Shown: positions 1-64,000 of the stretch, piece after piece
Layout of the letters: each line of letters starts with the position of its first letter
Position numbering within the stretch: the stretch's first letter is position 1
Assembly: GCA_964609775.1 (NCBI GenBank)
Contig: CAZSSJ010000002.1
Coordinates: 19,260-83,259 of the forward strand
DNA from: an uncultured Gammaproteobacteria bacterium
GTDB taxonomy: Bacteria; Patescibacteriota; Microgenomatia; JAMCZE01
Direction: 5' to 3'
Length of the DNA stretch: 64,000 nt
Program-made: the position numbers and the translations under genes
The notes under the pieces: model-generated
What the model was told of the DNA's origin: nothing
What the model saw: only the letters and a program-made list of their open reading frames with translations
The model's database searches: none

Positions 1-2
1 GG

Positions 3-398
3 GACGTTATCGAACATTTTACCGACCCGGTTTCGGAAATTACAAAAGTTTATCGCACCCTAAAAAAGGGCGGAGTTTTCGCTTTTTCCACCGTCGACCC
101 TGAGAGTCTAACGGCTAAAATTAGGGGGAGTAAGTGGCCCTGGTATATGGAAATGCACCGAGTCTTATTAAGCCGGCCGGTCATTGAACGCTATCTTCGA
201 CAGTCGGGATTTAAAACAGTCTTTTTTAGGTCACATTGGCGTTTTTTTTCGTTAGGTTATGCTGCCACCAGGTGGGAAACTATCAGTCCCACACTTGCTC
301 GAATTTTGACCAGCGCAGTTAAGATTATGCACCTACAGAAAGTCTTAGTGCCGTTTTATGCTAACGATCTCTACGACTGCTATGCGTTTAAGTAGCCA
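3..398 (+). CDS. class I SAM-dependent methyltransferase, C-terminal fragment (5' end lies outside the window)
   Basis: Frame-3 translation from nt 3 gives DVIEHFTDPVSEITKVYRTLKKGGVFAFSTVDPESL...; this is the post-motif-II/III region typical of Methyltransf_11/23 enzymes; the open frame runs to the window edge. Confidence 0.5.
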
Positions 399-1947
399 CC
401 AGCCAAAGCCACTGTCTCTAATTATCCTGGTAACCGTTCTCCTTGCGGCCTTCTTCCTTCGCACCTGGCCGACTCTGAGTGACACCACCCATTTTTCCTT
501 TGATCAGGGCCTGGACATGATCATGGCCAAACTGTTGATCGTCGATCACCAGATCAACTTAATCAGTCGCCACAGTGGACTTCAGGGCGTCTTGATGGGC
601 CCCCTCTGGACTTATTTTCTGGCCACCCCTTTTGCCCTTTCAGGTGGTCACCCCTCCGGCAACGTCATCTTCCTGTCTGTTTTTAATCTGGTCACCTCTG
701 TTCTGGCAACTGTGCTGGTCGGCCGGAAATTCGGCTTGACTGCCGGAGTTGTTACCGGACTTTTTTTTCTGTTCTCACCCTCCTTCATCACCGGTTCTCA
801 AGTAGTCCTTAGTCCTTATCCTCTAATACCCTTATTTATTTTTTTCCCCCTACTTGCCCACGAAACCCTAGTTAACAAAAGCAGTCGTTTCGCCTGGCTT
901 CTCATGCTGCTCTTGGGACTATACTTTCAATTCGAAGTCGGCTTTGCCATTTTTGCCCTTCTCGCTTTTGTTGTCCTTTTTGTTTTTTTCCACTCGTGGT
1001 GGCTTTTTAAAAAGCGGTCATTCTGGGCAGGCTGTGGGCTTTTTGTCTTGACATTTTTGCCCCAGATCCTTTTTGACCTTCGCCACCAATTTCTGATAAC
1101 CAGCGGTTTGTTAGCCTACTTTACTGGCAGTAATACTAGTCTTTACCAGAAGTCAGCTCCACTCATCATTCGCCTCGCTCAGCGATTATATTCATTCTAT
1201 GAAGACGCGACCGCAATGGCATTTTTTGGCCATTGGTCGGTGAATATTGCTCTTCTTCTTCTGGTGGTTTCCGGCTGGATAGTCGCTCTAAAGCATGACG
1301 CAAAAACCCATCGGAAATTTTTGCAAATGATCCTTTTGACATTGGCGTCTTTTTTTATCGGTTTTACCCTTTATCCTGGTCCGATTTGGGGTTGGTATCG
1401 AATTGGCCTACCGGCAATCTACATCTTTCTTGTTTCCATACCAACTGGCGTCCTTTGGCAGAGAATGTATCGTCTTCGGCCGTTAATTCTGATCGTTCTA
1501 ATCGCACTATTTTTGACTGGCGTCAAACCCTGGACTCTCTGGCACCTATATAAAAATCCAGGTGTTGGCGGAGTGGGGACACTCAATAATCAAAAAAAAG
1601 TCATCGACTACGTTTATTCTCAGGCAGAGGGAAAGCCGTTCAACTATCTCGTCTATACCCCGCCGGTCTATGACTACATCTGGCAATATGACTTTTGGTG
1701 GTACGGAAGACAAAAATATGGCTATCTTCCGACAAATTGGCAAATGAGTGTGCCCCTATTGGGAATCGGGGAACAATCCAAACCTCCTGCCACCAAAGAA
1801 CCTTTCTTTCTCATTATTGAGCCAAATACCGACCACCCCGACGAATCCGTCAATTGGAAGAAGACTTTAAAACTAGAGCCAGCAGATTCAAAAGCTACTC
1901 TTCCCGGAGGAATTATCGTCGAAAGTCGGCAAGGCGACAATTTATGA
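358..1947 (+). CDS. polytopic membrane protein, GT39/PMT_2-like putative glycosyltransferase (start could be 382)
   Basis: At least 10 hydrophobic helices are followed by a soluble C-terminal domain (…YVYSQAEGKPFNYLVYTPPVYDYIWQYDFWWYGRQKYGY) that resembles the C-terminal domains of the GT39-like paralogues downstream. Confidence 0.4.
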   Translation: MLTISTTAMRLSSHQPKPLSLIILVTVLLAAFFLRTWPTLSDTTHFSFDQGLDMIMAKLLIVDHQINLISRHSGLQGVLMGPLWTYFLATPFALSGGHPSGNVIFLSVFNLVTSVLATVLVGRKFGLTAGVVTGLFFLFSPSFITGSQVVLSPYPLIPLFIFFPLLAHETLVNKSSRFAWLLMLLLGLYFQFEVGFAIFALLAFVVLFVFFHSWWLFKKRSFWAGCGLFVLTFLPQILFDLRHQFLITSGLLAYFTGSNTSLYQKSAPLIIRLAQRLYSFYEDATAMAFFGHWSVNIALLLLVVSGWIVALKHDAKTHRKFLQMILLTLASFFIGFTLYPGPIWGWYRIGLPAIYIFLVSIPTGVLWQRMYRLRPLILIVLIALFLTGVKPWTLWHLYKNPGVGGVGTLNNQKKVIDYVYSQAEGKPFNYLVYTPPVYDYIWQYDFWWYGRQKYGYLPTNWQMSVPLLGIGEQSKPPATKEPFFLIIEPNTDHPDESVNWKKTLKLEPADSKATLPGGIIVESRQGDNL

Positions 1948-4010
1948 TCGGTGACTTCCTGCCACTGCAAACAAATCTTTTACCCTATTGGTTTTTTCCC
2001 TGGAACACTAATTCCTGGTCAGGCTTTACTCCCTTTATTTTCCACAAGGAACTATTAGCTATCGACGCTCTGCGCCAGATTTTTGTCTGGAAAGAATTTG
2101 CTTTTTCCCAAATCAGACTAGGTGGGTGGCCGCTCTGGAATCCCTACAGTTTTTCCGGTCAGCCGCTTTTGGCCAATTTCCAATCCTCGGTTTTCTATCC
2201 GTTGTCTTGGTTTTTTATGTTTCTGCCGCCCATGATTGCCTGGGCGGCTTATGTTTTTAGTCAGCCGCTCCTTTTAGTCACTTTTATGTTCTTCTGGATG
2301 CGACCAAAAGTGGGTGCCGTTGCCGCCCTTTTTGCCGCCCTCGCCCTTGCAACGGCCAGTTTTTTTGCCACCCGCTATTTCTGGGGAGTCTACGTTCATT
2401 CGCTGTTATGGATTCCTCTGGGGTTAGGCCTGATTGACCGCTACAAAGAAGCCAAAATCAAAACATCATCTTTCGTCGCCTCTTTTTCCCTGGTTTGTGT
2501 CTTAACGGTTCTGGGTGGTTATCCTCAGTTTGGCTTGTACGCCATTGCCCTTTTGGGAGCGTACTATTTGTATATTTTTGGCAAAAAGCGCCTGCTCCTC
2601 TTTCTCCTTTCCCTGATTTTGGCCTTGTTAATTTCCGCCGTCCAGTTAATCCCAACAGCCGAACTATACCGCTATTCGCTTCGTGAGGGAACTGCCTCAG
2701 CCCGGACCTTTAGCGATTCCCTCTTGTCTCCGAAATACCTTGCTACCATAGTTTACCCCGACATGTTTGGCAGTCCGGCAGTTAATGACTACACTGGAGG
2801 CAAAGACTACTCTGGTGTCAACGGCTATTTTGGCGTCGTCCCCTTTCTTCTGGCTTCGGGTGCTGCTATTTTCTTACGAAGGGACAGACAAGTTAGGTTT
2901 TGGATCGCCGTTGGAGCATTGGGGCTACTTCTTGCCTACGACAATCCTTTTGCTCGGCTACCTCAGGTGTTGCCCTTGCCCATCATAAGCAGCGGGAATG
3001 CGTGGCACAACCTTTTCTTTTTTCAGTTTGCCGGTGTCGTATTAGCCACAATTCTACTTACCAGGTTACCAAAGAGAGCCATTCTCATCTGTCTCCTGTT
3101 GACAACCTTCTTAGGCTTCTATTATTCACTGAAAGTGTCACCCTTCGGACAGACCAAATATTTTTATCCTCCCCACCCTCTTCTTTCTTGGCTAAGGCAA
3201 AATGCTGGCCTAGATCGGTTTTATGGTTATCGCAGTTCCCACTTTCTTTCTAATCTTTCCACCTACTATCGCATCTATAGTCCCGAGGGCTATGACAGTC
3301 TTTGGCCGTCTTGGTACGGAGAGTTACTTTCCTCCGCTGACAGAGGTAAAGTTCCTCCGGAAGTAAATCGGGCGGATGTCTCCGTGACTGATTGGGACAC
3401 TTCCTACCGGCGTAAATTGCTAAATCTTCTGGGGGTCAAATATTTTTTAGACAAATCTGATAAACCCGGCGGCGACCAAGGTCCAAACCTGGCCAAGTAC
3501 CCGGCCGGGCAATTTGTCTTAAGGAAACAATGGGGAGAAGTGTCCATCTATGAAAACAAAGAGGCCTTGCCGAGAGCTTTTTTGGCAGACGGCGTCATCT
3601 CTGCCCCAAAATCGGAAGTCATCGAGAAAATCTATTCTTTGCCCTCGCTTCGGACCATCATCTTGGATTCACCACCCGGCCTGGGGTCAAAAAAACTGAC
3701 CACCGGATCAGCGAGTATTAAAAAATATCTTCCCAATGAGGTAATCGTGACCACCAATTCCCCTGGTAATTCCCTCCTCTTTTTATCCGATACCTACTTC
3801 CCCGGTTGGGATGCTTTCGTAGACGGCCACAAAGCAAAAATCCTTCGGGCTGACTATGCCTTTCGGGCAGTCCCTGTTCCTCCCGGAAAAAATGAAGTAA
3901 GATTCATATATCAACCAAAATCATTTTTTCTTGGGATTTCTATGAGTTTATTAGGGAGCGCGATCTGGCTATGGCTGTTGTTAAAAAATTTTTTCAAGAA
4001 AACTGGCTAG
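1945..4010 (+). CDS. YfhO-family membrane glycosyltransferase (GT-C), paralogue 1
   Basis: Contains FFPWNTNSW…WPLWNPYSFSGQPLLANFQSSVFYP and the C-terminal …LFLSDTYFPGWDAFVDGHKAKILRADYAFRAVPVPPGKNEVRFIYQP; these are signature YfhO (PF09586) blocks. Confidence 0.75.
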
Positions 4011-6325
4011 TCATCTTTGCTCTGGGTGTCTCCAATCTTGTTTCTTTTTGGCAATTCTACCTTAAGGGTTTGTTACCCTTTCCCGGGGACCTTCTAGTTT
4101 CCTTTTTCTTTCCTTGGAACTCTGGAGGGTTTGTGGGCTTTGATTCCTGGACCACCCACAAGGAATACATCGCCTCCGACGCTCTCCGTGCCCTTTTCCC
4201 CTGGAAGGTCGAAGTCATCCGTCAATTCTTAAGCGGCAATTTTCCTTTGTGGAACCCCTTCAACTTTGCTGGTACACCGCTTCTGGCTGATTTCCAGTCC
4301 GGAGCCTTTTTTCCCACTAATCTTCTTTACGCCTTTCTGCCTCCTCTCACCGTCTGGATTCTCCAAGTGCTAGTTCTCTTGAGTCTGTTTGCCTTTTTTT
4401 CCTATCTGTTCCTGCGTGCCCTCAAACTCTCACCACTTGCCAGTGCTTTTGGAGCTGTTGTTTTGTCGAATTTACCCTATTTGGTCAACTGGCACGAGAT
4501 CCTCGTCGTGACGCAAAGTGCCCTCTTCTTGCCTCTGGATTTGTACCTACTTGAGAAATTTGCTCAAACAAAAAAAACTATTTATCTTTTTTTTCTGCCC
4601 CTTTTTTTGGCCTTCGCAATTTTTGCTGGCCATCCCCAGACAATCATTATGGTCTTCTTTCTCATCGGAAGTTATGCTCTTTTCCGCCGCTTGTCTTTGG
4701 GCAGAATTTTCCTAATTTTCGTAATCTCACTTCTTTTGGGTGCTGTCCAGTTGTTGCCGTCCTGGCAGTTTTATGAATTCTCGGCCCGGGAAGCAGGAGA
4801 CACGGCTAAACTTTTCCTTGACCACCTCTTCCCGTGGCGAAACGTAATAACCGCCCTAGCTCCGGATTTCTTTGGCAATCCGGTGACCGGAAACTTTTGG
4901 GGGTGGGATTATCACAACTCTCTTGCTTATATTGGTGTGACCGCTTTGTTCCTGGCCCTGTTTTCGTTCTTTTGGCAGTCCAGGAGAAGAGAGGTTGGCT
5001 TTTTTGCCCTGCTGGCACTTATTGGCTTGTTGCTGGCCACCTCTCCACTGGCCAACATTTTTCTCTTCTTTAAAATCCCGATTCTCTCCACCGGCATTGC
5101 CGCCAGGAATATTTTTTTCTGGCAGTTTTCTTTGGGAGTTCTCTCCGCTTTTGGTTTGGACTATCTCCTAAATAAGGTCCGACAAAGCAGGTCTCGGTGG
5201 CATTTTGCCCCCCTAATATTTCTTCTAGTTTTATATCTACTGCTTTGGGTTGTTGTCCTCACAAGCTCTTCCCCGGAGTTTCTTATAAGTCGCCATAATC
5301 TGATTCTCCCCACGGCCATCTTTATCCTGACAGCCATCCTGATTCTCGGCGTCATTGTCCAGCCAAAAATAGGAAAATATCTTCTCTTTGTGCTTTTAGC
5401 ATTGGCAATCTTTGAACAGGGGCGCTATTTTAATAAAATCGAACCCTTCGCTAGCCCCGCCTTTGTCTTTCCCGACCACCCGGTCCTGACTTTTTTGCAG
5501 GAAAATGCCGGAACCAACCGCTTTATCGGAGCAGGGACAGCCAAAATTGATAGCAACTTTGCCACCTACTACCGCATTTTTGACCCCCAGGGCTATGACC
5601 CACTCTATCTTCTTCGCTATGGCCAGCTGCTCGCGGCCTCAAAAAATGGCGGTAAAAAAGCGCCTGTCATCTCCCGGGCTGATGCGATGATCGCCAATTT
5701 GGACCGAAATGATGGCTTTAAAGACCGCTTACTCGATATTTTGGGAGTCAAATACGTCCTCGATAATGAAAATATGTCTGTCGCCAGAGACTGGGAACCG
5801 GGGACTCTTGAGACTGCAAACAACCGCCATCTGCTTGTTTGGCAGCAAGAGAACAAGTGGAAAATTTACGAGCGACAAACCGCCCTCCCCCGAACCTTTT
5901 TGGCCGGAAGCTATGAAGTTGCCTCCTCTGATGAGGCAATTTTGGCACGTCTCTTTGATCCAGACTTTGCTGCTCAAGACAAAATTATCTTGGAAAAAGA
6001 TCCCGGTTTTCCAATCACCAATCAAGGCTCTGCCGAGGCAGTAATCACTCATTATTCTCCCAATACCGTCACGATTCAGACCCGTTCCGACCACCCTCGG
6101 CTGCTTTTTCTTTCGGATAATTACTATCACGGTTGGCTAGCAACCCTTGACGGCCAAAAGGCGGAGATTTTTCGGGCTAACTACACTTTTCGCGCCGTTG
6201 CCGCCCCTTCCGGATCGCACGTGGTGGAATTTAGATATAGTCCGGAGTCATTTCGCCTTGGACTAGTTGTCAGCGTTCTGGGTTTGCTGCTATGGCTAAA
6301 ATTTTTGCGACCAACAAGAAGCTAA
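3971..6325 (+). CDS. YfhO-family membrane glycosyltransferase, paralogue 2
   Basis: FPGDLLVSFFFPWNSGGF…FPLWNPFNFAGTPLLADFQSGAFFP; C-terminus …YYHGWLATLDGQKAEIFRANYTFRAV. Confidence 0.75.
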   Translation: MAVVKKFFQENWLVIFALGVSNLVSFWQFYLKGLLPFPGDLLVSFFFPWNSGGFVGFDSWTTHKEYIASDALRALFPWKVEVIRQFLSGNFPLWNPFNFAGTPLLADFQSGAFFPTNLLYAFLPPLTVWILQVLVLLSLFAFFSYLFLRALKLSPLASAFGAVVLSNLPYLVNWHEILVVTQSALFLPLDLYLLEKFAQTKKTIYLFFLPLFLAFAIFAGHPQTIIMVFFLIGSYALFRRLSLGRIFLIFVISLLLGAVQLLPSWQFYEFSAREAGDTAKLFLDHLFPWRNVITALAPDFFGNPVTGNFWGWDYHNSLAYIGVTALFLALFSFFWQSRRREVGFFALLALIGLLLATSPLANIFLFFKIPILSTGIAARNIFFWQFSLGVLSAFGLDYLLNKVRQSRSRWHFAPLIFLLVLYLLLWVVVLTSSSPEFLISRHNLILPTAIFILTAILILGVIVQPKIGKYLLFVLLALAIFEQGRYFNKIEPFASPAFVFPDHPVLTFLQENAGTNRFIGAGTAKIDSNFATYYRIFDPQGYDPLYLLRYGQLLAASKNGGKKAPVISRADAMIANLDRNDGFKDRLLDILGVKYVLDNENMSVARDWEPGTLETANNRHLLVWQQENKWKIYERQTALPRTFLAGSYEVASSDEAILARLFDPDFAAQDKIILEKDPGFPITNQGSAEAVITHYSPNTVTIQTRSDHPRLLFLSDNYYHGWLATLDGQKAEIFRANYTFRAVAAPSGSHVVEFRYSPESFRLGLVVSVLGLLLWLKFLRPTRS

Positions 6326-8616
6326 TTCTGGTTTTCCTGTGCCTGTTAGCGGCCAATGTTGCAATTTTCTGGCAGTTCTATTTTCGTGGACTTTTGCCCT
6401 TTCCCGGCGATCTACTGGTGTCATTTTTCTTTCCCTGGAACTCTGGCGGCTTTGCCAATTTTGATCAGTGGACCACTCACAAAGAAGTCATCGCCGCCGA
6501 TGTCATTCGGCAAATGTATCCTTGGAAAGCCCTCCTAGTCAACGCCGTAAAGAACGGCACCTGGCCTCTGTGGAACCCCTACAATTTTTCTGGAACTCCG
6601 CTTCTGGCTAATCTTCAGTCATCCGTTTTCTTTCCGGCCAATGTTGTTTTTCTCTTTTTGCCCCGGCTTGTTTCCTGGATCAGTCTCGTCATTTTTCTCC
6701 CCCTCATTTTTTCCATTTTTTGCTATCTCTTTTTACGCTCTTTAAACATTAGCCGGCTCGCCAGTCTCCTCGGAGCAATCATCCTGTCAAATATTTCTTA
6801 TTTGCTCGTCTGGTCAGAGCAATTGGTCTTTATTCAAAGTGTTCTTTTCCTGCCACTCTCCCTGTTGCTAATTAATTATTATTCAGTTTCAAAAAAACCA
6901 CTTCTTCTCCTCCTTTTGCCCCTAACCTTATCTTTTGCCGTTTTTGGCGGTCACATCCAAACAGTTGTCTATGTTTGTGTTGTGGTAACTTTATATGCCC
7001 TTTTCCGCCGCCTGCCAATCAAATACCTTTTTATCATCGCTCTTTCGACCATAGGCCTGTCATCACTACAACTTCTTCCTTCTCTCGAACTGTATCTCTA
7101 TTCAGCTCGCGAGGGAAATGCCTCTGCCCAGTTGTTTCTTGAATCTGTCCTTCCGATCCAAAATCTCGCCACCATTCTTGCTCCGGATTTCTTCGGCAAC
7201 CCCGCCACCGGCAATTTTTTCGGCTCTGACTATGGCAATAATCAGGTCTATTTCGGAGTATTGGCAGCATTTTTTTCCGTCGTTGGACTTTATTACGGAC
7301 TGAAGGGAAAAAAGAGTTTGACGCTTTTTTTTGCTCTCGTTGGCCTAGGAGGTCTGGTGTTTTCTCTAGATCCTTTTGCTCGCTTGTTTCTTGTTTTTAA
7401 AATCCCGGTTCTTTCTTCAGCGGTCGCTGCCCGAGGAATTTTCATTTTTCAATTTTGTTTTGCCGTCGTGGCCGCTTTGGGAATTGATCAATTTCTGGCA
7501 AACACAAGGAAACGAGCAATAATTACTATTTTTTTCCTCTTTCTCGGCTTCTACCTGCTCCTATATTTTTCCACCAAGTTAATTCCCAATCACGCCACTA
7601 TTGCTCAAAAGAACCTAGTTCTGCCCTTGCTGGTCCTACTTTCCACTGGTGTGACCGCCTTTCTCTCCCGTTTTCGAAGGCAAGCAGCCGTTGTTCTCAT
7701 TCTAATTGCCACTTTGGAATATGCTTATTTTTTCAACAAATTTGCCCCCTTCGCCAGGAGAGAGTTTGTCTTTCCTGGGCATCCGGTTTTCAATTTTTTG
7801 ACGACGCGGGCGGAAGTTGACCGGTTTTACGGCTTCGGGACAGCCTATGTTGACAATAATTTTGCCTCCTACTACCGCGTCTTTTCCGCCGAGGGCTATG
7901 ACTCGCTATATATCAAGCGCTATGGTGAACTTCTCGCCTCCACCAAAAACGGCCAACTTCCCCCAGATGTTCCCCGTTCTGACGCCCTCTTTACAAGTCA
8001 AGACAACGTCTTCCGTAACCGGCTCTTTGATCTTTTAGGCGTCAAGTATATCCTTGATAAAAATGATAATCCCCAGTCAAATTGGGAACCGGAGAATGAC
8101 AAATTCCCCGAGGAGCGCTATAAGCTTGTCTGGCAGAAACTGAAATGGAAAGCCTATGAGAGAAAAACCGCCTTGCCTCGGGTATTTCTCGCCGATTCAT
8201 TCCTCGTTACCAATTCCGACCAGCTGATATTGTCAAAAATGTTTGACCCCCGATTCGATCTGGCAGCCACCGTGATCCTTGAAAAGAACCCCCCTTGGGA
8301 ACTTGCTCCGGGAGGGAAAAGTGAGGCAAAAATGAGCAACTACCGGGAAAACATGGTTGTCATTGAGACACAAGCTGACAAACCCAAAGCACTTTTCTTA
8401 TCAGATACCTACTACCCCGGTTGGAAAGCTACTCTTGATGGAAAACCAATAGATATCTATCGAGCCGATTATATTTTTAGATCCGTCATGGTTCCGTCTG
8501 GAAAACATACTGTCATTTTTAACTACGATCCTGAAACTTTTAAATTTGGGCTTGCCCTTTCAGGATTATCAGCCGCTCTTCTCTTGATAACCATCTTGCG
8601 AAAATCGCATCCATGA
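6292..8616 (+). CDS. YfhO-family membrane glycosyltransferase, paralogue 3
   Basis: The N-terminus (FWQFYFRGLLPFPGDLLVSFFFPWNSGGF) is almost identical at the protein level to paralogue 2 but diverged in DNA; WPLWNPYNFSGTPLLANLQSSVFFP; C-terminus …YYPGWKATLDGKPIDIYRADYIFRSV. Confidence 0.75.
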   Translation: MAKIFATNKKLILVFLCLLAANVAIFWQFYFRGLLPFPGDLLVSFFFPWNSGGFANFDQWTTHKEVIAADVIRQMYPWKALLVNAVKNGTWPLWNPYNFSGTPLLANLQSSVFFPANVVFLFLPRLVSWISLVIFLPLIFSIFCYLFLRSLNISRLASLLGAIILSNISYLLVWSEQLVFIQSVLFLPLSLLLINYYSVSKKPLLLLLLPLTLSFAVFGGHIQTVVYVCVVVTLYALFRRLPIKYLFIIALSTIGLSSLQLLPSLELYLYSAREGNASAQLFLESVLPIQNLATILAPDFFGNPATGNFFGSDYGNNQVYFGVLAAFFSVVGLYYGLKGKKSLTLFFALVGLGGLVFSLDPFARLFLVFKIPVLSSAVAARGIFIFQFCFAVVAALGIDQFLANTRKRAIITIFFLFLGFYLLLYFSTKLIPNHATIAQKNLVLPLLVLLSTGVTAFLSRFRRQAAVVLILIATLEYAYFFNKFAPFARREFVFPGHPVFNFLTTRAEVDRFYGFGTAYVDNNFASYYRVFSAEGYDSLYIKRYGELLASTKNGQLPPDVPRSDALFTSQDNVFRNRLFDLLGVKYILDKNDNPQSNWEPENDKFPEERYKLVWQKLKWKAYERKTALPRVFLADSFLVTNSDQLILSKMFDPRFDLAATVILEKNPPWELAPGGKSEAKMSNYRENMVVIETQADKPKALFLSDTYYPGWKATLDGKPIDIYRADYIFRSVMVPSGKHTVIFNYDPETFKFGLALSGLSAALLLITILRKSHP

Positions 8617-10103
8617 CCAAAAATACTTTCTTTTTTCTCATTATCCTCCTCCTCCTGCTCATCCCCATTGTCGTCCCTCTTGTCCAGCCCGGTTTCTTTG
8701 TCTCTGATGATGGCGACTGGATGGTTATCAGGCTATCCGCTTTCCACGAAACCCTCAAAACCGGCCAGTTCCCGGTTCGCTTTTTAGAAAGGCTCAATCA
8801 TGGCTACGGCTACCCGGTGACTGACTTTCTTTATCCTCTACCTTTCTATTTGGGAGAAATAATCCATCTCCTGGGCTTCAATTTTGTCGATTCAGTAAAA
8901 ATTCTTTTTGGCATGAGTTTTCTTCTCGGGGCTTTTTCCATGTTTTTCTACGCCAAAGATAAGTGGGGGAATCAGATAGGAATTATTGCTGCCGTTTTTT
9001 ACACTTATTTTCCCTACCGAATTTTTGACGTCTACAAACGTGGCTCGCTGGGAGAATCAGTCGCTTTTGTCTTTATCCCTCTGGTCTTTCTTTTTTATGA
9101 CCGCTTAGTCACCACCAAAAATCTAATATATCTTTCGTTTGGCGCTCTAGCCACAGCAGCCATGATAACCTCTCACAATACCGTTGCTTTTCTTACGTTA
9201 CTTGTCCTCATCGCATATATAACTACTAATCTTTTCTCAAAGACCGAAAAAAAATGGCTAATACTGTCCTCTATGTCTTATCTTGGTCTCTCTTTGACTC
9301 TTTCCGCCTTTTTTGTTATTCCGGCCCTTGTTGACCTCCAGTTCACTAAGACAAGGTTAATCACAATTTCTGATCCAACACGGTTCTTTCTTTCGTTAGA
9401 CAATCTTTTAAGTCTAGCCGGCATCCCAATAATGTTGATCACCGGTGCAGCCATACACCTAATTCGTAAGGGATCACGCGGGGTGGTATTTTGGACAGCT
9501 ATATCAATAGTCTCAATCCTGATGGCCATGTCCGTTTCTGATGTCCTTTGGGCAAATCTATCGTCACTTTCTAAACTAGTCCAATTTCCTTGGCGCTTTC
9601 TTTCGATTACGGCTCTAGCCGGAGCAATCTTAACCGGATTTTTGTTAAGCCACTACAGAATCAAGATATTATTCCCCCTCCTCATAATCTTGCCTGTCAT
9701 TTTCTCAGGAATATTGACACTAAAAATAGACAGAACTTTTCACCCAGAAAGCTATTACACTACCAACGACGACAGCACTACTGTCAAGAACGAATATATG
9801 CCCATTTGGGTAAAAAAAGACCCCACCAACCTTCCTAAGGAAAAAATTGCCTGGATAGACTCAAATCTTGTTCGAGTCAACACTGTATACTTCCCCGGTT
9901 GGGCAGCCTATGTCAATGGGCAAGAAAGGGAAATAATCTACCAGGACGATGGCCTAATCAAATTCGCTGCCCGACCAGACGACAAAATTGAACTTCGCTT
10001 TGAAGAAACTCCACTGCGGGCGGAAGCTAACCTTGTCACCATTTTGGGAATCTTCCTGGCCTTGGCTTTAATACTTTTGCCCCCCAAAAGTCAAATCACA
10101 TGA
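8613..10103 (+). CDS. YfhO-related integral membrane protein of the COG5617 / '6-pyruvoyl-tetrahydropterin-synthase-related' type, putative GT-C
   Basis: DDGDWMVIRLSAFHETLKTGQFPVRFLERLNHGYGYPVTDFLYPLPFYLGEIIHLLG; C-terminal motif NTVYFPGWAAYVNGQ; many TM helices. Confidence 0.5.
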   Translation: MTKNTFFFLIILLLLLIPIVVPLVQPGFFVSDDGDWMVIRLSAFHETLKTGQFPVRFLERLNHGYGYPVTDFLYPLPFYLGEIIHLLGFNFVDSVKILFGMSFLLGAFSMFFYAKDKWGNQIGIIAAVFYTYFPYRIFDVYKRGSLGESVAFVFIPLVFLFYDRLVTTKNLIYLSFGALATAAMITSHNTVAFLTLLVLIAYITTNLFSKTEKKWLILSSMSYLGLSLTLSAFFVIPALVDLQFTKTRLITISDPTRFFLSLDNLLSLAGIPIMLITGAAIHLIRKGSRGVVFWTAISIVSILMAMSVSDVLWANLSSLSKLVQFPWRFLSITALAGAILTGFLLSHYRIKILFPLLIILPVIFSGILTLKIDRTFHPESYYTTNDDSTTVKNEYMPIWVKKDPTNLPKEKIAWIDSNLVRVNTVYFPGWAAYVNGQEREIIYQDDGLIKFAARPDDKIELRFEETPLRAEANLVTILGIFLALALILLPPKSQIT

Positions 10104-11749
10104 CAGGGAAAATTGTCATGCTAATTCTTGCCTCAATCATTCTGCTAGGATTTCTTGTCCGCCTATACAGACTTGGCAATATTCCTAACGGCTTTTTCTT
10201 TGACGAAGCCACCATTTCCTACCAGGCATATAGTTTACTCCAGACGGGTAAAGATACCTGGGGAACTGACTTTCCTTTATTGTCATTTAGAGATTATGGA
10301 GAGTACATTTTGCCAATCGGCGTTTATGGTCAAATTCCTAGTCTATTAATTGGAGGGCTAAATGTCTTATCTGCTCGGTTTCCCCATGCTATTTTGGGAA
10401 TACTTAGTGTCCCATTAGTATATTTTTTAGCCAAAGAACTGTTTAAGAACACTAAAATTTCTCTTTTATCTTCATTTTTACTAACAATATCACCTCTTTC
10501 AATTGGTTGGACACGTTTTGTGTTCGAAGGTAATTTCGGGACAGTCCTTTTCTTGAGTGGGACACTTCTTTTCGCCAGGTCTTTAAAAAAGCCCCGACTT
10601 CTACCCTGGTCAATCCTTTCTTTTGGTCTGTCAGCCCTTTCCTATCACATATTTTTAATCCTCACTCCACTTTACTTTTGCCTGCTCTCTCTCCTGAATC
10701 GAAAATCCCCAAGTCTGATTGGACACATAAGACCCATAACTCTCATCATCGTTGTTTTCTTCCTCGCCTGGATCCTGGCTGCTATCGCCTCAGGCGCTGG
10801 TCGGCAGCGCTTTTCCCAAGCCTCAACTCTTCTTACACCTCAAAAAATTGACAACCTCAACCATCAAATTGGCTACTGTTCAAACCAAATGTCTCTCACC
10901 CTGTGCAAAGTATTTCTAAATAAGCCAGTCTTAGCAGCGACCAGCTACCTGGAAAACTACCTCGCCCACTTTTCGCCGGTCTTTTTAGGATTTGACGGGA
11001 CATTCCTTCGCCAAAATGTCTTGCCCAAGTCGGGAATACTTTTACCTGTGGAAATGGTCGGCTTTTTCGTGGGATTATTTTTTCTTGTCAGATCACCTAC
11101 TTCTTTAGCGAGCCGGATTTTATTACCGATAATCCTGATCTATCCCGTGGCTAATAGCTTCACTGGTCTGGGAGAAATCAGCCGGATTGCCTTTGCCAGC
11201 CCCTTTCTCTCGCTTGTCGCCGCCTATGGTTTGGTGCGAATCACCCAAACTTTCCGGGTGTTTAAGCCCCCGCTTTTTCTGGCTATTCTTTACAGCGTTG
11301 TCAGTTTCCTCATCACTTATTTTCTAATCTTCCCCAAAACTAACGCCTACTACACCAATTTTGGCTACGACAAAGTATTTTCTTGGGTGCGGGCCAATCA
11401 GTCTAAATATGACCGGATTTTTATCTCCCGCAACTATGCCGGTTCCGTTCCCTACATTTCTGCCCAATTTTTCCTGCCCATTGATCCGCAGATGTTTCAA
11501 AGGGGTCAAGTGGAGAGAAAAAAATCGCCTGAGGGTTATTATCAGATTGAATCCGTTGACCAGAAATTTCGATTTTTTCAAAATTTACACTCTGAAGCTC
11601 TTAAGCCAAATGATTTTGTTGTCGCCACCCCTGAGGACATTCAATCTTATGCGCTAACGCCGAAATTTACTATAATTGATCCCACGGGGAGAAAACTGCT
11701 CCTTGGCGTTGAAGCAAATGAAATTTTGGCAAAAACTGCTGTCCCTTAG
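10100..11749 (+). CDS. GT39/PMT_2-family (ArnT-like) polyprenol-phosphate-sugar-dependent glycosyltransferase
   Basis: LVRLYRLGNIPNGFFFDEATISYQAYSLLQTGKDTWG…: a DE-containing first loop followed by multiple TM helices, then a soluble C-terminal domain. Confidence 0.6.
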   Translation: MTGKIVMLILASIILLGFLVRLYRLGNIPNGFFFDEATISYQAYSLLQTGKDTWGTDFPLLSFRDYGEYILPIGVYGQIPSLLIGGLNVLSARFPHAILGILSVPLVYFLAKELFKNTKISLLSSFLLTISPLSIGWTRFVFEGNFGTVLFLSGTLLFARSLKKPRLLPWSILSFGLSALSYHIFLILTPLYFCLLSLLNRKSPSLIGHIRPITLIIVVFFLAWILAAIASGAGRQRFSQASTLLTPQKIDNLNHQIGYCSNQMSLTLCKVFLNKPVLAATSYLENYLAHFSPVFLGFDGTFLRQNVLPKSGILLPVEMVGFFVGLFFLVRSPTSLASRILLPIILIYPVANSFTGLGEISRIAFASPFLSLVAAYGLVRITQTFRVFKPPLFLAILYSVVSFLITYFLIFPKTNAYYTNFGYDKVFSWVRANQSKYDRIFISRNYAGSVPYISAQFFLPIDPQMFQRGQVERKKSPEGYYQIESVDQKFRFFQNLHSEALKPNDFVVATPEDIQSYALTPKFTIIDPTGRKLLLGVEANEILAKTAVP

Positions 11750-13454
11750 CCCTCTTGTTGTTCTCTTTATCGCCTCATTTTGGTCCTGGAAGCCGCTTCT
11801 GGCCTCCGGCTTTTTTACAATTCATGACAACCAGCAGATCGCCCGGCTGTTTGAATTAAATAAAGCTCTTCTTGCTGGTCAGTTTCCCGTTCGCTGGGTG
11901 CCGGATCTGGGTTTTAGCTTTGGCTACCCGCTCTTTAATTTCTATCCGCCCCTGATTTATTATCTCGGCGAACTCTTTCATCTGTTGCTCGGGACAGGAT
12001 TCATTGACTCAATTAAGATAGTTTGGTTCGTCGCCCTGGTGGGATCGGGGATTGCCATGTACTTCTTGGCGAAAGAGTACTTTGGCAGAGCAGGAGGACT
12101 CGTTGCCGCGATGTTTTATGTTTACGCTCCCTACCACGCCGTCGACGCCTACGTCCGCGGGTCTTTGGCCGAACTTTTTTCTTTTGTTTGGCTCCCCCTC
12201 ATCCTGCTGGCATTGTATAAAATTGTGACTTTGCCAATAAGCTACGATCGTTGGATTTTGGCAAGCGGTATTCTCCTTGGCCTGCTGATGATCACCCACA
12301 ACCTCATTTTTCTCCCTTTTGTGGGAATATCAGCCCTTTGGTATTTTGCTCTAGTATTAATTTATCGCCGTAACGAACCGGTCCGTTATACTTTATACTT
12401 TATACTTTATACAGCCCTTTGTTTCGCTCTATCAGCCTTTTTCTGGCTGCCGGCGCTGGCTGAAAAACAATTCACCCTCGTTGACCAACTCCTGATTAAG
12501 AATCTGGCTTCCTACCAAATCCATTTTGTCTGCCCGCAGCAGTTATGGAACAGTCCCTGGGGTTTTGGCGGTTCGACTGCAGGTTGTCTTGATGGCCTGT
12601 CATTCAAACTCGGCAAGCTGCACATCTTGGCAGCCATAGCCTCTTTCGGGGCTGTCGCCTACCTCTGGCTTAAAGCTCACAAAAAGCTAGCGTTAGTAAT
12701 TCTTATATCTTATTTCTTATTTTTTATATCCCTGTTCATGACTACTGACTATTCAAAAATTTTGTGGGACAATTTTCCCCCTCTTTGGTACCTTCAGTTC
12801 CCCTGGCGTTTTCTGGAATTTGCCACCCTTTTTGCCGCGCTAATTGCGGGGAGTATCTTGGCGTTGGTCAAAAATATCCCCCTTAAAATATTGGTTACCA
12901 TAACGCTAATTTCGGCAATTCTCTACATCGAAGCTAAAAACTTCGTTCCCCAAACCCACCTCTTCACTGACACAGACGACCAAGAAACTTCTGATGAGCA
13001 AATTAAGTGGGTCATCAGTTCAACTTCGTTTGAGTATCTCCCAAAAGAAGTTGCCACTAGAGTCACAGACCTCGGGACCGTTTGGGTCGATATTGATCGA
13101 TCAAAAATTCCCCCCCGAAAGTATCAAGTTCTCTCCGGAAACTTGCAAAGCACCGAGGAAATATTTCTTCCCCATCGTTTCAAACTCACTGGCCAATTTA
13201 CAAACGAGACGACAATTCAAATTAATGTGGCAAACTTTCCCGGGTGGGAAGTGTGGCTCGATGGTTCCGAAGCACGCATCAGGGATAACAATGCCTATAA
13301 ATTGATCACTATCAATGTCCCCCCAGGAAACCATACACTAACTGGGCAATTTACCAATACCTGGCCGAGGTCCCTAGGTAACACCATTTCCATCATTGCA
13401 CTCATCGCGTTAGCCCTTTACTTTGGAAAATATGGAATTAGAAGAAGTTCTTAA
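11718..13454 (+). CDS. COG5617/PTPS-related-type membrane protein, paralogue 2 (the ORF could start at 11676)
   Basis: FTIHDNQQIARLFELNKALLAGQFPVRWVPDLGFSFGYPLFNFYPPLIYYLGELFHLL; C-terminus NVANFPGWEVWLDGSEARI. Confidence 0.5.
   Translation: MKFWQKLLSLSPLVVLFIASFWSWKPLLASGFFTIHDNQQIARLFELNKALLAGQFPVRWVPDLGFSFGYPLFNFYPPLIYYLGELFHLLLGTGFIDSIKIVWFVALVGSGIAMYFLAKEYFGRAGGLVAAMFYVYAPYHAVDAYVRGSLAELFSFVWLPLILLALYKIVTLPISYDRWILASGILLGLLMITHNLIFLPFVGISALWYFALVLIYRRNEPVRYTLYFILYTALCFALSAFFWLPALAEKQFTLVDQLLIKNLASYQIHFVCPQQLWNSPWGFGGSTAGCLDGLSFKLGKLHILAAIASFGAVAYLWLKAHKKLALVILISYFLFFISLFMTTDYSKILWDNFPPLWYLQFPWRFLEFATLFAALIAGSILALVKNIPLKILVTITLISAILYIEAKNFVPQTHLFTDTDDQETSDEQIKWVISSTSFEYLPKEVATRVTDLGTVWVDIDRSKIPPRKYQVLSGNLQSTEEIFLPHRFKLTGQFTNETTIQINVANFPGWEVWLDGSEARIRDNNAYKLITINVPPGNHTLTGQFTNTWPRSLGNTISIIALIALALYFGKYGIRRSS
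12386..12412. repeat. heptanucleotide tandem repeat (TTATACT) x3 plus a partial fourth copy, in frame inside the CDS
   Basis: Read directly: gttatactttatactttatactttatacag, encoding …RYTLYFILYT…. Confidence 0.8.
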
Positions 13455-14877
13455 TCGGACCGTAAAAAGCGTCATCGCGCTGACGAGCCGCAGCGTTGTC
13501 TTGCTGCTGATTCAGGCCGTGGCTTATTCTCTTCTCATCGCTTTTCTGGGAGCCCAGGAGATCGGCATTTTTATTGTCGTCTCGGCAATTTTGCGCGTCT
13601 TCACTTTCTTTACCGATTTGGGATTGGGCGCCGCCCTCATCCAGAAAAAAGAAAATTTAGACCAGGATGACCTGCGCTCTGCCTTTACTATTCAAACCGC
13701 ACTGGTCCTCATAATTATCGCCGTTGCCTTTGCGCTCACCCCGCTTGTCAGATCCTATGCCAATTTGGACCCGGCCGGAGTTTTTCTTTACCAGGTTCTC
13801 GCCTTCACTTTGCTCATTTCTTCCTTAAAAATGATCCCCTCGATTCTTCTGGAGAGGCAGCTGCGCTTTGAAAAACAAATCATTCCCCAAATCGTCGAGG
13901 CATTGGTATTCAACAGCTTGGTGGTCATTCTGGCGGCCAAACATTTTGGTGTCGCCTCCTATTCATGGGCCATTCTAGTTTCCTCTCTCGCCGGATTGCC
14001 CGTCTACTACCTAATTTCGCCGTGGAGAATTTCCCTGGGATTGTCGAAAGATGTGGCCAAACACCTCATTCGCTATGGCCTCCCTTTCCAAGGCAAGAGT
14101 GTCCTGGCGATAATAAAAGATGATCTTCTGGTCTTCTTTCTTTCCGGAATTGTTGGCACCGCCGGAATTGGCTACTGGGGGACGGCGCAAAAATTTGCCT
14201 ATTATCCCTTCCGTCTGCTCGTCGACACTCTCACTAAAGTCACTTTTCCCGCTTATTCGCGAATTCAACTGGAAAAAGAAGCCTTAAGAATTGGTATAGA
14301 AAAATCGCTACTTGCCGTCAGCCTCCTGCTCTTTCCGGTGCTCACCTTAATCGCCGTGCTGGCCCACAATCTTGTTTATTTAATCCCCAAATATCAAAAG
14401 TGGGAGCCGTCACTGCCTTCTCTCTATTTCCTCTGTGCGGGGGCGGCCGTCTCTGCCTTGTCAAACATTTTGGTGAACGCCCTTGACGCTACCGGACACG
14501 TCAAAACAACTCTGGGGTTGATGGTAATGTGGATAGTATTAACCTGGGTTGGAACTTTGGTCCTCGTAGCCAAGTTTGGTTTTACCGGAATAGCTATGGC
14601 CTCGTTCGTGGTCGCTCTCACCATTATTCTTACCATCTACTTGGTTAAACGGGTTGTCAATTTTCGCTTTTTGGGAAGTATCTTCAAGCCATTTTTGGGT
14701 TCCCTACTTATGGGGCTTTCGGTGTTTGCCCTCATTCAAGTTCTGCCAATCTCCTTCCCGGCTCTTCTTCTTGAAGGTATTGCTGGTGCTATAATTTATT
14801 TGGGTGCGATGTATCTGCTCGCCCGCAAGGAACTATTAGCGGATCTGAGAATCGTCATCAAAACTTTCAGAAAATGA
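13423..14877 (+). CDS. Wzx-type oligosaccharide/lipid-linked glycan flippase (MOP superfamily)
   Basis: About 14 TM helices; N-terminus …VIALTSRSVVLLLIQAVAYSLLIAFLGAQEIGIFIVVSAILRVFTFFTDLGLGAALIQ… is typical of polysaccharide biosynthesis proteins (Polysacc_synt). Confidence 0.65.
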   Translation: MENMELEEVLNRTVKSVIALTSRSVVLLLIQAVAYSLLIAFLGAQEIGIFIVVSAILRVFTFFTDLGLGAALIQKKENLDQDDLRSAFTIQTALVLIIIAVAFALTPLVRSYANLDPAGVFLYQVLAFTLLISSLKMIPSILLERQLRFEKQIIPQIVEALVFNSLVVILAAKHFGVASYSWAILVSSLAGLPVYYLISPWRISLGLSKDVAKHLIRYGLPFQGKSVLAIIKDDLLVFFLSGIVGTAGIGYWGTAQKFAYYPFRLLVDTLTKVTFPAYSRIQLEKEALRIGIEKSLLAVSLLLFPVLTLIAVLAHNLVYLIPKYQKWEPSLPSLYFLCAGAAVSALSNILVNALDATGHVKTTLGLMVMWIVLTWVGTLVLVAKFGFTGIAMASFVVALTIILTIYLVKRVVNFRFLGSIFKPFLGSLLMGLSVFALIQVLPISFPALLLEGIAGAIIYLGAMYLLARKELLADLRIVIKTFRK

Positions 14878-15767
14878 CAACAATTTCCTTCGCAATTGCG
14901 ACTCGTAATGAGGCTGATGACATTAAAGATTGCCTCGAATCGATCAAATGGGCTGATGAAATCGTCATTTTTGACGAAAAATCAATCGACAAAACGGTTG
15001 AGGTCGCCAAAAAATATACTTCTAAAATTTTCCTCATTGACCACGATCCGATGTTTCACCGCACTAAGCAAAAGGCAATCGATAAATGTGCCAGTGATTG
15101 GATTTTTCAAATTGACGCTGACGAAAGAGTCAGCCCCGACCTAAAAGATGAAATTCTCCAGACAATTAGTGGCGTCTCGTCGCTTCCCGGTTACCAACTC
15201 CCCCGCAAAAGCAGGATTTTTGGCAAATGGATGGAACACACCGGTTGGTACCCCGACTATCAGGTCAAGCTTTTCCAAAAGGGCAAGGGTCACTATCCCT
15301 GTCAGTCAGTTCACGAAATGATAACTATCGACGGTCAAATGGGAACTTTAACAAACGATCTTCTGCACGAACACTATTCCACTCTTGACTGGTATTTGAA
15401 TCGCCGGTTCGAATACACCAAAAACGACGCCGAAAACATCATCGCCCGCGGGGAAAAAATTGTTTGGTCAGATGCGATTAAATTCCCCGCCGACGAGTTC
15501 TTTAAACGATTTTTCTTTTGGCAAGGCTACAAAGACGGTCTGCATGGCTTAGTCCTCTCACTTTTGATGGCCTTTGACCGCTTAATCGTTTTTGCCCGCC
15601 TCTGGGAGCACCAAAAATTTTGGCAACATGACAGTGCTGATTTTCGAGGGGAAGTCATACACAAGACAAAAAAGGTGGCGCATGACTGGCACCATTGGCT
15701 GTCGCAAACTGCCACCAAACCCCACGAGAAAATCTTGCATAAGCTGAAAGCAAAATTTAATTTCTAA
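14874..15767 (+). CDS. glycosyltransferase family 2
   Basis: ISFAIATRNEADDIKDCLESIKWADEIVIFDEKSIDKTVEVAKKY…QIDADERV: GT2 Rossmann fold with DxD; paralogous to 18381..19187 and 39213..39971. Confidence 0.6.
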   Translation: MTTISFAIATRNEADDIKDCLESIKWADEIVIFDEKSIDKTVEVAKKYTSKIFLIDHDPMFHRTKQKAIDKCASDWIFQIDADERVSPDLKDEILQTISGVSSLPGYQLPRKSRIFGKWMEHTGWYPDYQVKLFQKGKGHYPCQSVHEMITIDGQMGTLTNDLLHEHYSTLDWYLNRRFEYTKNDAENIIARGEKIVWSDAIKFPADEFFKRFFFWQGYKDGLHGLVLSLLMAFDRLIVFARLWEHQKFWQHDSADFRGEVIHKTKKVAHDWHHWLSQTATKPHEKILHKLKAKFNF

Positions 15768-15770
15768 TCT

Positions 15771-16700
15771 ATGGAAAAAACTGAACTCTCAATTGCCACC
15801 ATTCTCCATAACGAGGAGGCGAACGTTGTCGAACTCCACCGGAGATTAAGCACGGTCCTAAAAACCCTCAATAAAACCCATGAAATTATTTTGGTAGATG
15901 ATGGCAGCACTGACAGGACACTTGATAAACTCAAGACGCTTCGCCAAAAGGACAGATCCATCAAAATCATCTCTCTCTCGCGAAACTTCGGTATCGAGGC
16001 CGCCGCCACTGCCGCCCTAGATCACACCAGCGGAGAAATGGTTGTTCTCATGGACGGCGACCTTCAGGACGCCCCGGAATTCATTCCCTCACTCCTGAAT
16101 AAAATTGGACAGGGCTACGACGTCGTCTACGCCCAGCACCCAAAGAGAAAAGACACCCTCGTGAAGCAAGCACTTTTTGGTAGCTTTTATCGGCTGATGG
16201 ACAAACTGGCCGACTATAAATTTCCCGTTGACGTGGGTCATTTTTCCGTGATGAGACGGCCGGTTGTCGACGTGTTGACGCAAATGACGGAAAGAAATCG
16301 GTTTATTGCCGGACTTCGGGCTTGGGTGGGCTTCAAACAAACAGGAATCCTGTATGAAAAACAGGCCAGGTTTGCCGGCAAACCACCACAAACATTTAAA
16401 AAGTTGCTCAAAATGGGCTTTGATGCTTTGTTTTCTTTCTCGTACATCCCACTTCGAGTTGCAACATTAATGGGTCTATTGGTCGCTATTGGAACAATTA
16501 TTGTGATCATTAACGTTTTGTATCAAAAATTCGTCGTCAACACTGCTATTATCGGATGGGCTGGACCCATGCTCTCAATATTGATCATCGGAGGTGTGCA
16601 ACTTTTCATTCTCGGCATAATCGGGGAATATTTAGCCAGAATCTATGATGAAGTCAAAAGGCGTCCCTACTATATCGTCTCTGAGAAAATTGGTTTCTAA
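15771..16700 (+). CDS. GT2 polyprenyl-phosphate glycosyltransferase (GtrB/ArnC/DPM1-like) with C-terminal TM helices
   Basis: LSIATILHNEEANV…ILVDDGSTDRT…VVLMDGDLQDAPEFIP…, then two C-terminal hydrophobic helices (LMGLLVAIGTIIVIINV…ILIIGGVQLFILGIIGEY). This is the classic C55-P-sugar synthase architecture. Confidence 0.75.
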   Translation: MEKTELSIATILHNEEANVVELHRRLSTVLKTLNKTHEIILVDDGSTDRTLDKLKTLRQKDRSIKIISLSRNFGIEAAATAALDHTSGEMVVLMDGDLQDAPEFIPSLLNKIGQGYDVVYAQHPKRKDTLVKQALFGSFYRLMDKLADYKFPVDVGHFSVMRRPVVDVLTQMTERNRFIAGLRAWVGFKQTGILYEKQARFAGKPPQTFKKLLKMGFDALFSFSYIPLRVATLMGLLVAIGTIIVIINVLYQKFVVNTAIIGWAGPMLSILIIGGVQLFILGIIGEYLARIYDEVKRRPYYIVSEKIGF

Positions 16701-18378
16701 CGGGAGAGAGTTTGTCCCGCCGCTTGCCCCGGCAATATTCTTCACCCTGGTAGTCATCTACCTTCAGGGGGCAACAATTTTCCCCAGTGGTTTGTTTGAC
16801 AAAAGTGGCAACCTCATTTTCTATAATGATGTCCTCTTCCATGACAGCAATGTCCATCTTTCTTTAACGGGTGAACTCCTTCACCGTTTCCCCCCCACCA
16901 ATTTTGCTGCTTCCGGCGTACCTCTCAAAAACTATCATTATCTCTTTGACGTCTTTCTCGCCGTCATGCATAAATTAACGGCAATATCGGTTCTCGATCT
17001 TTATTTTCGCCTTGTCCCCGTAATTTTATCTTCTCTTTTATGTTTAGTCATTTATCAGTCTCTGATGGTCTTAACGAAAAAGCGTTGGGCCTGCGCTTTA
17101 GGGATCTTCTTTACGATTCTGGCAACCAGTTGGGGACCGCAGACGCCCTTCGTTAAAGACATCCTTGGCGCTTCGCCAGTGACCCCGGCCAGCAATCTTT
17201 TTATGACCGACCAGCTGCTAAGTATGCTTGTCAATCCCCAGGGTCAATTGTCCTTGATCGTCTTCCTCACTCTTTTTCTCTTGCTCCATCACTACGAACA
17301 CACAAAAAGAACTATCACGCTAGTTCTTTTTGCTTTGCTCCTGGGACTGTCGTTTGGGATCAAAGCCTATGGGGGAATCGTCTTTGCCCCAGCGGCAATC
17401 TTTAGTGCCGTCTACTTTATCATCCGCACCAGAGATCCAAAACCACTCCTCGCTGTCCTTTTTGGCTTTGCGATTATGGCTTCGTGGGTTGCCCTTACGA
17501 TTGATAGAGGCGTCGCCGGTTTGCAATTCGCCCCCTTCTGGCTGCTGGATCACATGATGACTGACCTGGATAAGCTCAACGAACCCCGTTTCTTGCTCCT
17601 CAAAGAACACTACACCCAGATGAGTAATTGGGCTCGTTTGTTTGTTCTAAATCTCTTTTCTCTAGCAATCTATGTCTTCGGCAGTTTGGGTTTGCGTCTC
17701 TTCGGTCTACTGGGCGTCATTTGGCTCATCAAGCAAAAGATGTCATCTCCCTCGCTCTTCTTTTTAATCACTGCCGCGGCGATCTCTTTTACCGTCCCTG
17801 TCCTTTTCAACCAATCGAAAAAAGCCTACGACACCGTCCAGTTTACCCCATACTTCACCCTCTTCATGGGCTTGATGTTCTCCGTAACCGTGTTTATCTT
17901 CCTAAAACATCTCCGGAAGCGCCGCATATTCAAAGCGATTTTTGCCGTGTCTGTTGTCACCTTAGTCATCCTTTTAAATCTCAGCGAAATTTCCATCCGA
18001 TTTCGACCAAGAGAAGAGAAAATAGTCATCCCTAACACCACACTCGAGGCGACTGAGTATGTCAGAACCGAAACCCCACCAAACGCCATTTTTCTGCTCG
18101 CTCCGACGGAGTTTAATCGCAGCTACCTCATCTTTTCCTCCTTGACACAAAGGCGGACGGCTTTTTCCGGACTGGATTTTGCCTACCAAGTGGGGCAGGA
18201 CACCCAACGCCTACGCACCCAGTGGGAGAGCTATTTTGCCGACGGGAAAGTGCCAGCTGACGTTGACTATCTATTTATTCCCGCCCCGGAAGAGGACGAT
18301 TTTGTTAGAATTAAAGAAAACTCCCGCTTCGTCACCGTCTTTGACAACAGCGCGGTAAAAATTCTTAAAAAAAGTTGA
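16645..18378 (+). CDS. large polytopic membrane protein, family unclear (candidate GT-C); the start may be TTG 16690
   Basis: About 12 predicted TM helices; N-terminal block NDVLFHDSNVHLSLTGELLHRFPPTNFAASGVPLKNYHYLFDVFLAV; lies inside a glycosylation operon. Confidence 0.4.
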   Translation: MMKSKGVPTISSLRKLVSNGREFVPPLAPAIFFTLVVIYLQGATIFPSGLFDKSGNLIFYNDVLFHDSNVHLSLTGELLHRFPPTNFAASGVPLKNYHYLFDVFLAVMHKLTAISVLDLYFRLVPVILSSLLCLVIYQSLMVLTKKRWACALGIFFTILATSWGPQTPFVKDILGASPVTPASNLFMTDQLLSMLVNPQGQLSLIVFLTLFLLLHHYEHTKRTITLVLFALLLGLSFGIKAYGGIVFAPAAIFSAVYFIIRTRDPKPLLAVLFGFAIMASWVALTIDRGVAGLQFAPFWLLDHMMTDLDKLNEPRFLLLKEHYTQMSNWARLFVLNLFSLAIYVFGSLGLRLFGLLGVIWLIKQKMSSPSLFFLITAAAISFTVPVLFNQSKKAYDTVQFTPYFTLFMGLMFSVTVFIFLKHLRKRRIFKAIFAVSVVTLVILLNLSEISIRFRPREEKIVIPNTTLEATEYVRTETPPNAIFLLAPTEFNRSYLIFSSLTQRRTAFSGLDFAYQVGQDTQRLRTQWESYFADGKVPADVDYLFIPAPEEDDFVRIKENSRFVTVFDNSAVKILKKS

Positions 18379-18380
18379 CT

Positions 18381-19187
18381 ATGGTTTCAGCTATTGTTTT
18401 TATATTTTGGCCCGAAGAGGAAGATCATTTTGAAGTCTGCTTAAAAACTTTGTCATGGGTTGATGAAATTATCGTCATTGATAATGGGGCTTCAAAGAAA
18501 ACATCTAACCTTGCCAAAAAATATCATGGTCGAATTATTAAAACTGATTCAAAAAGTTTTGCCCAAAGACATAATCTTGGTGCAAATGAAGCAAAAGGGG
18601 ACTGGCTATTATTTATCGACGCCGATGAACGGATATCCAAGGATCTTCAGCAAGAGATTGCCCGAGAAATTGTTCACCCGACAGCTGACGCCTACGAGTT
18701 AAACAGAATCAATTTTTATCTTGGTAAGAAGGTTCGGTTTGGAGACCGATACCCAGACTACGTTGCTAGATTGTTTTATAAAACAAAACTTAAAGAATGG
18801 ACCGGTGATATCCATGAATCTTCGGTTGTGAGTGGCACAACGGGTCGACTGTCAGCTCCTCTATATCACCTAACTCACCGTGACATATTTTTGATGATAG
18901 ATAAAACAAAAAACTATGCTGAGATTGAAGCCAAACTCAGACTGGAATCTCACCATCCACCGGTTGTTGGTTGGCGTCTGGTGCGAGTTTTTCTGACCGA
19001 ACTCTATAATCGCATCATTAAACTTCAAGGTTTCAGGCAGGGGACAGAGGGTTGGATTGACGGCCTCTTTCAAGCCTTTTCCCTGTTTATCGTCTATGCC
19101 CGACTTTGGGAAAAGCAAAGAAAGCCTGATTTAGAAGAAACCTACCGGCAACTTGACCAAAAAATTTTGACGGGAGAAGAACTATAA
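18381..19187 (+). CDS. glycosyltransferase family 2 (paralogue of 14874 and 39213)
   Basis: LSWVDEIIVIDNGASKKTSNLAKKYHGRIIKTD…GDWLLFIDADERISKDLQQEI. Confidence 0.6.
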   Translation: MVSAIVFIFWPEEEDHFEVCLKTLSWVDEIIVIDNGASKKTSNLAKKYHGRIIKTDSKSFAQRHNLGANEAKGDWLLFIDADERISKDLQQEIAREIVHPTADAYELNRINFYLGKKVRFGDRYPDYVARLFYKTKLKEWTGDIHESSVVSGTTGRLSAPLYHLTHRDIFLMIDKTKNYAEIEAKLRLESHHPPVVGWRLVRVFLTELYNRIIKLQGFRQGTEGWIDGLFQAFSLFIVYARLWEKQRKPDLEETYRQLDQKILTGEEL

Positions 19188-19273
19188 TCATCATCTTCGA
19201 ATTTGCAACAGTTTTGATGATTAATACACATCGAAATGCGGTGAACGCATAATATTTACCTTATGATGGGTAT

Positions 19274-20350
19274 ATGAAAGTTGGCATCTATAGCCCCTAT
19301 TTGGACACTTTGGGTGGGGGAGAGCGCTACATTTTGACCGCTGCAGAATTTTTCCTCCACAGAAAAGATAGTGTCGACATTTTCTGGGATAAGGACAGCG
19401 ACTTGCAAGATATGGCCGCCCGTTTCGGACTTGATCTGAAAGGTGCCAAGTTTGTCTCCAATCTTTTTTCCGGAAACTTCAGTTTTTGGCAAAGACTTAG
19501 AAAAAGTTACCGATACGACTTAATTCTGGTTCTCTCGGACGGTAGCATCCCTTTGACGCTGGCAAAGAAAAACTTCATCCATCTTCAAGTCCCATTTCAA
19601 AAATCCAACCGGCCAAAAATAGTCAACCGCCTTAAGCTACTGACATATAAAGCCGTCCTCTGCAATTCATATTTCACTAAAAAGATTATCGATCAGACCT
19701 ATGGCATAACCAGTAGTGTTCTCTATCCGCCTGTTGATGTTAACCGTTTCCAGCCGGGGAAAAAAGAAAAAGTGATTCTTTCGGTGGGTCGCTTCTTTGC
19801 AGCCAGGCACCTGCACAATTTTGCCCCAAAAAAGCACCAAGAAATGATTAGCGCCTTTGAGGAGCTAATTGATTCCGGTCTTAAAGACTGGAAACTTCGC
19901 TTGCTAGGAGCCAATTCTCCCGATCAGCAAAGTTCCCTTGAGCAGTTAAAAAAAATTGCCCAAAACTACCCGATTGAAATTTCGTCCAACGTTGACTATG
20001 AAGATTTAAAGACCAGCTTCGCCCAGGCCTCTATATATTGGCACGCCGCCGGTTTTGGTGAGGATCTGGATAAACACCCAGAAAGAGCCGAGCACTTCGG
20101 CATTACCACTGTTGAAGCGATGGCCTCGGGCGCTGTCCCGGTTGTCTTTGCCGGCGGCGGCCAAAAGGAGATCATTCAGGACTCGGTCAATGGTTTGTTT
20201 TGGCAAACCCCAGGCGAGCTTCAGACCAAAACTATTCAACTCATCAAAAATCAATCTCTAACACGGAAACTAGCTGAAAAAGCCCTCATCAGGTCACGCG
20301 ATTTTAGTAAGCAAAAATTTTTCCGTTCTTTGGAAGACCTCTTGAAATGA
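19274..20350 (+). CDS. GT4 (Glycos_transf_1) glycosyltransferase
   Basis: The C-terminal domain carries the E-x7-E block: …EHFGITTVEAMASGAVPVVFAGGGQKEII…. Confidence 0.7.
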   Translation: MKVGIYSPYLDTLGGGERYILTAAEFFLHRKDSVDIFWDKDSDLQDMAARFGLDLKGAKFVSNLFSGNFSFWQRLRKSYRYDLILVLSDGSIPLTLAKKNFIHLQVPFQKSNRPKIVNRLKLLTYKAVLCNSYFTKKIIDQTYGITSSVLYPPVDVNRFQPGKKEKVILSVGRFFAARHLHNFAPKKHQEMISAFEELIDSGLKDWKLRLLGANSPDQQSSLEQLKKIAQNYPIEISSNVDYEDLKTSFAQASIYWHAAGFGEDLDKHPERAEHFGITTVEAMASGAVPVVFAGGGQKEIIQDSVNGLFWQTPGELQTKTIQLIKNQSLTRKLAEKALIRSRDFSKQKFFRSLEDLLK

Positions 20351-22557
20351 GAAAAAAAATATTTTTCCTTCCGTTGATATTTCTTATCGTTTTTGCGGCT
20401 CTTTTTTATTCTCCCCTAATTTTAGAAAAAAAACTTCCCATTCCGGCGGACACCATCGTCGGTCTGTATCACCCCTGGCGGGACTATTTTTCTAAAAATT
20501 ATCCAAACGGAATTCCCTTCAAAAACTTTCAAATCACCGACTCCGTCCGGCAACAATATCCTTGGCGAAGCCTGTCAATTGATCTGATCAAAAGGGGAGA
20601 GGTGCCAAGGTGGAACCCCTATTCGTTTTCGGGCACTCCCCTGCTGGGGAATTTTCAATCAGCTGTATTCTATCCCCTCAACATCCTCTACCTCTTGGTG
20701 AGCGATTTTGCTTCTGTTTGGGCCATCCAGGTGGTCTTGCAAACAGTTTTGGGTGGAATTTTTATGTGGGCCTATCTCCACAATCTGAAGCTAAAACCTC
20801 AAGCGCAAGTTCTGGGAACCTTGGCCTGGGTCGGCAGCGGATTTTTTATCGCCTGGCTGGAGTGGAACACGGTCGTTCATGTGGCCATCTATTTACCGCT
20901 GGTTCTACTCACTATCGATGAAATCATTCTGGAAAAACATTCCCCCCCAAAAAGCATTTTTTGGCCTTTTGTCTTTGTGGGCGCTTTAGTCAGTAGTTTC
21001 TTTGCTGGATATCTGCAGCCGTTCTTTTATGTCTTTATAACCAGCTTGGTTTATCTGTCAGCCAGAGTGTGGCAGACGAAGAAGTTTCAAAAGCTCCTGC
21101 TGTTTTCAATTCTGTACGTCCTTTTCTTTATCATTAGTCTTCCTCAACTGATCCCGACCTTAAGTTTCATAAATTTGTCCGCCCGCGACGTTGACCAGGC
21201 AAATTGGACTCGGCCCGACTGGTTCCTCCCTTGGCAAAACTTAATTCAGCTCGTTGCTCCCGATTTTTTTGGCAATCCGGCGACTCTCAATTATTTCGGC
21301 GTTTGGAACTATCAGGAGTTTGTCAGTTTCATTGGCACCGCACCACTTGTTTTCGCCCTGGCAGCCCTTTTTATGCGCCGCGATAAAAAGACGCTTTTTT
21401 GGGGAGCTCTTTTGACCTTGACCTTAGTCTTCGCCTTACCCACGCCAATTGCCAGGTTGCCGTACGTTTTAAAATTGCCCTTTCTCTCAACTGCCCAACC
21501 ATCAAGAATAATAATGCTGGTAGACTTTGCCCTGGCGATCCTGGCCGCACTTGGCCTGGATCACTATTTGCGAAAATCCCCGCGCGCTCCTTTGGGCAGT
21601 ACCTTAATTGTTGTTTCGGCCCTGGCTCTTCTACTTATCTTTACTTATAAGTCAGGCCTGCTGGTCAGTCAGAGAAATCTCATTTTACCCCTGGTAATAA
21701 CCGTCGTCGTTTTCTTCCTCCTTTCCGTCGTCCATTTGGTCAAAAAAACTAAATCCGTCATCGTCCTGGCAATTCTCATCCTTACCTTATTTGACTTGCT
21801 TCGTTTTGCGACAAAGTTTGAACCGTTTTCGCCCAGAGAATATCTTTACCCTTCAACAAAAATACTTTCTTTTCTTGAGGGCAAAGCAAAAGAAGAAGTC
21901 TTTCGAGTGGCTGCCCTGGACGATCGCATTTTGCCCTCAAATTTTAATGTTGCTTATAAAATTCAGATGGCCGCTGGCTACGATCCACTTTATTCAAAAC
22001 GCTACGGACAATTTATCGCCTCACTTGAGCGGGGAAAGCCCGACATCTCCCCGCCTTGGGGATTTAACAGAATTATTACCCCCAAACTTGTCGGCAGTCA
22101 CCTTTACGGCCTTTTAAACACCAAGTATGTCCTCTCTTTTGTTGATTTTCCTCAGTTCAAACTTCTTGCTAAAGAAGGGGACACCTATCTATTTGAATAC
22201 CCGGACGCTCTTCCCCGGGCCTTTTTTGTTTCCCGGACGATAAATGCCATCAGCGGTAATGAAGCCATAAGCAAAATATATTCTTCGGACTTTGATTCCC
22301 GAAACAGTGCCGTGGTAGAAAACTTCCGCACCGCTGCCTTTACGACCGGACAGGCAAAGATAACTTCCTATACGGAAAATACTGTCGTGCTTCAAACGCA
22401 AAATACCTCTGAGGGCTTCCTAGTGCTGCTGGACGCCTATTATCCTGATTGGCATGCCACTGTTGATAGTGTTCCTACTCAGATCTATATTACAAACTAT
22501 ATTTTCAGGGGCATAAAAGTGCCACGCGGGAATCATCTCGTGAAATTTCAAATATGA
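20347..22557 (+). CDS. YfhO-family membrane glycosyltransferase, paralogue 4
   Basis: VPRWNPYSFSGTPLLGNFQSAVFYPLNILY…; C-terminus LVLLDAYYPDWHATVDSVPTQIYITNYIFRGIKVPRGNHLVKF. Confidence 0.7.
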   Translation: MRKKIFFLPLIFLIVFAALFYSPLILEKKLPIPADTIVGLYHPWRDYFSKNYPNGIPFKNFQITDSVRQQYPWRSLSIDLIKRGEVPRWNPYSFSGTPLLGNFQSAVFYPLNILYLLVSDFASVWAIQVVLQTVLGGIFMWAYLHNLKLKPQAQVLGTLAWVGSGFFIAWLEWNTVVHVAIYLPLVLLTIDEIILEKHSPPKSIFWPFVFVGALVSSFFAGYLQPFFYVFITSLVYLSARVWQTKKFQKLLLFSILYVLFFIISLPQLIPTLSFINLSARDVDQANWTRPDWFLPWQNLIQLVAPDFFGNPATLNYFGVWNYQEFVSFIGTAPLVFALAALFMRRDKKTLFWGALLTLTLVFALPTPIARLPYVLKLPFLSTAQPSRIIMLVDFALAILAALGLDHYLRKSPRAPLGSTLIVVSALALLLIFTYKSGLLVSQRNLILPLVITVVVFFLLSVVHLVKKTKSVIVLAILILTLFDLLRFATKFEPFSPREYLYPSTKILSFLEGKAKEEVFRVAALDDRILPSNFNVAYKIQMAAGYDPLYSKRYGQFIASLERGKPDISPPWGFNRIITPKLVGSHLYGLLNTKYVLSFVDFPQFKLLAKEGDTYLFEYPDALPRAFFVSRTINAISGNEAISKIYSSDFDSRNSAVVENFRTAAFTTGQAKITSYTENTVVLQTQNTSEGFLVLLDAYYPDWHATVDSVPTQIYITNYIFRGIKVPRGNHLVKFQI

Positions 22558-23237
22558 AACTTTCCATCATCGTCCCAGCATATAACGAAGAAAAAACCAT
22601 TACTAAAGTCATCGATAAGTTATTGCGACTAAAAATCCGTGGTTGGCACAAAGACGTAATTGTCGTTGACGATGCTTCAACCGATCAAACACTCCAGCTT
22701 TTAAAAAACTACCGGGGAAAAATTACCCTCATCCATCACTTAGCCAACCGCGGAAAAACGGCGGCCATAAGGACTGCTGTTCGTCAGACAAGCGGTGATT
22801 ACATCATCATTCAGGATGCCGATCTCGAGTATGATCCCAAGGATATTCCCCTTCTGATTCGCGCTCTCGGTGATAGTAAAGACGCAGTTGTCTTTGGCTC
22901 CCGATTTGCAACGTCAAAGTATGTCGACACTGTCTTTGGTCACAAATTCGGCAACAAGTTGCTGACTCTTCTGGCAAATTTGCTCTACAGGTCAGACATT
23001 TCAGACATGGAAACTTGTTACAAACTCATTCCGGGTCCATTTCTTCGAAGCATCACCCTACAATCTGACCGTTTTGGTTTTGAACCGGAAATTACGGCCA
23101 AGGTGCTTCGAAGTGGGAGAAAAATCAAGGAAGTGCCTATTTCCTATGTCAAAAGATCAGTCACCGAAGGAAAGAGTATCCGTTGGTGGCGCGACGGCTG
23201 GGCCACGGTAGCCATACTGATTCGCTATCGTTTATGA
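22554..23237 (+). CDS. GT2, dolichyl/polyprenyl-phosphate sugar synthase-like (soluble DPM1-type)
   Basis: MKLSIIVPAYNEEKTITKVIDKL…VIVVDDASTDQT…IIIQDADLEYDPKDIPLL. Confidence 0.7.
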   Translation: MKLSIIVPAYNEEKTITKVIDKLLRLKIRGWHKDVIVVDDASTDQTLQLLKNYRGKITLIHHLANRGKTAAIRTAVRQTSGDYIIIQDADLEYDPKDIPLLIRALGDSKDAVVFGSRFATSKYVDTVFGHKFGNKLLTLLANLLYRSDISDMETCYKLIPGPFLRSITLQSDRFGFEPEITAKVLRSGRKIKEVPISYVKRSVTEGKSIRWWRDGWATVAILIRYRL

Positions 23238-24859
23238 AATTTCTAATCCTCTTTCTTATTGTAATCCTGGCCTTTTTACTTCGCTTCTATCAGCTCTCAA
23301 CAAATCCCCCGGGCCTCAATCTCGACGAAGTGGCCATCGGTTACAATGCCTACTCTATTCTCCGTACTGGCAGAGACGAGTATGGCAAATTTCTCCCGAT
23401 TGTTTTTCGCTCCCACGACGACTACAAACCACCCCTATACATTTATTTAACCGCGCCTTCAATCGCCGTCTTTGGGGTCAATGAGTTCGCCGTTCGGTTT
23501 CCCGCCGCGCTTTTTGGGACCCTGTCAGTGCTGGCAGTATTTTTTCTCAGCCGGCAACTTTTTTCTTCCTCTAAATTAGCCTTGCTGTCTTCTTATTTTT
23601 TGGCGATTTCCCCCTGGCACTTGCAATTCACCCGAGCGGCATTTGAAACTGGCGTGACGGTTTTTGCCACCGCCGTTGGGGTTTTCTTGTTCCTTCGCGG
23701 GCTAACGAAAAAGAGTTCCGCCTCCCTCATCCTCGCCAGCCTCGCCTTTGGATTGGAACTCTATCTCTACCAGGCTGCCAAGGTTTTTATTCCTCTTCTT
23801 GTCATCGCTCTTCTGGCTCTCAACCTTCAGAAAATTATCAACCAGAAGAAAAGAGTCCTTGTTTTCGTCTTCATTTTTGCAACTTTCTTCCTTCCCGTTG
23901 CCTTCCTTTCCACAACCCGCGCGGGCCAACTTCGCTTCCAAGGAACGAGTATTTTCAAAGAGTATCTCCCATATGCCCATGCTCAGTCCTGGAGAGAAGC
24001 CGATCAACTCTCCGGGAGTACTTTTGCCGCCTCTCTTTTCCATCCACGCTTTTTAACTTACCTTCCCTCAGTCATTTCCGGATACCTGTCCCACTATGAC
24101 CTCACCTTTCTCTTTGTCGGTGATCACGGCCCGCCGAATAATTATGTCCCTGGAGCGGTTGGTCTTCTGTATCCCTGGGAGATCCTCGCGGTCATTCCTG
24201 GCTTGTATTTTCTTGCCCGACGTTTTCGCCCCGCCTCGCTAGTCGTCTTTGCTTGGTTTCTTCTGGCTCCCTTGCCGGCTTCCGTGACCTCCGGCGTCCC
24301 TAGTGCCACCCGCACCGCACTCAGTCTTCCTATCTATCAGATCATCACCGCGCTTGCCATTGTTGTGTTGTTAAATATCATCAGGAACCATTCACGCTTC
24401 TGGGCAAACGCTTCTTCCTTGGCCTTTTTGCTTCTGACTGTCCCCATCGTCACCTATTACCTGCATATGATGTTTTTCCATGCCCCTCGGGACTATTCAG
24501 ACATTTGGTTTTATGGCTATAAAAACGTCGTTGCCGAGACGGCTCGCCTTGCTCCAAACTATCGTCGGGTGGTTGTTTCCACGGCGCTAAAACAACCCCA
24601 GAATTTTTTCGCTTTCTTTTTACGCTATGATCCCTTGACCTACCTGCGTGTTGACGGGGGAACCGTTTCTGGCGGTTTTAAGGAAAACCGAAATCACTTC
24701 GCTAAGTTCAACTTCACTTCCTCTGATTGGGAGACGCTTCTCAAAGAGAAGTCACTCTTATTTGTGGGTTTGGTAGATGACTTTCCTGATAGCATTACCC
24801 CCATTAAGACGTTTCACTATCTTAATGGCAAGCCGTCAGTTATGATAGTGGGAACGTAA
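23234..24859 (+). CDS. GT39/PMT_2-family glycosyltransferase, paralogue
   Basis: LRFYQLSTNPPGLNLDEVAIGYNAYSILRTGRDEYGKFLPIVFRSHDDYKPPLYIYL…FGVNEFAVRFPAALFG. Confidence 0.65.
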   Translation: MKFLILFLIVILAFLLRFYQLSTNPPGLNLDEVAIGYNAYSILRTGRDEYGKFLPIVFRSHDDYKPPLYIYLTAPSIAVFGVNEFAVRFPAALFGTLSVLAVFFLSRQLFSSSKLALLSSYFLAISPWHLQFTRAAFETGVTVFATAVGVFLFLRGLTKKSSASLILASLAFGLELYLYQAAKVFIPLLVIALLALNLQKIINQKKRVLVFVFIFATFFLPVAFLSTTRAGQLRFQGTSIFKEYLPYAHAQSWREADQLSGSTFAASLFHPRFLTYLPSVISGYLSHYDLTFLFVGDHGPPNNYVPGAVGLLYPWEILAVIPGLYFLARRFRPASLVVFAWFLLAPLPASVTSGVPSATRTALSLPIYQIITALAIVVLLNIIRNHSRFWANASSLAFLLLTVPIVTYYLHMMFFHAPRDYSDIWFYGYKNVVAETARLAPNYRRVVVSTALKQPQNFFAFFLRYDPLTYLRVDGGTVSGGFKENRNHFAKFNFTSSDWETLLKEKSLLFVGLVDDFPDSITPIKTFHYLNGKPSVMIVGT

Positions 24860-24866
24860 GACACCC

Positions 24867-26402
24867 ATGGCCCGAGCAAGCTCCATCGTTTTACTGTTAG
24901 TAGTTATTCTGGCGAGCCTCTTGCGGTTGTATCGGATACAGACCAACCCGCCCTCACTCTATCGGGACGAAGTTTCGATCGGCTACAATGCCTATTCGAT
25001 CATCAGCACCGGCAAAGACGAGTGGGCAGCGGCCTTCCCGCAAACCTTTAAATCGTTCGGTGATTATAAATTGCCTTTGTATATCTATCTCGTGGCCGGA
25101 CTGGAAAAATTTCTTGGGCCGACTGAACTGGCCGTCCGCCTGCCCTCAGCACTTGCCGGCATTCTTTCTGTGGTAGTGATGTTCTTTTTAATGACTGAGA
25201 TAAAACTGTTGGTGTTAAAGCACTACCCCGACTTTAAATTTCTCCGCGGCTACACTCTAGCGCTTCTTTCGGCCTTGCTGTTGTCAATTTCCCCCTGGCA
25301 CCTCCAGTTCTCCAGGGCCGGCTTCGAAGCCGGTCTTGGTCTTCTGTTTTTGACGGCTTCGCTGGTCTTTTTTTTACTCTCGCTGCGAAAAAGCAGTCAC
25401 TTTTTCCTTCCCGCCGTCATTTCTGCTGTCGGGTGCTTTTACAGCTATCACAGCGCCGCTTTTGTCCTTCCCTTTCTCGCTCTCGCCGCCATAGCGATCT
25501 TTTTTCGCCCAGTCTTTTCCCGGGGGAAAATTGTTCTTGTTGGGCTCATCCTCGGAGCCGTCCTTTTAATGCCTTACCTTCCCCAATATTTCTCTGCCGG
25601 AACAAATCGAGTCGCTTTCACCGGTATTTCCGTTGTTAACCAGAAAGGGGACGTGCTTTCTAACTTTGTCCAAAATTACGTGGCCAACTTTTCCTTTGAC
25701 TATCTCTTTTTCAAGGGCGACCAGGAAGGCCGGCACTCCGTCAAGAAGCTCGGGGAACTCTATCTTTGGCAATTCCCGGCCGTTTTGGCCGGAATTTATT
25801 TTCTCCTTCGCTTCCGTTCAAAGGCCAGTGTTCTTCTCTTTGTCTGGCTGCTTGTCAGCGCCCTCCCCGTCGCCCTCACCCGCGTCTCCCCCCACGCCCT
25901 AAGAAACCTCATGGCCGTTTTTCCCTGGCAAGCCGTCTCGGCCTTCGGCCTCCTCTATGTTTTGCGCAAAACAAGAGCCGCCGGGGGCTTTATCTTTGCC
26001 ATAATCTTTGTTTATGCCCTGGTAACCTATCTTCACCAATACTACGTCCACTATCCCGTCTCCTATGCCGCCGATTGGCAAGATGGTCAAAAACAAGCAG
26101 TCACCTTCCTAAAACAGGTGGAAAAGAACTACTCCGAAATCTTTCTGACCAAAGATCTCTACCCTATATATTTAAAGTTCTTTTTGCCCTACCCTCCGCA
26201 GAAACTTCAAGAAAGCAGCCACAACGAAAGCCAATTGGGCAAATATAAATACCTAACTCCCGCCCAAGCCCCAAAGAAAGAATTTCCCGACCGGACTTCT
26301 CTGATGATTGCTCCTTCCTGGATGGGCTCCGATGTCATGCGAGCTCTCCCGTCGATTAAAATGACTAACGGTGATGTTGCCTTTCGCGTCTATGAATTTT
26401 AA
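24867..26402 (+). CDS. GT39/PMT_2-family glycosyltransferase, paralogue
   Basis: LRLYRIQTNPPSLYRDEVSIGYNAYSIISTGKDEWAAAFPQTFKSFGDYKLPLYIYL…ELAVRLPSALAG. Confidence 0.65.
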   Translation: MARASSIVLLLVVILASLLRLYRIQTNPPSLYRDEVSIGYNAYSIISTGKDEWAAAFPQTFKSFGDYKLPLYIYLVAGLEKFLGPTELAVRLPSALAGILSVVVMFFLMTEIKLLVLKHYPDFKFLRGYTLALLSALLLSISPWHLQFSRAGFEAGLGLLFLTASLVFFLLSLRKSSHFFLPAVISAVGCFYSYHSAAFVLPFLALAAIAIFFRPVFSRGKIVLVGLILGAVLLMPYLPQYFSAGTNRVAFTGISVVNQKGDVLSNFVQNYVANFSFDYLFFKGDQEGRHSVKKLGELYLWQFPAVLAGIYFLLRFRSKASVLLFVWLLVSALPVALTRVSPHALRNLMAVFPWQAVSAFGLLYVLRKTRAAGGFIFAIIFVYALVTYLHQYYVHYPVSYAADWQDGQKQAVTFLKQVEKNYSEIFLTKDLYPIYLKFFLPYPPQKLQESSHNESQLGKYKYLTPAQAPKKEFPDRTSLMIAPSWMGSDVMRALPSIKMTNGDVAFRVYEF

Positions 26403-26820
26403 CTTTCTCTGCACTAAGGACTGGATCCTCGGCGATGTTCCCCTTCAGCTCTGGGAAGCAACCACCGCCGATGGTCCCACCGCGAACGCTTTGCTGACTC
26501 GGTTTCTCCATAATAAGCCGATGTTTTATTTGGACAATTTTCTCCGCTGCTATCTGTCCTATCTTTCGGCAGACTTTTTGGTCAAAGCCTTCTCTCTCTT
26601 AGGATTAGGACTTTTCATTTTCGGAGTCTACCAAGCCATCCGACAGCGAAGAAAATGGCTGTTAAGCATTGTTCTAATGACCCCGTTGTTCCCCCTTTTT
26701 CAATTTCCCGCGGCTAACTTAGCCCAGGGAGTTCTTCTTTATGGTTCACAATTAGCCCTGATCTTGTTTGGTCTCCAACAACTCATTAAAATTCTAATAC
26801 AAAAATTCCGTGCGCCTTAA
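26371..26820 (+). CDS. hypothetical small membrane protein (two predicted TM helices); this ORF is the only one filling an otherwise empty 408-bp gap
   Basis: The ORF spans the gap exactly; hydrophobic stretches AFSLLGLGLFIFGVYQAI and LLSIVLMTPLFPLFQF…LALILFGL; I recognise no family. Confidence 0.3.
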   Translation: MMLPFASMNFNFLCTKDWILGDVPLQLWEATTADGPTANALLTRFLHNKPMFYLDNFLRCYLSYLSADFLVKAFSLLGLGLFIFGVYQAIRQRRKWLLSIVLMTPLFPLFQFPAANLAQGVLLYGSQLALILFGLQQLIKILIQKFRAP

Positions 26821-28399
26821 GCTACTTTTAATCAGCATAGTTCTCTTAGCCGCCATTCTCCGGCTCTATCGTTTGGCCAATGCCCCCCCCAGTCTCTACT
26901 GGGACGAAGCCTCAATTGGCTATAACGCCTACAGTATTGCCCAAACACTTCGCGACGAGCACGGCGAATTTTTGCCTCTGACGCGTTTCATCGCTTTTGG
27001 TGACTATAAACCACCGGGCTACATCTACGCTGCTGCTCTCTCCGTTAAGCTTTTTGGGCCAACGGAGTTTGTAGTCCGTCTACCCTCCGCTGCAGCAGGA
27101 ACTCTTTTGGTTCTCGTCAGTTTTTATCTCGCCCGAATGCTTACAGGAAACGCCAAACTAGGCCTGGTGACGGCCGCGCTTTTGGCTGTTTCTCCCTGGG
27201 CCCTCCAATTTTCCCGGGGCGCTTTCGAAGCCAATTTAGCCACTTTGTTTTCCTCTGCCGGACTCTACTTTTTTGTCCGAACCATTCGCACAAAAACACT
27301 TGCTTCGGGCATCTCTAGTGCCGTTTTTTTCGCGCTTTCCCTGTACACTTTTAATTCCCACCGCGTCTTTGTCCCAGCAGTCATTGGTGCTCTGGGTCTA
27401 ATTTACTTTCGGGAGATTTGGCGCAGCAGGGGACAATGGTTAGTTTTTTTGTTAGCTCTACTTCTTCTGCTTGCTCCCCTAATCCCTCATCTGCTTTCCC
27501 GCGAGGGACAGCTTCGCTTCTATGAAGTTACTTGGCTAAACGATCTCGCCCCCATTGAACTTTCTAATTCGCGGACGGCTGTCGACGGTAACACCTGGTG
27601 GTCAGGATTAATCCACAACCGGCGGATCATTTTTTCCCAAGAGTTTCTGAAGCACTACACCGACCATTTCCGGGCTGAATTTTTGTTCTTCTCCGGGGAC
27701 GTCAATCCCCGGCTGTCGATCCAAACTGTCGGCGAAATGTACTGGCTGGATCTACCACTCCTCTTGATTGGAGTCTTCATCTTGGTCAAAAAGCGCCGCC
27801 GGGCCGCTCTTGTTCTCCTCGCCTGGGTTGTCCTTTCTCCTGTCCCCGCCGCCACCGCCCGCGAAACCCCCCACGCCCTACGCATCCTCCACATCCTGCC
27901 CTCATTGCAAATCGTCGCTGCCTTTGGCCTTTTGACCTTTTGGAAACTAGATTCCTTTAAAAAAATCCGTCTGCTTCTCGTCCCCATTTATGGTCTTTTT
28001 ATCATCATGTATCTTCATGACTATTACGTTCACTACCCGAAATTCTATTCCTCCGACTGGCAGTACGGCTATAAAGAAATGGTAGGTTTTGTTTCTTCAC
28101 TCCAGGACAAGTACGACCACATCAGTGTTACTGACACTTTGGGCAGACCCTACATCTATCTACTGTTCTATCAAAAATACCCCCCCGAAAAATACTGGGC
28201 AAACCGTCAGGTACGCCGCGATTGGTATGGCTTTTGGTACGTCGACGGCTTTGACAAATATACATTTGGAGGTCCGTTGCCTCCTGGCCGTTCGCTCATC
28301 GTTTCCGGTCCGCAGCCAATTCCCGGCAATTGGCAGCTCCTGAAGTCCGTCACTGACCCGCAAGGAAACACCGTCTTTCAAATAAGCGAAAAGGACTAA
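26810..28399 (+). CDS. GT39/PMT_2-family glycosyltransferase, paralogue
   Basis: LRLYRLANAPPSLYWDEASIGYNAYSIAQTLRDEHGEFLPLTRFIAFGDYKPPGYIYA…FVVRLPSAAAG; C-terminus WQYGYKEMVGFV…GRPYIYLLFYQKYPP. Confidence 0.65.
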   Translation: MRLKLLLISIVLLAAILRLYRLANAPPSLYWDEASIGYNAYSIAQTLRDEHGEFLPLTRFIAFGDYKPPGYIYAAALSVKLFGPTEFVVRLPSAAAGTLLVLVSFYLARMLTGNAKLGLVTAALLAVSPWALQFSRGAFEANLATLFSSAGLYFFVRTIRTKTLASGISSAVFFALSLYTFNSHRVFVPAVIGALGLIYFREIWRSRGQWLVFLLALLLLLAPLIPHLLSREGQLRFYEVTWLNDLAPIELSNSRTAVDGNTWWSGLIHNRRIIFSQEFLKHYTDHFRAEFLFFSGDVNPRLSIQTVGEMYWLDLPLLLIGVFILVKKRRRAALVLLAWVVLSPVPAATARETPHALRILHILPSLQIVAAFGLLTFWKLDSFKKIRLLLVPIYGLFIIMYLHDYYVHYPKFYSSDWQYGYKEMVGFVSSLQDKYDHISVTDTLGRPYIYLLFYQKYPPEKYWANRQVRRDWYGFWYVDGFDKYTFGGPLPPGRSLIVSGPQPIPGNWQLLKSVTDPQGNTVFQISEKD

Positions 28400-29778
28400 T
28401 GACCAGATTTCTTTTGACTGTCAGTTTTGTCATTTTGACTCTCCTCTCTTGGGTCCTTCTGTTGCGTGACGAGCAAGCAATCACCGCCTTGGGTGACTTC
28501 TCTTTGCATTTGGGAACAACCCTAACCTCCTTTCGTCAAACCCTGCTTCATTATGGCCTCAACAGCCTCGTCAGCCTCCTTTTTGCCATGTGTGTCATCA
28601 TTGCTTTTGGGGCATACTTTCAAGCCTTGCGTCAAAAAATTTCTTTAAACCAAGCGTTGCTTTTCTCCGCCATCTTTCCGGCCATTGTCTTTTTCTCCTA
28701 CCCCGCTTTGTCTACGGACATCTTTGACTATATCCTTTCTGACCGTCTCGCCGTAATTTTTGGCGCCAATGTCTGGACAACGCCCCCCTCGGCTTTGATT
28801 CCTCCCGCCGATCCCTACTTTCAACTCACCAGTTGGGGATCCCAAGTAAATCCCTATGGTCCACTCAATCAGTTTTTCTATTTGCTTGCCGGGCTGGCCT
28901 CGATGAATAATTTCTGGCTAAGCTTAGCTGCCCATAAACTCTTGCCTTTAACTTTTCTTTTGGCTTCTTTAGTTGTCGTCTCTAAAACGTTACAAAAATA
29001 TTATCCTCAGTCACAAAGTCAAGGCATCATCCTTCTCTTTTGGAATCCTCTGTTCATTCTAGAAACAGCCGGTTCCGGCCATAATGATATCTTGTGGATC
29101 TTTTTTGCCCTAGCCGCTATCTATTTTTGGCTGGGAAAAAAATTTTTTATTTCCGGCTTGCTTTTAGCTCTAGCCGTCCAGGTCAAATTCATTCCCGTCA
29201 TCCTCTTTATATTCTTGCTGGCCTCGTTAACAAGCAAGGAACGGCAAGGTGCTTTGCAATTTGCCGGTGCCTTTATAACAGTAAACATCCTGGCCTTTTT
29301 ATACTTAGGCTCAGCGGTGTTTCCCTTTCTAACTAGGCTGGTTCTGGGAGCAAGCATCTATTGGCAATCGCTGCCACAACTTGTCCATCCTCTCTACGGC
29401 CAGGAGAAAATCTTCTTCACCACCTCCTTCTTACTATTATTAACGTCCGCTCTTATCCTTGTTCTCAAACAACGAATTACTCCGCTGCTGGGATACGTAG
29501 TGGTCATGTTCTTCTACCTACTCCTCCTGACCTCCGTCTATTGGAACTGGTACATCCTCTGGATCCTCTTCCTAATCCCTTTTCTGGGCAAAACCCGTTT
29601 GACTCGTCCGATCCTCATCTTTTCTGCCACCTCCCTTCTTGCCTACCCGCTCTATTGGCTGTCGCTCCGCTTTGGTTTCGGCAGTCTCTCCTGGCAGGTT
29701 ATAATATATCTGTTTATTGCTTTGCCCCCACTGGCAAGCTTTTTCCATGAGAAAATTATTCGACGACCACAAGACTGA
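28399..29778 (+). CDS. polytopic membrane protein, DUF2029/GT87-like putative glycosyltransferase
   Basis: YPALSTDIFDYILSDRLAVIFGANVWTTPP in the first extracytoplasmic loop; about 11 TM helices. Confidence 0.35.
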   Translation: MTRFLLTVSFVILTLLSWVLLLRDEQAITALGDFSLHLGTTLTSFRQTLLHYGLNSLVSLLFAMCVIIAFGAYFQALRQKISLNQALLFSAIFPAIVFFSYPALSTDIFDYILSDRLAVIFGANVWTTPPSALIPPADPYFQLTSWGSQVNPYGPLNQFFYLLAGLASMNNFWLSLAAHKLLPLTFLLASLVVVSKTLQKYYPQSQSQGIILLFWNPLFILETAGSGHNDILWIFFALAAIYFWLGKKFFISGLLLALAVQVKFIPVILFIFLLASLTSKERQGALQFAGAFITVNILAFLYLGSAVFPFLTRLVLGASIYWQSLPQLVHPLYGQEKIFFTTSFLLLLTSALILVLKQRITPLLGYVVVMFFYLLLLTSVYWNWYILWILFLIPFLGKTRLTRPILIFSATSLLAYPLYWLSLRFGFGSLSWQVIIYLFIALPPLASFFHEKIIRRPQD

Positions 29779-31252
29779 CCTTCTTGTTTTTGGGGGATTA
29801 ATTCTTGCCTACTTTCTCACCCGGCTTCCCCGCTTGGATCTCATCCCAATCTTCACTGACGAGGCCATCTATCTTCGCTGGAGTCAGATCATGGCCTATG
29901 ATGCCTCGCTGCGCTATCTGCCTCTGGTCGACGGTAAACCACCACTTTTTATGTGGGCTACCTCTATTGTTCTTAAACTGTTTCCGAGTCTTGACCCACT
30001 GCTTTCTCTCAGATTAACTTCGGTCGGGGGTGGCCTCTTTTCCATGGCCGGGATAATTTTTACCTCGTATGTGTTTTTTCGCAATAAACGCATTTCTTTG
30101 CTGGCGGCCTTGCTCTATCTTGTCGTCCCCTTCACATTTTTTTATGACCGCTTTGGTTTGGCCGATAGCCTTTTGGCCGCCTTTGGAGTCTGGAGTCTTG
30201 GGTTGGGGGCTTTGCTTGTCCAGTCGATCCGCCTTGACGTGGCACTGATACTTGGGACGGCGATTGGCTTAGGACTTTTGACGAAAACCCCGGCGCTATT
30301 TTTCCTCGTCACTTTGCCGTTGCAACTCCTCCTCTTTAATTTCAAAACCAGTGGATGGAAGATTCGACTTGTGAAGTTATTTCTCCTGTTTTTATTGGTC
30401 GTAATAATTTCCCAAGCCATCTTTTCGATCCTTCGGCTTTTCCCCTTGTTTCATATGATTTCTCAAAAAAACTTGGAATTTATCGTTACTCCGGCAGAAT
30501 TTCTCGCCCGGCCCTTCGAATTCTTTTTTAACAATCTCAAAACATTGCTCACCTGGGAAGTTGGCTACCTCACTGCCCCTGTCGCTTTGACCATCGCTTT
30601 TGCCTTTCTTAGAGGCCAGGCCGTTAAGCAAAATCTCATTCTGGCAGCCATCTTTCTCATCCATCTGCTTTATATGTCCACCTTTAACAAATCAATTTTT
30701 CCCCGTTTCTTGCTCACTTTCACTCCGGGCTTGTTGGTTTTGGCGGCCGTCGGGCTTGACCAAATGTCAACTCGTCTTCGTCCGTCATTACTCGTCTTGG
30801 TCTTTGTCCTCGTCCTGGCGCTCCCAGTTTATACCGATTTCAAACTTCTAACCGATCCTCCGACTGCTCCAATTCCCGATGGCGATTCCAAGCAGTACAT
30901 CAACGCCTGGCCGGCCGGCTATGGAGTCAAGGAAATTCGCCAGTTTTTGGCCCGGGAAAGTAGCCAATATCCAAAAGTGACTATCGGCACCGAAGGCACC
31001 TTCGGGCTTATGCCCTATGCCCTGCAGCTCTATCAAAAAGACTACCCTAATGTCGAAATCAAAGACTATTGGCCCTTGGGAGAGACAGTGCCGGCAGCAT
31101 TATTGGAAGCCTCGGCCAACCACCCCACCTACTTCATTATCTACCAGCGGCCAGATGTGCCCCCGAACTGGAAGCTGCGTTTGGTCGCCTCCTTCCAGCA
31201 AGGACGAAGTAATGACTATCTCCGACTCTATCAGATTTTACCCGAAGATTGA
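29747..31252 (+). CDS. GT39/GT83-like (ArnT-type) membrane glycosyltransferase, divergent
   Basis: LTRLPRLDLIPIFTDEAIYLRWSQIMAYDASLRYLPLVDGKPPLFMW: a DE motif loop followed by TM helices, then a C-terminal soluble domain. Confidence 0.5.
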   Translation: MRKLFDDHKTDLLVFGGLILAYFLTRLPRLDLIPIFTDEAIYLRWSQIMAYDASLRYLPLVDGKPPLFMWATSIVLKLFPSLDPLLSLRLTSVGGGLFSMAGIIFTSYVFFRNKRISLLAALLYLVVPFTFFYDRFGLADSLLAAFGVWSLGLGALLVQSIRLDVALILGTAIGLGLLTKTPALFFLVTLPLQLLLFNFKTSGWKIRLVKLFLLFLLVVIISQAIFSILRLFPLFHMISQKNLEFIVTPAEFLARPFEFFFNNLKTLLTWEVGYLTAPVALTIAFAFLRGQAVKQNLILAAIFLIHLLYMSTFNKSIFPRFLLTFTPGLLVLAAVGLDQMSTRLRPSLLVLVFVLVLALPVYTDFKLLTDPPTAPIPDGDSKQYINAWPAGYGVKEIRQFLARESSQYPKVTIGTEGTFGLMPYALQLYQKDYPNVEIKDYWPLGETVPAALLEASANHPTYFIIYQRPDVPPNWKLRLVASFQQGRSNDYLRLYQILPED

Positions 31253-32910
31253 AAGTTATGACCCGCAAGATCTGGATCATCCTCCTGAGCATTGTCCTTC
31301 TGGGTGCTTTCCTTCGTTTTTACCTGCTTGGCAAAATCCCTGCCAGTCTTGACTGGGATGAAGCCTCCATCGGCGACAATGCCTATTCACTTTTAAAAAC
31401 CAGCAGCGATGAATACGGTAACCGCTTCCCGCTCTCCATTCGCTCTTTCAACGACTACAAGCCCCCCCTCTATGTCTATGCCACTATTCCCAGCATTGCC
31501 CTTTTTGGCAAGAATGAATTTGCCATCCGTTTCCCTTCCGCTTTCGTCGGTACCCTTTCAATTTTAGCAACTTTTCTGCTGATTCAACAACTTCTCAACT
31601 TCCGAAGGGAGAAAAATTCATTGCATTATTGCATTATTGCATTATTGATTTCTTTCCTCTTGGCCGTCTCTCCCTGGCACATCCAGTTTAGCCGGCTCGC
31701 CTTTGAAGCCAATCTCGCCCTCTTTTTTAGTCTCTGCGGGTGGCTGTTCCTCACTAAATTCATCTCCCAGGGGAGATGGTGGCCCATTATTCCATCGACA
31801 CTAAGCTACGTGCTTGCCCTCTATAGTTATCACAGCGCCCGCCTGGTAGTTCCTCTTTTTCTTTTAGGAATCGGATTCTACTATCACCGAATATTATTTG
31901 CCCGGATTAAAACGGTCCTTGTTGGCCTGGGTCTTGCTATAGTCCTCCTCCTGCCTTTAGCCCTGTCCACACTTCAGACGACAAGCCTGCAAGCCCGCTG
32001 GGGCGAGGTGAGCATTTTTTCTTCAGCGGGACTGCGCGATACCGTCAAAGTCACCCTCGACGCCCAGCAAGAATATTGGCGGCAAGACAAGCTCCAGGGC
32101 GATCGCCTGGCCCGGCTGATCCACACTAAATTTATCTCCTACAGCCGACTGCTGGCCAAAAACTACCTCGACCACTTCAATTTCAGTTTTCTTTTCCTTG
32201 AAGCCGATGGCAACGGTCGGCACCACGCTCCGGGGATGGGCCTTCTCTATCTTGTTGAGGCGCCGTTCCTCCTCTATGGAGGCTATCTGCTTCTTAGGAG
32301 GCGCCCGACCTACTCATTTTTTCTTGTGTGGGCTTTTCTCGTCGCCCCCTCGGCTGCCAGCCTGACTGCTGATACCCCCCACGCCGTCCGCTCCCTATCC
32401 TTCCTCCCCAGCTTTCAAATCATCACCGCCTTCGGCCTTTACAGTCTGTTGTCAAAAGTCAAAACTCTTTTCCGAGGGCCACTGCTACTTTTGATCAGTC
32501 TTCTTTTCCTGGCTAATTTTTACTACTTTTTCCACCAATATTTTGTCCATTTCGGAATCGAGCACGCTTCTTCTTTTCAATACGGCTACAAGGAGATGGT
32601 CGCCAAAGTCCGCGCCCTAAGTGGAGAATTTGACCAGATCTATGTCACTGTGAAATATGACCAACCCTACATCTATTTTCTTTTCTATGGCCACTCCGAT
32701 CCCAGAATAAAAAATGACGGGACCTTCCAACTAAGCTTTGATAAATACCGTTTTGTCAATTGGGGAGAACTGACAAACGAGCAAAAATCTAATTTGAGCC
32801 CGAAAATCTTGGCCGTCCACGCCCCCGATGACTTTTTTAGCCCCCATGTCATTCTTGACAAGATCTATTACCCGGACGGGAAAGTTGTTTTCGTCCTCAG
32901 CCACATGTGA
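31249..32910 (+). CDS. GT39/PMT_2-family glycosyltransferase, paralogue
   Basis: LRFYLLGKIPASLDWDEASIGDNAYSLLKTSSDEYGNRFPLSIRSFNDYKPPLYVYA…FAIRFPSAFVG; C-terminus FQYGYKEMVAKV…DQPYIYFLFYGHSDP. Confidence 0.65.
   Translation: MKVMTRKIWIILLSIVLLGAFLRFYLLGKIPASLDWDEASIGDNAYSLLKTSSDEYGNRFPLSIRSFNDYKPPLYVYATIPSIALFGKNEFAIRFPSAFVGTLSILATFLLIQQLLNFRREKNSLHYCIIALLISFLLAVSPWHIQFSRLAFEANLALFFSLCGWLFLTKFISQGRWWPIIPSTLSYVLALYSYHSARLVVPLFLLGIGFYYHRILFARIKTVLVGLGLAIVLLLPLALSTLQTTSLQARWGEVSIFSSAGLRDTVKVTLDAQQEYWRQDKLQGDRLARLIHTKFISYSRLLAKNYLDHFNFSFLFLEADGNGRHHAPGMGLLYLVEAPFLLYGGYLLLRRRPTYSFFLVWAFLVAPSAASLTADTPHAVRSLSFLPSFQIITAFGLYSLLSKVKTLFRGPLLLLISLLFLANFYYFFHQYFVHFGIEHASSFQYGYKEMVAKVRALSGEFDQIYVTVKYDQPYIYFLFYGHSDPRIKNDGTFQLSFDKYRFVNWGELTNEQKSNLSPKILAVHAPDDFFSPHVILDKIYYPDGKVVFVLSHM
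31620..31643. repeat. octanucleotide tandem repeat (ATTGCATT) x3 plus a degenerate fourth copy, in frame inside the CDS
   Basis: Read directly: aattc attgcatt attgcatt attgcatt attgattt; encodes …LHYCIIALLI…. Confidence 0.8.
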
Positions 32911-34478
32911 CTAGGAAAGTAGTTTTTTTCTTAATCATCGTTCTTGCCGCCCTGCTGCGCCTGGCCTATCTGGCAGGAGCCCCCCCGAGTCTCAATTGGG
33001 ACGAGGTCTCGGTCGGTTGGAACGCCTATTCTCTTTTAACAACCAGCCGTGACGAATATGGCCAGTCCTTTCCTCTCTCCATTCGCTCCTTCAACGACTA
33101 TAAACCTCCCCTCTACACCTACGCGACCGCTGCCGCCATGGCTCTTCTTGGCAAAACTGAGATTGCCGTCCGGTTGCCTTCCGCTCTGGCCGGCCTTTTA
33201 ACGGTGGTTTTAATTTTTTTCCTTGGTCGAGTGAGCGGGCTGGGTGGCAAAGCGAACTTCCGTTTTGCCTATCTCTCCGCTTTCCTTCTGTCCGTCTCCC
33301 CCTGGCACATCCAGCTTAGCCGTATTGCCTTTGAAGCCAGTCTGGCCCTCTTTTTTTTCCTCTTTGGACTGGCCTTGATACTTTTCTATTTCCGTCACCC
33401 CACCACAAAGCTGCTGGCCATCCTCAGCGCTACCGGTTTTGTTCTGTCAACTTACGCTCACCATAGTGTCAAGATATTTCTACCGTTGTTTACCCTCCTC
33501 TTTGCTGCGGCTTACCGTCAACAAATTACTAAAAACTGGCCCAAACTACTTCCTGCCCTTGTCATTGGCGCGATCCTTCTTCTACCTCTAGGAAGAAACA
33601 TGCTCTACACCTCTGGTCAAGCCACCCGGGCACTTACGGTGAGCATTTTCGCCCCGGAAAACCAATTTCATTTCCAGGGAAAATCAACGCTGCAAGTTTT
33701 GACGGAAAACTATCTGTCTCATCTTGATCCCGCCTTCTTGTTCTTTGGCCGGGGTGACAATCCCCGGCATCACGCCCCAGATACAGGTGTTGTCCTCCTC
33801 TGGACTGCCCCCTTTATCATTCTTGGTCTAATTTACCTCATCAGACACCGACCAAAATATCTCGCGCTGCTCCTAATTTGGTTTGTCCTATCGCCCGTCC
33901 CGGCGATTCTCTCCATCGACAATCCCCACGCCAGCCGCTCCTTTCTCAGCCTCCCCATCTACGTTTTTCTCACTGCGCTGGGAATACTGTTTCTTGCCAA
34001 GCGAAGAGCGCTTGCCGCTTTGGGCATAGGGTTGCTGTTGGTGTTTAATCTGCTCTATTTCTTCCATCAATACTTTAGCGATCTGTCGATAAGAGATGCC
34101 CCGGCTTGGCAGTATGGTTATAAACAGCTTGTCGAACGCCTCGACTCTGTCTCTTCTAGTCGCTACCGGAAAATTTATGTCTCCACTGCCTATGACCAAC
34201 CCTACATTTATTTTCTTTTCTATGGCCACTCCGACCCATGGATAAAAAATGACGGCAGTTTTTCCCAAGCGTTGGGAAAAATCTCTTTTGTCAACTTTAA
34301 AAATTGGAGGCAATCCGATTGGGACGCCCTTGACGCTGACGATCTATTAGTTCTAACTTCAACTGATCCCCAAGATGGCTTAACAATCATTGAGGAGATA
34401 AACTATCCCGATAGTCAGGTTGCTTTTCGAATTACTCAACCAATCTCACGCCATGGCGTAATTTTGATTACACCCTAG
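32907..34478 (+). CDS. GT39/PMT_2-family glycosyltransferase, paralogue
   Basis: LRLAYLAGAPPSLNWDEVSVGWNAYSLLTTSRDEYGQSFPLSIRSFNDYKPPLYTYA…; C-terminus WQYGYKQLVERL…DQPYIYFLFYGHSDP, closely related to the preceding gene. Confidence 0.65.
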   Translation: MTRKVVFFLIIVLAALLRLAYLAGAPPSLNWDEVSVGWNAYSLLTTSRDEYGQSFPLSIRSFNDYKPPLYTYATAAAMALLGKTEIAVRLPSALAGLLTVVLIFFLGRVSGLGGKANFRFAYLSAFLLSVSPWHIQLSRIAFEASLALFFFLFGLALILFYFRHPTTKLLAILSATGFVLSTYAHHSVKIFLPLFTLLFAAAYRQQITKNWPKLLPALVIGAILLLPLGRNMLYTSGQATRALTVSIFAPENQFHFQGKSTLQVLTENYLSHLDPAFLFFGRGDNPRHHAPDTGVVLLWTAPFIILGLIYLIRHRPKYLALLLIWFVLSPVPAILSIDNPHASRSFLSLPIYVFLTALGILFLAKRRALAALGIGLLLVFNLLYFFHQYFSDLSIRDAPAWQYGYKQLVERLDSVSSSRYRKIYVSTAYDQPYIYFLFYGHSDPWIKNDGSFSQALGKISFVNFKNWRQSDWDALDADDLLVLTSTDPQDGLTIIEEINYPDSQVAFRITQPISRHGVILITP

Positions 34479-35122
34479 ACACCGAAGTATTTTCGAAACT
34501 GTTCATCATTTTCAATCCTTTCAGCCAGAATTAATCGGACCTCGCCATTAATTCCCAGGAAACTTCGGAGAAACTCGACTTGAGTCTCGCAAGGATAGGC
34601 ATGAATATAGACACTTTCCTGAAGTGGATAAAAGCCTGCGCTCCGAAGAATCCGTTGAAATCTGTCTCTGATTGACTTTTTGCTACTTTTTATATCGTAG
34701 AAAACGAGCCACCATTTATGATCCCATTTTGACGGTGGATCAATTTTCACCGATTCGATCGCAAACTGAAGAACTTTTGTTTTCCCCTTTTCCGTGATTT
34801 TGACAGTTTGGTAGTCTCCCATACCCTCGGTCTCAATTATTTTTTCCCTTTGTAAACGTCTAATTGTGTTTTGTAAATAGCGGCGGTTAAACAATTTCCA
34901 GTCATCCCAATCAGACCTATCTGGTTGAAAGAAAGTGAGCAGGCGAGTGCTTCGGGGTGAGGCGATGGCTAAAGCCAGACTAGAACCCGCTGCTAGAAGC
35001 AAGAGCACTTTTTTAATTTTTTCGTTACGCTCTCGGGCTTTGCTAGTGACCAGTTGTTTTAAGAGAAAATCACTCAGCTCTTTAGGTAGATCATGGGGAA
35101 GTGTCTCAGAACGGTTATCCAT
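34475..35122 (-). CDS. PaaX-like transcriptional regulator: N-terminal winged helix plus a PaaX_C / Cas2-like C-terminal domain
   Basis: C-terminus KWDHKWWLVFYDIKSSKKSIRDRFQRILRSAGFYPLQESVYIHAYP matches the PaaX_C pattern (W-G-W-h-V-YD…R…L…GF…Q-SV-i-P), which is also Cas2-like; the N-terminus …YLQNTIRRLQREKIIETEGMGDYQTVKITEKGK is wHTH-like. No Cas1 or repeats are nearby. Confidence 0.5.
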   Translation of the reverse strand: MDNRSETLPHDLPKELSDFLLKQLVTSKARERNEKIKKVLLLLAAGSSLALAIASPRSTRLLTFFQPDRSDWDDWKLFNRRYLQNTIRRLQREKIIETEGMGDYQTVKITEKGKTKVLQFAIESVKIDPPSKWDHKWWLVFYDIKSSKKSIRDRFQRILRSAGFYPLQESVYIHAYPCETQVEFLRSFLGINGEVRLILAERIENDEQFRKYFGV

Positions 35123-35325
35123 AAGATGAATATAGCACCAAACCTACGCCATGGCGTTTTAATGATGATAACCGATTTTGTTAAACAATTAAAAGTTTTT
35201 AATCAAATCGGGGGAATTGAATTATTAAACTTCATGAATGCCTTTATGAATGTCATTTCCAAGCAGGTGAAATTCCAGAGCGTTCTGGAGAATTTTGACC
35301 AGATACTGTGTTAGAATCTTAATAT
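35123..35325. promoter_or_regulatory. AT-rich divergent intergenic region with a candidate TG-extended -10 (TGTTAGAAT, 35309..35317) just upstream of the GT2 start; the regulator's promoter probably lies on the other strand
   Basis: This 203-bp stretch is the only sizeable non-coding region in the centre of the island; TGnTAGAAT was read directly; no convincing -35 at 17-bp spacing. Confidence 0.3.
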
Positions 35326-36075
35326 ATGTCTAGCAAAAAGCCTAAAGTAATTGTCGTCATGCCGGCATACCACGCCGAAAAAACAATTGAAAAAACCTTT
35401 GCCGAAGTGCCGAAAGGTTTGGTCAATGAGATCATCCTTGTTGACGATGCCGGCGGCGACAAAACCATCGCTATTGCCAAAAAACTGGGAATCACTGTCT
35501 ATCAGCACTCTCACAATTTAGGTTATGGCGGCAACCAGAAAACTTGCTATTGGGAAGCCCTCAAAAGAAATCCCGACGTGGTCGTCATGCTCCATCCCGA
35601 CTATCAATATAATGGCAGCAAGATTAAAGGTCTGGTCGATCCAATTTTAAACGGTGACTATGACATGATGTTCGGCAGCCGAATCAAAAGTCGGGGCATG
35701 GCCCTGACCGGGGGAATGCCCAAGTCAAAATATTTTTCCAACCGCCTCTTCACCCTGTTTGCTAATATTCTCCTTGGCGAGAATCTCTCCGAGTACCTAA
35801 GCGGGCTTCGAGCCTACAGTCGGAAGTGCTTGGAAAGTGTGCCCTACCAAAGATTTTCTGACGACTTTGCTTTTGATCAACAGTTCACCGTTTCCGCCAT
35901 TGCCAAAAATCTTCGTATTGGCGAAATTCCCATCCCGACACGCTATCATGTCGAGCAACACACCCTTCCTTTAATTAGTTTTCGAGGAGTCAAATTTGTT
36001 GTCGAAAGTTACTGGATCATCTTTCTCTATCTTCTCCGAAAAGCAAATGTGTATAAAAGCAAAATTTTCGACTGA
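35326..36075 (+). CDS. GT2, polyprenyl-phosphate mannose/glucose synthase-like (DPM1/Ppm1 type)
   Basis: KVIVVMPAYHAEKTIEKTF…EIILVDDAGGDKTIAIAKKLG…MLHPDYQYNGSKIKGLVDPIL. Confidence 0.7.
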   Translation: MSSKKPKVIVVMPAYHAEKTIEKTFAEVPKGLVNEIILVDDAGGDKTIAIAKKLGITVYQHSHNLGYGGNQKTCYWEALKRNPDVVVMLHPDYQYNGSKIKGLVDPILNGDYDMMFGSRIKSRGMALTGGMPKSKYFSNRLFTLFANILLGENLSEYLSGLRAYSRKCLESVPYQRFSDDFAFDQQFTVSAIAKNLRIGEIPIPTRYHVEQHTLPLISFRGVKFVVESYWIIFLYLLRKANVYKSKIFD

Positions 36076-36081
36076 TCGTTT

Positions 36082-37539
36082 ATGTGGACGAAATTTTCCT
36101 CAGCAGCCTTGTTAATTTTGCTCATCTCCACCTCTCTTCATTTTTACGGCCGATCCTTCACCAACTTTTTCTTCCAGGACGATTTTTTCAATATCACCCT
36201 GTCTCAAAGTCAAAGCATTATTCAATCTTTTAACATTTTTTCTAAGCCGATACTTGACTTCTATTTCTTCCGACCGCTGACGACCCAGCTTTTTTGGGGC
36301 GTGACTTTTCCCGTCTTCGGGTGGAATGTCGCTCCATATCACCTAATCGTATCAATATTTTTTGCCATAAACATATTTTTCATCTATTGGCTATCAACGC
36401 TCCTGACAGACAAAAAGCCCATCGCTCTCTTAACCACATTCCTGTACGCCTTCTCCGCCACGCATTTCCATCGTCTGTTTTTTCTGTCACAGTTCCAAGA
36501 GATCGGCCTGACTACTTTTGTTCTACTGACAATAATATCCTATATTAAAAACAGCAAGCTTTCTTTAGTCTTTTTCATTCTCGCTTTGACAAGCAAGGAA
36601 ACTGCCGTTGTCACTCCAATCTTCCTCCTCGTCTTCAGTGTCCTATCAAGTCGCAAACAATACCGGCTTCTAGCACTGCATTTTCTAATCCTGGGAGTCT
36701 ACTTATTTCTTCGTTTCACCTTTTTTGGTTTTGCCTCTGGGGGCCCGTACACCTACGATTTTAATCCACTCCACGTCATCAATAACTATGTTTGGTACGG
36801 CCTTTGGGCCTTGGGCATCCCGGAGTCTTTCGTCAATTTGAAACTGTTTTTTGTCAACAGATATGATGATCTGGGACAGTGGCAATCGTTCTCGTTTATT
36901 AATCCCGATATATTCACTGCTTTTGGAATCTGGGGCGGGCCAATTATTCTTGTCTTCGCACTTTTGTTGTTAACTCTAATTCTAGCCCTAAACAAAAAAA
37001 ACTGGACCCATTTCTTCCGTCGAGAAAGCATTTTCGCCTCCATGATATTTATCATCTTCCTTTTGCCAGTTGCCTTCTTTCCTTTCCATAAATTTGCCTA
37101 CAGCTTAACACTTCCGGCCATAGGCCTGTCTCTGTTTCTGGCCAACCTACTTATCAATTTTTCTCTGCGTTTCCAAATCTTGTCCCTTGTCTTCTTCATT
37201 GCCCTCTCCTTTTTTACGACTCAATACAATGTTTCCGAGCACTGGGCAGTCAAGAAGGCGATAGTAGCCAAATTGGCTTGGGAATATTTCCGTCAAAACC
37301 ACCCGGAAAACATCACTGCGGACAACATTTATTTTCGAAATACTGACGCGCCCTATTGCTCGATTCTGAAAAATAAATTTAAACCCTCGCAGGAAGTGGC
37401 CTATGGTCTCGGCGGAGCCGATAGCCTCAGGCTTCTCTACAACAACCCAGAGTTGAAAGTTTATTTTGAAGACTTTGACGACAATCATCATTTGATGGCC
37501 GATTCTTTGATGATCGATTCTCGGCAGTTTTTGCCATGA
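36082..37539 (+). CDS. polytopic membrane protein, GT-C-like (ArnT/PMT-like traits), family uncertain
   Basis: FFQDDFFNITLSQ… acidic first loop; about 12 TM helices; …LTSKETAVVTPIFLL; C-terminal soluble tail. Confidence 0.4.
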   Translation: MWTKFSSAALLILLISTSLHFYGRSFTNFFFQDDFFNITLSQSQSIIQSFNIFSKPILDFYFFRPLTTQLFWGVTFPVFGWNVAPYHLIVSIFFAINIFFIYWLSTLLTDKKPIALLTTFLYAFSATHFHRLFFLSQFQEIGLTTFVLLTIISYIKNSKLSLVFFILALTSKETAVVTPIFLLVFSVLSSRKQYRLLALHFLILGVYLFLRFTFFGFASGGPYTYDFNPLHVINNYVWYGLWALGIPESFVNLKLFFVNRYDDLGQWQSFSFINPDIFTAFGIWGGPIILVFALLLLTLILALNKKNWTHFFRRESIFASMIFIIFLLPVAFFPFHKFAYSLTLPAIGLSLFLANLLINFSLRFQILSLVFFIALSFFTTQYNVSEHWAVKKAIVAKLAWEYFRQNHPENITADNIYFRNTDAPYCSILKNKFKPSQEVAYGLGGADSLRLLYNNPELKVYFEDFDDNHHLMADSLMIDSRQFLP

Positions 37540-39206
37540 AAGCCAACACCTTAGCGATCGTTATCATTATTTTCTTAGGGCTTTTTGCCATTCAGGCGCT
37601 CTTCACCCCCGGCTTCTACACGAGCCACGACGGCGCCACCCACGCTGCCCGGATTGCCAACTACTTCCTTGCCCTTGCAGACCACCAGTTTCCCCCCAGG
37701 TGGGCTCCGCTTCTTAATGGCGGGATGGGCTCGCCGATTTTTGTTTACATCTATCCCTTGCCCTATTTTCTCGGCGCGTTAGTTCACGCCATTGGGCTAT
37801 CTTTTACCGACAGTTTTAAAGCCATCCTTGGTCTGGCCTACATTGCTTCCGGAATAACTTTTTATATTTGGATGCGCAAACACTTTGCGGTCTGGTCTTC
37901 TCTTGCAGCGGCAGCAGTTTATCTGTTTGCTCCCTATCGCTTTTCCCTGTTGTTTGTTCGGGCTGCTTTTGCCGAAAGTATTGCCTACACTTTTGTTCCC
38001 CTGGTTTTTTTATCTATCGACCAAATGTTTTCCTCTAAAAATACGCGAAGATCAATTGCCTTCGGAGCAATGTCCACCAACCTTTTGCTACTGTCTCATA
38101 ATCTGGTAGCCTTCATCTTCTTGCCATTAGCCTTTTTGTATTCATTAGTCCTTTTCTGTCAAAGCAAAAAACTGTCAGCACTAATCAACTATTTTCTTTG
38201 CACCATCTTTGGATTTTTAATCTCTGCCTTTATCTACGTCCCGGACTTTCTAGAAAAAAAATACATCCGCTTTGACGAATTGATTAGTTATTATCAGAAT
38301 CACTTCGTCTATTTTTGGCAGTTCCTCCGCTCACCCTGGGACTATGGCTTTTCTTTCCTTGGTCCAGCTGACGCCATGAGTTTTCAAATCGGACTCGGCC
38401 AGCTTCTTGTACTGATTTTCTCACTGGTAATCTTGATCAGAATAATTATCTTCAAGAAGAAAGATAAACACTTCGCCAAGCTGATTTTCTTTTTAACCCT
38501 TTTTGCCGCTGCGGTGCTCTTAATGCTCGAAAGTCCCTTGAGTCGAATCCTCTGGAAAAACATTCCGGGACTCTCAACGATTGACTACCCCTGGCGGCTT
38601 TTGGGCATCACCACCTTTTCTCTGGCTGCTGTTTCAGGCGTTGTCGTCGACCAAAGTGGAAAAAGACTGAAAACGCTCCTGGCGACTGTCATTATTCTCG
38701 GAGTGCTCATTGCCAATCGCCACCATTTGCGCATTAATCAGCAAGTTTTCCTTCCTGATTCCCAATTTCTTTCCTACAGTGGTTCCGCGACCCATCTTGG
38801 CGAGTTTACCCCTGTCACTCGCGCCAGCTCAAAATTCATTCCTTTCCCCGACACCATCCAGGTCGTTTCCGGAAAAGCCACCATCGTCAAGCAAACAGAA
38901 AAGTCTGCAGGTAAAAAGTACCTCATCAATGCCTCGGAAAAGACCAAAATTCGCCTCAACACCCTCTATTTTCCCGGATGGCAAATTGCTCTTGATGGTA
39001 AAGTTCTGCGTTTGGAGACCGATTTCCAAATCACCGGGGACACCAATTTGAAAACTGACGTTGACCAGAGCGGACTTATATACGTCGACGTCTCTAAAGG
39101 TAAGCACGTGTTGACGGCTAAGTTCGCGGAAACTCCGGTGCGCCAGATAGCCGATTTCATGTCTCTCGGGTCGTTTGTTGTAGTATTAATCTTGCTTGTT
39201 ATCTAA
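37536..39206 (+). CDS. COG5617/PTPS-related-type membrane protein, paralogue 3
   Basis: FYTSHDGATHAARIANYFLALADHQFPPRWAPLLNGGMGSPIFVYIYPLPYFLGALVHAIG; C-terminus NTLYFPGWQIALDGKVLRL. Confidence 0.5.
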   Translation: MKANTLAIVIIIFLGLFAIQALFTPGFYTSHDGATHAARIANYFLALADHQFPPRWAPLLNGGMGSPIFVYIYPLPYFLGALVHAIGLSFTDSFKAILGLAYIASGITFYIWMRKHFAVWSSLAAAAVYLFAPYRFSLLFVRAAFAESIAYTFVPLVFLSIDQMFSSKNTRRSIAFGAMSTNLLLLSHNLVAFIFLPLAFLYSLVLFCQSKKLSALINYFLCTIFGFLISAFIYVPDFLEKKYIRFDELISYYQNHFVYFWQFLRSPWDYGFSFLGPADAMSFQIGLGQLLVLIFSLVILIRIIIFKKKDKHFAKLIFFLTLFAAAVLLMLESPLSRILWKNIPGLSTIDYPWRLLGITTFSLAAVSGVVVDQSGKRLKTLLATVIILGVLIANRHHLRINQQVFLPDSQFLSYSGSATHLGEFTPVTRASSKFIPFPDTIQVVSGKATIVKQTEKSAGKKYLINASEKTKIRLNTLYFPGWQIALDGKVLRLETDFQITGDTNLKTDVDQSGLIYVDVSKGKHVLTAKFAETPVRQIADFMSLGSFVVVLILLVI

Positions 39207-39212
39207 CAACCA

Positions 39213-39971
39213 ATGAAACTTTCCGTTGTCCTGGCCACTTTCAACGAGGAACAAAATATTGATCGCTGCCTCAAAGCCGTTTTCAAATGGGCTGACGAAA
39301 TTGTCGTTGTTGACGGTCGTTCCACTGACAAAACCATCGCTATTGCCCGAAAGTTCAAAGCCAGGATCATCGTCACAGATAATCCTCCGATGTTCCACAT
39401 CAATAAACAAAAAGCCATCGACGCGGCGAAAGGTGATTGGGTTTTGCAACTGGACGCTGATGAAGTTGTCACTCCCGAGCTTAAGAAAGAAATTGATTTC
39501 ACAATGAATAGTGATCCCGATGAAAATGGTTTTTGGATTCCCAGAAAAAATTACTTCCTTGGTAAGTTTCTGACTAAAGGGGGGGCCTATCCCGACTACA
39601 CTCTGCGCCTCTATCGCCGGACTAAAGGCCGCCTTCCTTGTAGGAGCGTTCATGAGCAAGCAGTCGTTGAAGGTAAGATCGGCTATCTAAAAAATCCCAT
39701 TTTGCACTATGCCGACCCCACTTTTGGCCGCTACATTGAAAGATTCAACCGCTACACTGATCTAGCCGCTCACAATGTTACCGGAGGCCTGCTGACAAAT
39801 CTTTTGTGGAAACCGCTTTTTGACCCTCTGCAAGGTTTTTTGCTCATCTACTTTCGTCACTTGGGCTTTCTCGACGGCTTTCCAGGATTTATCTGGGCCC
39901 TCTTTTCCGCCCTCAATTTTCCGATTGCATACTTTAAATCAATTGACATCAAAGAGGGGAGAGTGACCTAA
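39213..39971 (+). CDS. glycosyltransferase family 2 (paralogue of 14874 and 18381)
   Basis: MKLSVVLATFNEEQNIDRCLKAVFKWADEIVVVDGRSTDKTIAIARKF…GDWVLQLDADEVVTPELKKEI. Confidence 0.65.
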   Translation: MKLSVVLATFNEEQNIDRCLKAVFKWADEIVVVDGRSTDKTIAIARKFKARIIVTDNPPMFHINKQKAIDAAKGDWVLQLDADEVVTPELKKEIDFTMNSDPDENGFWIPRKNYFLGKFLTKGGAYPDYTLRLYRRTKGRLPCRSVHEQAVVEGKIGYLKNPILHYADPTFGRYIERFNRYTDLAAHNVTGGLLTNLLWKPLFDPLQGFLLIYFRHLGFLDGFPGFIWALFSALNFPIAYFKSIDIKEGRVT

Positions 39972-39972
39972 C

Positions 39973-41022
39973 TTGCGCCTTGGTTTTGTCCGGCCACCGA
40001 ATGCGGGGAATTTGATAAGAGGTGTCGGTACTTACGCTGATCACTTATATATTGCCTTGCAGAATGCTGGGGTGGGGGTGCATTGGCTTTCCCCGACATA
40101 CCCGGTGCTAAACGCCAGTAATTTCGACCTGATCCATTATCCCTATTTTGACCTCTTCTTTCTGACACAACCAATAACACTAGGTAAGTCAGTTATCACT
40201 GTTCATGATTTGACACCCTTAGTTCTTCCGAAATATTTCCCTGCAGGACCAAGAGGCCATCTTAAGTGGCAAGTCCAGAAAAATATCCTCCGAACTTCTT
40301 CGGCCGTCATCACCGTTTCCCAGGCTTCTAAAAAAGACATTGTCAACATAACTGGTTTGAAACCAGAAAAAATAATAGTTACTTACGAAGCAGCAGGCGA
40401 AAGTTTCCGGAAGCTAACCAGCTTGGCCCAGCTAAAGACCGTTAAAAATAAATTGGCCTTACCTGAAAAGTTTCTGCTTTATGTTGGTGACGTCAACGCC
40501 AATAAAAATATTCCCATGTTGCTTGAGGCCTTTGCGCAGTTTAAAAAAACTTCTCTCGGGGGAACCTTTTCCCTCGTGCTTGCCGGTGGAGCTTTCTTTA
40601 AAAAAGATCTTTTAGAGACAGAAAATATCCGGAGGTTGATCGAAGAGCTCAAGATTAAAAACGCCGTCATCCTTCCCGGTTTCGTGGAAACAAGCGACCT
40701 CGTCGGCCTCTATAATCTCGCCTCCGCCTACATTCAACCATCGCTCTATGAAGGTTTTGGTCTGCCGGTCTTGGAAGCCATGGCTTGCGGCACTCCGGTG
40801 ATCTGCGGACGAAACAGCAGCCTTCCTGAAGTGGCCGGGGACGCTGCTATCTATACAGACGTGACTAACGTAGCTGAATTTGCCCACACTATTACCTCGG
40901 TGGTCAGCTCTCCCAGGGATAAGTACACGCCAAAATGTCTTGCTCAGGCGGCCAAATTCAGCTGGGATAAAACCGCCAAGGAAACAATCGCTGTCTATGA
41001 GAAAGTTCTTAAAAACAAATAG
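39973..41022 (+). CDS. GT4 glycosyltransferase (TTG start inferred)
   Basis: …LYVGDVNANKNIPMLLEAF…PSLYEGFGLPVLEAMACGTPVICGRNSSLPEVAGDAAIY. Confidence 0.7.
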   Translation: MRLGFVRPPNAGNLIRGVGTYADHLYIALQNAGVGVHWLSPTYPVLNASNFDLIHYPYFDLFFLTQPITLGKSVITVHDLTPLVLPKYFPAGPRGHLKWQVQKNILRTSSAVITVSQASKKDIVNITGLKPEKIIVTYEAAGESFRKLTSLAQLKTVKNKLALPEKFLLYVGDVNANKNIPMLLEAFAQFKKTSLGGTFSLVLAGGAFFKKDLLETENIRRLIEELKIKNAVILPGFVETSDLVGLYNLASAYIQPSLYEGFGLPVLEAMACGTPVICGRNSSLPEVAGDAAIYTDVTNVAEFAHTITSVVSSPRDKYTPKCLAQAAKFSWDKTAKETIAVYEKVLKNK

Positions 41023-42100
41023 CTTTGTCATCACCGTCTTTGTCATTTGGCGCCTGGCGATGTTTCTCCTTGGCCTGCCGGGGTTTTCCATCCTGACCTT
41101 CAAAGCCAGCTTCCCCAAAATTGACGAGATGCTCATCGCCTCTGGCTTTCCTCAGTGGCTGTGGCAGTGGGGAAACTTCGACGGCGTGCACTATCTGGAC
41201 ATTGCCCAAAACGGCTATCACGGCTCTGGGCTCCAGGTCTTTTTCCCCGTCTTTCCGCTCCTGATAAAACTGGGCAGTTTCCTTACCGGCAACTACTTTC
41301 TCTCCGGTCTGGTGATCTCCAATTTGGCCATTTTGCTTGCGGGCATAACTTTATTTCAGCTTGTCAGCCGTGACTTCGACAACAAAACAGCCCGTTGGGC
41401 GGTCATCTTTTTGTTCGCCTTTCCCACTTCATTTTTCTTCGGCAGCGTCTATACCGAGTCGCTCTTTCTTCTTTTTCTCTTGCTCACTTTTCTCAAAACC
41501 GGCTGGCTTTCCGGGCTTTTCTCTTTTCTTGCCGGTGGAACCAGGTTAGTCGGAGCTTTTCTTACTCCGGTGCTGGTCGCTTTTCGACCAAGAAACTGGT
41601 GGGGGATTCTTGCTGGAGGCGGCATCGGACTTTATATCTCCTACTTAACACTAACTTTCGGCAATCCGTTCTATTTTCTAACCGGCCAAGGAGCCTTCAA
41701 AAACGCCAGGGCCAATTCTCTTGAGTCCTTAGTCCTTCCTCCGCAAGTGCTTTACCGTTACATCAAAATCTTAACCACCGCGAGTCCTGCCCACTATGAC
41801 TATTGGATTGCCGCACTCGAGTTGGCTGCTTTCATCTTTGGCCTCATCATAGTGCTTTACTTAACACTCAGGAAAAAAATGCCCGCTCCCTACCTCATTT
41901 TTTCCTTCCTGGCGCTTCTCCTCCCTAGCTTTTCCGGCACTCTGTCATCCATGCCCCGCTATCTATTGTCAATTTTCCCGATCTTTATCGGTTTAGCTAT
42001 AATCAAAAATAACTCTGTTAAAGTTGGCATCGTGACGCTTTTTACACTATTATTAGCCGCATTGACAATCCTTTTTACCCGAGGCTACTGGGTCAGTTGA
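40994..42100 (+). CDS. PIG-V / GPI-mannosyltransferase-2-like (GT76-like) membrane glycosyltransferase
   Basis: WQWGNFDGVHYLDIAQNGYHGSGLQVFFPVFPLLIKL: a W-D-x-x-Y-x-x-IA-x-x-GY…FFP block typical of Mannosyl_trans2; 8-10 TM helices. Confidence 0.4.
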   Translation, partial: SMRKFLKTNSFVITVFVIWRLAMFLLGLPGFSILTFKASFPKIDEMLIASGFPQWLWQWGNFDGVHYLDIAQNGYHGSGLQVFFPVFPLLIKLGSFLTGNYFLSGLVISNLAILLAGITLFQLVSRDFDNKTARWAVIFLFAFPTSFFFGSVYTESLFLLFLLLTFLKTGWLSGLFSFLAGGTRLVGAFLTPVLVAFRPRNWWGILAGGGIGLYISYLTLTFGNPFYFLTGQGAFKNARANSLESLVLPPQVLYRYIKILTTASPAHYDYWIAALELAAFIFGLIIVLYLTLRKKMPAPYLIFSFLALLLPSFSGTLSSMPRYLLSIFPIFIGLAIIKNNSVKVGIVTLFTLLLAALTILFTRGYWVS

Positions 42101-42103
42101 CAC

Positions 42104-42784
42104 GTGCCAAAAATCCTAGTTGTCATCCCTGCTTTTAATGAACAAGCTACCTTGCTCTCCGTCCTATCCGACGTGTTAAAGAACATCCCGGCTGATGTAC
42201 TTGTCGTCAACGACGGGTCTTCTGATTCGACTAAAGATATAGCGCTTAAAAACAATGTCTTTGTGGTCTCCCACGTCGCCAACCGCGGTCTTGGCGCGGC
42301 CTTGGGAACCGGTTTTGAGTTTGCCAGGAAAAGAGATTATGACATTTTGGTCACTTTCGACGCGGATGGTCAACACACTTCGAAAGACGCCTTAAAACTC
42401 ATCCGGACAATCGACAAGGGGAGAGCAGATGTGGCTATCGGCAGCCGGCTTTTGACCAAAACTGCGATGCCTTTGGATCGAAAAGTGCTCAACTATCTGA
42501 GCGACCTGTTAACCTATATTTTCTATGGTGTCTGGACAACAGACTCCCAGTCCGGTCTGCGGGCTTTTAATAAGGAGGCAATTTCAGAAATTAAAATTAT
42601 GACTGACCGCATGGAGGTCAGCAGTGAATTTTTTAGAGAGATAAAACGCAATCATTTAACTTTTAAAGAAGTCGCCATTCAGGCAATCTACACTGATTAT
42701 AGTTTGTCAAAAGGCCAGGACAAAAAGGGTAATTGGAATGCTTTGTCGATTGGAGTTAAAATGCTCTTAAGGCTTTTTTCCTAA
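42104..42784 (+). CDS. GT2, polyprenyl-phosphate sugar synthase-like (soluble; GTG start)
   Basis: KILVVIPAFNEQATLLSVL…VLVVNDGSSDSTKDIA…VTFDADGQHTSKDALKLI. Confidence 0.7.
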   Translation: MPKILVVIPAFNEQATLLSVLSDVLKNIPADVLVVNDGSSDSTKDIALKNNVFVVSHVANRGLGAALGTGFEFARKRDYDILVTFDADGQHTSKDALKLIRTIDKGRADVAIGSRLLTKTAMPLDRKVLNYLSDLLTYIFYGVWTTDSQSGLRAFNKEAISEIKIMTDRMEVSSEFFREIKRNHLTFKEVAIQAIYTDYSLSKGQDKKGNWNALSIGVKMLLRLFS

Positions 42785-43129
42785 GTGACACTAATTCAAT
42801 TGCTACTATCGATCTTTCTGCTCTTTGCTCTCAGCCGGGTGATATTGCGCTTCCGTGGCGGCCAACTCTCACCCTTAGAATTCGCCTTTTGGTCGATCCT
42901 CTTCGTGGCAGCAATTTTTGGAATTTTTCTCCCCGAGCAAACGTCGCAACTGGCTAAAATATTAGGAATTGGTCGAGGAGCAGACCTGGTCGTTTATGTC
43001 TCAATTGTAATCATTTTCTACCTTGTTTTTAGACTCTATATTATGATCGAGAATCTCCGTCACGAAATAACCGAGATTGTCAGAAAAATAGCTCTGGAAA
43101 ATGTCATCAAATCGAAAACAAAAAAGTAA
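42785..43129 (+). CDS. DUF2304-like small membrane protein (GTG start), a GT2 partner
   Basis: 114 aa; two or three TM helices followed by an amphipathic C-terminus (…IMIENLRHEITEIVRKIALENV); sits directly after a GT2, the typical DUF2304 context. Confidence 0.4.
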   Translation: MTLIQLLLSIFLLFALSRVILRFRGGQLSPLEFAFWSILFVAAIFGIFLPEQTSQLAKILGIGRGADLVVYVSIVIIFYLVFRLYIMIENLRHEITEIVRKIALENVIKSKTKK

Positions 43130-44235
43130 TGAAAATTTTGTGGATCACTGAGTTTTTCCCCGCAACTTCGGCCGGAGAAATAACGGGGGGAGTTGAAGCG
43201 CGCTGTTTTTATGTCAGCCGATACCTTAAAAAGAGGGGAGTAGAACTAGAAGTCATTACCCGTCCCACCGGAGGAGAAACATGGTATCATGCTTCCCTCT
43301 CTTCAATCCCCAATAGGATCCTTTTTACCCTCAAAGCGATCATTAAAGGACTTGGAACTGACTTTGATCTGGTCGAGGGCTCGAACTCCGCCACCTATCC
43401 AGTTGCTGCCCTTTTGGGACTCCTTAAAAGAAAGCCAATCGTTTTTTGGTACCCCGACGTCTTCCAAGGAAGTTGGGTCGCCAAAGTGGGTTTAGTGGGC
43501 ATTCTTGGTAATATCTCAGACTGGATACTTTTCAAGATGCCAAACGTTCACTACATTGCCATCAGCCAGACAACGAAGCGTAAGCTCATGTCTAAGGGCG
43601 TAAGCGAGCTTAAAATTACCGTTATCTATTGTGGCATTGAACCAAAGGAGATATCCGCAATTAAAACTAATGGTCAGAAGACCACCCTCTCAGCCGTCAG
43701 CCGCTTAGTTGCCTATAAACACCTCGACGAGTTGATTAAAGCCGGGCAAATTCTCGTCCAAAAGCATCCCGACCTCAGCGTTAGCATTATTGGCCAAGGG
43801 CCGGAGGAACAAAAGTTAAAAAACCTGGCCAAAAGAATCGGGGTGGCAAAAAATATCAATTTTTTGGGATTTGTTAAAGACCACAAAGACGTTCTCGGAG
43901 TGGTCAATAAGTCCCAAGTTTTTGTGCACCCCTCGACTGTAGAAGGCTTTGGCATTGCTTTAATGGAGGCGGCAGCGCTGGGCGTTCCCTATGTTGCCGC
44001 TCGTCTTCCTATAGTCACGGAAGTGACTCGGACTGGCCAAGGAGGACTGCTGTTTGCAGCCGGAAATCACCACGATTTAGCTTCGAAAATTGACCAGCTC
44101 TTAACCTCTCGAAAGTTATATTTAACCAAGGCCAAACAAGCTGCTGCCCTCGCCGCCCACTACTCTTGGCATGAAGCCGCAAAGCAAACAGAGCGTCTTT
44201 ACAGGAAACGTGTCCAGAACAAAGCGATAGCATGA
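43129..44235 (+). CDS. GT4 glycosyltransferase
   Basis: …VFVHPSTVEGFGIALMEAAALGVPYVAARLPIVTEV…. Confidence 0.7.
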   Translation: MKILWITEFFPATSAGEITGGVEARCFYVSRYLKKRGVELEVITRPTGGETWYHASLSSIPNRILFTLKAIIKGLGTDFDLVEGSNSATYPVAALLGLLKRKPIVFWYPDVFQGSWVAKVGLVGILGNISDWILFKMPNVHYIAISQTTKRKLMSKGVSELKITVIYCGIEPKEISAIKTNGQKTTLSAVSRLVAYKHLDELIKAGQILVQKHPDLSVSIIGQGPEEQKLKNLAKRIGVAKNINFLGFVKDHKDVLGVVNKSQVFVHPSTVEGFGIALMEAAALGVPYVAARLPIVTEVTRTGQGGLLFAAGNHHDLASKIDQLLTSRKLYLTKAKQAAALAAHYSWHEAAKQTERLYRKRVQNKAIA

Positions 44236-45302
44236 AAGTGGATACGGATATGAAAATAGTAATTCTCACTGATGCTTGGACACCAATTTGGGGCGGTGGC
44301 CAAAAACATATTTGGGAGGTTTCTAAACGTTTAACTACTAATTACGATTGTCAAATAGATATTCTAGTCCCCAATCTTGTCAACGACGGTAAAACTCACC
44401 CGGATGAGGAAAAGTATTTTTCTGACAAATTGGTTATTCGCCGGTTGGGCAAGCCATTCGTTTTTCCTGATATCTTTGGCCGGAGTTTGTTTCTCCTCTT
44501 CTGCTTATCTTGGCCACTGACCCACGATTATGACATCATCCACGCCCACGCCTATCAATTTGTCCTCTTCCCGTTGTTAAGACTACTTCGTCCTCGCACT
44601 AAGCTTGTCTACACTCTCCACGGCGCCGGGGTCAACTTGCTCGGTGGCGCAGTCCTAAACACCTTCAAAATTCCCAAGTTAATCTGGGAGTTTTTTGTTC
44701 ATCACTTCCCTTATGATCTGTTGACGACAGTTGCCAAAAGCACCATCATCGCTCCTGTAGCTGCCAAAAAACTGGCCGTTGTCCCTAACGGTGTCGATAC
44801 CACATTGTTCGATAAGTTTAAGGAGCATAAGGATCCCCACAAGTTTAAGATTCTTTGGGTGGGGAGAATTGCCGATCCCGTCAAGGGCGTCAAGTATCTT
44901 GAGGAAGCAGTGGAGGAAATACAGCGCACTGATCCTAGAGTCAAGCTATCTTTAGTCACAAACAAATTTGGGGACGATTTGATAAAAGAATATAAATCAA
45001 GTGACTTGTTCGTTTTGCCATCCCTATCAGAAGGGCTACCATTAACTCTTCTTGAGGCGATGGCCGCCAAATTGCCCGTTGTGGTCACCGATGTTGGTGA
45101 TTGTAAAATGATTGTCAACTCAGCCCATTGCGGTGAAGTCGTCCCGCCAGCAAGCTCTTCTTCACTCGCGGCCGCAATCTTCAGAATGATTGACAGCAAG
45201 GATCGTCAAAAACTCGGTCTAAACGGTTACAATTTTGTCAAGGGGCACTACCTTTGGGACGAAATCGCCTCGAAGATCTACAGGGCATATCAAAATGTTT
45301 AA
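44232..45302 (+). CDS. GT4 glycosyltransferase
   Basis: …LFVLPSLSEGLPLTLLEAMAAKLPVVVTDVGDCKMIV…. Confidence 0.7.
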   Translation: MKVDTDMKIVILTDAWTPIWGGGQKHIWEVSKRLTTNYDCQIDILVPNLVNDGKTHPDEEKYFSDKLVIRRLGKPFVFPDIFGRSLFLLFCLSWPLTHDYDIIHAHAYQFVLFPLLRLLRPRTKLVYTLHGAGVNLLGGAVLNTFKIPKLIWEFFVHHFPYDLLTTVAKSTIIAPVAAKKLAVVPNGVDTTLFDKFKEHKDPHKFKILWVGRIADPVKGVKYLEEAVEEIQRTDPRVKLSLVTNKFGDDLIKEYKSSDLFVLPSLSEGLPLTLLEAMAAKLPVVVTDVGDCKMIVNSAHCGEVVPPASSSSLAAAIFRMIDSKDRQKLGLNGYNFVKGHYLWDEIASKIYRAYQNV

Positions 45303-46365
45303 AATTTTCTCGGCCGGCCTTGCCATTATTTTGATTCTTTTTGGTCTTCCCAACCTGGAATCCAAAAACATTACCAAAGCCAAACTGCTCATTGCCGACG
45401 TTTCTAAGGAGCCAGAACTCGAAACCTACACAACGGATATGAAAGCCTATCTACGAACTTATTACCAACTTAGGGCGGGCAAACCATATTATGAATCTCT
45501 TGGCAAGTCAGTCGTTGGTGATGCCACCAGAGACAATCTTCCCGGTGAAATCTGGGGTTGGAAACTACCGTTTATTTTTTATTTTTGGTCACTTTTACCA
45601 GGACCATCGGGAGTAGGTGTCTATGTCATTTTTATTTTTCTTCTCAGCGCCACCCTTTTTGCAAGTTTTAAGCTTTCCCAAAGAATAATTGGCAAATATG
45701 CACTTTTCTCTCCCTATCTTTTGGTTGGTTATTTTATTTTGCCATTGACAGAAATAACCATATTTCAGGTAGAATGGTGGGCCGTCTGCTTTTTCATCAT
45801 CGCCCTTGCGTTTTTGGTTTATGACAGAAAACTTTTTGCTGGAATGTTCTTTATGACTTCAATTTTCACTCGTGAACTTTTTGTCTTCCACCTAGCGATG
45901 CTCGCCCTTGTGTGTTTCCTTCTTCGAAGACGCCGCTATTTGTTGCCTCTTGTCATTCCACCCATACTCCTTATTCTCTTCTATTCATTCTATCACTTAG
46001 GCCAGGTCTATAGGTTCGAAAATTTCGGCCCGCTGACCACCTGGTGGCGCCAAGGCATCGATCGGGGCTGGCACCTTGTTAGACCAACGTTGAGTTTTTC
46101 CTCGCAGAACTATTTTTTCTTTTTTCTTCATCCTTTCAGGTTCTTTCTGCTCTTTGCTACAATTGGCCTACTAAGTCTTCTTATCAAAAATAAAGACAAG
46201 CTGTTGCCACTTTTGGCCCTTTTCTCCTTCCTGCCTTTTTTCTTGTTTATTTTTTTCTTCGGCATCCAAACAAAATGGCAGGATTACTGGGGAATATATT
46301 ATTTGCCGCTAGCCATTATTTTCGCACCAACCATTTTAACTTTGTTTCCCTATGCCAAAAAATGA
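45295..46365 (+). CDS. hypothetical polytopic membrane protein
   Basis: At least 8 hydrophobic helices; GEIWGWKLPFIFYFWSLLPG…; I recognise no family. Confidence 0.4.
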   Translation: MFKIFSAGLAIILILFGLPNLESKNITKAKLLIADVSKEPELETYTTDMKAYLRTYYQLRAGKPYYESLGKSVVGDATRDNLPGEIWGWKLPFIFYFWSLLPGPSGVGVYVIFIFLLSATLFASFKLSQRIIGKYALFSPYLLVGYFILPLTEITIFQVEWWAVCFFIIALAFLVYDRKLFAGMFFMTSIFTRELFVFHLAMLALVCFLLRRRRYLLPLVIPPILLILFYSFYHLGQVYRFENFGPLTTWWRQGIDRGWHLVRPTLSFSSQNYFFFFLHPFRFFLLFATIGLLSLLIKNKDKLLPLLALFSFLPFFLFIFFFGIQTKWQDYWGIYYLPLAIIFAPTILTLFPYAKK

Positions 46366-47593
46366 CTTTGCCCCACTTTTTTTAATACTTCTTTCATCAA
46401 TAATGCTTCTATATCAAGTGGCTAAGCCGTTTTGGGGCCATCATGATTTTAATAATGCTTTCTACGGCAACATGGCTCGAAATCTTGTCAGATTTTCAAT
46501 TCTTGATACCAAGCTGGCACAGGTGACCAGTTCTGGAAGACCTTCGGTGTCTGATTTTTCCTTCCATACCCATCACCCCCCATTGCTCATCTGGGCCCTG
46601 GGGGTGTCATATCTACTATTCGGGGTCACGGAATTGTCTACTCGTCTAGTTCCGATTGCCTTTTCCGTCGGCACACTTTTTACTTTTTATATGTTGATAA
46701 AAAAAACCGTCAACTCAAAAACCGCCGTCATTGCCTCCTTCTTTTGGATCGTTACCCCGCTCTATATCTATTTTGGCAAGATGGCCGTTCAGGAAATTCC
46801 GGTGCTGTTTTTCGTCTTGCTCGGACTGTATTCATATGCCGCAGGAAAGGTCAAACTCCTCTATTTTTCCACCTTCTTGGCCGCTCTTTCCGGCTGGCCG
46901 GGCTACTATTTAATCCCCACAATTTGGCTCTGGTCACTACTTCGGACTGGCAAAATCGCTAAAAACATAACTGCTTTGCCAATTGTCGCCATCGGTGTTT
47001 TTGCTTTCCATCTTTTCCAAAACCATGTCGTGACCGGCAGCACCATCGGCGGGGGATTCCTCAACTCTTTCGTCCTGCGAAGCTCTGACATTCCCCTTTT
47101 CGAATACGCAAGAAAGGAACTCAGTTGGATCTTGGCCTATTTTACAAAACCGTTCGTCACACTCGCCGCCGGAGGTTTAATCATCAGCCTTATCCATAGA
47201 AAAGCGTTAATTTTGGTTCTTTTTTTCTTCGGAATCCTTCATCTGATTTTTTTTCGCCAGGCAGCTTTTCGCCACGACTATCTGATTTATTATCTTCTCC
47301 CTGCCGTCTCACTGGGGGCAGCGCTCTTTTTAACCCACATGATAAGAAATAAATTCTTCCTTACTTCCACCACTCTTTTGATCATCGCCTTTTCACTGTC
47401 CCTGAGCTTTCGGTTCACCGGTGCCCTTCAGGGAAGCAATTATGGTCGAATCGCCGTGCAGGCCGGCAAAAACATCGCCACCAAAACCTCTCCGAACGAA
47501 AGGGTAACGCTAATAAATAAAGAAATATATAATAATTTCGACTGGCAGGTCAGATTCTACGCTGATCGCAACGTCACCATTATCCCTGAATGA
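46352..47593 (+). CDS. ArnT/GT83-like (GT39-like) membrane glycosyltransferase
   Basis: FWGHHDFNNAFYGNMARNL…SFHTHHPPLLIWALGVSYLLFGVTELSTRLVPIAFSVGTLFTFYMLIKK: an ArnT-type N-terminal region. Confidence 0.5.
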   Translation: MPKNDFAPLFLILLSSIMLLYQVAKPFWGHHDFNNAFYGNMARNLVRFSILDTKLAQVTSSGRPSVSDFSFHTHHPPLLIWALGVSYLLFGVTELSTRLVPIAFSVGTLFTFYMLIKKTVNSKTAVIASFFWIVTPLYIYFGKMAVQEIPVLFFVLLGLYSYAAGKVKLLYFSTFLAALSGWPGYYLIPTIWLWSLLRTGKIAKNITALPIVAIGVFAFHLFQNHVVTGSTIGGGFLNSFVLRSSDIPLFEYARKELSWILAYFTKPFVTLAAGGLIISLIHRKALILVLFFFGILHLIFFRQAAFRHDYLIYYLLPAVSLGAALFLTHMIRNKFFLTSTTLLIIAFSLSLSFRFTGALQGSNYGRIAVQAGKNIATKTSPNERVTLINKEIYNNFDWQVRFYADRNVTIIPE

Positions 47594-48354
47594 AAGCTGA
47601 TATCACCGTTTTGATGAGCGTGTACAACAACGAACGAACCGTTGGCAAGAGCATAGAAAGTATCCTGTGGCAAACCTATCCGCACTTTGTTTTTGTCATT
47701 ATTAATGACGGTTCGACTGACAATTCATCAAGCCAGATAAGGAAATTCAGTGACAAAAGAATAGTATATATAGACAAAAATAAAAATCTGGGCCTCACCA
47801 GAAGGCTTAACGAGCAACTGGATAATGTAAGTACTCATTATGTCGCTCGAATGGATGCCGATGACATTAGCCGTCCAGACCGCCTGGAGAAACAGCACAA
47901 CTTTATGACCACTCACCAAAGCTACGGGGCCGTCGGCAGCAATTTTAAAAGAGTCAATGCCCAAGGAAGTCTTCTGTGGGAAAGTGATTTCCCTCTTTCC
48001 TCAAAAGACATCAGGCAAAGAATTCTTTTGAAAAATCCCTTCAAGCACTCGATTCTCTTTTTTCGAACGGAAATTCTTAAAACATTGGGGGGATACAACG
48101 AAAAGTTTAAATATAGCCAGGACTACGACCTAATGCTCCGTCTGACTGCCAAATATCCTGTCGCCAATCTAAAGGAATGCTTACTCGTTGACAATCACCT
48201 TGACTCTGCCCTTTCCCAAACCCACCGTTTTGACCAAGCCAAATTTGCCACCTTGGCCCAAATAAATGCTCTCAGGCGGGGAGACTATCCGCTCTTTCAA
48301 AGCGTTTTCTTGTTTCGTTCTTTGGGGTATCTTTTTAAATCATGGTTAAGTTAG
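47590..48354 (+). CDS. glycosyltransferase family 2
   Basis: ITVLMSVYNNERTVGKSIESILWQTYPHFVFVIINDGSTDNS…ARMDADDISRPDRL. Confidence 0.65.
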   Translation: MKADITVLMSVYNNERTVGKSIESILWQTYPHFVFVIINDGSTDNSSSQIRKFSDKRIVYIDKNKNLGLTRRLNEQLDNVSTHYVARMDADDISRPDRLEKQHNFMTTHQSYGAVGSNFKRVNAQGSLLWESDFPLSSKDIRQRILLKNPFKHSILFFRTEILKTLGGYNEKFKYSQDYDLMLRLTAKYPVANLKECLLVDNHLDSALSQTHRFDQAKFATLAQINALRRGDYPLFQSVFLFRSLGYLFKSWLS

Positions 48355-49349
48355 TCAATTACGAACTTGAGTCCATTCCCGTCCCCTTTCGCCTCTCCTG
48401 GGGCAAACTGGGCTATTCCCGGCATGTCTATGTGACTGTCGAAAACGAAAAGGGGGCAAAGGGTCGGGGCGAAGGGGTGCTGTACAAAACCACGCATCTA
48501 GAACTACTGCCATATCTTGAGAATAGATTTACTCTCGATTTGGAGAGACTAGCCGCCTTCGAACCAGCGCTTGCCTTTGCCGTAGACACCGCTCATCTTG
48601 ACCTAAAAGGGAAAATTTTAGTCGTGCCGCCTAACCCCTCTGTCGTTCGCGAAATCTTTATGGAAGACCAGGATCTGGAACAATCTGTCAAAGAGATAGC
48701 AACTCAACACACAAGCGCGATTAAACTAAAAGTCGGGGCGGGAGTAGAGAATGACAAAAAGACCCTTGTTCAGGTTCACCACCTCACCAAGGGCAAGATC
48801 AAAATTCACCTCGACGCCAATCGGGCATATAATTTAAAAGACGCCTTAGAGTTGGCCAGTTTTGCCAGCGCTAGGGGAGTGACTCTTTTTGAGGAACCGG
48901 TCTCTGGAGGCTTTCCTATCGTCGGAGAATTTAAACGGGCATCCAATCTGCCGGTGATGCTTGATGAAAGCATCCAGTCTGCGGCCGATCTGGAAAGTGC
49001 CATTAGAGAAAAATGCTTCGACATCCTAAATATTAAACTCAGCCGGCTGGGCGGTATAACCTTAGCCCAAAGGTACGTTCAGCGCTGCACTCAAGCCGGG
49101 CTAAGAATCTATCTTGGCTGTAGTGAAGAGCTAGAAACGGGCACCCGAGCAATTTTCACTTTGGCAAAATCAACAAAAAATCTTTATGCGGTTGAGGGGC
49201 TGGGCTTCGAAAGATTAGCCGGTCGGGAGGGCTTCCACTACAGTCTTGGAGAAGGTAGTCGGCGACTCTTTTTACTCAAAGAGTTTTCTGGTCTTTGGGC
49301 CACCAGAATTGAAAATTGCCTTAATTACACACTAGCGAAGATAAGGTAA
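48342..49349 (+). CDS. enolase-superfamily enzyme (mandelate racemase / muconate lactonizing / dipeptide-epimerase or OSBS-like)
   Basis: The canonical ligand set sits in order: K-x-K (IKLKVG), metal D (HLDANRAYN), E (LFEEP), D (MLDES); about 335 aa. Confidence 0.55.
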   Translation: MVKLVNYELESIPVPFRLSWGKLGYSRHVYVTVENEKGAKGRGEGVLYKTTHLELLPYLENRFTLDLERLAAFEPALAFAVDTAHLDLKGKILVVPPNPSVVREIFMEDQDLEQSVKEIATQHTSAIKLKVGAGVENDKKTLVQVHHLTKGKIKIHLDANRAYNLKDALELASFASARGVTLFEEPVSGGFPIVGEFKRASNLPVMLDESIQSAADLESAIREKCFDILNIKLSRLGGITLAQRYVQRCTQAGLRIYLGCSEELETGTRAIFTLAKSTKNLYAVEGLGFERLAGREGFHYSLGEGSRRLFLLKEFSGLWATRIENCLNYTLAKIR

Positions 49350-49355
49350 AAACCT

Positions 49356-50591
49356 ATGCGCATCTGTTCGCCACAACTAGGGATTTCTCCGGACTCAAAT
49401 CTTGGCGGCGAGGTCCACGATCGCGAAATGCTCAAATCCCTAGCAGACTTGGGGGTGGAGATCGACATCATTCTTCCTTTTGGAAAGAAGCACGAAGCTC
49501 ACAAAAATTGGCACTTTTATTATTTACTAACCCCAATAGTCTTTCCGCCAATAGTTTTCAACGCTCTAGTCTTACCCCATCTCTTTTGGATTTACTTTCG
49601 GCATAAATTCAATATTCTCCGCGTCCATTCTCCCTACTTCGTCGGGCTAGGAGCTTTGATTTTCAAATTGGTTTTTCCACGGATTTTAGTCATTGCCCAC
49701 TATCACCATTTTGAAGGCAATAAGGTTTATAATTTGATAGATAGCATTATCGCCAACAAGTTCGATTTAATCGTCACTGCTAGCAATGTGACTAAAAGCA
49801 AGTTAATAAACAAATTTGGCGTTTTGGAATCTAAAATTGCAATCATTCCCTACGGAGTATCTGCTAGCTTTGCTCCGCAAATTGTCGACCAACAAATTAT
49901 TCTTGAACCTGCGAATACCTCGTTGCTCTGCAGCGAGGATGAGCAGGCTCCAAGAAGAAACTCCGAGCCCAAGATACCTCGTCAGCCCTTCAGGTCTGAG
50001 CCTCAGGGTCGAAGACTTGCTGCGATGAGTTTCATTTCCAAGTATAAACTTCATGGAAAGAAACCGCTTCTTTATATTGGTCAGTTAATCAGTCGCAAAA
50101 ACATCCCCTTTCTACTTCAAGTAGTAAAGGCGCTACCTGAAGAATATATACTTTTGATCGCCGGTGATGGGCCATTAAAAAATCAACTACAAGACATGGT
50201 AAGGTCCTTACAACTAGATAACCGGGTGACATTTTGCGGTCATATTTCAGAAGAAGAAAAGCCGAAAATGATTTCCCTTGCCGATTTTTTTCTTTTTTCT
50301 TCAAGCAATGAAGGATTCGGACTATCAGTGTTAGAAGCAATGGCCTGCGGCAAAATTGTTATTGCCGCAAAACTTCCCGTCTTTCAACAGTTTATTGACA
50401 CCGGCAGAAACGGATTTCTTTTGGATCTTGATTCCCAGCGATGGGTGAAGACTATTTTATCTTTGGACCATAAACCACAGACCAAACGGTCTTTAGAAAA
50501 AAACGCCAGACAAAGTGCAAAAAAATTTAGCTGGAACAACTTTGCCAAAACCTATCTTCGTCGAGTAAATCATTCATTTCCTAGCCTATGA
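49356..50591 (+). CDS. GT4 glycosyltransferase with a low-complexity inter-domain insert
   Basis: …FFLFSSSNEGFGLSVLEAMACGKIVIAAKLPVFQQFI…; a Pro/Arg/Ser/Glu-rich linker lies around nt 49900..50040. Confidence 0.6.
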   Translation: MRICSPQLGISPDSNLGGEVHDREMLKSLADLGVEIDIILPFGKKHEAHKNWHFYYLLTPIVFPPIVFNALVLPHLFWIYFRHKFNILRVHSPYFVGLGALIFKLVFPRILVIAHYHHFEGNKVYNLIDSIIANKFDLIVTASNVTKSKLINKFGVLESKIAIIPYGVSASFAPQIVDQQIILEPANTSLLCSEDEQAPRRNSEPKIPRQPFRSEPQGRRLAAMSFISKYKLHGKKPLLYIGQLISRKNIPFLLQVVKALPEEYILLIAGDGPLKNQLQDMVRSLQLDNRVTFCGHISEEEKPKMISLADFFLFSSSNEGFGLSVLEAMACGKIVIAAKLPVFQQFIDTGRNGFLLDLDSQRWVKTILSLDHKPQTKRSLEKNARQSAKKFSWNNFAKTYLRRVNHSFPSL

Positions 50592-51367
50592 CAGTCACCA
50601 AGCTTTCTATAGTGCTACTTAAAAAATTGCGGCAAGCAACTCCACTTGCAGCAAAGCTCGTTTTTCTAACAGGGAAATCAACGCAAGCCCTTCACCCGAA
50701 GCACCTCGTCGAAATCGAAAAGCCTTGGTATCTTGATTATCTTTCAAAGAACGATATTGTTCTCGACCTCGGCTGTGGCAACGGTCAAAATTCCCTCAAG
50801 GCAGCCAAGAAGGCCAAACATGTATACGGACTCGACACAAACCAGGCCAGTCTTAATCAAGGAAGATCCTTCGCTAGTCGACACAAGATCACTAATATTA
50901 CCTTCTCATTTCATGATTTGAACAACAAGCTGCTCTACCCCGACCAACGTTTCGACCGAGTACTATTCCTGGATGTCCTAGAACACCTAGGGACCGCCAG
51001 TCGCCAGCAGATAATGGGCGAAATTCACCGGATTCTGAGAACCGATGGCCTGCTGCTCCTAGCCGTCCCTAATAGTCAAACATCTTGGAAAAAGACGCAA
51101 AGGTCTGTAAGCGTGGACTCATTTACCGATCCAGACCATAAAATTGAATATTCGCTTGACGGGATCAAAAAATTTTGTAGTAAATGTAAGTTTAAACAAT
51201 TAAATATTAGTGGTATTACTTATGACAGCCCTTATGCTCCCTTAATTGACATTGCTGGAGGATTTTCACTGCAGCTGTATAAAAAGCTATCACTTTGGAA
51301 AAAAAATAAGATGAAAGGTGGCTTAACTGAAAGTATCGGTTTCAGATTAGTTTGTCAAAAAATGTAG
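50588..51367 (+). CDS. class I SAM-dependent methyltransferase
   Basis: IVLDLGCGNGQNSLKAAKKAKHVYGLD…RVLFLDVLEHL…ILRTDGLLLLAVPN. Confidence 0.7.
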   Translation: MTVTKLSIVLLKKLRQATPLAAKLVFLTGKSTQALHPKHLVEIEKPWYLDYLSKNDIVLDLGCGNGQNSLKAAKKAKHVYGLDTNQASLNQGRSFASRHKITNITFSFHDLNNKLLYPDQRFDRVLFLDVLEHLGTASRQQIMGEIHRILRTDGLLLLAVPNSQTSWKKTQRSVSVDSFTDPDHKIEYSLDGIKKFCSKCKFKQLNISGITYDSPYAPLIDIAGGFSLQLYKKLSLWKKNKMKGGLTESIGFRLVCQKM

Positions 51368-51379
51368 CGCCATCTGATA

Positions 51380-52555
51380 ATGAAAATCGCATATATCGTA
51401 GACTATCTACCAAACTTAGATTCCAGGACAGATTTCAGTGGAGCAGAGGTCAGTGTCCAGCTGTTAGCGGCGGGTTTAAAAAAACACGGGGTCGAGATCA
51501 AGTTAGTTTCACCTGCCCAAGGTTTATATTCTTCACGAGGAAAAGTCTTTCCCTCTTTGCTGACAACAAATATTTTCTGGTTTTTTCTTTCCACTTTAAT
51601 AATTATCAGAAGCCTTCAGAGGGAAGAGATTGACTTGATTCACGCTCAGGGAAAGAACTCCCTAGTAGGAGCTTACTTGAGTAGTCTTTTTTTTAAAAAG
51701 CAACTTTTAGTTACCGTTAGGGACTATCGAGCCCTTTGTGACTTGGGTATGTGTTTTCTTCGGGGCAAGAAACACTGTACTTTCAAAAACTACTTTCAGC
51801 AGGACATTCCGTTTTTCGTCAGAAAATACAAGAAACAGACAGTTTTAAGATATCTCTATGCCTATCTTGTCGGGCTATACCAATATCCTCTTCGCCTTCT
51901 TTATCGTCATATTCTAAAAAAAGCTAATAAAGTCGTTTGTATCAGCATTGCCCAACAGAAGTTATACAATACATTTGGCATTGATAACACAATAGTAATT
52001 TATAACCCAGTGACTTTTGAAAAAGTCCACTATCAAAAGAAAAAACAATTATTTTTCGGCGGCAGATACACACTTGGCAAAGGAAAGGAAATTTTAAAAA
52101 TCATCCTTCCAAAATTCTTTCAACTTTATCCAGATTGGGAACTTATCTTTGCTGGTCGTGACAAGCTGGATATCGAACATCGAAACATCAGAACCCTTGG
52201 CCAATTGCCTTACAAGAGCTATCTAAGGTCAGTCGGGGAGTCATCCCTAGCGCTTGTTCCCTCTGTCTGGCCGGAGCCCTTCGGAAGGGCAGCGCTGGAC
52301 GCAATCTCTGTTGGGACACCGGTAGTTGCGACAAATGCTGGCGCCCTATCTGAAATAGTAGTTAGTGGCCGCTACGGAACCGTAAGTCAACCAAATACGC
52401 AAAGTTATTGGCAAGCCCTCCAAGAGGGAATGGCAAAAAGGAGCGGTCTTTCTGAACAGATCAAAAAAGACACCGAAAAATTGATCAAAAAATTTCAGGT
52501 CGATCCAGTTCAAGATCACCTCAGACTATATGAATCGTCACTACACAAATCTTGA
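51380..52555 (+). CDS. GT4 glycosyltransferase
   Basis: …LALVPSVWPEPFGRAALDAISVGTPVVATNAGALSEIV…. Confidence 0.65.
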   Translation: MKIAYIVDYLPNLDSRTDFSGAEVSVQLLAAGLKKHGVEIKLVSPAQGLYSSRGKVFPSLLTTNIFWFFLSTLIIIRSLQREEIDLIHAQGKNSLVGAYLSSLFFKKQLLVTVRDYRALCDLGMCFLRGKKHCTFKNYFQQDIPFFVRKYKKQTVLRYLYAYLVGLYQYPLRLLYRHILKKANKVVCISIAQQKLYNTFGIDNTIVIYNPVTFEKVHYQKKKQLFFGGRYTLGKGKEILKIILPKFFQLYPDWELIFAGRDKLDIEHRNIRTLGQLPYKSYLRSVGESSLALVPSVWPEPFGRAALDAISVGTPVVATNAGALSEIVVSGRYGTVSQPNTQSYWQALQEGMAKRSGLSEQIKKDTEKLIKKFQVDPVQDHLRLYESSLHKS

Positions 52556-53150
52556 CTATCTATCGCGCTCGCGATGGGCTAGCTTTTACGTCCAAATTAA
52601 AGAAACCGTCAATCCCAAACCTGCCAACGTACTTGAAATCTGTAAGGGTTTCGGGCTCTTGTCTTTTGTCGTCAGAGGCATAGGAACAGACATTAAAACT
52701 TTAGATGTTGACCCTAAATTAAAGCCCGATTTTATTGGAGACGTACGTAGAATTCCCCTCAAAGCCAATTCTTTCGACGTTGTCACTTGTTTTCAAGTTC
52801 TTGAGCATCTTCCTTTTTCCGATTTCAAAATTGCCCTTTTGCAAATGAAACGAGTAAGTAAAAAATATATTCTTCTCTTTCTACCTGAACCCTATAGCAC
52901 CTTTGTCTATTTTGGCGCCAAGTTGATCCCGTTCATTCCTAAGCTTGAATTATTCCGAAAATTTGCTATGTCTGACCGATTTTTTCCGAAATTCGGGCTG
53001 AACAGTCCTCATTATTGGGAAATTGGAAGAAAAGGTGTTTCCTACCAAAAAGTTGAAAAATGTATCACAGCGTGCCAATTAAAAATTATTAAATCCTTTT
53101 ATCCGAAAGAAAACTTATATCACCACGTTTTCGTTTTGTCTAAATTATGA
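52530..53150 (+). CDS. class I SAM-dependent methyltransferase
   Basis: …PANVLEICKGFGLLSFVVRGIGTDIKTLDVD…FDVVTCFQVLEHLPFSDFKIALLQMKRV…. Confidence 0.55.
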   Translation: MNRHYTNLDYLSRSRWASFYVQIKETVNPKPANVLEICKGFGLLSFVVRGIGTDIKTLDVDPKLKPDFIGDVRRIPLKANSFDVVTCFQVLEHLPFSDFKIALLQMKRVSKKYILLFLPEPYSTFVYFGAKLIPFIPKLELFRKFAMSDRFFPKFGLNSPHYWEIGRKGVSYQKVEKCITACQLKIIKSFYPKENLYHHVFVLSKL

Positions 53151-54190
53151 CACTTGGAATTCTTTTGCCGATGGGGAGCAGCCTTGAAGACATGGAGCTT
53201 CATGGCCAAAAGGAACGTTTCCAAAAATACTACCTCAATGTCTATAGACAGAGCTTTGAAAAAGTTATTGTCTTTAGCTATAAGGACTCTCCCCTTCATC
53301 GCTACTTCTATTCCCTAGCTCTCCCGTTAGTCAAGCGCAAAGATTTCACCACATGCGACGTCTTCCGATGCTTTCATTTAAGTTCCACGCCCCCGGCCAT
53401 TGTCGGGAAAATTCTATTTAACAAAAAGTTCGTCTTCAATTACAACTATGATTATAAAAAATGGGCGGTTATCGAAAAAAAACCCTTCCTGGTTCCATTG
53501 ATTCAACTTTTAGAGCAGGTAAGTTTTAGGTTGGCAAACCATATTTTTGTCGCCGACGAAAGAATGGCCGAATTTGCCAGAACGCTCAGAAGTGCAACAA
53601 AAATTACGAACATCCCCAACGGCGTGGACGTCACCATCTTTAGGCCAGCATTGCATAACAAAAAAAACAGCCAAAAAGTTATCCTTTCTGTAGGTCGGCT
53701 AGAAGAGCAAAAAAACTATGGGCAGCTTATCGCTGCCGTTGCCAACATTAGCCCAAAACCACATTTAATCATCATTGGTCGGGGAGCTTTAAAGGAGACT
53801 TTAGTTAGGCAAGCAGGTCGATTGGCAGTGGATATGACAATTATTGATGTGGTCCCCCACCTAGAGTTGCCAAAATATTATCAATCTGCTGATGTTTATG
53901 TTCAACCCTCCTTAGCGGAGGCTCCGGTAAAAACTCTTCTCGAAGCAATGAGCTGCCAATGTGCTTGTGTAGGGACCAGGGTTCCTGGCATTTCGGGAGT
54001 CTTAGAAGATGGAAAAAATGGATTGCTAGCCTCCTTAGAAACGAAAGATCTTCAGAAAAAGATTCAACAGGTTTTAAATAATCCAAAAACGGCAAAAAAA
54101 CTAGGGGAGCAAGCCAGAGTGACAATCATCAACCGCTTCAATATCAAAAAAATGATTAACAAAGAAATCTCCATTCTGAAAAGCATATGA
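53147..54190 (+). CDS. GT4 glycosyltransferase
   Basis: …ILSVGRLEEQKNYGQLIAAV…YVQPSLAEAPVKTLLEAMSCQCACVGTRVPGISGVL…. Confidence 0.7.
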   Translation: MTLGILLPMGSSLEDMELHGQKERFQKYYLNVYRQSFEKVIVFSYKDSPLHRYFYSLALPLVKRKDFTTCDVFRCFHLSSTPPAIVGKILFNKKFVFNYNYDYKKWAVIEKKPFLVPLIQLLEQVSFRLANHIFVADERMAEFARTLRSATKITNIPNGVDVTIFRPALHNKKNSQKVILSVGRLEEQKNYGQLIAAVANISPKPHLIIIGRGALKETLVRQAGRLAVDMTIIDVVPHLELPKYYQSADVYVQPSLAEAPVKTLLEAMSCQCACVGTRVPGISGVLEDGKNGLLASLETKDLQKKIQQVLNNPKTAKKLGEQARVTIINRFNIKKMINKEISILKSI

Positions 54191-55242
54191 CAGTCTGCTA
54201 TTTTGGCTACTACCGACCCTTTCATTCTAGAAATCGCAACCTCATACTTGGTTTACGGAGAAATGGTGTTAACGTAATTGAATGCAATGCTGTAGTGCCG
54301 TTTATTCAAGGAAGATACTTTTGTCTTCTTGCAAAATACTTCCGCTATGGCACAGGGGCGGATGTGATTATTGTTGGTTTTCCTGGGCACACAGATGTGC
54401 CCCTTGCCTGGGCTTTAGCGAAAATTTTTCACCGAAAGTTAGTTTTTGACGCTTTTACTTCTATGTATTTAAACCTTGTGTATGACCGCCAGGATGTTGC
54501 TCAACATTCTTTGAAGGCTTTAGTCTACTGGCTAGTCGACTGGTTAAGTTGCCTGCTATCAGATAAAGTTCTGGTCGATACTTCCGATAACCAACAATAT
54601 TTTGCTAAAGAGTTTTCTGTTAAGGTGGATAAAATTGCCTGTATTCCTGTATGTTTTGACGAAAGTATTTTTAAACCGCAAAAAGCGATTAATGGTGATA
54701 GTTGTATCGTCGGTTGGCACGGCACTTTCCTCCCGCTTCAGGGGGTGGAGACTATTATCGCAGCAGCGCAAAAACTTAAGAACGTGAATATAAATTTTCG
54801 CCTTTTAGGCTACGGGCGAGAGAAAGACATGAGTGTTAAATTAGTAAAAAAGAAGGGCTTGAAAAATATTTATTTTTTTGATCGAGTAAATTACCAACGC
54901 CTGCCAGATTTTATCAGTGGCTGTGATATTTATCTTGGAGGACCGTTTGGCCAGAATTTAAAGGCCAACATGGTTATACCAAATAAGGTAGTAGAGGCAA
55001 TGGCCATGGGCAAGCCGGTAATTTGTGCTGACACACCTGCCATGCGGCGAGCTTTTGTTTCGGGAAAAGAAGTTTTGTTAACAACACAAAGTAATCAGCT
55101 TGCTTTAGCTAGGGCGATAATAAGTCTGAAGGAAAGCCCCAAGCTACGCGAAACCCTGGGTCATAACGCACTAAGGGCTGCTTCTTTCTATACTAGCAAG
55201 AATATTGGTCGCTTATTACTTCAAAAAATCGCCCAGCTATAA
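54187..55242 (+). CDS. glycosyltransferase, GT4/GT1-like
   Basis: The C-terminal domain …VVEAMAMGKPVICADTPAMRRAFVSGKEVLL is a retaining-GT-like nucleotide-sugar-binding block. Confidence 0.5.
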   Translation: MTVCYFGYYRPFHSRNRNLILGLRRNGVNVIECNAVVPFIQGRYFCLLAKYFRYGTGADVIIVGFPGHTDVPLAWALAKIFHRKLVFDAFTSMYLNLVYDRQDVAQHSLKALVYWLVDWLSCLLSDKVLVDTSDNQQYFAKEFSVKVDKIACIPVCFDESIFKPQKAINGDSCIVGWHGTFLPLQGVETIIAAAQKLKNVNINFRLLGYGREKDMSVKLVKKKGLKNIYFFDRVNYQRLPDFISGCDIYLGGPFGQNLKANMVIPNKVVEAMAMGKPVICADTPAMRRAFVSGKEVLLTTQSNQLALARAIISLKESPKLRETLGHNALRAASFYTSKNIGRLLLQKIAQL

Positions 55243-55256
55243 TATACTTTCTAAAG

Positions 55257-56462
55257 ATGCGTAAGATAGGTTATCTAGAGGGGTTAAGAGGCATCGCTGC
55301 GTTCATTGTCGTCCTTAATCATTTTGCCGTATCCTTTTTCCCGGCATTGTATAACGGAAAGATAACCCAGGCTCATACCTTATCCTGGCTAGAATCGGCT
55401 ATCGCTAGTAGCCCTATTAATTTTTTTTATAATGGCAACTTTGCCGTCGCTGTTTTCTTTGTTCTTAGCGGCTTTGTCCTCTCATACAACTATTTCAAAA
55501 CTCTACGTGTAGAGGTAATTGTGTCCGGAGCAATTAAACGATATTTCCGGCTAGTGATTCCGGTTGCCTTTACTGTCCTGTTGGCCTACTTATTCATGAA
55601 ATTTTCATTTTTCTTTAACAAACAGGCCGGAGAGATAAGTTATTCGACTTGGTGGCTATCAAGATATTGGGAATTTGATACCAATCTAATAGATGTTTTA
55701 AATACCGCATTTATTAGAGTGCTCTTTTTTGGTGATGTTAGATTTAATCACATATTGTGGACGATGCGTTATGAGTTTTTTGGATCCATAATTGTATTCA
55801 CGACGTTATTTATCTTTCGACAAAGAAGGTATCGATATGCGGCTTATATCATTCTTAGTTTATGGTTTTTAAGGTCATACTATCTTCCATTTATCCTTGG
55901 TTTGGTTCTCTCCGACCTATATAGTCTTAAAAGATACACAGTTAAACTAAATAAAGATTTAAAAAGAATTTGTCTTCTATTGCTGGGATTTGTTGGTTTA
56001 TATTTAAGTTCCTGTCCCAGTGGAGCCCCAATAAGAAATACAATCTATGCCCCCTTGTTTATCTTGGATCGTTATCCCTACACCTTTTATCACATCTTAG
56101 GGGCTTTAATGCTCATGATTACTCTTTTAAATTGGACAGCGCTGCAAAACTTATTTTCAAACAGACTATTTATCTTTTTGGGCAGAATATCGTTTTCTAT
56201 GTATTTGCTTCATTTGATAGTGATTGGTTCCTTATCCAGTCTACTGTTAATTATTTTGACTCACTATTTTACCTATCCTGTTGCAGCTATGCTCGTCTTT
56301 GTGATATCGATGCCGGTCTTAGTATTTACCTCCTATTTAATGTACGTGCTGGTGGATAGTAAGGGTACCATCCTATCTAAAATTATTTGTCGTTGGCTCA
56401 CTGGGTCAATCAGGCGGCAACAATTCGCCAACCAGTTTGTCCTTGGTGGCAAAAAATCATAA
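55257..56462 (+). CDS. acyltransferase family 3 (membrane O-acyltransferase)
   Basis: MRKIGYLEGLRGIAAFIVVLNHFAVSFFPALYNG… is the canonical Acyl_transf_3 N-terminus; about 10 TM helices. Confidence 0.7.
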   Translation: MRKIGYLEGLRGIAAFIVVLNHFAVSFFPALYNGKITQAHTLSWLESAIASSPINFFYNGNFAVAVFFVLSGFVLSYNYFKTLRVEVIVSGAIKRYFRLVIPVAFTVLLAYLFMKFSFFFNKQAGEISYSTWWLSRYWEFDTNLIDVLNTAFIRVLFFGDVRFNHILWTMRYEFFGSIIVFTTLFIFRQRRYRYAAYIILSLWFLRSYYLPFILGLVLSDLYSLKRYTVKLNKDLKRICLLLLGFVGLYLSSCPSGAPIRNTIYAPLFILDRYPYTFYHILGALMLMITLLNWTALQNLFSNRLFIFLGRISFSMYLLHLIVIGSLSSLLLIILTHYFTYPVAAMLVFVISMPVLVFTSYLMYVLVDSKGTILSKIICRWLTGSIRRQQFANQFVLGGKKS

Positions 56463-56471
56463 AATAGATTT

Positions 56472-57284
56472 ATGGAAATAATCATTCGACCAAAAAGTGT
56501 CTTCAATCTAGATTTTAAAGAAATCTGGCATTATCGCGAACTTTTTTACGTCTTTGCCTGGCGAGATATTAAAGTCCGTTATAAACAAACAGTTTTAGGC
56601 ATCTCGTGGGCTCTTTTTCAACCTCTAGTTACGACTGGAATATTTAGCATTTTTTTTGGAAAAATTGCCAAAATCCCTTCTGACCATATCCCATACCCGT
56701 TATTTGTTCTTACTGGATTGGTTTTTTGGAGCTTTTTTTCAAATAGTGTTACGGCGGCAAGTCAAAGCATGGTCGCCAGTGAAAACATCATCAAAAAAGT
56801 CTACTTTCCACGCCTGATTATTCCACTTTCCTCAATTGTGACAGCCGGGCTTGACTTTCTAATTTCCTTTTTGATGCTATTACTAGTAATGGTTTACTAC
56901 CGGTATTTTCCTCAATTTACCAGCCTGCTAGTTCTCCCAGTGTTGTTGCTTACTTTAATTCTCACTGCTGGGGGAATCGGTTTATTTACATCAGCGATTA
57001 ATGTCAAATATCGCGATGTCAGATATATCCTGCCGTTTTTCATCCAAATTGGGCTCTTCGTTACTCCCATTATCTATCCAATAAGTGTTATCTTGGACTA
57101 CCGTAAATGGCTTCTGATTCTCAATCCTCTGACCTCAGTAATCGAAACAGCGCGTGCCCTCTATTCGGGCAAACCAATAAATTATTTTCTCATCTCTTTA
57201 GGCTTTGCGATTTCGGTCGTCATATTTTCTCTCGGCCTTTACTATTTTCGCAAGACCGAAGCTTTCTTTGCTGACGTCGCTTAG
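56472..57284 (+). CDS. ABC-2 type polysaccharide/teichoic-acid exporter permease (Wzm/TagG-like)
   Basis: ELFYVFAWRDIKVRYKQTVLGISWALFQPLVTTGIFSIFFGKIAK; six TM helices. Confidence 0.7.
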   Translation: MEIIIRPKSVFNLDFKEIWHYRELFYVFAWRDIKVRYKQTVLGISWALFQPLVTTGIFSIFFGKIAKIPSDHIPYPLFVLTGLVFWSFFSNSVTAASQSMVASENIIKKVYFPRLIIPLSSIVTAGLDFLISFLMLLLVMVYYRYFPQFTSLLVLPVLLLTLILTAGGIGLFTSAINVKYRDVRYILPFFIQIGLFVTPIIYPISVILDYRKWLLILNPLTSVIETARALYSGKPINYFLISLGFAISVVIFSLGLYYFRKTEAFFADVA

Positions 57285-57293
57285 ACTTTTGCT

Positions 57294-58574
57294 ATGGACA
57301 ATATTATTGAAGTCAGTGATCTATCTAAAAAGTACCGTCTCGGCCAAGAACAGCGCTATTACACGCTACGGGACAGCATTGCGTCTTTGTCTTCGCTTCC
57401 CAAACAGCTTTGGGGGGTGTGGGGAAATTTTAGCGAAATTCTTGAAAAAAATGAATTTTGGGCTCTTAAAGACGTTTCTTTTTCGGTCAAACGAGGCGAA
57501 GTTGTTGGAGTCATCGGGAAAAACGGTGCTGGTAAAAGCACTCTGCTTAAAATTCTGTCTCGCATCACTCCTCCAACCTATGGTCAAGCTCGACTGCGTG
57601 GTCGTGTAGCTAGCCTTCTGGAGGTTGGAACTGGTTTTAACCAGGAATTAACAGGCCGCGAAAATATCTTTCTCAACGGTGCTATCTTAGGCATGAGCCG
57701 CCAAGAGGTAAGAAGAAAATTCGACGAGATAGTCGCTTTTGCCGAAGTCGAAAGGTTCATCGACACGCCAGTGAAACGTTATTCTTCAGGGATGTATTTG
57801 CGCCTTGCCTTTGCCGTCGCCGCCCATTTGGAACCAGAAATACTTCTGGTTGACGAAGTCCTTTCCGTTGGTGATGCCCAATTTCAAGAAAAGAGTTTGG
57901 GAAAAATGCGCGAAATTACCCAGCAGGAAGGCAGGACAATAATATTTGTCAGTCACAACATGGGTGCAATTAACGCTCTTTGCAACCGGTGTTTATTGCT
58001 TGAACAAGGGCAGACTGTCGCTTTCGGCGAAACCGCCGAGGTCGTCACCAAATACTTATCGTCGAAAAGAAAATCAGTCAACAATATTTGGAAGATTCCG
58101 AAAAAACCGTCCGTCCCATTTTATGTTTCTAAAATGTGGTTAACTGACGAAAACGGGAAAGCTATTTCTCAAATAGAGATGGGAGAAAATGTTAACCTCA
58201 ATCTAGAAGCTAAAATTACTCAGGAAATCAGGGATGGAGTCCTTGCCGCTCTCGTCGCTACGGAAGGATCACCGCTTCTTTATATCTATGATACTGACAA
58301 CTCCCCAGAACTGCGTCGGAAGCGTCGGGTAGGTAAATATTTTGAACAGGTTCTCCTGCCCACATCCATATTTAAAGAAGGCGACTACACGATCAGTATA
58401 ATGATCGGCCACGGACAAGATAATCTCACCGACCAAAACTGTGAAATTTCCTTCAAGATCGTTAACACCAAAAGGGATTTGACACACCTCAGTTTCCGTA
58501 AAAACAGACTAGGATTTCTTTATCAGGAAACCCACTGGGAGGTGCGCCAACTTGGACGTCAAAAAGAGTACTAA
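57294..58574 (+). CDS. ABC exporter ATP-binding protein (Wzt/TagH-like) with a C-terminal extension of about 170 aa
   Basis: Walker A GKNGAGKST; signature YSSGMYLRLAFAVA; Walker B ILLVDEVLSVGD; then a non-NBD C-terminal domain (…VSKMWLTDENGKAISQIEMGENVNLNLEAKI…ISFKIVN). Confidence 0.75.
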   Translation: MDNIIEVSDLSKKYRLGQEQRYYTLRDSIASLSSLPKQLWGVWGNFSEILEKNEFWALKDVSFSVKRGEVVGVIGKNGAGKSTLLKILSRITPPTYGQARLRGRVASLLEVGTGFNQELTGRENIFLNGAILGMSRQEVRRKFDEIVAFAEVERFIDTPVKRYSSGMYLRLAFAVAAHLEPEILLVDEVLSVGDAQFQEKSLGKMREITQQEGRTIIFVSHNMGAINALCNRCLLLEQGQTVAFGETAEVVTKYLSSKRKSVNNIWKIPKKPSVPFYVSKMWLTDENGKAISQIEMGENVNLNLEAKITQEIRDGVLAALVATEGSPLLYIYDTDNSPELRRKRRVGKYFEQVLLPTSIFKEGDYTISIMIGHGQDNLTDQNCEISFKIVNTKRDLTHLSFRKNRLGFLYQETHWEVRQLGRQKEY

Positions 58575-59520
58575 CCACCTTGTCCGGTACTTAGACAGGG
58601 CCTTTGGAGTCAGATCAGTTTTTCCTCTAAACCCGGTCAGAAAAAGGGCCAGAAAGGAACTTCTTAGACGGCTATCATCCGGAATTTATAAATTCCAGGA
58701 GATAAATTGTCCCTCCTGTGCCAGTCATAGATTTACAATCTTGGCTAAACAGGACATGTACGCCCTGCCGCATCTTGTGGTCATTTGCCTCTGTTGCTCG
58801 CTGGTTTATACGCGACAAAGATTGACGGAAAAATCTTTGTCAAACTTTTATCAAAATCTCTACCAGCAGTTAGACCGGGGTAGGGATTTGCCAAAAGAAG
58901 AATATTTCCGTTTAGAATCTAAAAAAGGACAAGACATTTTCCACTATATGTTCAATAACTCTTTGCTACCTCCTAAAAACACACTCATTGTTGAAATTGG
59001 TTGTGGTGTTGGAGGCGTACTTTATCCATTCCGAAAGTACGGTTATGAGATAATAGGTTGCGATTTCAATCAAGACTATATCAATTTTGGCATCACCACC
59101 CGCGGTCTTAATCTAAAAGCTGGAGGATTGAAAGAGATATCAAAAGTCCTCTTTAAAAGCAAAAAGAAAGTAGGTCTAGTCATTTATGAACAAGTATTTG
59201 AACATCTACCTGACCCCAAAAAAGAATTAACACAACTTAAAAAAATTATGACATCAAACACTTTACTCTATCTTGGCGTTCCAGGAATTAAAAATATTCG
59301 TCATCACTACCAGGAAAATTTTCGTGCATTCCTTCAATTTCCCCATTTGACCTATTTTGAACTGTCAACTCTTAAATCTCTGCTTGCTAGTCAGGGATTT
59401 CAATTATTAAAGGGGACTGAGAGAATTAGAGGAGTTTTTAAACTGGGTCAGAAAAGAAATATCCTCCTCACCAACCCGGATGGGATTATAACCTATATTC
59501 AAAATTTGAAATTTATCTAA
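58552..59520 (+). CDS. SAM-dependent methyltransferase with an N-terminal Cys4 zinc-ribbon
   Basis: CPSCASH…CLCCSLVY, then LIVEIGCGVGGVLYPFRKYGYEIIGCDFN…VFEHLPDPKKEL. Confidence 0.55.
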   Translation: MDVKKSTNHLVRYLDRAFGVRSVFPLNPVRKRARKELLRRLSSGIYKFQEINCPSCASHRFTILAKQDMYALPHLVVICLCCSLVYTRQRLTEKSLSNFYQNLYQQLDRGRDLPKEEYFRLESKKGQDIFHYMFNNSLLPPKNTLIVEIGCGVGGVLYPFRKYGYEIIGCDFNQDYINFGITTRGLNLKAGGLKEISKVLFKSKKKVGLVIYEQVFEHLPDPKKELTQLKKIMTSNTLLYLGVPGIKNIRHHYQENFRAFLQFPHLTYFELSTLKSLLASQGFQLLKGTERIRGVFKLGQKRNILLTNPDGIITYIQNLKFI

Positions 59521-59532
59521 TTTGCCATCCCT

Positions 59533-60258
59533 ATGGCTTTGGAAAAGCAAGACCTAACGCTGCTCCTTAGATTAAGAAAACAATATCCCGAAGGAAAAAA
59601 TCTGTGTATTTTAGGCGATTGCACTTTTCATTTTACCGATGAAACACTCAATCGAAAGTGTGGAATTAAATTTAAAGGGCAAGCAAAACAGACGACTTTA
59701 AAGTCTTTTAGCCAAGCCTATGGCTTCGAAACAGCGGTGACTATAGATATTGACGGCAATCCAACCCTTAAATTCGATTTACAAAAGAAGCTCCCTCGGA
59801 ATTTGATCGGAAAATTTGATTGGGTTATTGATGCTGGCACGTTATTCTGGTGTTTTGATATTGCCGGGATTTGGGAAAATATCCTCCTGCTTCTTAAGCC
59901 TCACGGTTGTGTGTTTCACATTGATGCCTTAACCGGCTATTTTGGCCGGGGTTATTATTCTTTGCATCCACGGTTGTTTAGCGATTTCTATAGCCAGAAT
60001 GGCCTAAAAATTATTACGTTCGCTTACCGTCTCAGGCCACCATCCCTTAATATTATCGAAAAAAGGTTCCGGAGACTTGAGTGGCAACCTTTTCCGCCAA
60101 GCCACATGTTTTTAAAAAATGCGGATAAATTTAATATGGAATTTTCTGATAAAAACACCACGGACCCGTCAATTGTGCCAAATGATGCCGTTTTGGCCTG
60201 TTTCGCGGTAAGGGCGAAAAAAGTGCCTTTCCAAACCGTTTTACCGTCAAATATTTAA
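59533..60258 (+). CDS. hypothetical protein, possibly a degenerate methyltransferase-like Rossmann fold
   Basis: NLCILGDCTF…FDWVIDAGTLFWCFD…LLLKPHGCVF; only weak resemblance. Confidence 0.3.
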   Translation: MALEKQDLTLLLRLRKQYPEGKNLCILGDCTFHFTDETLNRKCGIKFKGQAKQTTLKSFSQAYGFETAVTIDIDGNPTLKFDLQKKLPRNLIGKFDWVIDAGTLFWCFDIAGIWENILLLLKPHGCVFHIDALTGYFGRGYYSLHPRLFSDFYSQNGLKIITFAYRLRPPSLNIIEKRFRRLEWQPFPPSHMFLKNADKFNMEFSDKNTTDPSIVPNDAVLACFAVRAKKVPFQTVLPSNI

Positions 60259-60276
60259 TTACTTGAGTTAATACCT

Positions 60277-60915
60277 GTGCCAAATAACGCCGATATTCTT
60301 ATTGTTGTAGCTCACCCGGACGACGAGTCCTTATGGTTTGGCGAAGGAATTCACCAGCTGGTAGCTAGGGGCAAAAATATAATTGTCCTTTGCCTCTCAG
60401 GTGGATCAAATCCAATCCGAAGCGCCGAATTTAAAAAAGCCTGCTTAAGACTCAAAGTTAAAGGCAAGATGCTGAACAATCCTGATCGAGGGATGCCGCG
60501 TTTGCAGACTAGCCCAAGTGACCTAGATTTGGTCGATTGGCATCCCGAATATGTGATAACTCATGCACCGTGGGGAAATGAACGACATCATCCCCACCAC
60601 CAACAGTGCTTTCAAATCTCCCGGTCATGGGCTTTAAAAGGGGGAATTCCGTTTGGTTATTTCTCGGAAAAAAAACCTCTCATTCTGAATCCTTTAATAG
60701 AAACGATCGAGTTTTCAGTCAACCGTCCGAGGAAAAACGCCCTTTTGTCCATCTATGATTCAGAAATTTCCGGACTTCGCGACTACGAAGCCTACCACCA
60801 CGACAAGGAATATCTAATTATCGAGCGAAAATATTTTTCCCGCATTTCCAAGATATTCACTAGGCTTTGCCAAACCTTAAGTTCTATTTTCGAATCGCGA
60901 GGACCACGAACGTGA
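60277..60915 (+). CDS. LmbE/PIG-L family N-acetylglucosaminyl deacetylase (GTG start)
   Basis: ILIVVAHPDDESLWFGEGI…VLCLSGGS…: the HPDDE zinc-binding signature. Confidence 0.65.
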   Translation: MPNNADILIVVAHPDDESLWFGEGIHQLVARGKNIIVLCLSGGSNPIRSAEFKKACLRLKVKGKMLNNPDRGMPRLQTSPSDLDLVDWHPEYVITHAPWGNERHHPHHQQCFQISRSWALKGGIPFGYFSEKKPLILNPLIETIEFSVNRPRKNALLSIYDSEISGLRDYEAYHHDKEYLIIERKYFSRISKIFTRLCQTLSSIFESRGPRT

Positions 60916-60966
60916 GTTCGAGGCGTTGCGAGAGAAAAGAAACTGGCGAAGCCAAAACGAAAGAGA

Positions 60967-60986
60967 CCTCGGGCGTAAGCCCGAGG
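60967..60986. terminator. perfect 8-bp GC-rich hairpin (CCTCGGGC-GTAA-GCCCGAGG) in a 97-bp intergenic gap; possible terminator or RNA structural element
   Basis: Inverted repeat read directly; no U-tract follows it. Confidence 0.25.
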
Positions 60987-61011
60987 AGTTTCATACAATT
61001 AAAATAATCAG

Positions 61012-62154
61012 ATGCCGTGCATATTAAAAAAACTGGCAAGGAAAAGTCCGGGTATAGTCACTTTTACTCATAACGAAGCCCTATATGGTTTACCGGCGAG
61101 ATCGCGTAAGGTTAAAAACTACATTACCCAAACCTCTGGGAAAAGATGGATTTATGGCGTTCATCTTCAGGGCAGCTTGAAACATCTGAAGGAGTGGCCA
61201 CTTGAGCCCTGGCAAGCATTCATTTCTTGGTCGAACCCAAAGTCCCCATTTCTGTCAAATGTCCCCACCGAAAAACTAATTGATATTAATCACATTAATC
61301 TTCTACCCGAATTTGGGTTTACCCCACGCCCTAAGATTTGGGACATCATCATTATTTCTCGGCCATCAAAAATTAAAAGAATTCAGGAATCAGTTTTCAT
61401 CATTAAAAAATTAATGTTGAAAAGACCTGAGTTAAAAACAATTTTTATCGTTCCAACTCCCAGTCGGCAAGCCAAAGACATTGACCGGAGTTTTTTTGAA
61501 TTGCCCAAAAGGTTATTTTCTACTAAAGAGATGAAAAATACATCATTTATTGTTTCACCGACTGAAAGTTTCGGAAATTTTCCCGTTTCCTCAGAACTAA
61601 TATCAAAATTGATTTCACAGTCAAAATTTTTACTGTTAACTTCTCACCGTGAAGGTGGGCCACGGGCGATTGGCGAAGCGCTTCTGGCGGGAACACCCTG
61701 CATTATATCTAAAAATTTAGACACGGGAATCGTGGGCGTTTTTGACAATAAAAATACTCTCACAATCGACGACAATATCGATCTAGCCACGCAGCAAATT
61801 AATCAAGGCTTGCAAAATTACTCTTCATTTAAAATTGATGATAAAAAAATCTGCCGCTTTTTCAGTGAGCGGCATAATAAGCCAATATTTAAAGCCAAAT
61901 TATCAAAACTACTAACACAAATGAGTTACCAGGTGGCGGGAGAATGGTATCTTGAAGATTTGTCTTTTCGGCTCTGCGGTCACGGTCGAAAATTCAGTTT
62001 TCAATCCCTGGACGACGACCGACAATTCTTTTTTTGGTTTGATAAGATTACTTCAGTAAATCCATATGATGAAGATGGTCTGATTTATCACCCCGAATCA
62101 TTATCAGACTATGCTCTTCGGAAACTAAAAAGGTTATGGCAGACAAGACGCTGA
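61012..62154 (+). CDS. glycosyltransferase, GT4-like C-terminal domain
   Basis: …FLLLTSHREGGPRAIGEALLAGTPCIISKNLDTGIVGV…. Confidence 0.45.
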   Translation: MPCILKKLARKSPGIVTFTHNEALYGLPARSRKVKNYITQTSGKRWIYGVHLQGSLKHLKEWPLEPWQAFISWSNPKSPFLSNVPTEKLIDINHINLLPEFGFTPRPKIWDIIIISRPSKIKRIQESVFIIKKLMLKRPELKTIFIVPTPSRQAKDIDRSFFELPKRLFSTKEMKNTSFIVSPTESFGNFPVSSELISKLISQSKFLLLTSHREGGPRAIGEALLAGTPCIISKNLDTGIVGVFDNKNTLTIDDNIDLATQQINQGLQNYSSFKIDDKKICRFFSERHNKPIFKAKLSKLLTQMSYQVAGEWYLEDLSFRLCGHGRKFSFQSLDDDRQFFFWFDKITSVNPYDEDGLIYHPESLSDYALRKLKRLWQTRR

Positions 62155-63015
62155 TATTTTTTCTCCTCATGATTCCTGGCACCCTGCTCCTCGGAATCAA
62201 TGACGTTCTTGCTCGAAAGATTCTTCGTTCCGGGGTGGCCGACAGTCTTCTTGTGGGGCTAATGTTCTTGGCCTCGGGAGTTCTTGGCCTTGCCCTTTTA
62301 TCTCTTTTTGGTCTTCCGGAAATAAAAAATGGCTTTTGGCTGGTTTTTTCGGGAACTGTAATTCTCAATGTTTTTGGTCAGGTGGCTTGGTACCGAGCCT
62401 TCAAACTCGAGAGGTATCTTTACTTTCTCCACTGTGCCTCTTGACCCCGCCCCTCGTCATTTTCACCGGCTCCTCCTTCTTCACGAACAGCCAACACTTG
62501 CCGGTGTCAGCGGGATCCTGATTACCACACTGGGTTTGTTAGTCCTCCTCCAGCCGGATCTTTTATCAACAGAGCTAAAAATAAAAGCTGTTGTCTTGAG
62601 AAAAGGCGTGGTCTACGGCATTATCGGCGCCATCCTATTTTCCTTTTCTTTTCCCTTGGACAAAATCACCATATCAAAACCTTCAGGTCTCGTTTTGGCA
62701 GCTGGAATGAGTACGGCCGTCGGTCTAACGACCCTTCTCTACAGCCTTGTGACGAGCAGTGGACAGCGTGCTAATCCTCATCTTCTCATCAAAGAAAAAA
62801 CCCTCATATTTCTAATCATCACTATCTTTGCTGGCACCGTGCTCGTTTCCCAAGCCCTCCTCTACGCTCCCGTGGCCAACGCCGCCAGTGTTAAAAGGCT
62901 CTGGTCCCTCTGGGCTGTGATCTTGGGCGGGAAGTTTCTCCACGAGAGTCACATCAAAGAAAAAATTATTGCCACAGTCATTATGGCCTTGGGGATTTTT
63001 CTGCTCTCAGTTTAG
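62136..63015 (+). pseudogene. EamA/DMT-family transporter disrupted by two closely spaced -1 frameshifts (or assembly errors)
   Basis: The coding signal passes from frame 0 (…GQVAWYRAFKLE, to about 62412), to frame 2 (…SLLSPLCLLTPPLVIFTGSSFF), to frame 1 (FLHEQPTLAGVSGILITTLGLLVL… to 63015). Joined together, the pieces give a typical 10-TM EamA protein. Confidence 0.45.
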
Positions 63016-63588
63016 GGGTAGGGAAGTTGGGTCAACTCTTTTAGCCTGAAGTAATAAATTACAAAAATCTCGTACCGCGCCGCTACCAGCCTCCCGTGAT
63101 GCTGTGAAATGGGCGATGTCCTTGATAATCTTCTCCGCTCCGGCAGGGCAAGCCGCCAGACCGACCTTTTTCATCACTGGGTAATCGCCCAAATCATCGC
63201 CCATAAACGCACATTCATCCCAAGCAAGACCCAGTTTTTTCAGCCAATTTCCAACGACCTTGACTTTCCCTTCTCCCGCCGCCTGGACAAAAACGTCTAC
63301 TTTAGGCCACTTGCCGGATTTAGCCGAAGGCAAACTGTTTAATTTTTCAGCGAATTTTGGCAAGAAATTGTCGCCCGTTGCAGTGACAAAGCAGATTCTC
63401 AGGCCTATCCCGCGCAGAAGCGAAATCCCCTGGCCATCAACATGGCTTCTAACGCGTTGGACTTCACCCTTTTCGGAGTCAAACCAGACGGTCGCCGAAA
63501 AAAGGACCCCGAGCGACCCAAAGCCGGCCGCTTTAATTTTTTTAGCTTGAGCTAGAACCTTACTCTTTTGTGTCTTTCTTTTTACCAT
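63007..63588 (-). CDS. KdsC-family HAD-IIIA phosphatase (Kdo-8-P / nonulosonate-9-P phosphatase-like)
   Basis: …CAFMGDDLGDYPVMKKVGLAACPAGAEKIIKDIAHFTASREAGSGAVRDFCNLLLQAK: the KdsC C-terminal signature. Confidence 0.65.
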   Translation of the reverse strand: MVKRKTQKSKVLAQAKKIKAAGFGSLGVLFSATVWFDSEKGEVQRVRSHVDGQGISLLRGIGLRICFVTATGDNFLPKFAEKLNSLPSAKSGKWPKVDVFVQAAGEGKVKVVGNWLKKLGLAWDECAFMGDDLGDYPVMKKVGLAACPAGAEKIIKDIAHFTASREAGSGAVRDFCNLLLQAKRVDPTSLPLN

Positions 63589-64000
63589 TGTTAAGTTGTT
63601 TTTTTAAAAAGCTTTCGGCTAAAGACCAGTCGGCCGGTTCGTCAATGTCAATCGCCTTTTCTTCCGGCATGACATAGACACCAATTTTACCACCCAAGCG
63701 ATTTTTATAAGTCTCTAAGACTTCTTTCTTCGTCAGGTAAAACGCCCCATTTTCATTGACCACGCCTTCAAATTCCTGTCGTCTGGGACGATGCAAGTAG
63801 TCATAGTTTAGCGGCTTGCCGTCTAGTGTCCAGTAGAACTTTTTGTACAGTATTCCAGTTAGCATTGAATCCCAGCCATTTTCAAAGAACAATTCAATCG
63901 CCTGGTCCAAATCCTCGCTGGTCGTAAATGGCGATGTGGCCTGAATCAGATTTAAAACGTTAAAATCCTTTATGAGTGTCGCAAAATGGAGCATTACCGA
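63560..64000 (-). CDS. acylneuraminate/Kdo-type cytidylyltransferase (CTP_transf_3, NeuA/PseF/LegF-like), 3' portion; the N-terminus lies beyond the window
   Basis: …LIQATSPFTTSEDLDQAIELF…KKFYWTLDGKPLNYDYLHRPRRQEFEGVVNENGAFYLTKKEVL…IGVYVMPEEKAIDIDEPADW. Confidence 0.65.
   Translation of the reverse strand, partial: SVMLHFATLIKDFNVLNLIQATSPFTTSEDLDQAIELFFENGWDSMLTGILYKKFYWTLDGKPLNYDYLHRPRRQEFEGVVNENGAFYLTKKEVLETYKNRLGGKIGVYVMPEEKAIDIDEPADWSLAESFLKKQLNNGKKKDTKE

What the first reader, a model, noticed from the sequence alone, without database searches (positions are those of the whole stretch)
35326..62154. A second module: an ABC-transporter-dependent glycan pathway with methylation and acylation
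About eight cytoplasmic GT4/GT2 enzymes, four SAM-methyltransferases, an acyltransferase-3, a LmbE deacetylase and a Wzm/Wzt exporter sit in one co-directional run. This is the signature of a glycan built in the cytoplasm on a lipid carrier, decorated and terminated by methylation, and exported by an ABC transporter. It lies next to a Wzx/GT-C periplasmic system, so two glycan routes meet in one island.
Basis: partly seen in the sequence, partly recalled or inferred. Interest (0 to 1): 0.7.

Follow-up and report, generated by a model that had tools for sequence, protein, structure and literature searches.

The report
ABC-exported capped glycan module, boundaries revised
A groundwater ultra-small (CPR, Microgenomates) bacterium carries a real ABC-transporter pathway for a methylated, acetylated surface sugar polymer, but the true module is only the right-hand 12.8 kb of the flagged region, and its exporter travels with a previously undescribed set of "chain-capping" genes.

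Summary
The region 35326-62154 holds 27 co-directional genes: 8 GT4, 4 GT2, 4 methyltransferase-fold proteins, an Acyl_transf_3, a PIG-L/LmbE deacetylase and Wzm/Wzt. The exporter is polysaccharide-type. Its best solved relative is the Aquifex aeolicus O-antigen WzmWzt, and it has a C-terminal carbohydrate-binding domain (CBD). The refutation test therefore fails.

The interpretation needs three corrections.

1. The left half (35326-48354) holds five polytopic GT-C-like proteins, two polyprenyl-phosphate-sugar synthase-like GT2s and a GacJ-type DUF2304. By paralogy and codon composition it belongs with the upstream GT-C system.
2. The discrete ABC module is 49356-62154. Its GC3 is 0.40 against 0.50 in the flanks (p=3e-7).
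3. This CBD type co-occurs in 7 of 7 other loci with homologues of the Pfam-less methyltransferase-fold protein, PIG-L and the divergent GT4. A zinc-ribbon methyltransferase and PhyH are present in 5 of 7. The polymer-building GT4s, MT1/2 and the acyltransferase are not shared.

I read that conserved set as a new chain-capping cassette (inferred). No priming enzyme or ligase lies within -10 kb to +4.5 kb of the window. Sialic-acid-like sugar genes lie just downstream. Verdict: a known kind of pathway, a new variant.

The parts
35326..36075 (+). GT2a, polyprenyl-phosphate-sugar synthase-like. Belongs to the GT-C donor supply, not to the ABC polymer.
   Evidence: Pfam Glycos_transf_2. Best NCBIfam hits are AglJ, dolichyl-P-hexose transferase and PpgS. 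Paralogue of 42104 and 22554.
36082..37539 (+). Polytopic membrane protein, 485 aa, family unknown. GT-C-like by context only.
   Evidence: No Pfam hit even at E 0.5. At least 7 hydrophobic segments.
37536..39206 (+). GT-C-type membrane glycosyltransferase (PTPS_related).
   Evidence: Pfam PF10131, 52.9 bits. 9 TM. Paralogue of upstream 11676 (3e-52) and 8613 (4e-48).
39213..39971 (+). GT2b.
   Evidence: Pfam. Close paralogue of upstream GT2s 14874 (4e-56) and 18375 (1e-33).
39973..41022 (+). GT4a, cytoplasmic.
   Evidence: Pfam Glycos_transf_1, 115.6 bits. No TM.
40880..42100 (+). GT-C-like, PIG-V/PMT_2-like. The listed TTG start overlaps GT4a by 143 nt, so the real start is probably later.
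   Evidence: Pfam PF04188, 32.6 bits. 9 TM.
42104..42784 (+). GT2c, PpgS/GacI-like polyprenyl-phosphate-HexNAc synthase candidate.
   Evidence: NCBIfam PpgS 4.9e-43, full length, below the equivalog cut-off.
42785..43129 (+). DUF2304 small membrane protein (GacJ/Rv3632 family). Activator partner of the preceding GT2.
   Evidence: Pfam PF10066, 75.7 bits. 3 TM. Family role from Rush et al., 10.1101/180810.
43129..45302 (+). GT4b (43129-44235) and GT4c (44232-45302), cytoplasmic.
   Evidence: Pfam. No TM.
45235..46365 (+). Polytopic membrane protein, 376 aa, CPR-restricted family, function unknown.
   Evidence: No Pfam hit. 8 TM. 12 homologue clusters; the two that carry an organism name are from Gottesmanbacteria and Patescibacteria; none has a Pfam domain.
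46352..47593 (+). GT-C (PMT_2).
   Evidence: Pfam. 8 TM. Paralogue of 23183.
47590..48354 (+). GT2d, ordinary cytoplasmic EpsE/TuaG-like GT2.
   Evidence: Pfam. NCBIfam EpsE, 119 bits.
48342..49349 (+). Enolase-superfamily enzyme (MR_MLE). Role unknown. Last gene with host-like GC3.
   Evidence: Pfam MR_MLE_C, 96.7 bits. NCBIfam hits weak and mixed. GC3 0.49.
49356..55242 (+). Genome-specific polymer-building block: GT4d 49356-50591, MT1 50588-51367, GT4e 51380-52555, MT2 52530-53150, GT4f 53147-54190, GT4g 54187-55242.
   Evidence: Pfam. Low GC3 of 0.37-0.445. No MT2, GT4e or GT4g match and only short weak MT1, GT4d and GT4f matches (24-34% over 49-160 residues, one locus) in the cassette-bearing loci.
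55257..56462 (+). Acyl_transf_3 membrane O-acyltransferase.
   Evidence: Pfam PF01757, 77.5 bits. 8 TM.
56472..57284 (+). Wzm, ABC-2 permease.
   Evidence: Pfam PF01061. PDB best hits 9qfx, 6m96, TarG. NCBIfam galactan Wzm and KpsM, both below cut-off.
57294..58574 (+). Wzt: NBD about residues 1-255, plus a C-terminal beta-sandwich carbohydrate-binding domain about residues 265-390.
   Evidence: PDB 8dku/7k2t, E 1e-67. AF2 model pLDDT 83. Foldseek top 7 hits are full-length A. aeolicus Wzt at 1e-37, against 1e-25 for NBD-only chains. Pfam Wzt_C 24 bits, below the cut-off of 30.4. CBD alone matches other Wzt_C proteins at 1e-10 to 1e-34.
58552..59520 (+). MT3: SAM-methyltransferase with an N-terminal CPSC...CLCC zinc-ribbon-like segment. 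Overlaps the wzt stop by 23 nt. Candidate terminator.
   Evidence: Pfam Methyltransf_23. N-terminal residues 13-68 are conserved in the L091 homologue, so the start is TTG 58552, not the gene callers' 58756. Homologues at 32-42% in 5 of 7 cassette loci.
59533..60258 (+). Pfam-less class I methyltransferase-fold protein ('unk241'). Invariant ILGDC in place of the GxGxG motif.
   Evidence: Family size: 67 representatives at E<=1e-30 among 1.84 billion. Present in 7 of 7 loci with this CBD type.
60277..60915 (+). PIG-L/LmbE-family de-N-acetylase.
   Evidence: Pfam PF02585, 60.2 bits. Homologue in 7 of 7 cassette loci.
61012..62154 (+). GT4h: divergent GT4-like GT-B with an invariant E214-x7-E222. 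Candidate cap transferase.
   Evidence: Pfam 27.6 bits. Profile hits to PglH, BshA, WaaB and PglA at E 0.006-0.15. Alignment A3. 39-46% identity in 7 of 7 cassette loci.
62136..63015 (+). EamA/DMT transporter split into two frames (62136-62444 and 62368-63015). Probable frameshift.
   Evidence: Pfam EamA. Sequence read directly. The same split is called in independent assemblies.
63007..63588 (-). HAD phosphatase, KDN-9-P phosphatase/KdsC-like.
   Evidence: NCBIfam 71.7 and 66.5 bits.
63560..64000 (-). 3' part of a PseF/KdsB-like CMP-sugar cytidylyltransferase, cut by the window end. PhyH, a NeuB-AP_endonuc_2 fusion and a 457-aa unknown follow outside the window.
   Evidence: L001:16267-16968, 17067-17909, 17926-19818.

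Best explanation
The window comes from the CPR bacterium 'Microgenomates group bacterium GW2011_GWA1_48_10'. The flagged region contains two different things.

(a) 35326-48354 is the tail of a very large extracytoplasmic glycosylation system. Polyprenyl-phosphate-sugar synthases (GT2a; GT2c with its DUF2304 partner) make lipid-linked donors. GT-C enzymes use these donors outside the membrane. Some cytoplasmic GT4/GT2 genes are interleaved.

(b) 49356-62154 is a compact, compositionally distinct ABC-transporter-dependent module.
- Four GT4s (d-g) with MT1 and MT2 build a methylated polymer on a lipid carrier in the cytoplasm.
- An Acyl_transf_3 O-acylates the polymer.
- A conserved cassette (MT3, the MT-fold protein, PIG-L and GT4h, helped by PhyH downstream) installs a non-reducing-end cap. 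My proposal for the cap chemistry is a HexNAc added by GT4h, de-N-acetylated by PIG-L, then methylated.
- The Wzt carbohydrate-binding domain recognises that cap and licenses export through Wzm/Wzt.
- The exported chain is then probably a substrate for the neighbouring GT-C enzymes, as in streptococcal group A carbohydrate or mycobacterial arabinogalactan.

Shown here: domain and fold identities, the boundaries, and the co-variation of the CBD with the cassette. Inferred: the cap chemistry, the order of steps, the coupling to the GT-C enzymes and the final acceptor.
For: - Organism.
- Exporter identity. CBD fold.
- Rule that CBD-bearing Wzt proteins require a cap (methyl, methyl-phosphate or Kdo): PMC9445017.
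- Module boundary: the 13 genes at 49356-62154 have mean GC3 0.402, against 0.499 for 50 flanking genes (Mann-Whitney p=2.9e-7).
- Left half linked to the upstream system by paralogy: 37536~11676 at 3e-52; 39213~14874 at 4e-56. It also carries PpgS-like GT2 plus DUF2304.
- Cassette, first observation: the window CBD finds matches in only 5 of 85 loci, and the 4 best are exactly those carrying unk241, PIG-L and GT4h.
- Cassette, prediction test: three further Wzt proteins were chosen only for CBD similarity, and all three carry the cassette.
- Controls: a Wzt with 67% NBD but 31% CBD identity lacks the cassette. Two Patescibacteria loci with 66-68% NBD identity have no CBD match and no cassette. 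None of 80 GTDB loci carries the cassette, though one (L060) has a lone weak unk241 match at 24%.
- The polymer genes (AT3, MT1/2, GT4d-g) are not conserved in those loci. This matches the usual layout of a conserved export/termination unit plus variable GTs.
- MT3 overlaps the wzt stop.
- GT4h keeps the EX7E motif.
- A second Microgenomates-group genome (Ca. Shapirobacteria, L010) also places Wzm/Wzt directly after four polytopic proteins (two with DUF2142 or weak PMT_2 hits), with PPS-like GT2s and an AT3 nearby.
Against: - No priming phosphoglycosyltransferase (PF00953 or PF02397), WaaL/Wzy_C ligase or LCP enzyme lies in the window, the 10 kb upstream or the 4.5 kb downstream. Carrier and acceptor are therefore unknown.
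- The cassette could serve a role other than capping, such as making a reducing-end adaptor or tailoring an internal residue.
- In the other cassette loci an epimerase / NTP-transferase / epimerase trio accompanies the cassette. That trio is missing here.
- The CBD scores below the Pfam Wzt_C cut-off and has no sequence-level PDB hit on its own.
- The loci were found by homology searches, so sampling is not random, and only 7 cassette loci were examined.
- Coupling of the ABC product to the GT-C enzymes rests on gene proximity in two genomes only.
- Low GC3 could reflect expression level or amino-acid usage rather than a separate origin.
Confidence: 0.62

Rival explanations
1. The whole 35326-62154 run is one ABC-dependent pathway, with all about 12 GT4/GT2 enzymes building a single cytoplasmic polymer that is terminated simply by O-methylation. 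It is separate from the neighbouring Wzx/GT-C system.
For: One co-directional, tightly packed run begins after a divergent regulator gene. Three GT4s and GT2d in the left half are soluble and could work on the same chain. Methyl caps are the best-documented CBD ligands.
Against: There are five polytopic/GT-C proteins, two lipid-sugar synthase-like GT2s and a GacJ-type DUF2304 inside the left half. Those genes are paralogous to upstream GT-C-system genes. GC3 steps down sharply at 49356. The genes that track the CBD include a deacetylase and a GT, not only methyltransferases.
Confidence: 0.12
2. There are two independent products. The ABC module makes its own capped polymer, and the Wzx/GT-C island makes or decorates a different glycoconjugate. 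Adjacency reflects only a 'glycan island', not a shared pathway.
For: The ABC block is compositionally distinct. Its cassette occurs elsewhere without any GT-C neighbours. Glycan gene clusters often aggregate.
Against: A second Microgenomates-group genome repeats the GT-C / PPS-GT2 / Wzm-Wzt / AT3 adjacency. Known monoderm systems couple an ABC-exported backbone to GT-C decoration. No second acceptor-specific ligase is evident.
Confidence: 0.22
3. The ABC-exported, methyl-capped chain is a protein-linked glycan on the S-layer or pili, as in Geobacillus S-layer glycan synthesis (from memory, not tested here). PMT-type GT-C enzymes would act as O-glycosyl or oligosaccharyl transferases onto proteins.
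For: Many PMT/PMT_2-family proteins are in the island. There is no WaaL or LCP in reach. From general knowledge, CPR cells show S-layers and pili.
Against: No Wzy_C-type O-oligosaccharyltransferase was found and no target protein gene was identified. PMT_2 hits are generic for GT-C enzymes, including lipoglycan enzymes such as the GT87 and MptA_B families present here.
Confidence: 0.12
4. The ABC pair is not a glycan exporter of the O-antigen type. It would instead be a teichoic-acid (TarGH), group 2 capsule (KpsMT) or drug (DrrAB-like) transporter.
For: The NCBIfam TagH model scores highest on the NBD (201.9 bits). KpsM and DrrA models also hit.
Against: All those hits are far below the equivalog cut-offs. 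No TagB/TagF-type or KpsC/S/E/D-type domain appeared in any Pfam scan. A CBD is present and the best full-length structural match is WzmWzt. The neighbours are GTs, methyltransferases and an AT3.
Confidence: 0.03

Closest known systems
Capped ABC-transporter-dependent O-polysaccharide pathways with CBD-bearing Wzt (E. coli O8/O9a with WbdD; Aquifex aeolicus WzmWzt; Klebsiella O12 / Raoultella with a beta-Kdo cap)
   Same: Adjacent Wzm-Wzt genes. Wzt has an NBD plus a C-terminal beta-sandwich CBD. Cytoplasmic GT4s are present. Methyltransferase genes abut wzt. The layout is a conserved export/termination unit with variable polymer GTs.
   Different: The host is a CPR bacterium, not a classical LPS producer. 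No WecA or WaaL is in reach. There is no WbdD-like kinase or coiled-coil ruler and no GT99. The CBD is a divergent clade: below the Pfam cut-off, with no sequence-level PDB hit alone. The putative terminator set is MT3 + MT-fold protein + PIG-L + divergent GT4 (+ PhyH). I found no description of this set; an LmbE + Wzt literature search returned nothing relevant.
Streptococcal group A carbohydrate (Gac) / rhamnose-rich cell-wall polysaccharide clusters, and three-component extracytoplasmic glycosylation systems
   Same: An ABC-exported backbone sits beside a GT2 lipid-sugar synthase with a DUF2304 partner (GacI/GacJ-like), a Wzx-family flippase and GT-C transferases in one locus.
   Different: No rhamnose (Rml) genes or GacB/C-type rhamnosyltransferases were identified. 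There are about 21 GT-C-like genes in the window instead of one. The exporter here carries a CBD. The GacO/TagO-type primer and LCP ligase were not found.
Mycobacterial arabinogalactan / LM-LAM assembly
   Same: GT4 cytoplasmic steps, a polyprenyl-P-sugar synthase (PpgS-like with a DUF2304/Rv3632-like partner), a Wzm/Wzt-type exporter, and many GT-C enzymes including GT87- and MptA_B-family hits.
   Different: Scores are far below the NCBIfam equivalog cut-offs (80 against 380 for Wzm; 188 against 400 for Wzt). No Glf/GlfT, Emb or DPA-pathway genes were seen. The mycobacterial Wzt chains found here are NBD-sized (259-263 residues) and align only to the window's NBD.
Legionella pneumophila serogroup 1 O-antigen locus (polylegionaminic acid)
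   Same: wzm/wzt next to an Acyl_transf_3 O-acetyltransferase (lag-1), a methyltransferase and NeuB-family nonulosonic-acid genes (PMC3766260). Here AT3, methyltransferases, a NeuB-like synthase, a PseF-like CMP-transferase and a KdsC-like phosphatase are adjacent.
   Different: Homology to the Legionella proteins was not tested, because no sequences were available. Here five GT4s argue for a heteropolymer. The NeuB is fused to an AP_endonuc_2 domain. The PIG-L / GT4h / MT-fold cassette is not described for Legionella.

Membership tests
ABC-transporter-dependent glycan pathway with CBD-bearing Wzt | ABC-2 (type V) permease gene adjacent to its NBD gene | tested here: met
   PF01061, 69.8 bits, at 56472-57284, 9 nt before wzt. 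PDB best hits are Wzm and TarG. The Wzm-Wzt adjacency is conserved in most of the 30 related loci tabulated.
ABC-transporter-dependent glycan pathway with CBD-bearing Wzt | NBD of the Wzt/TagH clade rather than a drug or peptide exporter | tested here: met
   PDB 8dku E 1e-67; TarH/TagH 1e-54 to 1e-58. NCBIfam TagH 202 bits and galactan Wzt 188 bits, against DrrA 131 bits.
ABC-transporter-dependent glycan pathway with CBD-bearing Wzt | C-terminal jelly-roll carbohydrate-binding domain (Wzt_C) | tested here: met
   The AF2 beta-sandwich at 265-390 has pLDDT about 90. Foldseek gives full-length A. aeolicus Wzt at 1e-37 over 420-431 columns, against 1e-25 for NBD-only chains. The CBD alone matches Wzt_C-annotated homologues at 1e-10 to 1e-34. 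Caveats: Pfam 24.1 bits is below the 30.4 cut-off, and the CBD alone has no PDB sequence hit.
ABC-transporter-dependent glycan pathway with CBD-bearing Wzt | Dedicated chain-terminating (capping) enzyme encoded with the transporter | tested here: inconclusive
   Candidates MT3, the MT-fold protein, PIG-L and GT4h co-vary with the CBD type in 7 of 7 loci. Their activity and the existence of a cap are not shown.
ABC-transporter-dependent glycan pathway with CBD-bearing Wzt | Polyprenyl-phosphate priming enzyme (WecA/TagO PF00953 or WbaP PF02397) | tested here: not met
   None among the ORFs scanned in the window (all + strand ORFs of 100-120 aa or more, plus two - strand genes), nor in the gene tables for 10 kb upstream and 4.5 kb downstream. 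The rest of the genome could not be searched.
ABC-transporter-dependent glycan pathway with CBD-bearing Wzt | Ligase for the final acceptor (WaaL/Wzy_C or LCP) | tested here: not met
   No PF04932 or PF03816 hit in the same scans.
Three-component extracytoplasmic glycosylation (GtrB/GacI-type synthase + flippase + GT-C) | GT2 polyprenyl-phosphate-sugar synthase | tested here: met
   42104: PpgS model 4.9e-43, full length. 35326 and 22554: AglJ/DPM/PpgS-like. 15771: PgfS 249 bits and ArnC 151 bits. All are below the equivalog cut-offs.
Three-component extracytoplasmic glycosylation (GtrB/GacI-type synthase + flippase + GT-C) | DUF2304 (GacJ/Rv3632) partner next to the synthase | tested here: met
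   PF10066, 75.7 bits, at 42785-43129, abutting GT2c. Family role.
Three-component extracytoplasmic glycosylation (GtrB/GacI-type synthase + flippase + GT-C) | Flippase for the lipid-linked donor | tested here: inconclusive
   A Wzx-like Polysacc_synt_3 gene lies at 13423-14877 and a split EamA gene at 62136-63015. No GtrA-family hit. Substrate unknown.
Three-component extracytoplasmic glycosylation (GtrB/GacI-type synthase + flippase + GT-C) | GT-C fold transferase | tested here: met
   PTPS_related, PIG-V/PMT_2 and PMT_2 hits inside the region. YfhO, PMT_2 and GT87 hits upstream. TM counts. The fold itself was not modelled.
Wall teichoic acid export (TarGH) | TagB/TagF-type glycerol/ribitol-phosphate polymerase and TagD/TarIJ genes | tested here: not met
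   No Glyphos_transf or related hit in any Pfam scan.
Group 2 capsule export (KpsMT) | KpsC/KpsS Kdo-linker enzymes and KpsE/KpsD | tested here: not met
   No such domains found. KpsM model 40.6 bits against a cut-off of 300.
Nonulosonic-acid (sialic-acid-like) CMP-sugar pathway | NeuB-type synthase, cytidylyltransferase and phosphatase | tested here: met
   NeuB_NnaB 300.6 bits (cut-off 399.65), PseF 116 bits, KDN-9-P phosphatase 71.7 bits. All are below the equivalog cut-offs, so the sugar identity is unknown. Most of this lies outside the window.

The most novel reading that the evidence does not exclude
The Wzt CBD clade found here defines an undescribed chain-termination system for ABC-exported glycans. 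The cap would be an amino sugar added by a divergent GT4, de-N-acetylated by a PIG-L enzyme, methylated by two unusual methyltransferases and possibly oxidised by a PhyH dioxygenase. The cassette is mobile between phyla. In this ultra-small CPR bacterium it licenses export of a backbone that is then elaborated by more than 20 GT-C enzymes. The result would be a lipoglycan or wall polymer of mycobacterial-scale complexity, and a candidate determinant of host attachment.
Probability: 0.25. Interest if true: 0.8.

Novelty: new variant of a known kind. Interest (0 to 1): 0.55.

Why it matters
CPR bacteria are mostly uncultured episymbionts with tiny genomes, and their surface chemistry is essentially unknown. 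This locus shows one of them investing well over 70 kb in surface glycan assembly.

The locus separates into parts that can be tested. One is a standard-looking ABC export core. Its carbohydrate-binding domain type co-occurs with a specific, previously unannotated gene set across unrelated organisms. That gives glycobiologists a concrete prediction: a new cap chemistry and its reader domain. It can be tested by heterologous expression without culturing the organism.

The work also provides a bioinformatic marker set (the CBD clade, the Pfam-less MT-fold family, PIG-L and the divergent GT4) for finding the same system elsewhere.

Tried and rejected
- Drug, teichoic-acid and capsule exporter readings: rejected on profile and structure comparisons and on absent partner genes.
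- CBD alone against PDB sequences: no meaningful hit. The fold had to be tested by modelling instead.
- Priming enzyme, ligase and LCP: not found in the reachable 78 kb.
- The first upstream look-up failed because of a wrong start codon. It succeeded from ATG 382.
- Synteny of the whole module in 80 GTDB species representatives: only Wzm-Wzt is shared.
- GT4h as a PseG/NeuC-like hydrolase: considered, but it keeps the GT4 EX7E motif, and its only (weak) profile hits are GT4 transferases.
- Promoter and terminator scan: counts equal chance, so uninformative.
- 36082 and 45235: no Pfam family and no paralogue. 45235 is a CPR-only family. A Wzy or ligase role is neither supported nor excluded.
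- Literature searches for this genome name and for LmbE + Wzt returned nothing relevant.
- The AlphaFold-database fold library was unavailable.
- No same-species genome is among the GTDB representatives.

Full report
**Source and setting.** Exact-sequence look-ups place the window on the 140-kb contig UY21_C0001 of the metagenome-assembled genome 'Microgenomates group bacterium GW2011_GWA1_48_10' (proteins KKU92399-KKU92417). The same sequence was assembled independently from several aquifer metagenomes. Two independent assemblies are identical to the window over 16.7 kb. No same-species genome is among the GTDB representatives.

**Check of the observation.** The region 35326-62154 is one + strand run of 27 ORFs, with overlaps or gaps of at most 96 nt. 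Pfam gives:
- eight GT4 proteins and four GT2 proteins;
- three SAM-methyltransferases;
- Acyl_transf_3, ABC2_membrane, ABC_tran with a sub-threshold Wzt_C, and PIG-L.

- 37536 (PTPS_related), 40880 (PIG-V/PMT_2-like) and 46352 (PMT_2);
- 36082 and 45235, which have no recognisable family.

**The exporter.**
- Wzt's best solved relative is the full-length A. aeolicus O-antigen Wzt (E 1e-67). TarH/TagH and the mycobacterial galactan Wzt follow.
- Wzm's best relatives are the corresponding permeases.
- NCBIfam ranks the TagH and galactan-Wzt models well above DrrA. Nothing reaches an equivalog cut-off.
- The C-terminal 170 residues have no PDB hit by sequence when searched alone, and score 24 bits against a Wzt_C cut-off of 30.4.
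- Full-length homologues at 47-53% identity mostly carry PF14524.
- The isolated domain matches those homologues at 1e-10 to 1e-34.
- The AlphaFold model shows a confident beta-sandwich.
- Foldseek places seven full-length A. aeolicus Wzt chains first, at about 1e-37 over 420-431 columns. NBD-only chains score about 1e-25.

**Where the module really begins.**
- GC3 is about 0.50 for genes from the window start to 49349.
- It falls to about 0.40 for the 13 genes at 49356-62154.
- It returns to about 0.5 from 62368 onward (means 0.402 and 0.499; Mann-Whitney p=2.9e-7).

Genes in the left half are tied to the upstream system:
- 37536 is a close paralogue of 11676 and 8613.
- GT2b (39213) is a close paralogue of 14874 and 18375.
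- 46352 is a paralogue of 23183.
- GT2a and GT2c group with 22554.

GT2c matches the PpgS model over its full length (4.9e-43). It is followed directly by a DUF2304 protein. That is the GacI/GacJ and PpgS/Rv3632 arrangement: a polyprenyl-phosphate-HexNAc synthase with its activator, which supplies a GT-C enzyme acting outside the membrane (10.1101/180810). So 35326-48354 is best read as the tail of the extracytoplasmic GT-C system.

That GT-C system is very large. The window holds about 21 polytopic GT-C-like genes: 16 upstream of 34478 and 5 inside the region. Eighteen have family or paralogy support. Six more polytopic GT-C-like genes (five with PMT_2 or MptA_B hits, one without a family), a GT2 and a methyltransferase lie in the 10 kb before the window.

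**A conserved cassette around the exporter.** Homologues of the 241-aa MT-fold protein, PIG-L and the divergent GT4 (61012) lie after the closest full-length Wzt homologue (L088). The same genes appear in three loci that were reached through the MT-fold family. In all three, a Wzm-Wzt pair lies beside or within about 7 kb of the MT-fold gene (L090-L092).

I then split Wzt into NBD and CBD.
- The NBD is 50-68% identical in all 85 loci held at that point.
- The CBD found a match in only five loci. The four best (24-39% identity) are exactly the cassette loci.

As a prediction test, I ranked 119 Wzt homologues by CBD similarity and looked up the next three: P0022, P0025 and P0023. All three carry the MT-fold protein, an MT3-like methyltransferase, PIG-L, the GT4h-like protein and PhyH.

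Controls:
- P0026 (NBD 67%, CBD 31%) lacks the cassette.
- Two Patescibacteria loci with 66-68% NBD identity also lack it.
- None of the 80 GTDB loci carries the cassette; one (L060) has a lone weak MT-fold-protein match at 24%.

The polymer-side genes (AT3, MT1, MT2, GT4d-g, MR_MLE) have no convincing homologues in the cassette loci; one locus (L094) gives only short weak GT4d, GT4f and MT1 matches. The pattern is a conserved export/termination unit joined to genome-specific polymer GTs.

**Details of the cassette proteins.**
- MT3 starts at TTG 58552 and overlaps the wzt stop codon. Residues 13-68, which include a CPSC...CLCC motif, are conserved in homologues. Gene callers placed the start at 58756.
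- GT4h keeps an invariant E-x7-E. Its only profile hits are GT4 transferases: PglH, BshA, WaaB and PglA.
- The MT-fold family is rare: 67 representatives at E<=1e-30 among 1.84 billion. A wider superfamily has about 2000 members at E<=1e-10.

**Mechanism proposed.** CBD-bearing Wzt transporters export only chains whose non-reducing end carries a cap (methyl, methyl-phosphate or Kdo). The CBD binds that cap (PMC9445017). By analogy, and given the co-variation above, I propose the following sequence:
1. GT4d-g, with MT1 and MT2, build a methylated chain on a lipid carrier.
2. The Acyl_transf_3 O-acylates it.
3. GT4h adds a terminal HexNAc.
4. PIG-L removes the N-acetyl group.
5. MT3 and/or the MT-fold protein methylate the residue, with PhyH possibly modifying it further.
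6. The CBD reads this cap and Wzm/Wzt exports the chain.

A GT4 paired with a PIG-L enzyme is the known logic of GlcNAc transfer followed by de-N-acetylation in GPI, mycothiol, bacillithiol and aminoglycoside pathways. That point is from memory and is a lead, not a test. Steps 3-5 are inference.

A sialic-acid-like pathway lies directly downstream: a KdsC/KDN-9-P-phosphatase-like HAD, a PseF-like cytidylyltransferase, and a NeuB fused to AP_endonuc_2. CMP-transferase genes are enriched in cassette loci (4 of 5 against 3 of 80; Fisher p=8e-5). A nonulosonic acid could therefore be a component of the chain or the cap itself.

**Coupling to the GT-C enzymes.** Coupling is suggested by adjacency here. 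It is also suggested by a second Microgenomates-group genome (Ca. Shapirobacteria, L010). There, four large polytopic proteins (one DUF2142, one weak PMT_2, two without a Pfam hit) and PPS-like GT2s sit immediately before Wzm-Wzt, with an AT3, a methyltransferase and GT4s after it. This matches the group A carbohydrate and three-component paradigms. It remains an inference.

**What is missing.** No WecA/TagO or WbaP-type primer, no WaaL/Wzy_C and no LCP is present from 10 kb upstream to 4.5 kb downstream of the window. There are no TagB/F, KpsC/S/E/D or Glf/GlfT genes either. The locus therefore cannot be filed as teichoic acid, group 2 capsule or mycobacterial galactan. The epimerase / NTP-transferase / epimerase trio that accompanies the cassette in other loci is absent here.

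**Verdict.** The thing itself is a known kind of system (capped, ABC-dependent glycan export). It has a new variant of the termination unit, an unusual host and an unusual partnership with a very large GT-C array. Interest 0.55.

Noticed in passing
window 1-34478, and L087:1-10000 (the 10 kb upstream of the window): Extreme density of GT-C-type membrane glycosyltransferases. The window holds 16 polytopic GT-C-like genes upstream of the finding (4 YfhO, PTPS_related, PMT_2, GT87). Six more (PMT_2, MptA_B family, one without a family) lie in the 10 kb before the window. The window itself begins inside a methyltransferase gene (bases 1-393). The glycan island therefore exceeds 74 kb in an organism expected to have a genome of about 1 Mb.
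   Followed up: partly
window 34475-35122 (-): The only minus-strand gene splitting the island encodes a PaaX_M/Cas2-like-domain protein, a putative regulator. It is divergent from the run that starts at 35326 and is separated from it by a 203-nt gap.
   Followed up: no
window 62136-63015: An EamA/DMT transporter is split into two overlapping frames (102 aa and 215 aa). Reading through near 62410 would restore a typical two-domain EamA protein. The split is present in independent assemblies. It may be a pseudogene or a shared sequencing error. Because ArnE/F-type flippases are EamA-like, it could have been a lipid-sugar flippase.
   Followed up: partly
window 58552-58756: Public gene calls start the methyltransferase after wzt at 58756, leaving a 181-nt 'gap'. 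Homologues conserve the upstream 56 residues, including a CxxC...CxCC motif. The real start is therefore TTG 58552, overlapping wzt.
   Followed up: yes
L001:17926-19818 (about 3.9-5.8 kb past the window end); also L091:2585-4831 and L096:12720-14966: A NeuB-type nonulosonic-acid synthase is fused to an AP_endonuc_2 (xylose-isomerase-like TIM barrel) domain. The fusion recurs next to CBD-bearing Wzt genes in unrelated organisms. The function of the fusion is unknown.
   Followed up: partly
window 48342-49349: An enolase-superfamily (MR_MLE) gene sits between the GT-C part and the ABC module. Its best, weak matches are dipeptide epimerase, OSBS and N-acyl-amino-acid racemase. This is unusual content for a glycan locus, and it has no counterpart in related loci.
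   Followed up: no
window 45235-46365: A 376-aa, 8-TM protein belongs to a small family of 12 clusters with no Pfam domain. The only two clusters that carry an organism name are CPR (Gottesmanbacteria and a Patescibacteria-group bacterium). It is a possible CPR-specific polymerase, ligase or GT-C.
   Followed up: partly
window 18375-19187: This GT2 gene has an outlying GC3 of 0.354 among upstream genes averaging about 0.50. That resembles the low-GC3 ABC block. It is a paralogue of 39213 and 14874.
   Followed up: no
L010:1387-13794 (Candidatus Shapirobacteria MAG, JBAYIT010000002.1): A second Microgenomates-group genome shows the same overall layout: four large polytopic proteins (one DUF2142, one weak PMT_2, two with no Pfam hit), PPS-like GT2s, Wzm-Wzt with a divergent C-terminal domain, an Acyl_transf_3, a methyltransferase and GT4s. 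This suggests a lineage-typical arrangement.
   Followed up: partly
L088, L092, L093, L095 (upstream of wzm): Cassette-bearing loci in other organisms are preceded by a MarR/HTH_24 regulator. In L088 and L092 a NusG-family paralogue is also present, hinting at operon-specific antitermination. No such genes precede the module in the window.
   Followed up: no

What the first reader, a model, noticed from the sequence alone, without database searches (positions are those of the whole stretch)
48342..49349. An enolase-superfamily (MR/MLE) enzyme embedded in a glycosyltransferase operon
The KxK, D, E, D ligand set is intact. MR/MLE enzymes such as dipeptide epimerases, N-succinyl-amino-acid racemases and OSBS are not normal members of glycan loci. 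It may generate a D-amino-acid, an acid-sugar or a dehydrated sugar-acid substituent for the glycan.
Basis: partly seen in the sequence, partly recalled or inferred. Interest (0 to 1): 0.55.

Follow-up and report, generated by a model that had tools for sequence, protein, structure and literature searches.

The report
Glycan-locus enolase-superfamily epimerase family
The gene is a real, catalytically intact enolase-superfamily enzyme of a rare, undescribed family that travels with, and is sometimes fused to, a specific glycosyltransferase and methyltransferase, so it probably flips the stereochemistry of an acidic building block of a cell-surface sugar polymer.

Summary
ORF 48342-49349 (+), 335 aa, is a genuine MLE-subgroup enolase-superfamily enzyme. 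K128-x-K130, D158, E184, D208 and K232 are intact, and the AF2 model has pLDDT 92. It is not OSBS: menB and menD were not found in a 97.6%-complete 1.08-Mb genome, and scores lie far below the MenC cut-offs. It is not a dipeptide epimerase: the D-x-D motif on strand 8 is replaced.

It belongs to a rare clade of about 57 representatives among 1.84 billion proteins. The clade is defined by E285-G-x-G-x-x-R291, E262, R235, H28 and Y48.

In four phyla the family sits in glycan loci. In the window and 17 fetched loci its stop codon abuts the start of one orthologous BshA/MshA-like GT4 (window 49356-50591). An orthologous SAM methyltransferase (50588-51367) usually follows.

Natural fusions exist: MLE::methyltransferase (P0095, P0209) and MLE::GT4 (P0168). 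The same GT4-methyltransferase cassette also occurs without the MLE, including a related genome with the window's gene order minus this gene. The MLE is therefore an optional add-on, lying in the variable middle of an ABC-exported glycan locus.

Best reading: a Mg2+-dependent two-base epimerase/racemase acting on a carboxylate-bearing glycan unit. The substrate is unknown.

The parts
48342..49349 (+). MLE-subgroup enolase-superfamily enzyme (P0001, 335 aa), member of a new glycan-associated family
48723..48731 (+). K128-x-K130 motif at the end of barrel strand 2 (first acid/base lysine)
   Evidence: invariant
48813..48965 (+). Mg2+ ligands D158, E184 and D208
   Evidence: invariant; aligned to the ligands of 3JVA and 2P88
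49035..49046 (+). K232 (second base, strand 6) and R235 (equivalent of 'position 266', K+3)
   Evidence: criterion from bioRxiv 10.1101/2022.03.03.481873
49194..49214 (+). Family signature E285-G-L-G288-F-E-R291 on strand 8, in place of the D-x-D of dipeptide epimerases
49356..50591 (+). Partner glycosyltransferase 'GT4p', BshA/MshA-like GT4; orthologue follows the MLE in most loci
50588..51367 (+). Partner SAM methyltransferase 'MTase1'; orthologous domain is fused to the MLE in P0095 and P0209
47590..48354 (+). GT2 immediately upstream; its orthologue precedes the MLE in the fetched loci whose gene content resembles the window's
45235..56462 (+). Variable central cassette of the locus (unknown membrane protein, GT-C, GT2, MLE, GT4p, MTase1, GT4, MTase, GT4, GT4, acyltransferase); replaced by other genes in the same-genus genome
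56472..58574 (+). Wzm/Wzt ABC-2 exporter of the locus (conserved flank)

Best explanation
The gene encodes a cytoplasmic, Mg2+-dependent enolase-superfamily enzyme of the MLE subgroup. It belongs to a previously undescribed family specialised for glycoconjugate assembly. The inferred mechanism is as follows. The metal, held by D158, E184 and D208, stabilises the enolate of a substrate carboxylate. K130 and K232, on opposite faces, remove and return the alpha proton. This inverts the stereocentre next to the carboxylate (a 1,1-proton transfer: epimerase or racemase). The next enzymes then trap the epimer irreversibly. These are the BshA/MshA-like glycosyltransferase GT4p, whose start lies 6 nt after the MLE stop, and the sugar-O-methyltransferase-like MTase1. 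The substrate is inferred to be a carboxylate attached to, or about to be attached to, a sugar. Candidates are an alpha-glycosyloxy or alpha-hydroxy acid aglycone (as in GlcNAc-malate or glucosylglycerate), C5 of a hexuronate, or an amide-linked amino acid. The same GT4p-MTase1 cassette works in other genomes without the MLE. The MLE is therefore an optional stereochemical editing step that diversifies the glycan exported by Wzm/Wzt. Shown: the fold, the catalytic residues, family distinctness, synteny, fusions and optionality. Inferred: the reaction type, the substrate class and the order of steps.
For: The catalytic set is invariant and the fold is confident. With the family profile, the best solved relatives are racemases and epimerases: dipeptide epimerase 3JVA at 150 bits and N-succinyl-Arg/Lys racemase 2P88 at 143 bits. 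MenC structures score 55-73 bits. R235 occupies the K+3 'position 266' site. That site is needed for two-base racemisation and is missing in non-promiscuous OSBS. The family forms its own branch with the motif columns removed (SH-aLRT 93, enclosing branch 100). It separates bimodally from paralogues: at least 209 bits against at most 86 bits. Signature-positive members lie in glycan loci of the window's small-genome groundwater lineage, Chloroflexota, Gaiella and Verrucomicrobiales. The MLE stop and GT4p start are -4 to +6 nt apart in the window and in 17 loci. Fusions exist: P0095 and P0209 are MLE::MTase1, with the C-terminal part 43% identical to window 50588-51367 at E 1e-63; P0168 is MLE::GT4. 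GT4p resembles GT4s that use small anionic soluble acceptors. By profile, BshA scores 168 bits over the full length, whereas a control GT4 from the same cassette does not match it this way. By fold, the top matches are MshA, SPS, BshA and GlgM. MLE-less versions of the cassette exist, including GT2u-GT4p-MTase1-Wzm in G670. MLE-plus and MLE-less GT4p sequences interleave on a tree. The MLE lies in the variable middle of the locus when compared with the same-genus genome.
Against: No substrate is identified. Both lysines and a positive residue at position 266 are also kept by muconate cycloisomerases, so these features do not prove epimerase chemistry. No ligase for an amino-acid substituent is conserved near the gene. 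No UDP-sugar dehydrogenase lies in any of the loci fetched up to that search. The resemblance of GT4p to BshA is below family cut-off: 86 bits against 273.7. GT4p works without the MLE in other genomes, so the MLE cannot supply an indispensable precursor.
Confidence: 0.55

Rival explanations
1. It is a one-base enzyme: an acid-sugar dehydratase, a cycloisomerase or a lyase-type beta-eliminase. It would make a deoxy-keto or unsaturated acidic sugar for the glycan, rather than an epimer.
For: The MLE subgroup contains dehydratases and cycloisomerases. The top Foldseek hit is the divergent galactarate dehydratase 3ES7. 3,6-anhydrogalactonate cycloisomerase and cis-3-hydroxyproline dehydratase also appear among the matches. 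Those enzymes keep both lysines too.
Against: Profile scores to racemases and epimerases are about twice those to the dehydratases: 150 and 143 bits against 83-84 bits. The closest outgroup on the tree is the D-x-D dipeptide epimerases. No reductase or aminotransferase that would process a keto-deoxy product is conserved beside the gene.
Confidence: 0.15
2. The MLE, GT4p and MTase1 make a soluble small molecule: a methylated glycosyl-acid comparable to a bacillithiol precursor or a glucosylglycerate-type solute. The module would merely be parked in glycan loci and would not contribute to the exported polymer.
For: The nearest structures to GT4p are BshA, MshA, SPS and GlgM, all makers of soluble glycosides. 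A PIG-L/LmbE deacetylase lies at 60277-60915.
Against: No BshC was found in the genome. The trio is followed by orthologous GT4c and GT4d extenders in both phyla. It sits between conserved glycan flanks and Wzm/Wzt. Loci in other phyla add Wzx flippases, GT-C enzymes or a WecA-like initiator.
Confidence: 0.15
3. It is a house-keeping enzyme placed in the locus by accident: o-succinylbenzoate synthase, or L-Ala-D/L-Glu epimerase of murein recycling.
For: Language-model neighbours in the protein atlas are auto-named OSBS, and structural neighbours there are dipeptide epimerases. Weak NCBIfam hits exist to both.
Against: All NCBIfam equivalog scores are far below cut-off: AE epimerase 74 against 500, MenC 69 against 200. 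menB and menD were not found in a 97.6%-complete genome, while the controls were positive. The D-x-D motif is replaced in all 57 members. The gene was not found in 60 relatives or in 400 further genomes of the phylum. Synteny and fusions tie it to a GT4 and a methyltransferase.
Confidence: 0.02
4. It is a non-catalytic scaffold or specificity subunit for GT4p or MTase1.
For: Tight gene coupling and fusions are also expected of structural partners. The capping domain and C-terminus are reduced in the window's short subclade.
Against: Every catalytic and metal-binding residue is invariant across about 57 diverged representatives. That pattern indicates selection for catalysis.
Confidence: 0.03

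Closest known systems
Dipeptide epimerases of the MLE subgroup (L-Ala-D/L-Glu epimerase YkfB/YcjG; PDB 3JVA, 1TKK, 3IJQ, 2ZAD)
   Same: Same fold. KxK, D/E/D and the strand-6 lysine have the same spacing (K232 to E285 is 53 residues). A positive residue sits at K+3. These are the best profile match (150 bits) and the nearest outgroup on the tree.
   Different: The strand-8 D-x-D is replaced by E-G-x-G-x-x-R. Family-specific residues are H28, Y48, E185 and E262, and R replaces K at K+3. The genomic context is glycosyltransferases and methyltransferases, not peptidases. NCBIfam scores are far below cut-off.
N-succinylamino-acid racemases (B. cereus N-succinyl-Arg/Lys racemase 2P88; NSAR/OSBS subfamily)
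   Same: Glu at the strand-8 position and Arg at 'position 266'. Highest TM-score (0.76) and 143 bits over the full length.
   Different: No OSBS or NSAR pathway context. The family forms a separate clade. The capping-domain residues differ.
BshA (GlcNAc-L-malate synthase) with BshB, the first steps of bacillithiol synthesis
   Same: GT4p is most like BshA among solved structures over its full length. A PIG-L family gene lies in the locus. The logic of a GT4 acting on a small carboxylate acceptor is shared.
   Different: GT4p scores below the BshA family cut-off (86 against 273.7 bits). No BshC was found. The module is followed by further GT4s and an ABC exporter. BSH synthesis contains no enolase-superfamily enzyme.
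Uronate C5-epimerases (AlgG/AlgE, heparosan Glce, archaeal Agl32)
   Same: The proposed chemistry is the same: removal and return of the proton alpha to a sugar carboxylate within a glycan pathway.
   Different: These have unrelated folds (beta-helix, Glce, and AGE superfamily for Agl32; PMC13308652) and do not use a metal in the enolase-superfamily manner. No uronate link is shown here.

Membership tests
Enolase superfamily, MLE subgroup | KxK at the end of strand 2, a lysine at the end of strand 6, and D/E/D metal ligands on strands 3-5 | tested here: met
   K128, K130, D158, E184, D208 and K232 are invariant. They align to the same residues of 3JVA and 2P88.
Enolase superfamily, MLE subgroup | Capping domain plus modified TIM-barrel fold | tested here: met
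   AF2 pLDDT 92. Foldseek gives probability 1.00 and TM 0.66-0.76 to more than 30 MLE-subgroup structures.
Dipeptide epimerase (L-Ala-D/L-Glu epimerase) | D-x-D at the end of strand 8, said from my own knowledge of the family to bind the dipeptide ammonium group. In one search the motif is present in 23 of the 30 sequences outside the family. | tested here: not met
   E285-G-L-G-x-x-R291 in the window; E-[GA]-x-G-x-x-R in all 57 family members.
Dipeptide epimerase (L-Ala-D/L-Glu epimerase) | NCBIfam equivalog score | tested here: not met
   NF041118 scores 73.8 bits against cut-off 500. NF011708 scores 29.9 against 343.
o-Succinylbenzoate synthase (MenC) | Equivalog score | tested here: not met
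   TIGR01928 scores 69.5 against 200.65, and TIGR01927 scores 62.7 against 130.55.
o-Succinylbenzoate synthase (MenC) | Menaquinone pathway present in the genome | tested here: not met
   menB (TIGR01929) and menD (TIGR00173) were not found in the genome, which is 97.6% complete. Controls were positive.
Two-base racemases/epimerases of the MLE subgroup | Positively charged residue three positions after the strand-6 lysine ('position 266'). This is necessary but not sufficient. | tested here: met
   R235 in 56 of 57 members, K in the other. Criterion from bioRxiv 10.1101/2022.03.03.481873.
Two-base racemases/epimerases of the MLE subgroup | Demonstrated alpha-proton exchange or inversion of configuration | not testable with these tools
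   Needs an enzyme assay.
Muconate/chloromuconate cycloisomerase | Subfamily score | tested here: not met
   TIGR02534 scores 70.7 against 334.95.
BshA (for the partner GT4p) | Equivalog score, and BshC in the genome | tested here: not met
   TIGR03999 scores 86.2 against 273.7. PF10079 was not found. BshA is nonetheless the best solved match by profile.

The most novel reading that the evidence does not exclude
A previously unrecognised enolase-superfamily family acts as a stereo-inverting editor in glycoconjugate biosynthesis. With a BshA/MshA-like GT4 and an O-methyltransferase, to either of which it can be fused, it would build or epimerise a methylated glycosyl-carboxylate unit. That unit could be an acid aglycone or a C5-epimerised uronate. 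It would prime, cap or decorate an exported polysaccharide. The module is horizontally mobile and optional, and would diversify surface glycans in small-genome groundwater bacteria, Chloroflexota and other phyla. This would be the first enolase-superfamily enzyme with a biosynthetic role in glycan assembly.
Probability: 0.4. Interest if true: 0.75.

Novelty: new variant of a known kind. Interest (0 to 1): 0.62.

Why it matters
As far as I know, and as far as the held literature shows, enolase-superfamily enzymes are catabolic or cofactor-pathway enzymes. None is known as a dedicated component of glycan assembly (searches found none).

The family described here has several features that make it tractable. 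It has a clean sequence signature and a conserved three-gene module. It has two kinds of natural fusion. Natural cassettes exist with and without the gene. Together these give a ready-made experimental system for finding a new substrate class in a heavily studied superfamily.

The finding also points to an unknown acidic, stereochemically unusual constituent in the surface glycans of uncultured small-genome groundwater bacteria and Chloroflexota.

Tried and rejected
The contexts of the closest Logan-only homologues (P0002-P0019) could therefore not be read. Context comes from the search for related loci and the genome search instead.
- **Complex prediction of MLE with GT4p** gave 'no answer', score 0.00. 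This is not evidence either way.
- **Sequencing runs:** no RNA holder is listed. The holders are groundwater and soil metagenomes.
- **PF26685**, which is precomputed on many family members, is not in the local Pfam copy, so its identity is unknown.
- **Word-index search for fused forms of 707 aa or more** found none. Fusions were instead found among the exhaustive-search hits.
- **UDP-glucose dehydrogenase as a link to uronates:**
  - There is one copy in the genome, on another contig.
  - There is none in the window or in any locus fetched up to that search.
  - Within the taxonomic family only G000 and G002 have it.
  - The result is inconclusive.
- **A second MR_MLE_C hit in the genome** is the glycolytic enolase.
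- **Literature searches** found no enolase-superfamily enzymes in O-antigen or EPS clusters. Agl32 is an AGE-fold enzyme and is unrelated.
- **BshA malate-binding residues** could not be checked, because PMC5954418 is not held.
- **An apparent 610-aa MLE-flippase ORF in L035** is an overlapping-frame artefact of my ORF caller. The MLE frame stops at 933.

Full report
**Observation.** The ORF at 48342-49349 (+) starts with ATG and encodes 335 aa.
- It matches Pfam MR_MLE_C at E 2e-27 and matches MR_MLE_N only weakly.
All are invariant in 25 homologues.
- An AlphaFold2 model built on that alignment is confident (pLDDT 92, pTM 0.90). The flexible '20s loop' (residues 18-21) is the only poorly modelled part.
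- Foldseek places the model among MLE-subgroup structures at TM 0.66-0.76.
- The gene overlaps the upstream GT2 by 13 nt. A GT4 follows after 6 nt, and a SAM methyltransferase overlaps that GT4 by 4 nt.
- The window from about 35 to 63 kb is one same-strand array. It holds GT4, GT2 and GT-C transferases, four methyltransferases, an Acyl_transf_3 protein, Wzm/Wzt and a PIG-L deacetylase.

**It is not a known family.**
- No NCBIfam equivalog is approached. The best scores are AE epimerase 74 bits against cut-off 500, MenC 69.5 against 200.65, and muconate cycloisomerase 70.7 against 335.
- The genome is 1.08 Mb and 97.6% complete, and it comes from groundwater and soil metagenomes.
- menB and menD were not found in it, while the control genomes were positive.
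- Its only other MR_MLE_C hit is the glycolytic enolase.

**A rare, distinct family.**
- A word-based search of 5.8 billion proteins found only about 25 close relatives, none of them named beyond generic labels.
- An exhaustive profile search of 1.84 billion cluster representatives found 207 proteins at E ≤ 1e-30.
- I aligned 87 of the top hits. Of these, 57 share a signature absent from the rest: E285-[G/A]-x-G288-x-x-R291 on strand 8, E262, R235, E/D185, H28, Y48 and S26.
- Of the other 30, 23 carry D-L-D-[S/G/A] at the strand-8 position, together with K at 235 and Q at 185. That is the dipeptide-epimerase pattern.
- The K232-to-E285 spacing of 53 residues equals the spacing from the catalytic lysine to the first Asp in B. 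subtilis YkfB. That comparison rests on my own knowledge of the family.
- In a maximum-likelihood tree with the motif columns removed, the 57 sequences lie on one side of a branch (SH-aLRT 93). That branch sits inside a branch with support 100.
- In genomes that hold both a family member and ordinary MLE paralogues, scores are bimodal: at least 209 bits against at most 86 bits.
- The family was not found in 60 relatives, including the same genus. It was found in 1 of 401 genomes of its phylum, namely the window's own genome. It was found in 3 of 401 genomes of the Anaerolineae class.
- Those samples included two unpublished genomes (G410, G453). No positive claim rests on them.

**Reaction type.**
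- With the family profile, the best solved relatives are dipeptide epimerase 3JVA (150 bits) and N-succinyl-Arg/Lys racemase 2P88 (143 bits, full length).
- Chloromuconate cycloisomerase scores 97 bits, the divergent galactarate dehydratase 83-84 bits, and MenC structures 55-73 bits.
[quoted passage not shown] It reports that the residue is absent from non-promiscuous OSBS. It also notes that MLE 1 and 2 keep it (bioRxiv 10.1101/2022.03.03.481873).
- In this family the position is R235, present in 56 of 57 members with K in the other.

This favours an epimerase or racemase but does not prove it.

**Context survey.** I fetched 48 loci from GTDB genomes and JGI metagenomes. I compared their ORFs with the window's proteins.
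- Signature-positive members occur in the window's own lineage and in fetched metagenome loci whose gene content closely resembles the window's. They also occur in Anaerolineae and Caldilineaceae, in a Gaiella MAG and in a Verrucomicrobiales MAG.
- In the window and 17 loci, some of them duplicates of the same population, the next gene is an orthologue of window GT4 49356-50591 ('GT4p'). It shares 30-46% identity at E 1e-54 to 1e-105. Its start lies -4 to +6 nt from the MLE stop.
- In L006, L024 and L037, GT4p lies elsewhere in the same locus.
- An orthologue of methyltransferase 50588-51367 ('MTase1', 35-46% identity) follows GT4p in L004, L005, L006, L027, L029 and L042.
- Where GT4p is not adjacent, the neighbours are still glycan genes:
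  - L024 has a DPM1-like GT2, an SDR and a DegT aminotransferase.
  - Gaiella has an SDR fusion.
  - Verrucomicrobiales has an FkbM methyltransferase, a GT and a WecA-like initiator.
  - L034 has GT2u and a methyltransferase.

**Fusions.** Among the exhaustive-search hits:
- P0095 (568 aa) carries the family signature. Its C-terminal domain is 43% identical over its whole length to window MTase1, at E 1e-63.
- P0209 (586 aa) comes from another data set, has diverged from P0095 and is fused in the same way. Its close relatives P0097 and P0207 (326 aa) end at the junction. The fusion is therefore not an assembly artefact.
- P0168 (730 aa) carries the signature EGWGAYR and is fused to a GT4. The best match of that GT4 in the window is GT4p.

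These fusions, together with the abutting or overlapping stop and start codons, tie the three activities to one pathway step or intermediate.

**The partner enzymes.**
- A profile of twelve GT4p orthologues finds four independent BshA structures as its best full-length matches. 2JJM and 3MBO score 168 bits, and 5D00 scores 148.
- A control profile of another GT4 from the same cassette finds SPS, GlgM and PglA first. It matches BshA only through the nucleotide-binding half, at 95 bits.
- The AF2 model of GT4p (pLDDT 85.7) is closest to MshA, SPS, BshA, GlgM and the methylmannose-polysaccharide ManT. GT4s that act on lipid-linked acceptors (PglA, WaaG, PimB') rank lower.
- MshA, SPS, BshA and GlgM all use small anionic soluble acceptors.
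- GT4p is not a BshA orthologue. It scores 86 bits against a cut-off of 273.7, and no BshC was found.
- The best solved matches of MTase1 are the sugar O-methyltransferase RebM and a D-glucose O-methyltransferase. These matches cover the SAM-binding core only.

**The MLE is optional.**
- The same-genus genome G001 keeps the flanks of the locus, from GT2 39213 to GT4 44232 on one side and Wzm/Wzt on the other. Between them it carries a different central cassette with no MLE.
- GT4p orthologues occur without any family member in five Anaerolineae genomes. In G390 and G075 the cassette reads GT4p-MTase1-...-GT4c-GT4d with the MLE simply missing.
- In the window's own phylum, G670 reads GT4-GT2u-GT4p-MTase1-Wzm. 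That is the window's gene order minus this gene.
- On a GT4p tree, MLE-plus and MLE-less rows interleave, and well-supported branches force at least three changes of state.

The MLE is therefore a gain-and-loss accessory. It modifies what the cassette makes. It does not supply an indispensable precursor.

**Interpretation.** The best-supported reading is a cytoplasmic, metal-dependent, two-base epimerase or racemase. It would act on a carbon next to a carboxylate in a unit handled by GT4p and MTase1, and the following irreversible steps would trap the epimer.
- The replacement of the ammonium-binding D-x-D by E...R, together with family-specific His, Tyr and Glu residues, would suit a sugar or anionic moiety in place of a peptide N-terminus. 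This is inference, because I had no model coordinates.
- The candidate substrates are listed in the best explanation. Nothing here discriminates between them.
- The main rivals are a one-base dehydratase or cycloisomerase, and a soluble-metabolite module that is not part of the polymer.

**Limits.** There is no biochemical evidence. The complex prediction gave no answer. No RNA data are listed.

Noticed in passing
window 49890-50003: The window's GT4p carries an insert of about 38-45 residues that is rich in P, R, S, Q and E. It is absent from all eleven orthologues and is modelled as disordered (pLDDT below 50).
   Followed up: partly
L064 (G000:C2:82000-99722), just beyond the window end: This stretch holds a cytidylyltransferase, a PhyH-type dioxygenase, a 630-aa NeuB fused to a xylose-isomerase-like TIM barrel, a Crp-family regulator, a KdsA-like DAHP_synth_1 protein and further GTs. 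The genome therefore has its own ulosonic-acid synthases next to the island.
   Followed up: partly
L062 (G001:C1:448000-466000) compared with window 39213-58574: The same-genus genome shares the flanks of the locus (44-65% protein identity) but swaps the central cassette. This is an O-antigen-like serotype architecture in a genome of about 1 Mb.
   Followed up: yes
L004:9866-12070: A 734-aa fusion of a GFO/IDH/MocA oxidoreductase with a shikimate-dehydrogenase-like domain lies in the Anaerolineales version of the cassette.
   Followed up: no
L027:6042-7226: A canonical MR_MLE paralogue (394 aa, full N- and C-terminal domains) lies 3 kb upstream of the family member in one metagenome contig.
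   Followed up: no
L008:2015-8122: In the Verrucomicrobiales locus, a 1026-aa DUF499/HEPN_Swt1 protein and a DDE transposase lie just upstream of the MTase-MLE-GT block. This suggests a mobile or defence-island neighbourhood.
   Followed up: no
G000:C36:3353-4687: The genome's only full-length UDP-sugar 6-dehydrogenase sits on a 5.7-kb contig. Within the taxonomic family, only this genome and G002 have one. In G002 it lies next to the glycan locus.
   Followed up: partly
window 45235-46365, 36082-37539, 59533-60258: Three ORFs of the island (376, 485 and 241 aa) have no Pfam family. The first has only a weak NCBIfam hit to a cell-surface glycopolymer formation protein.
   Followed up: no
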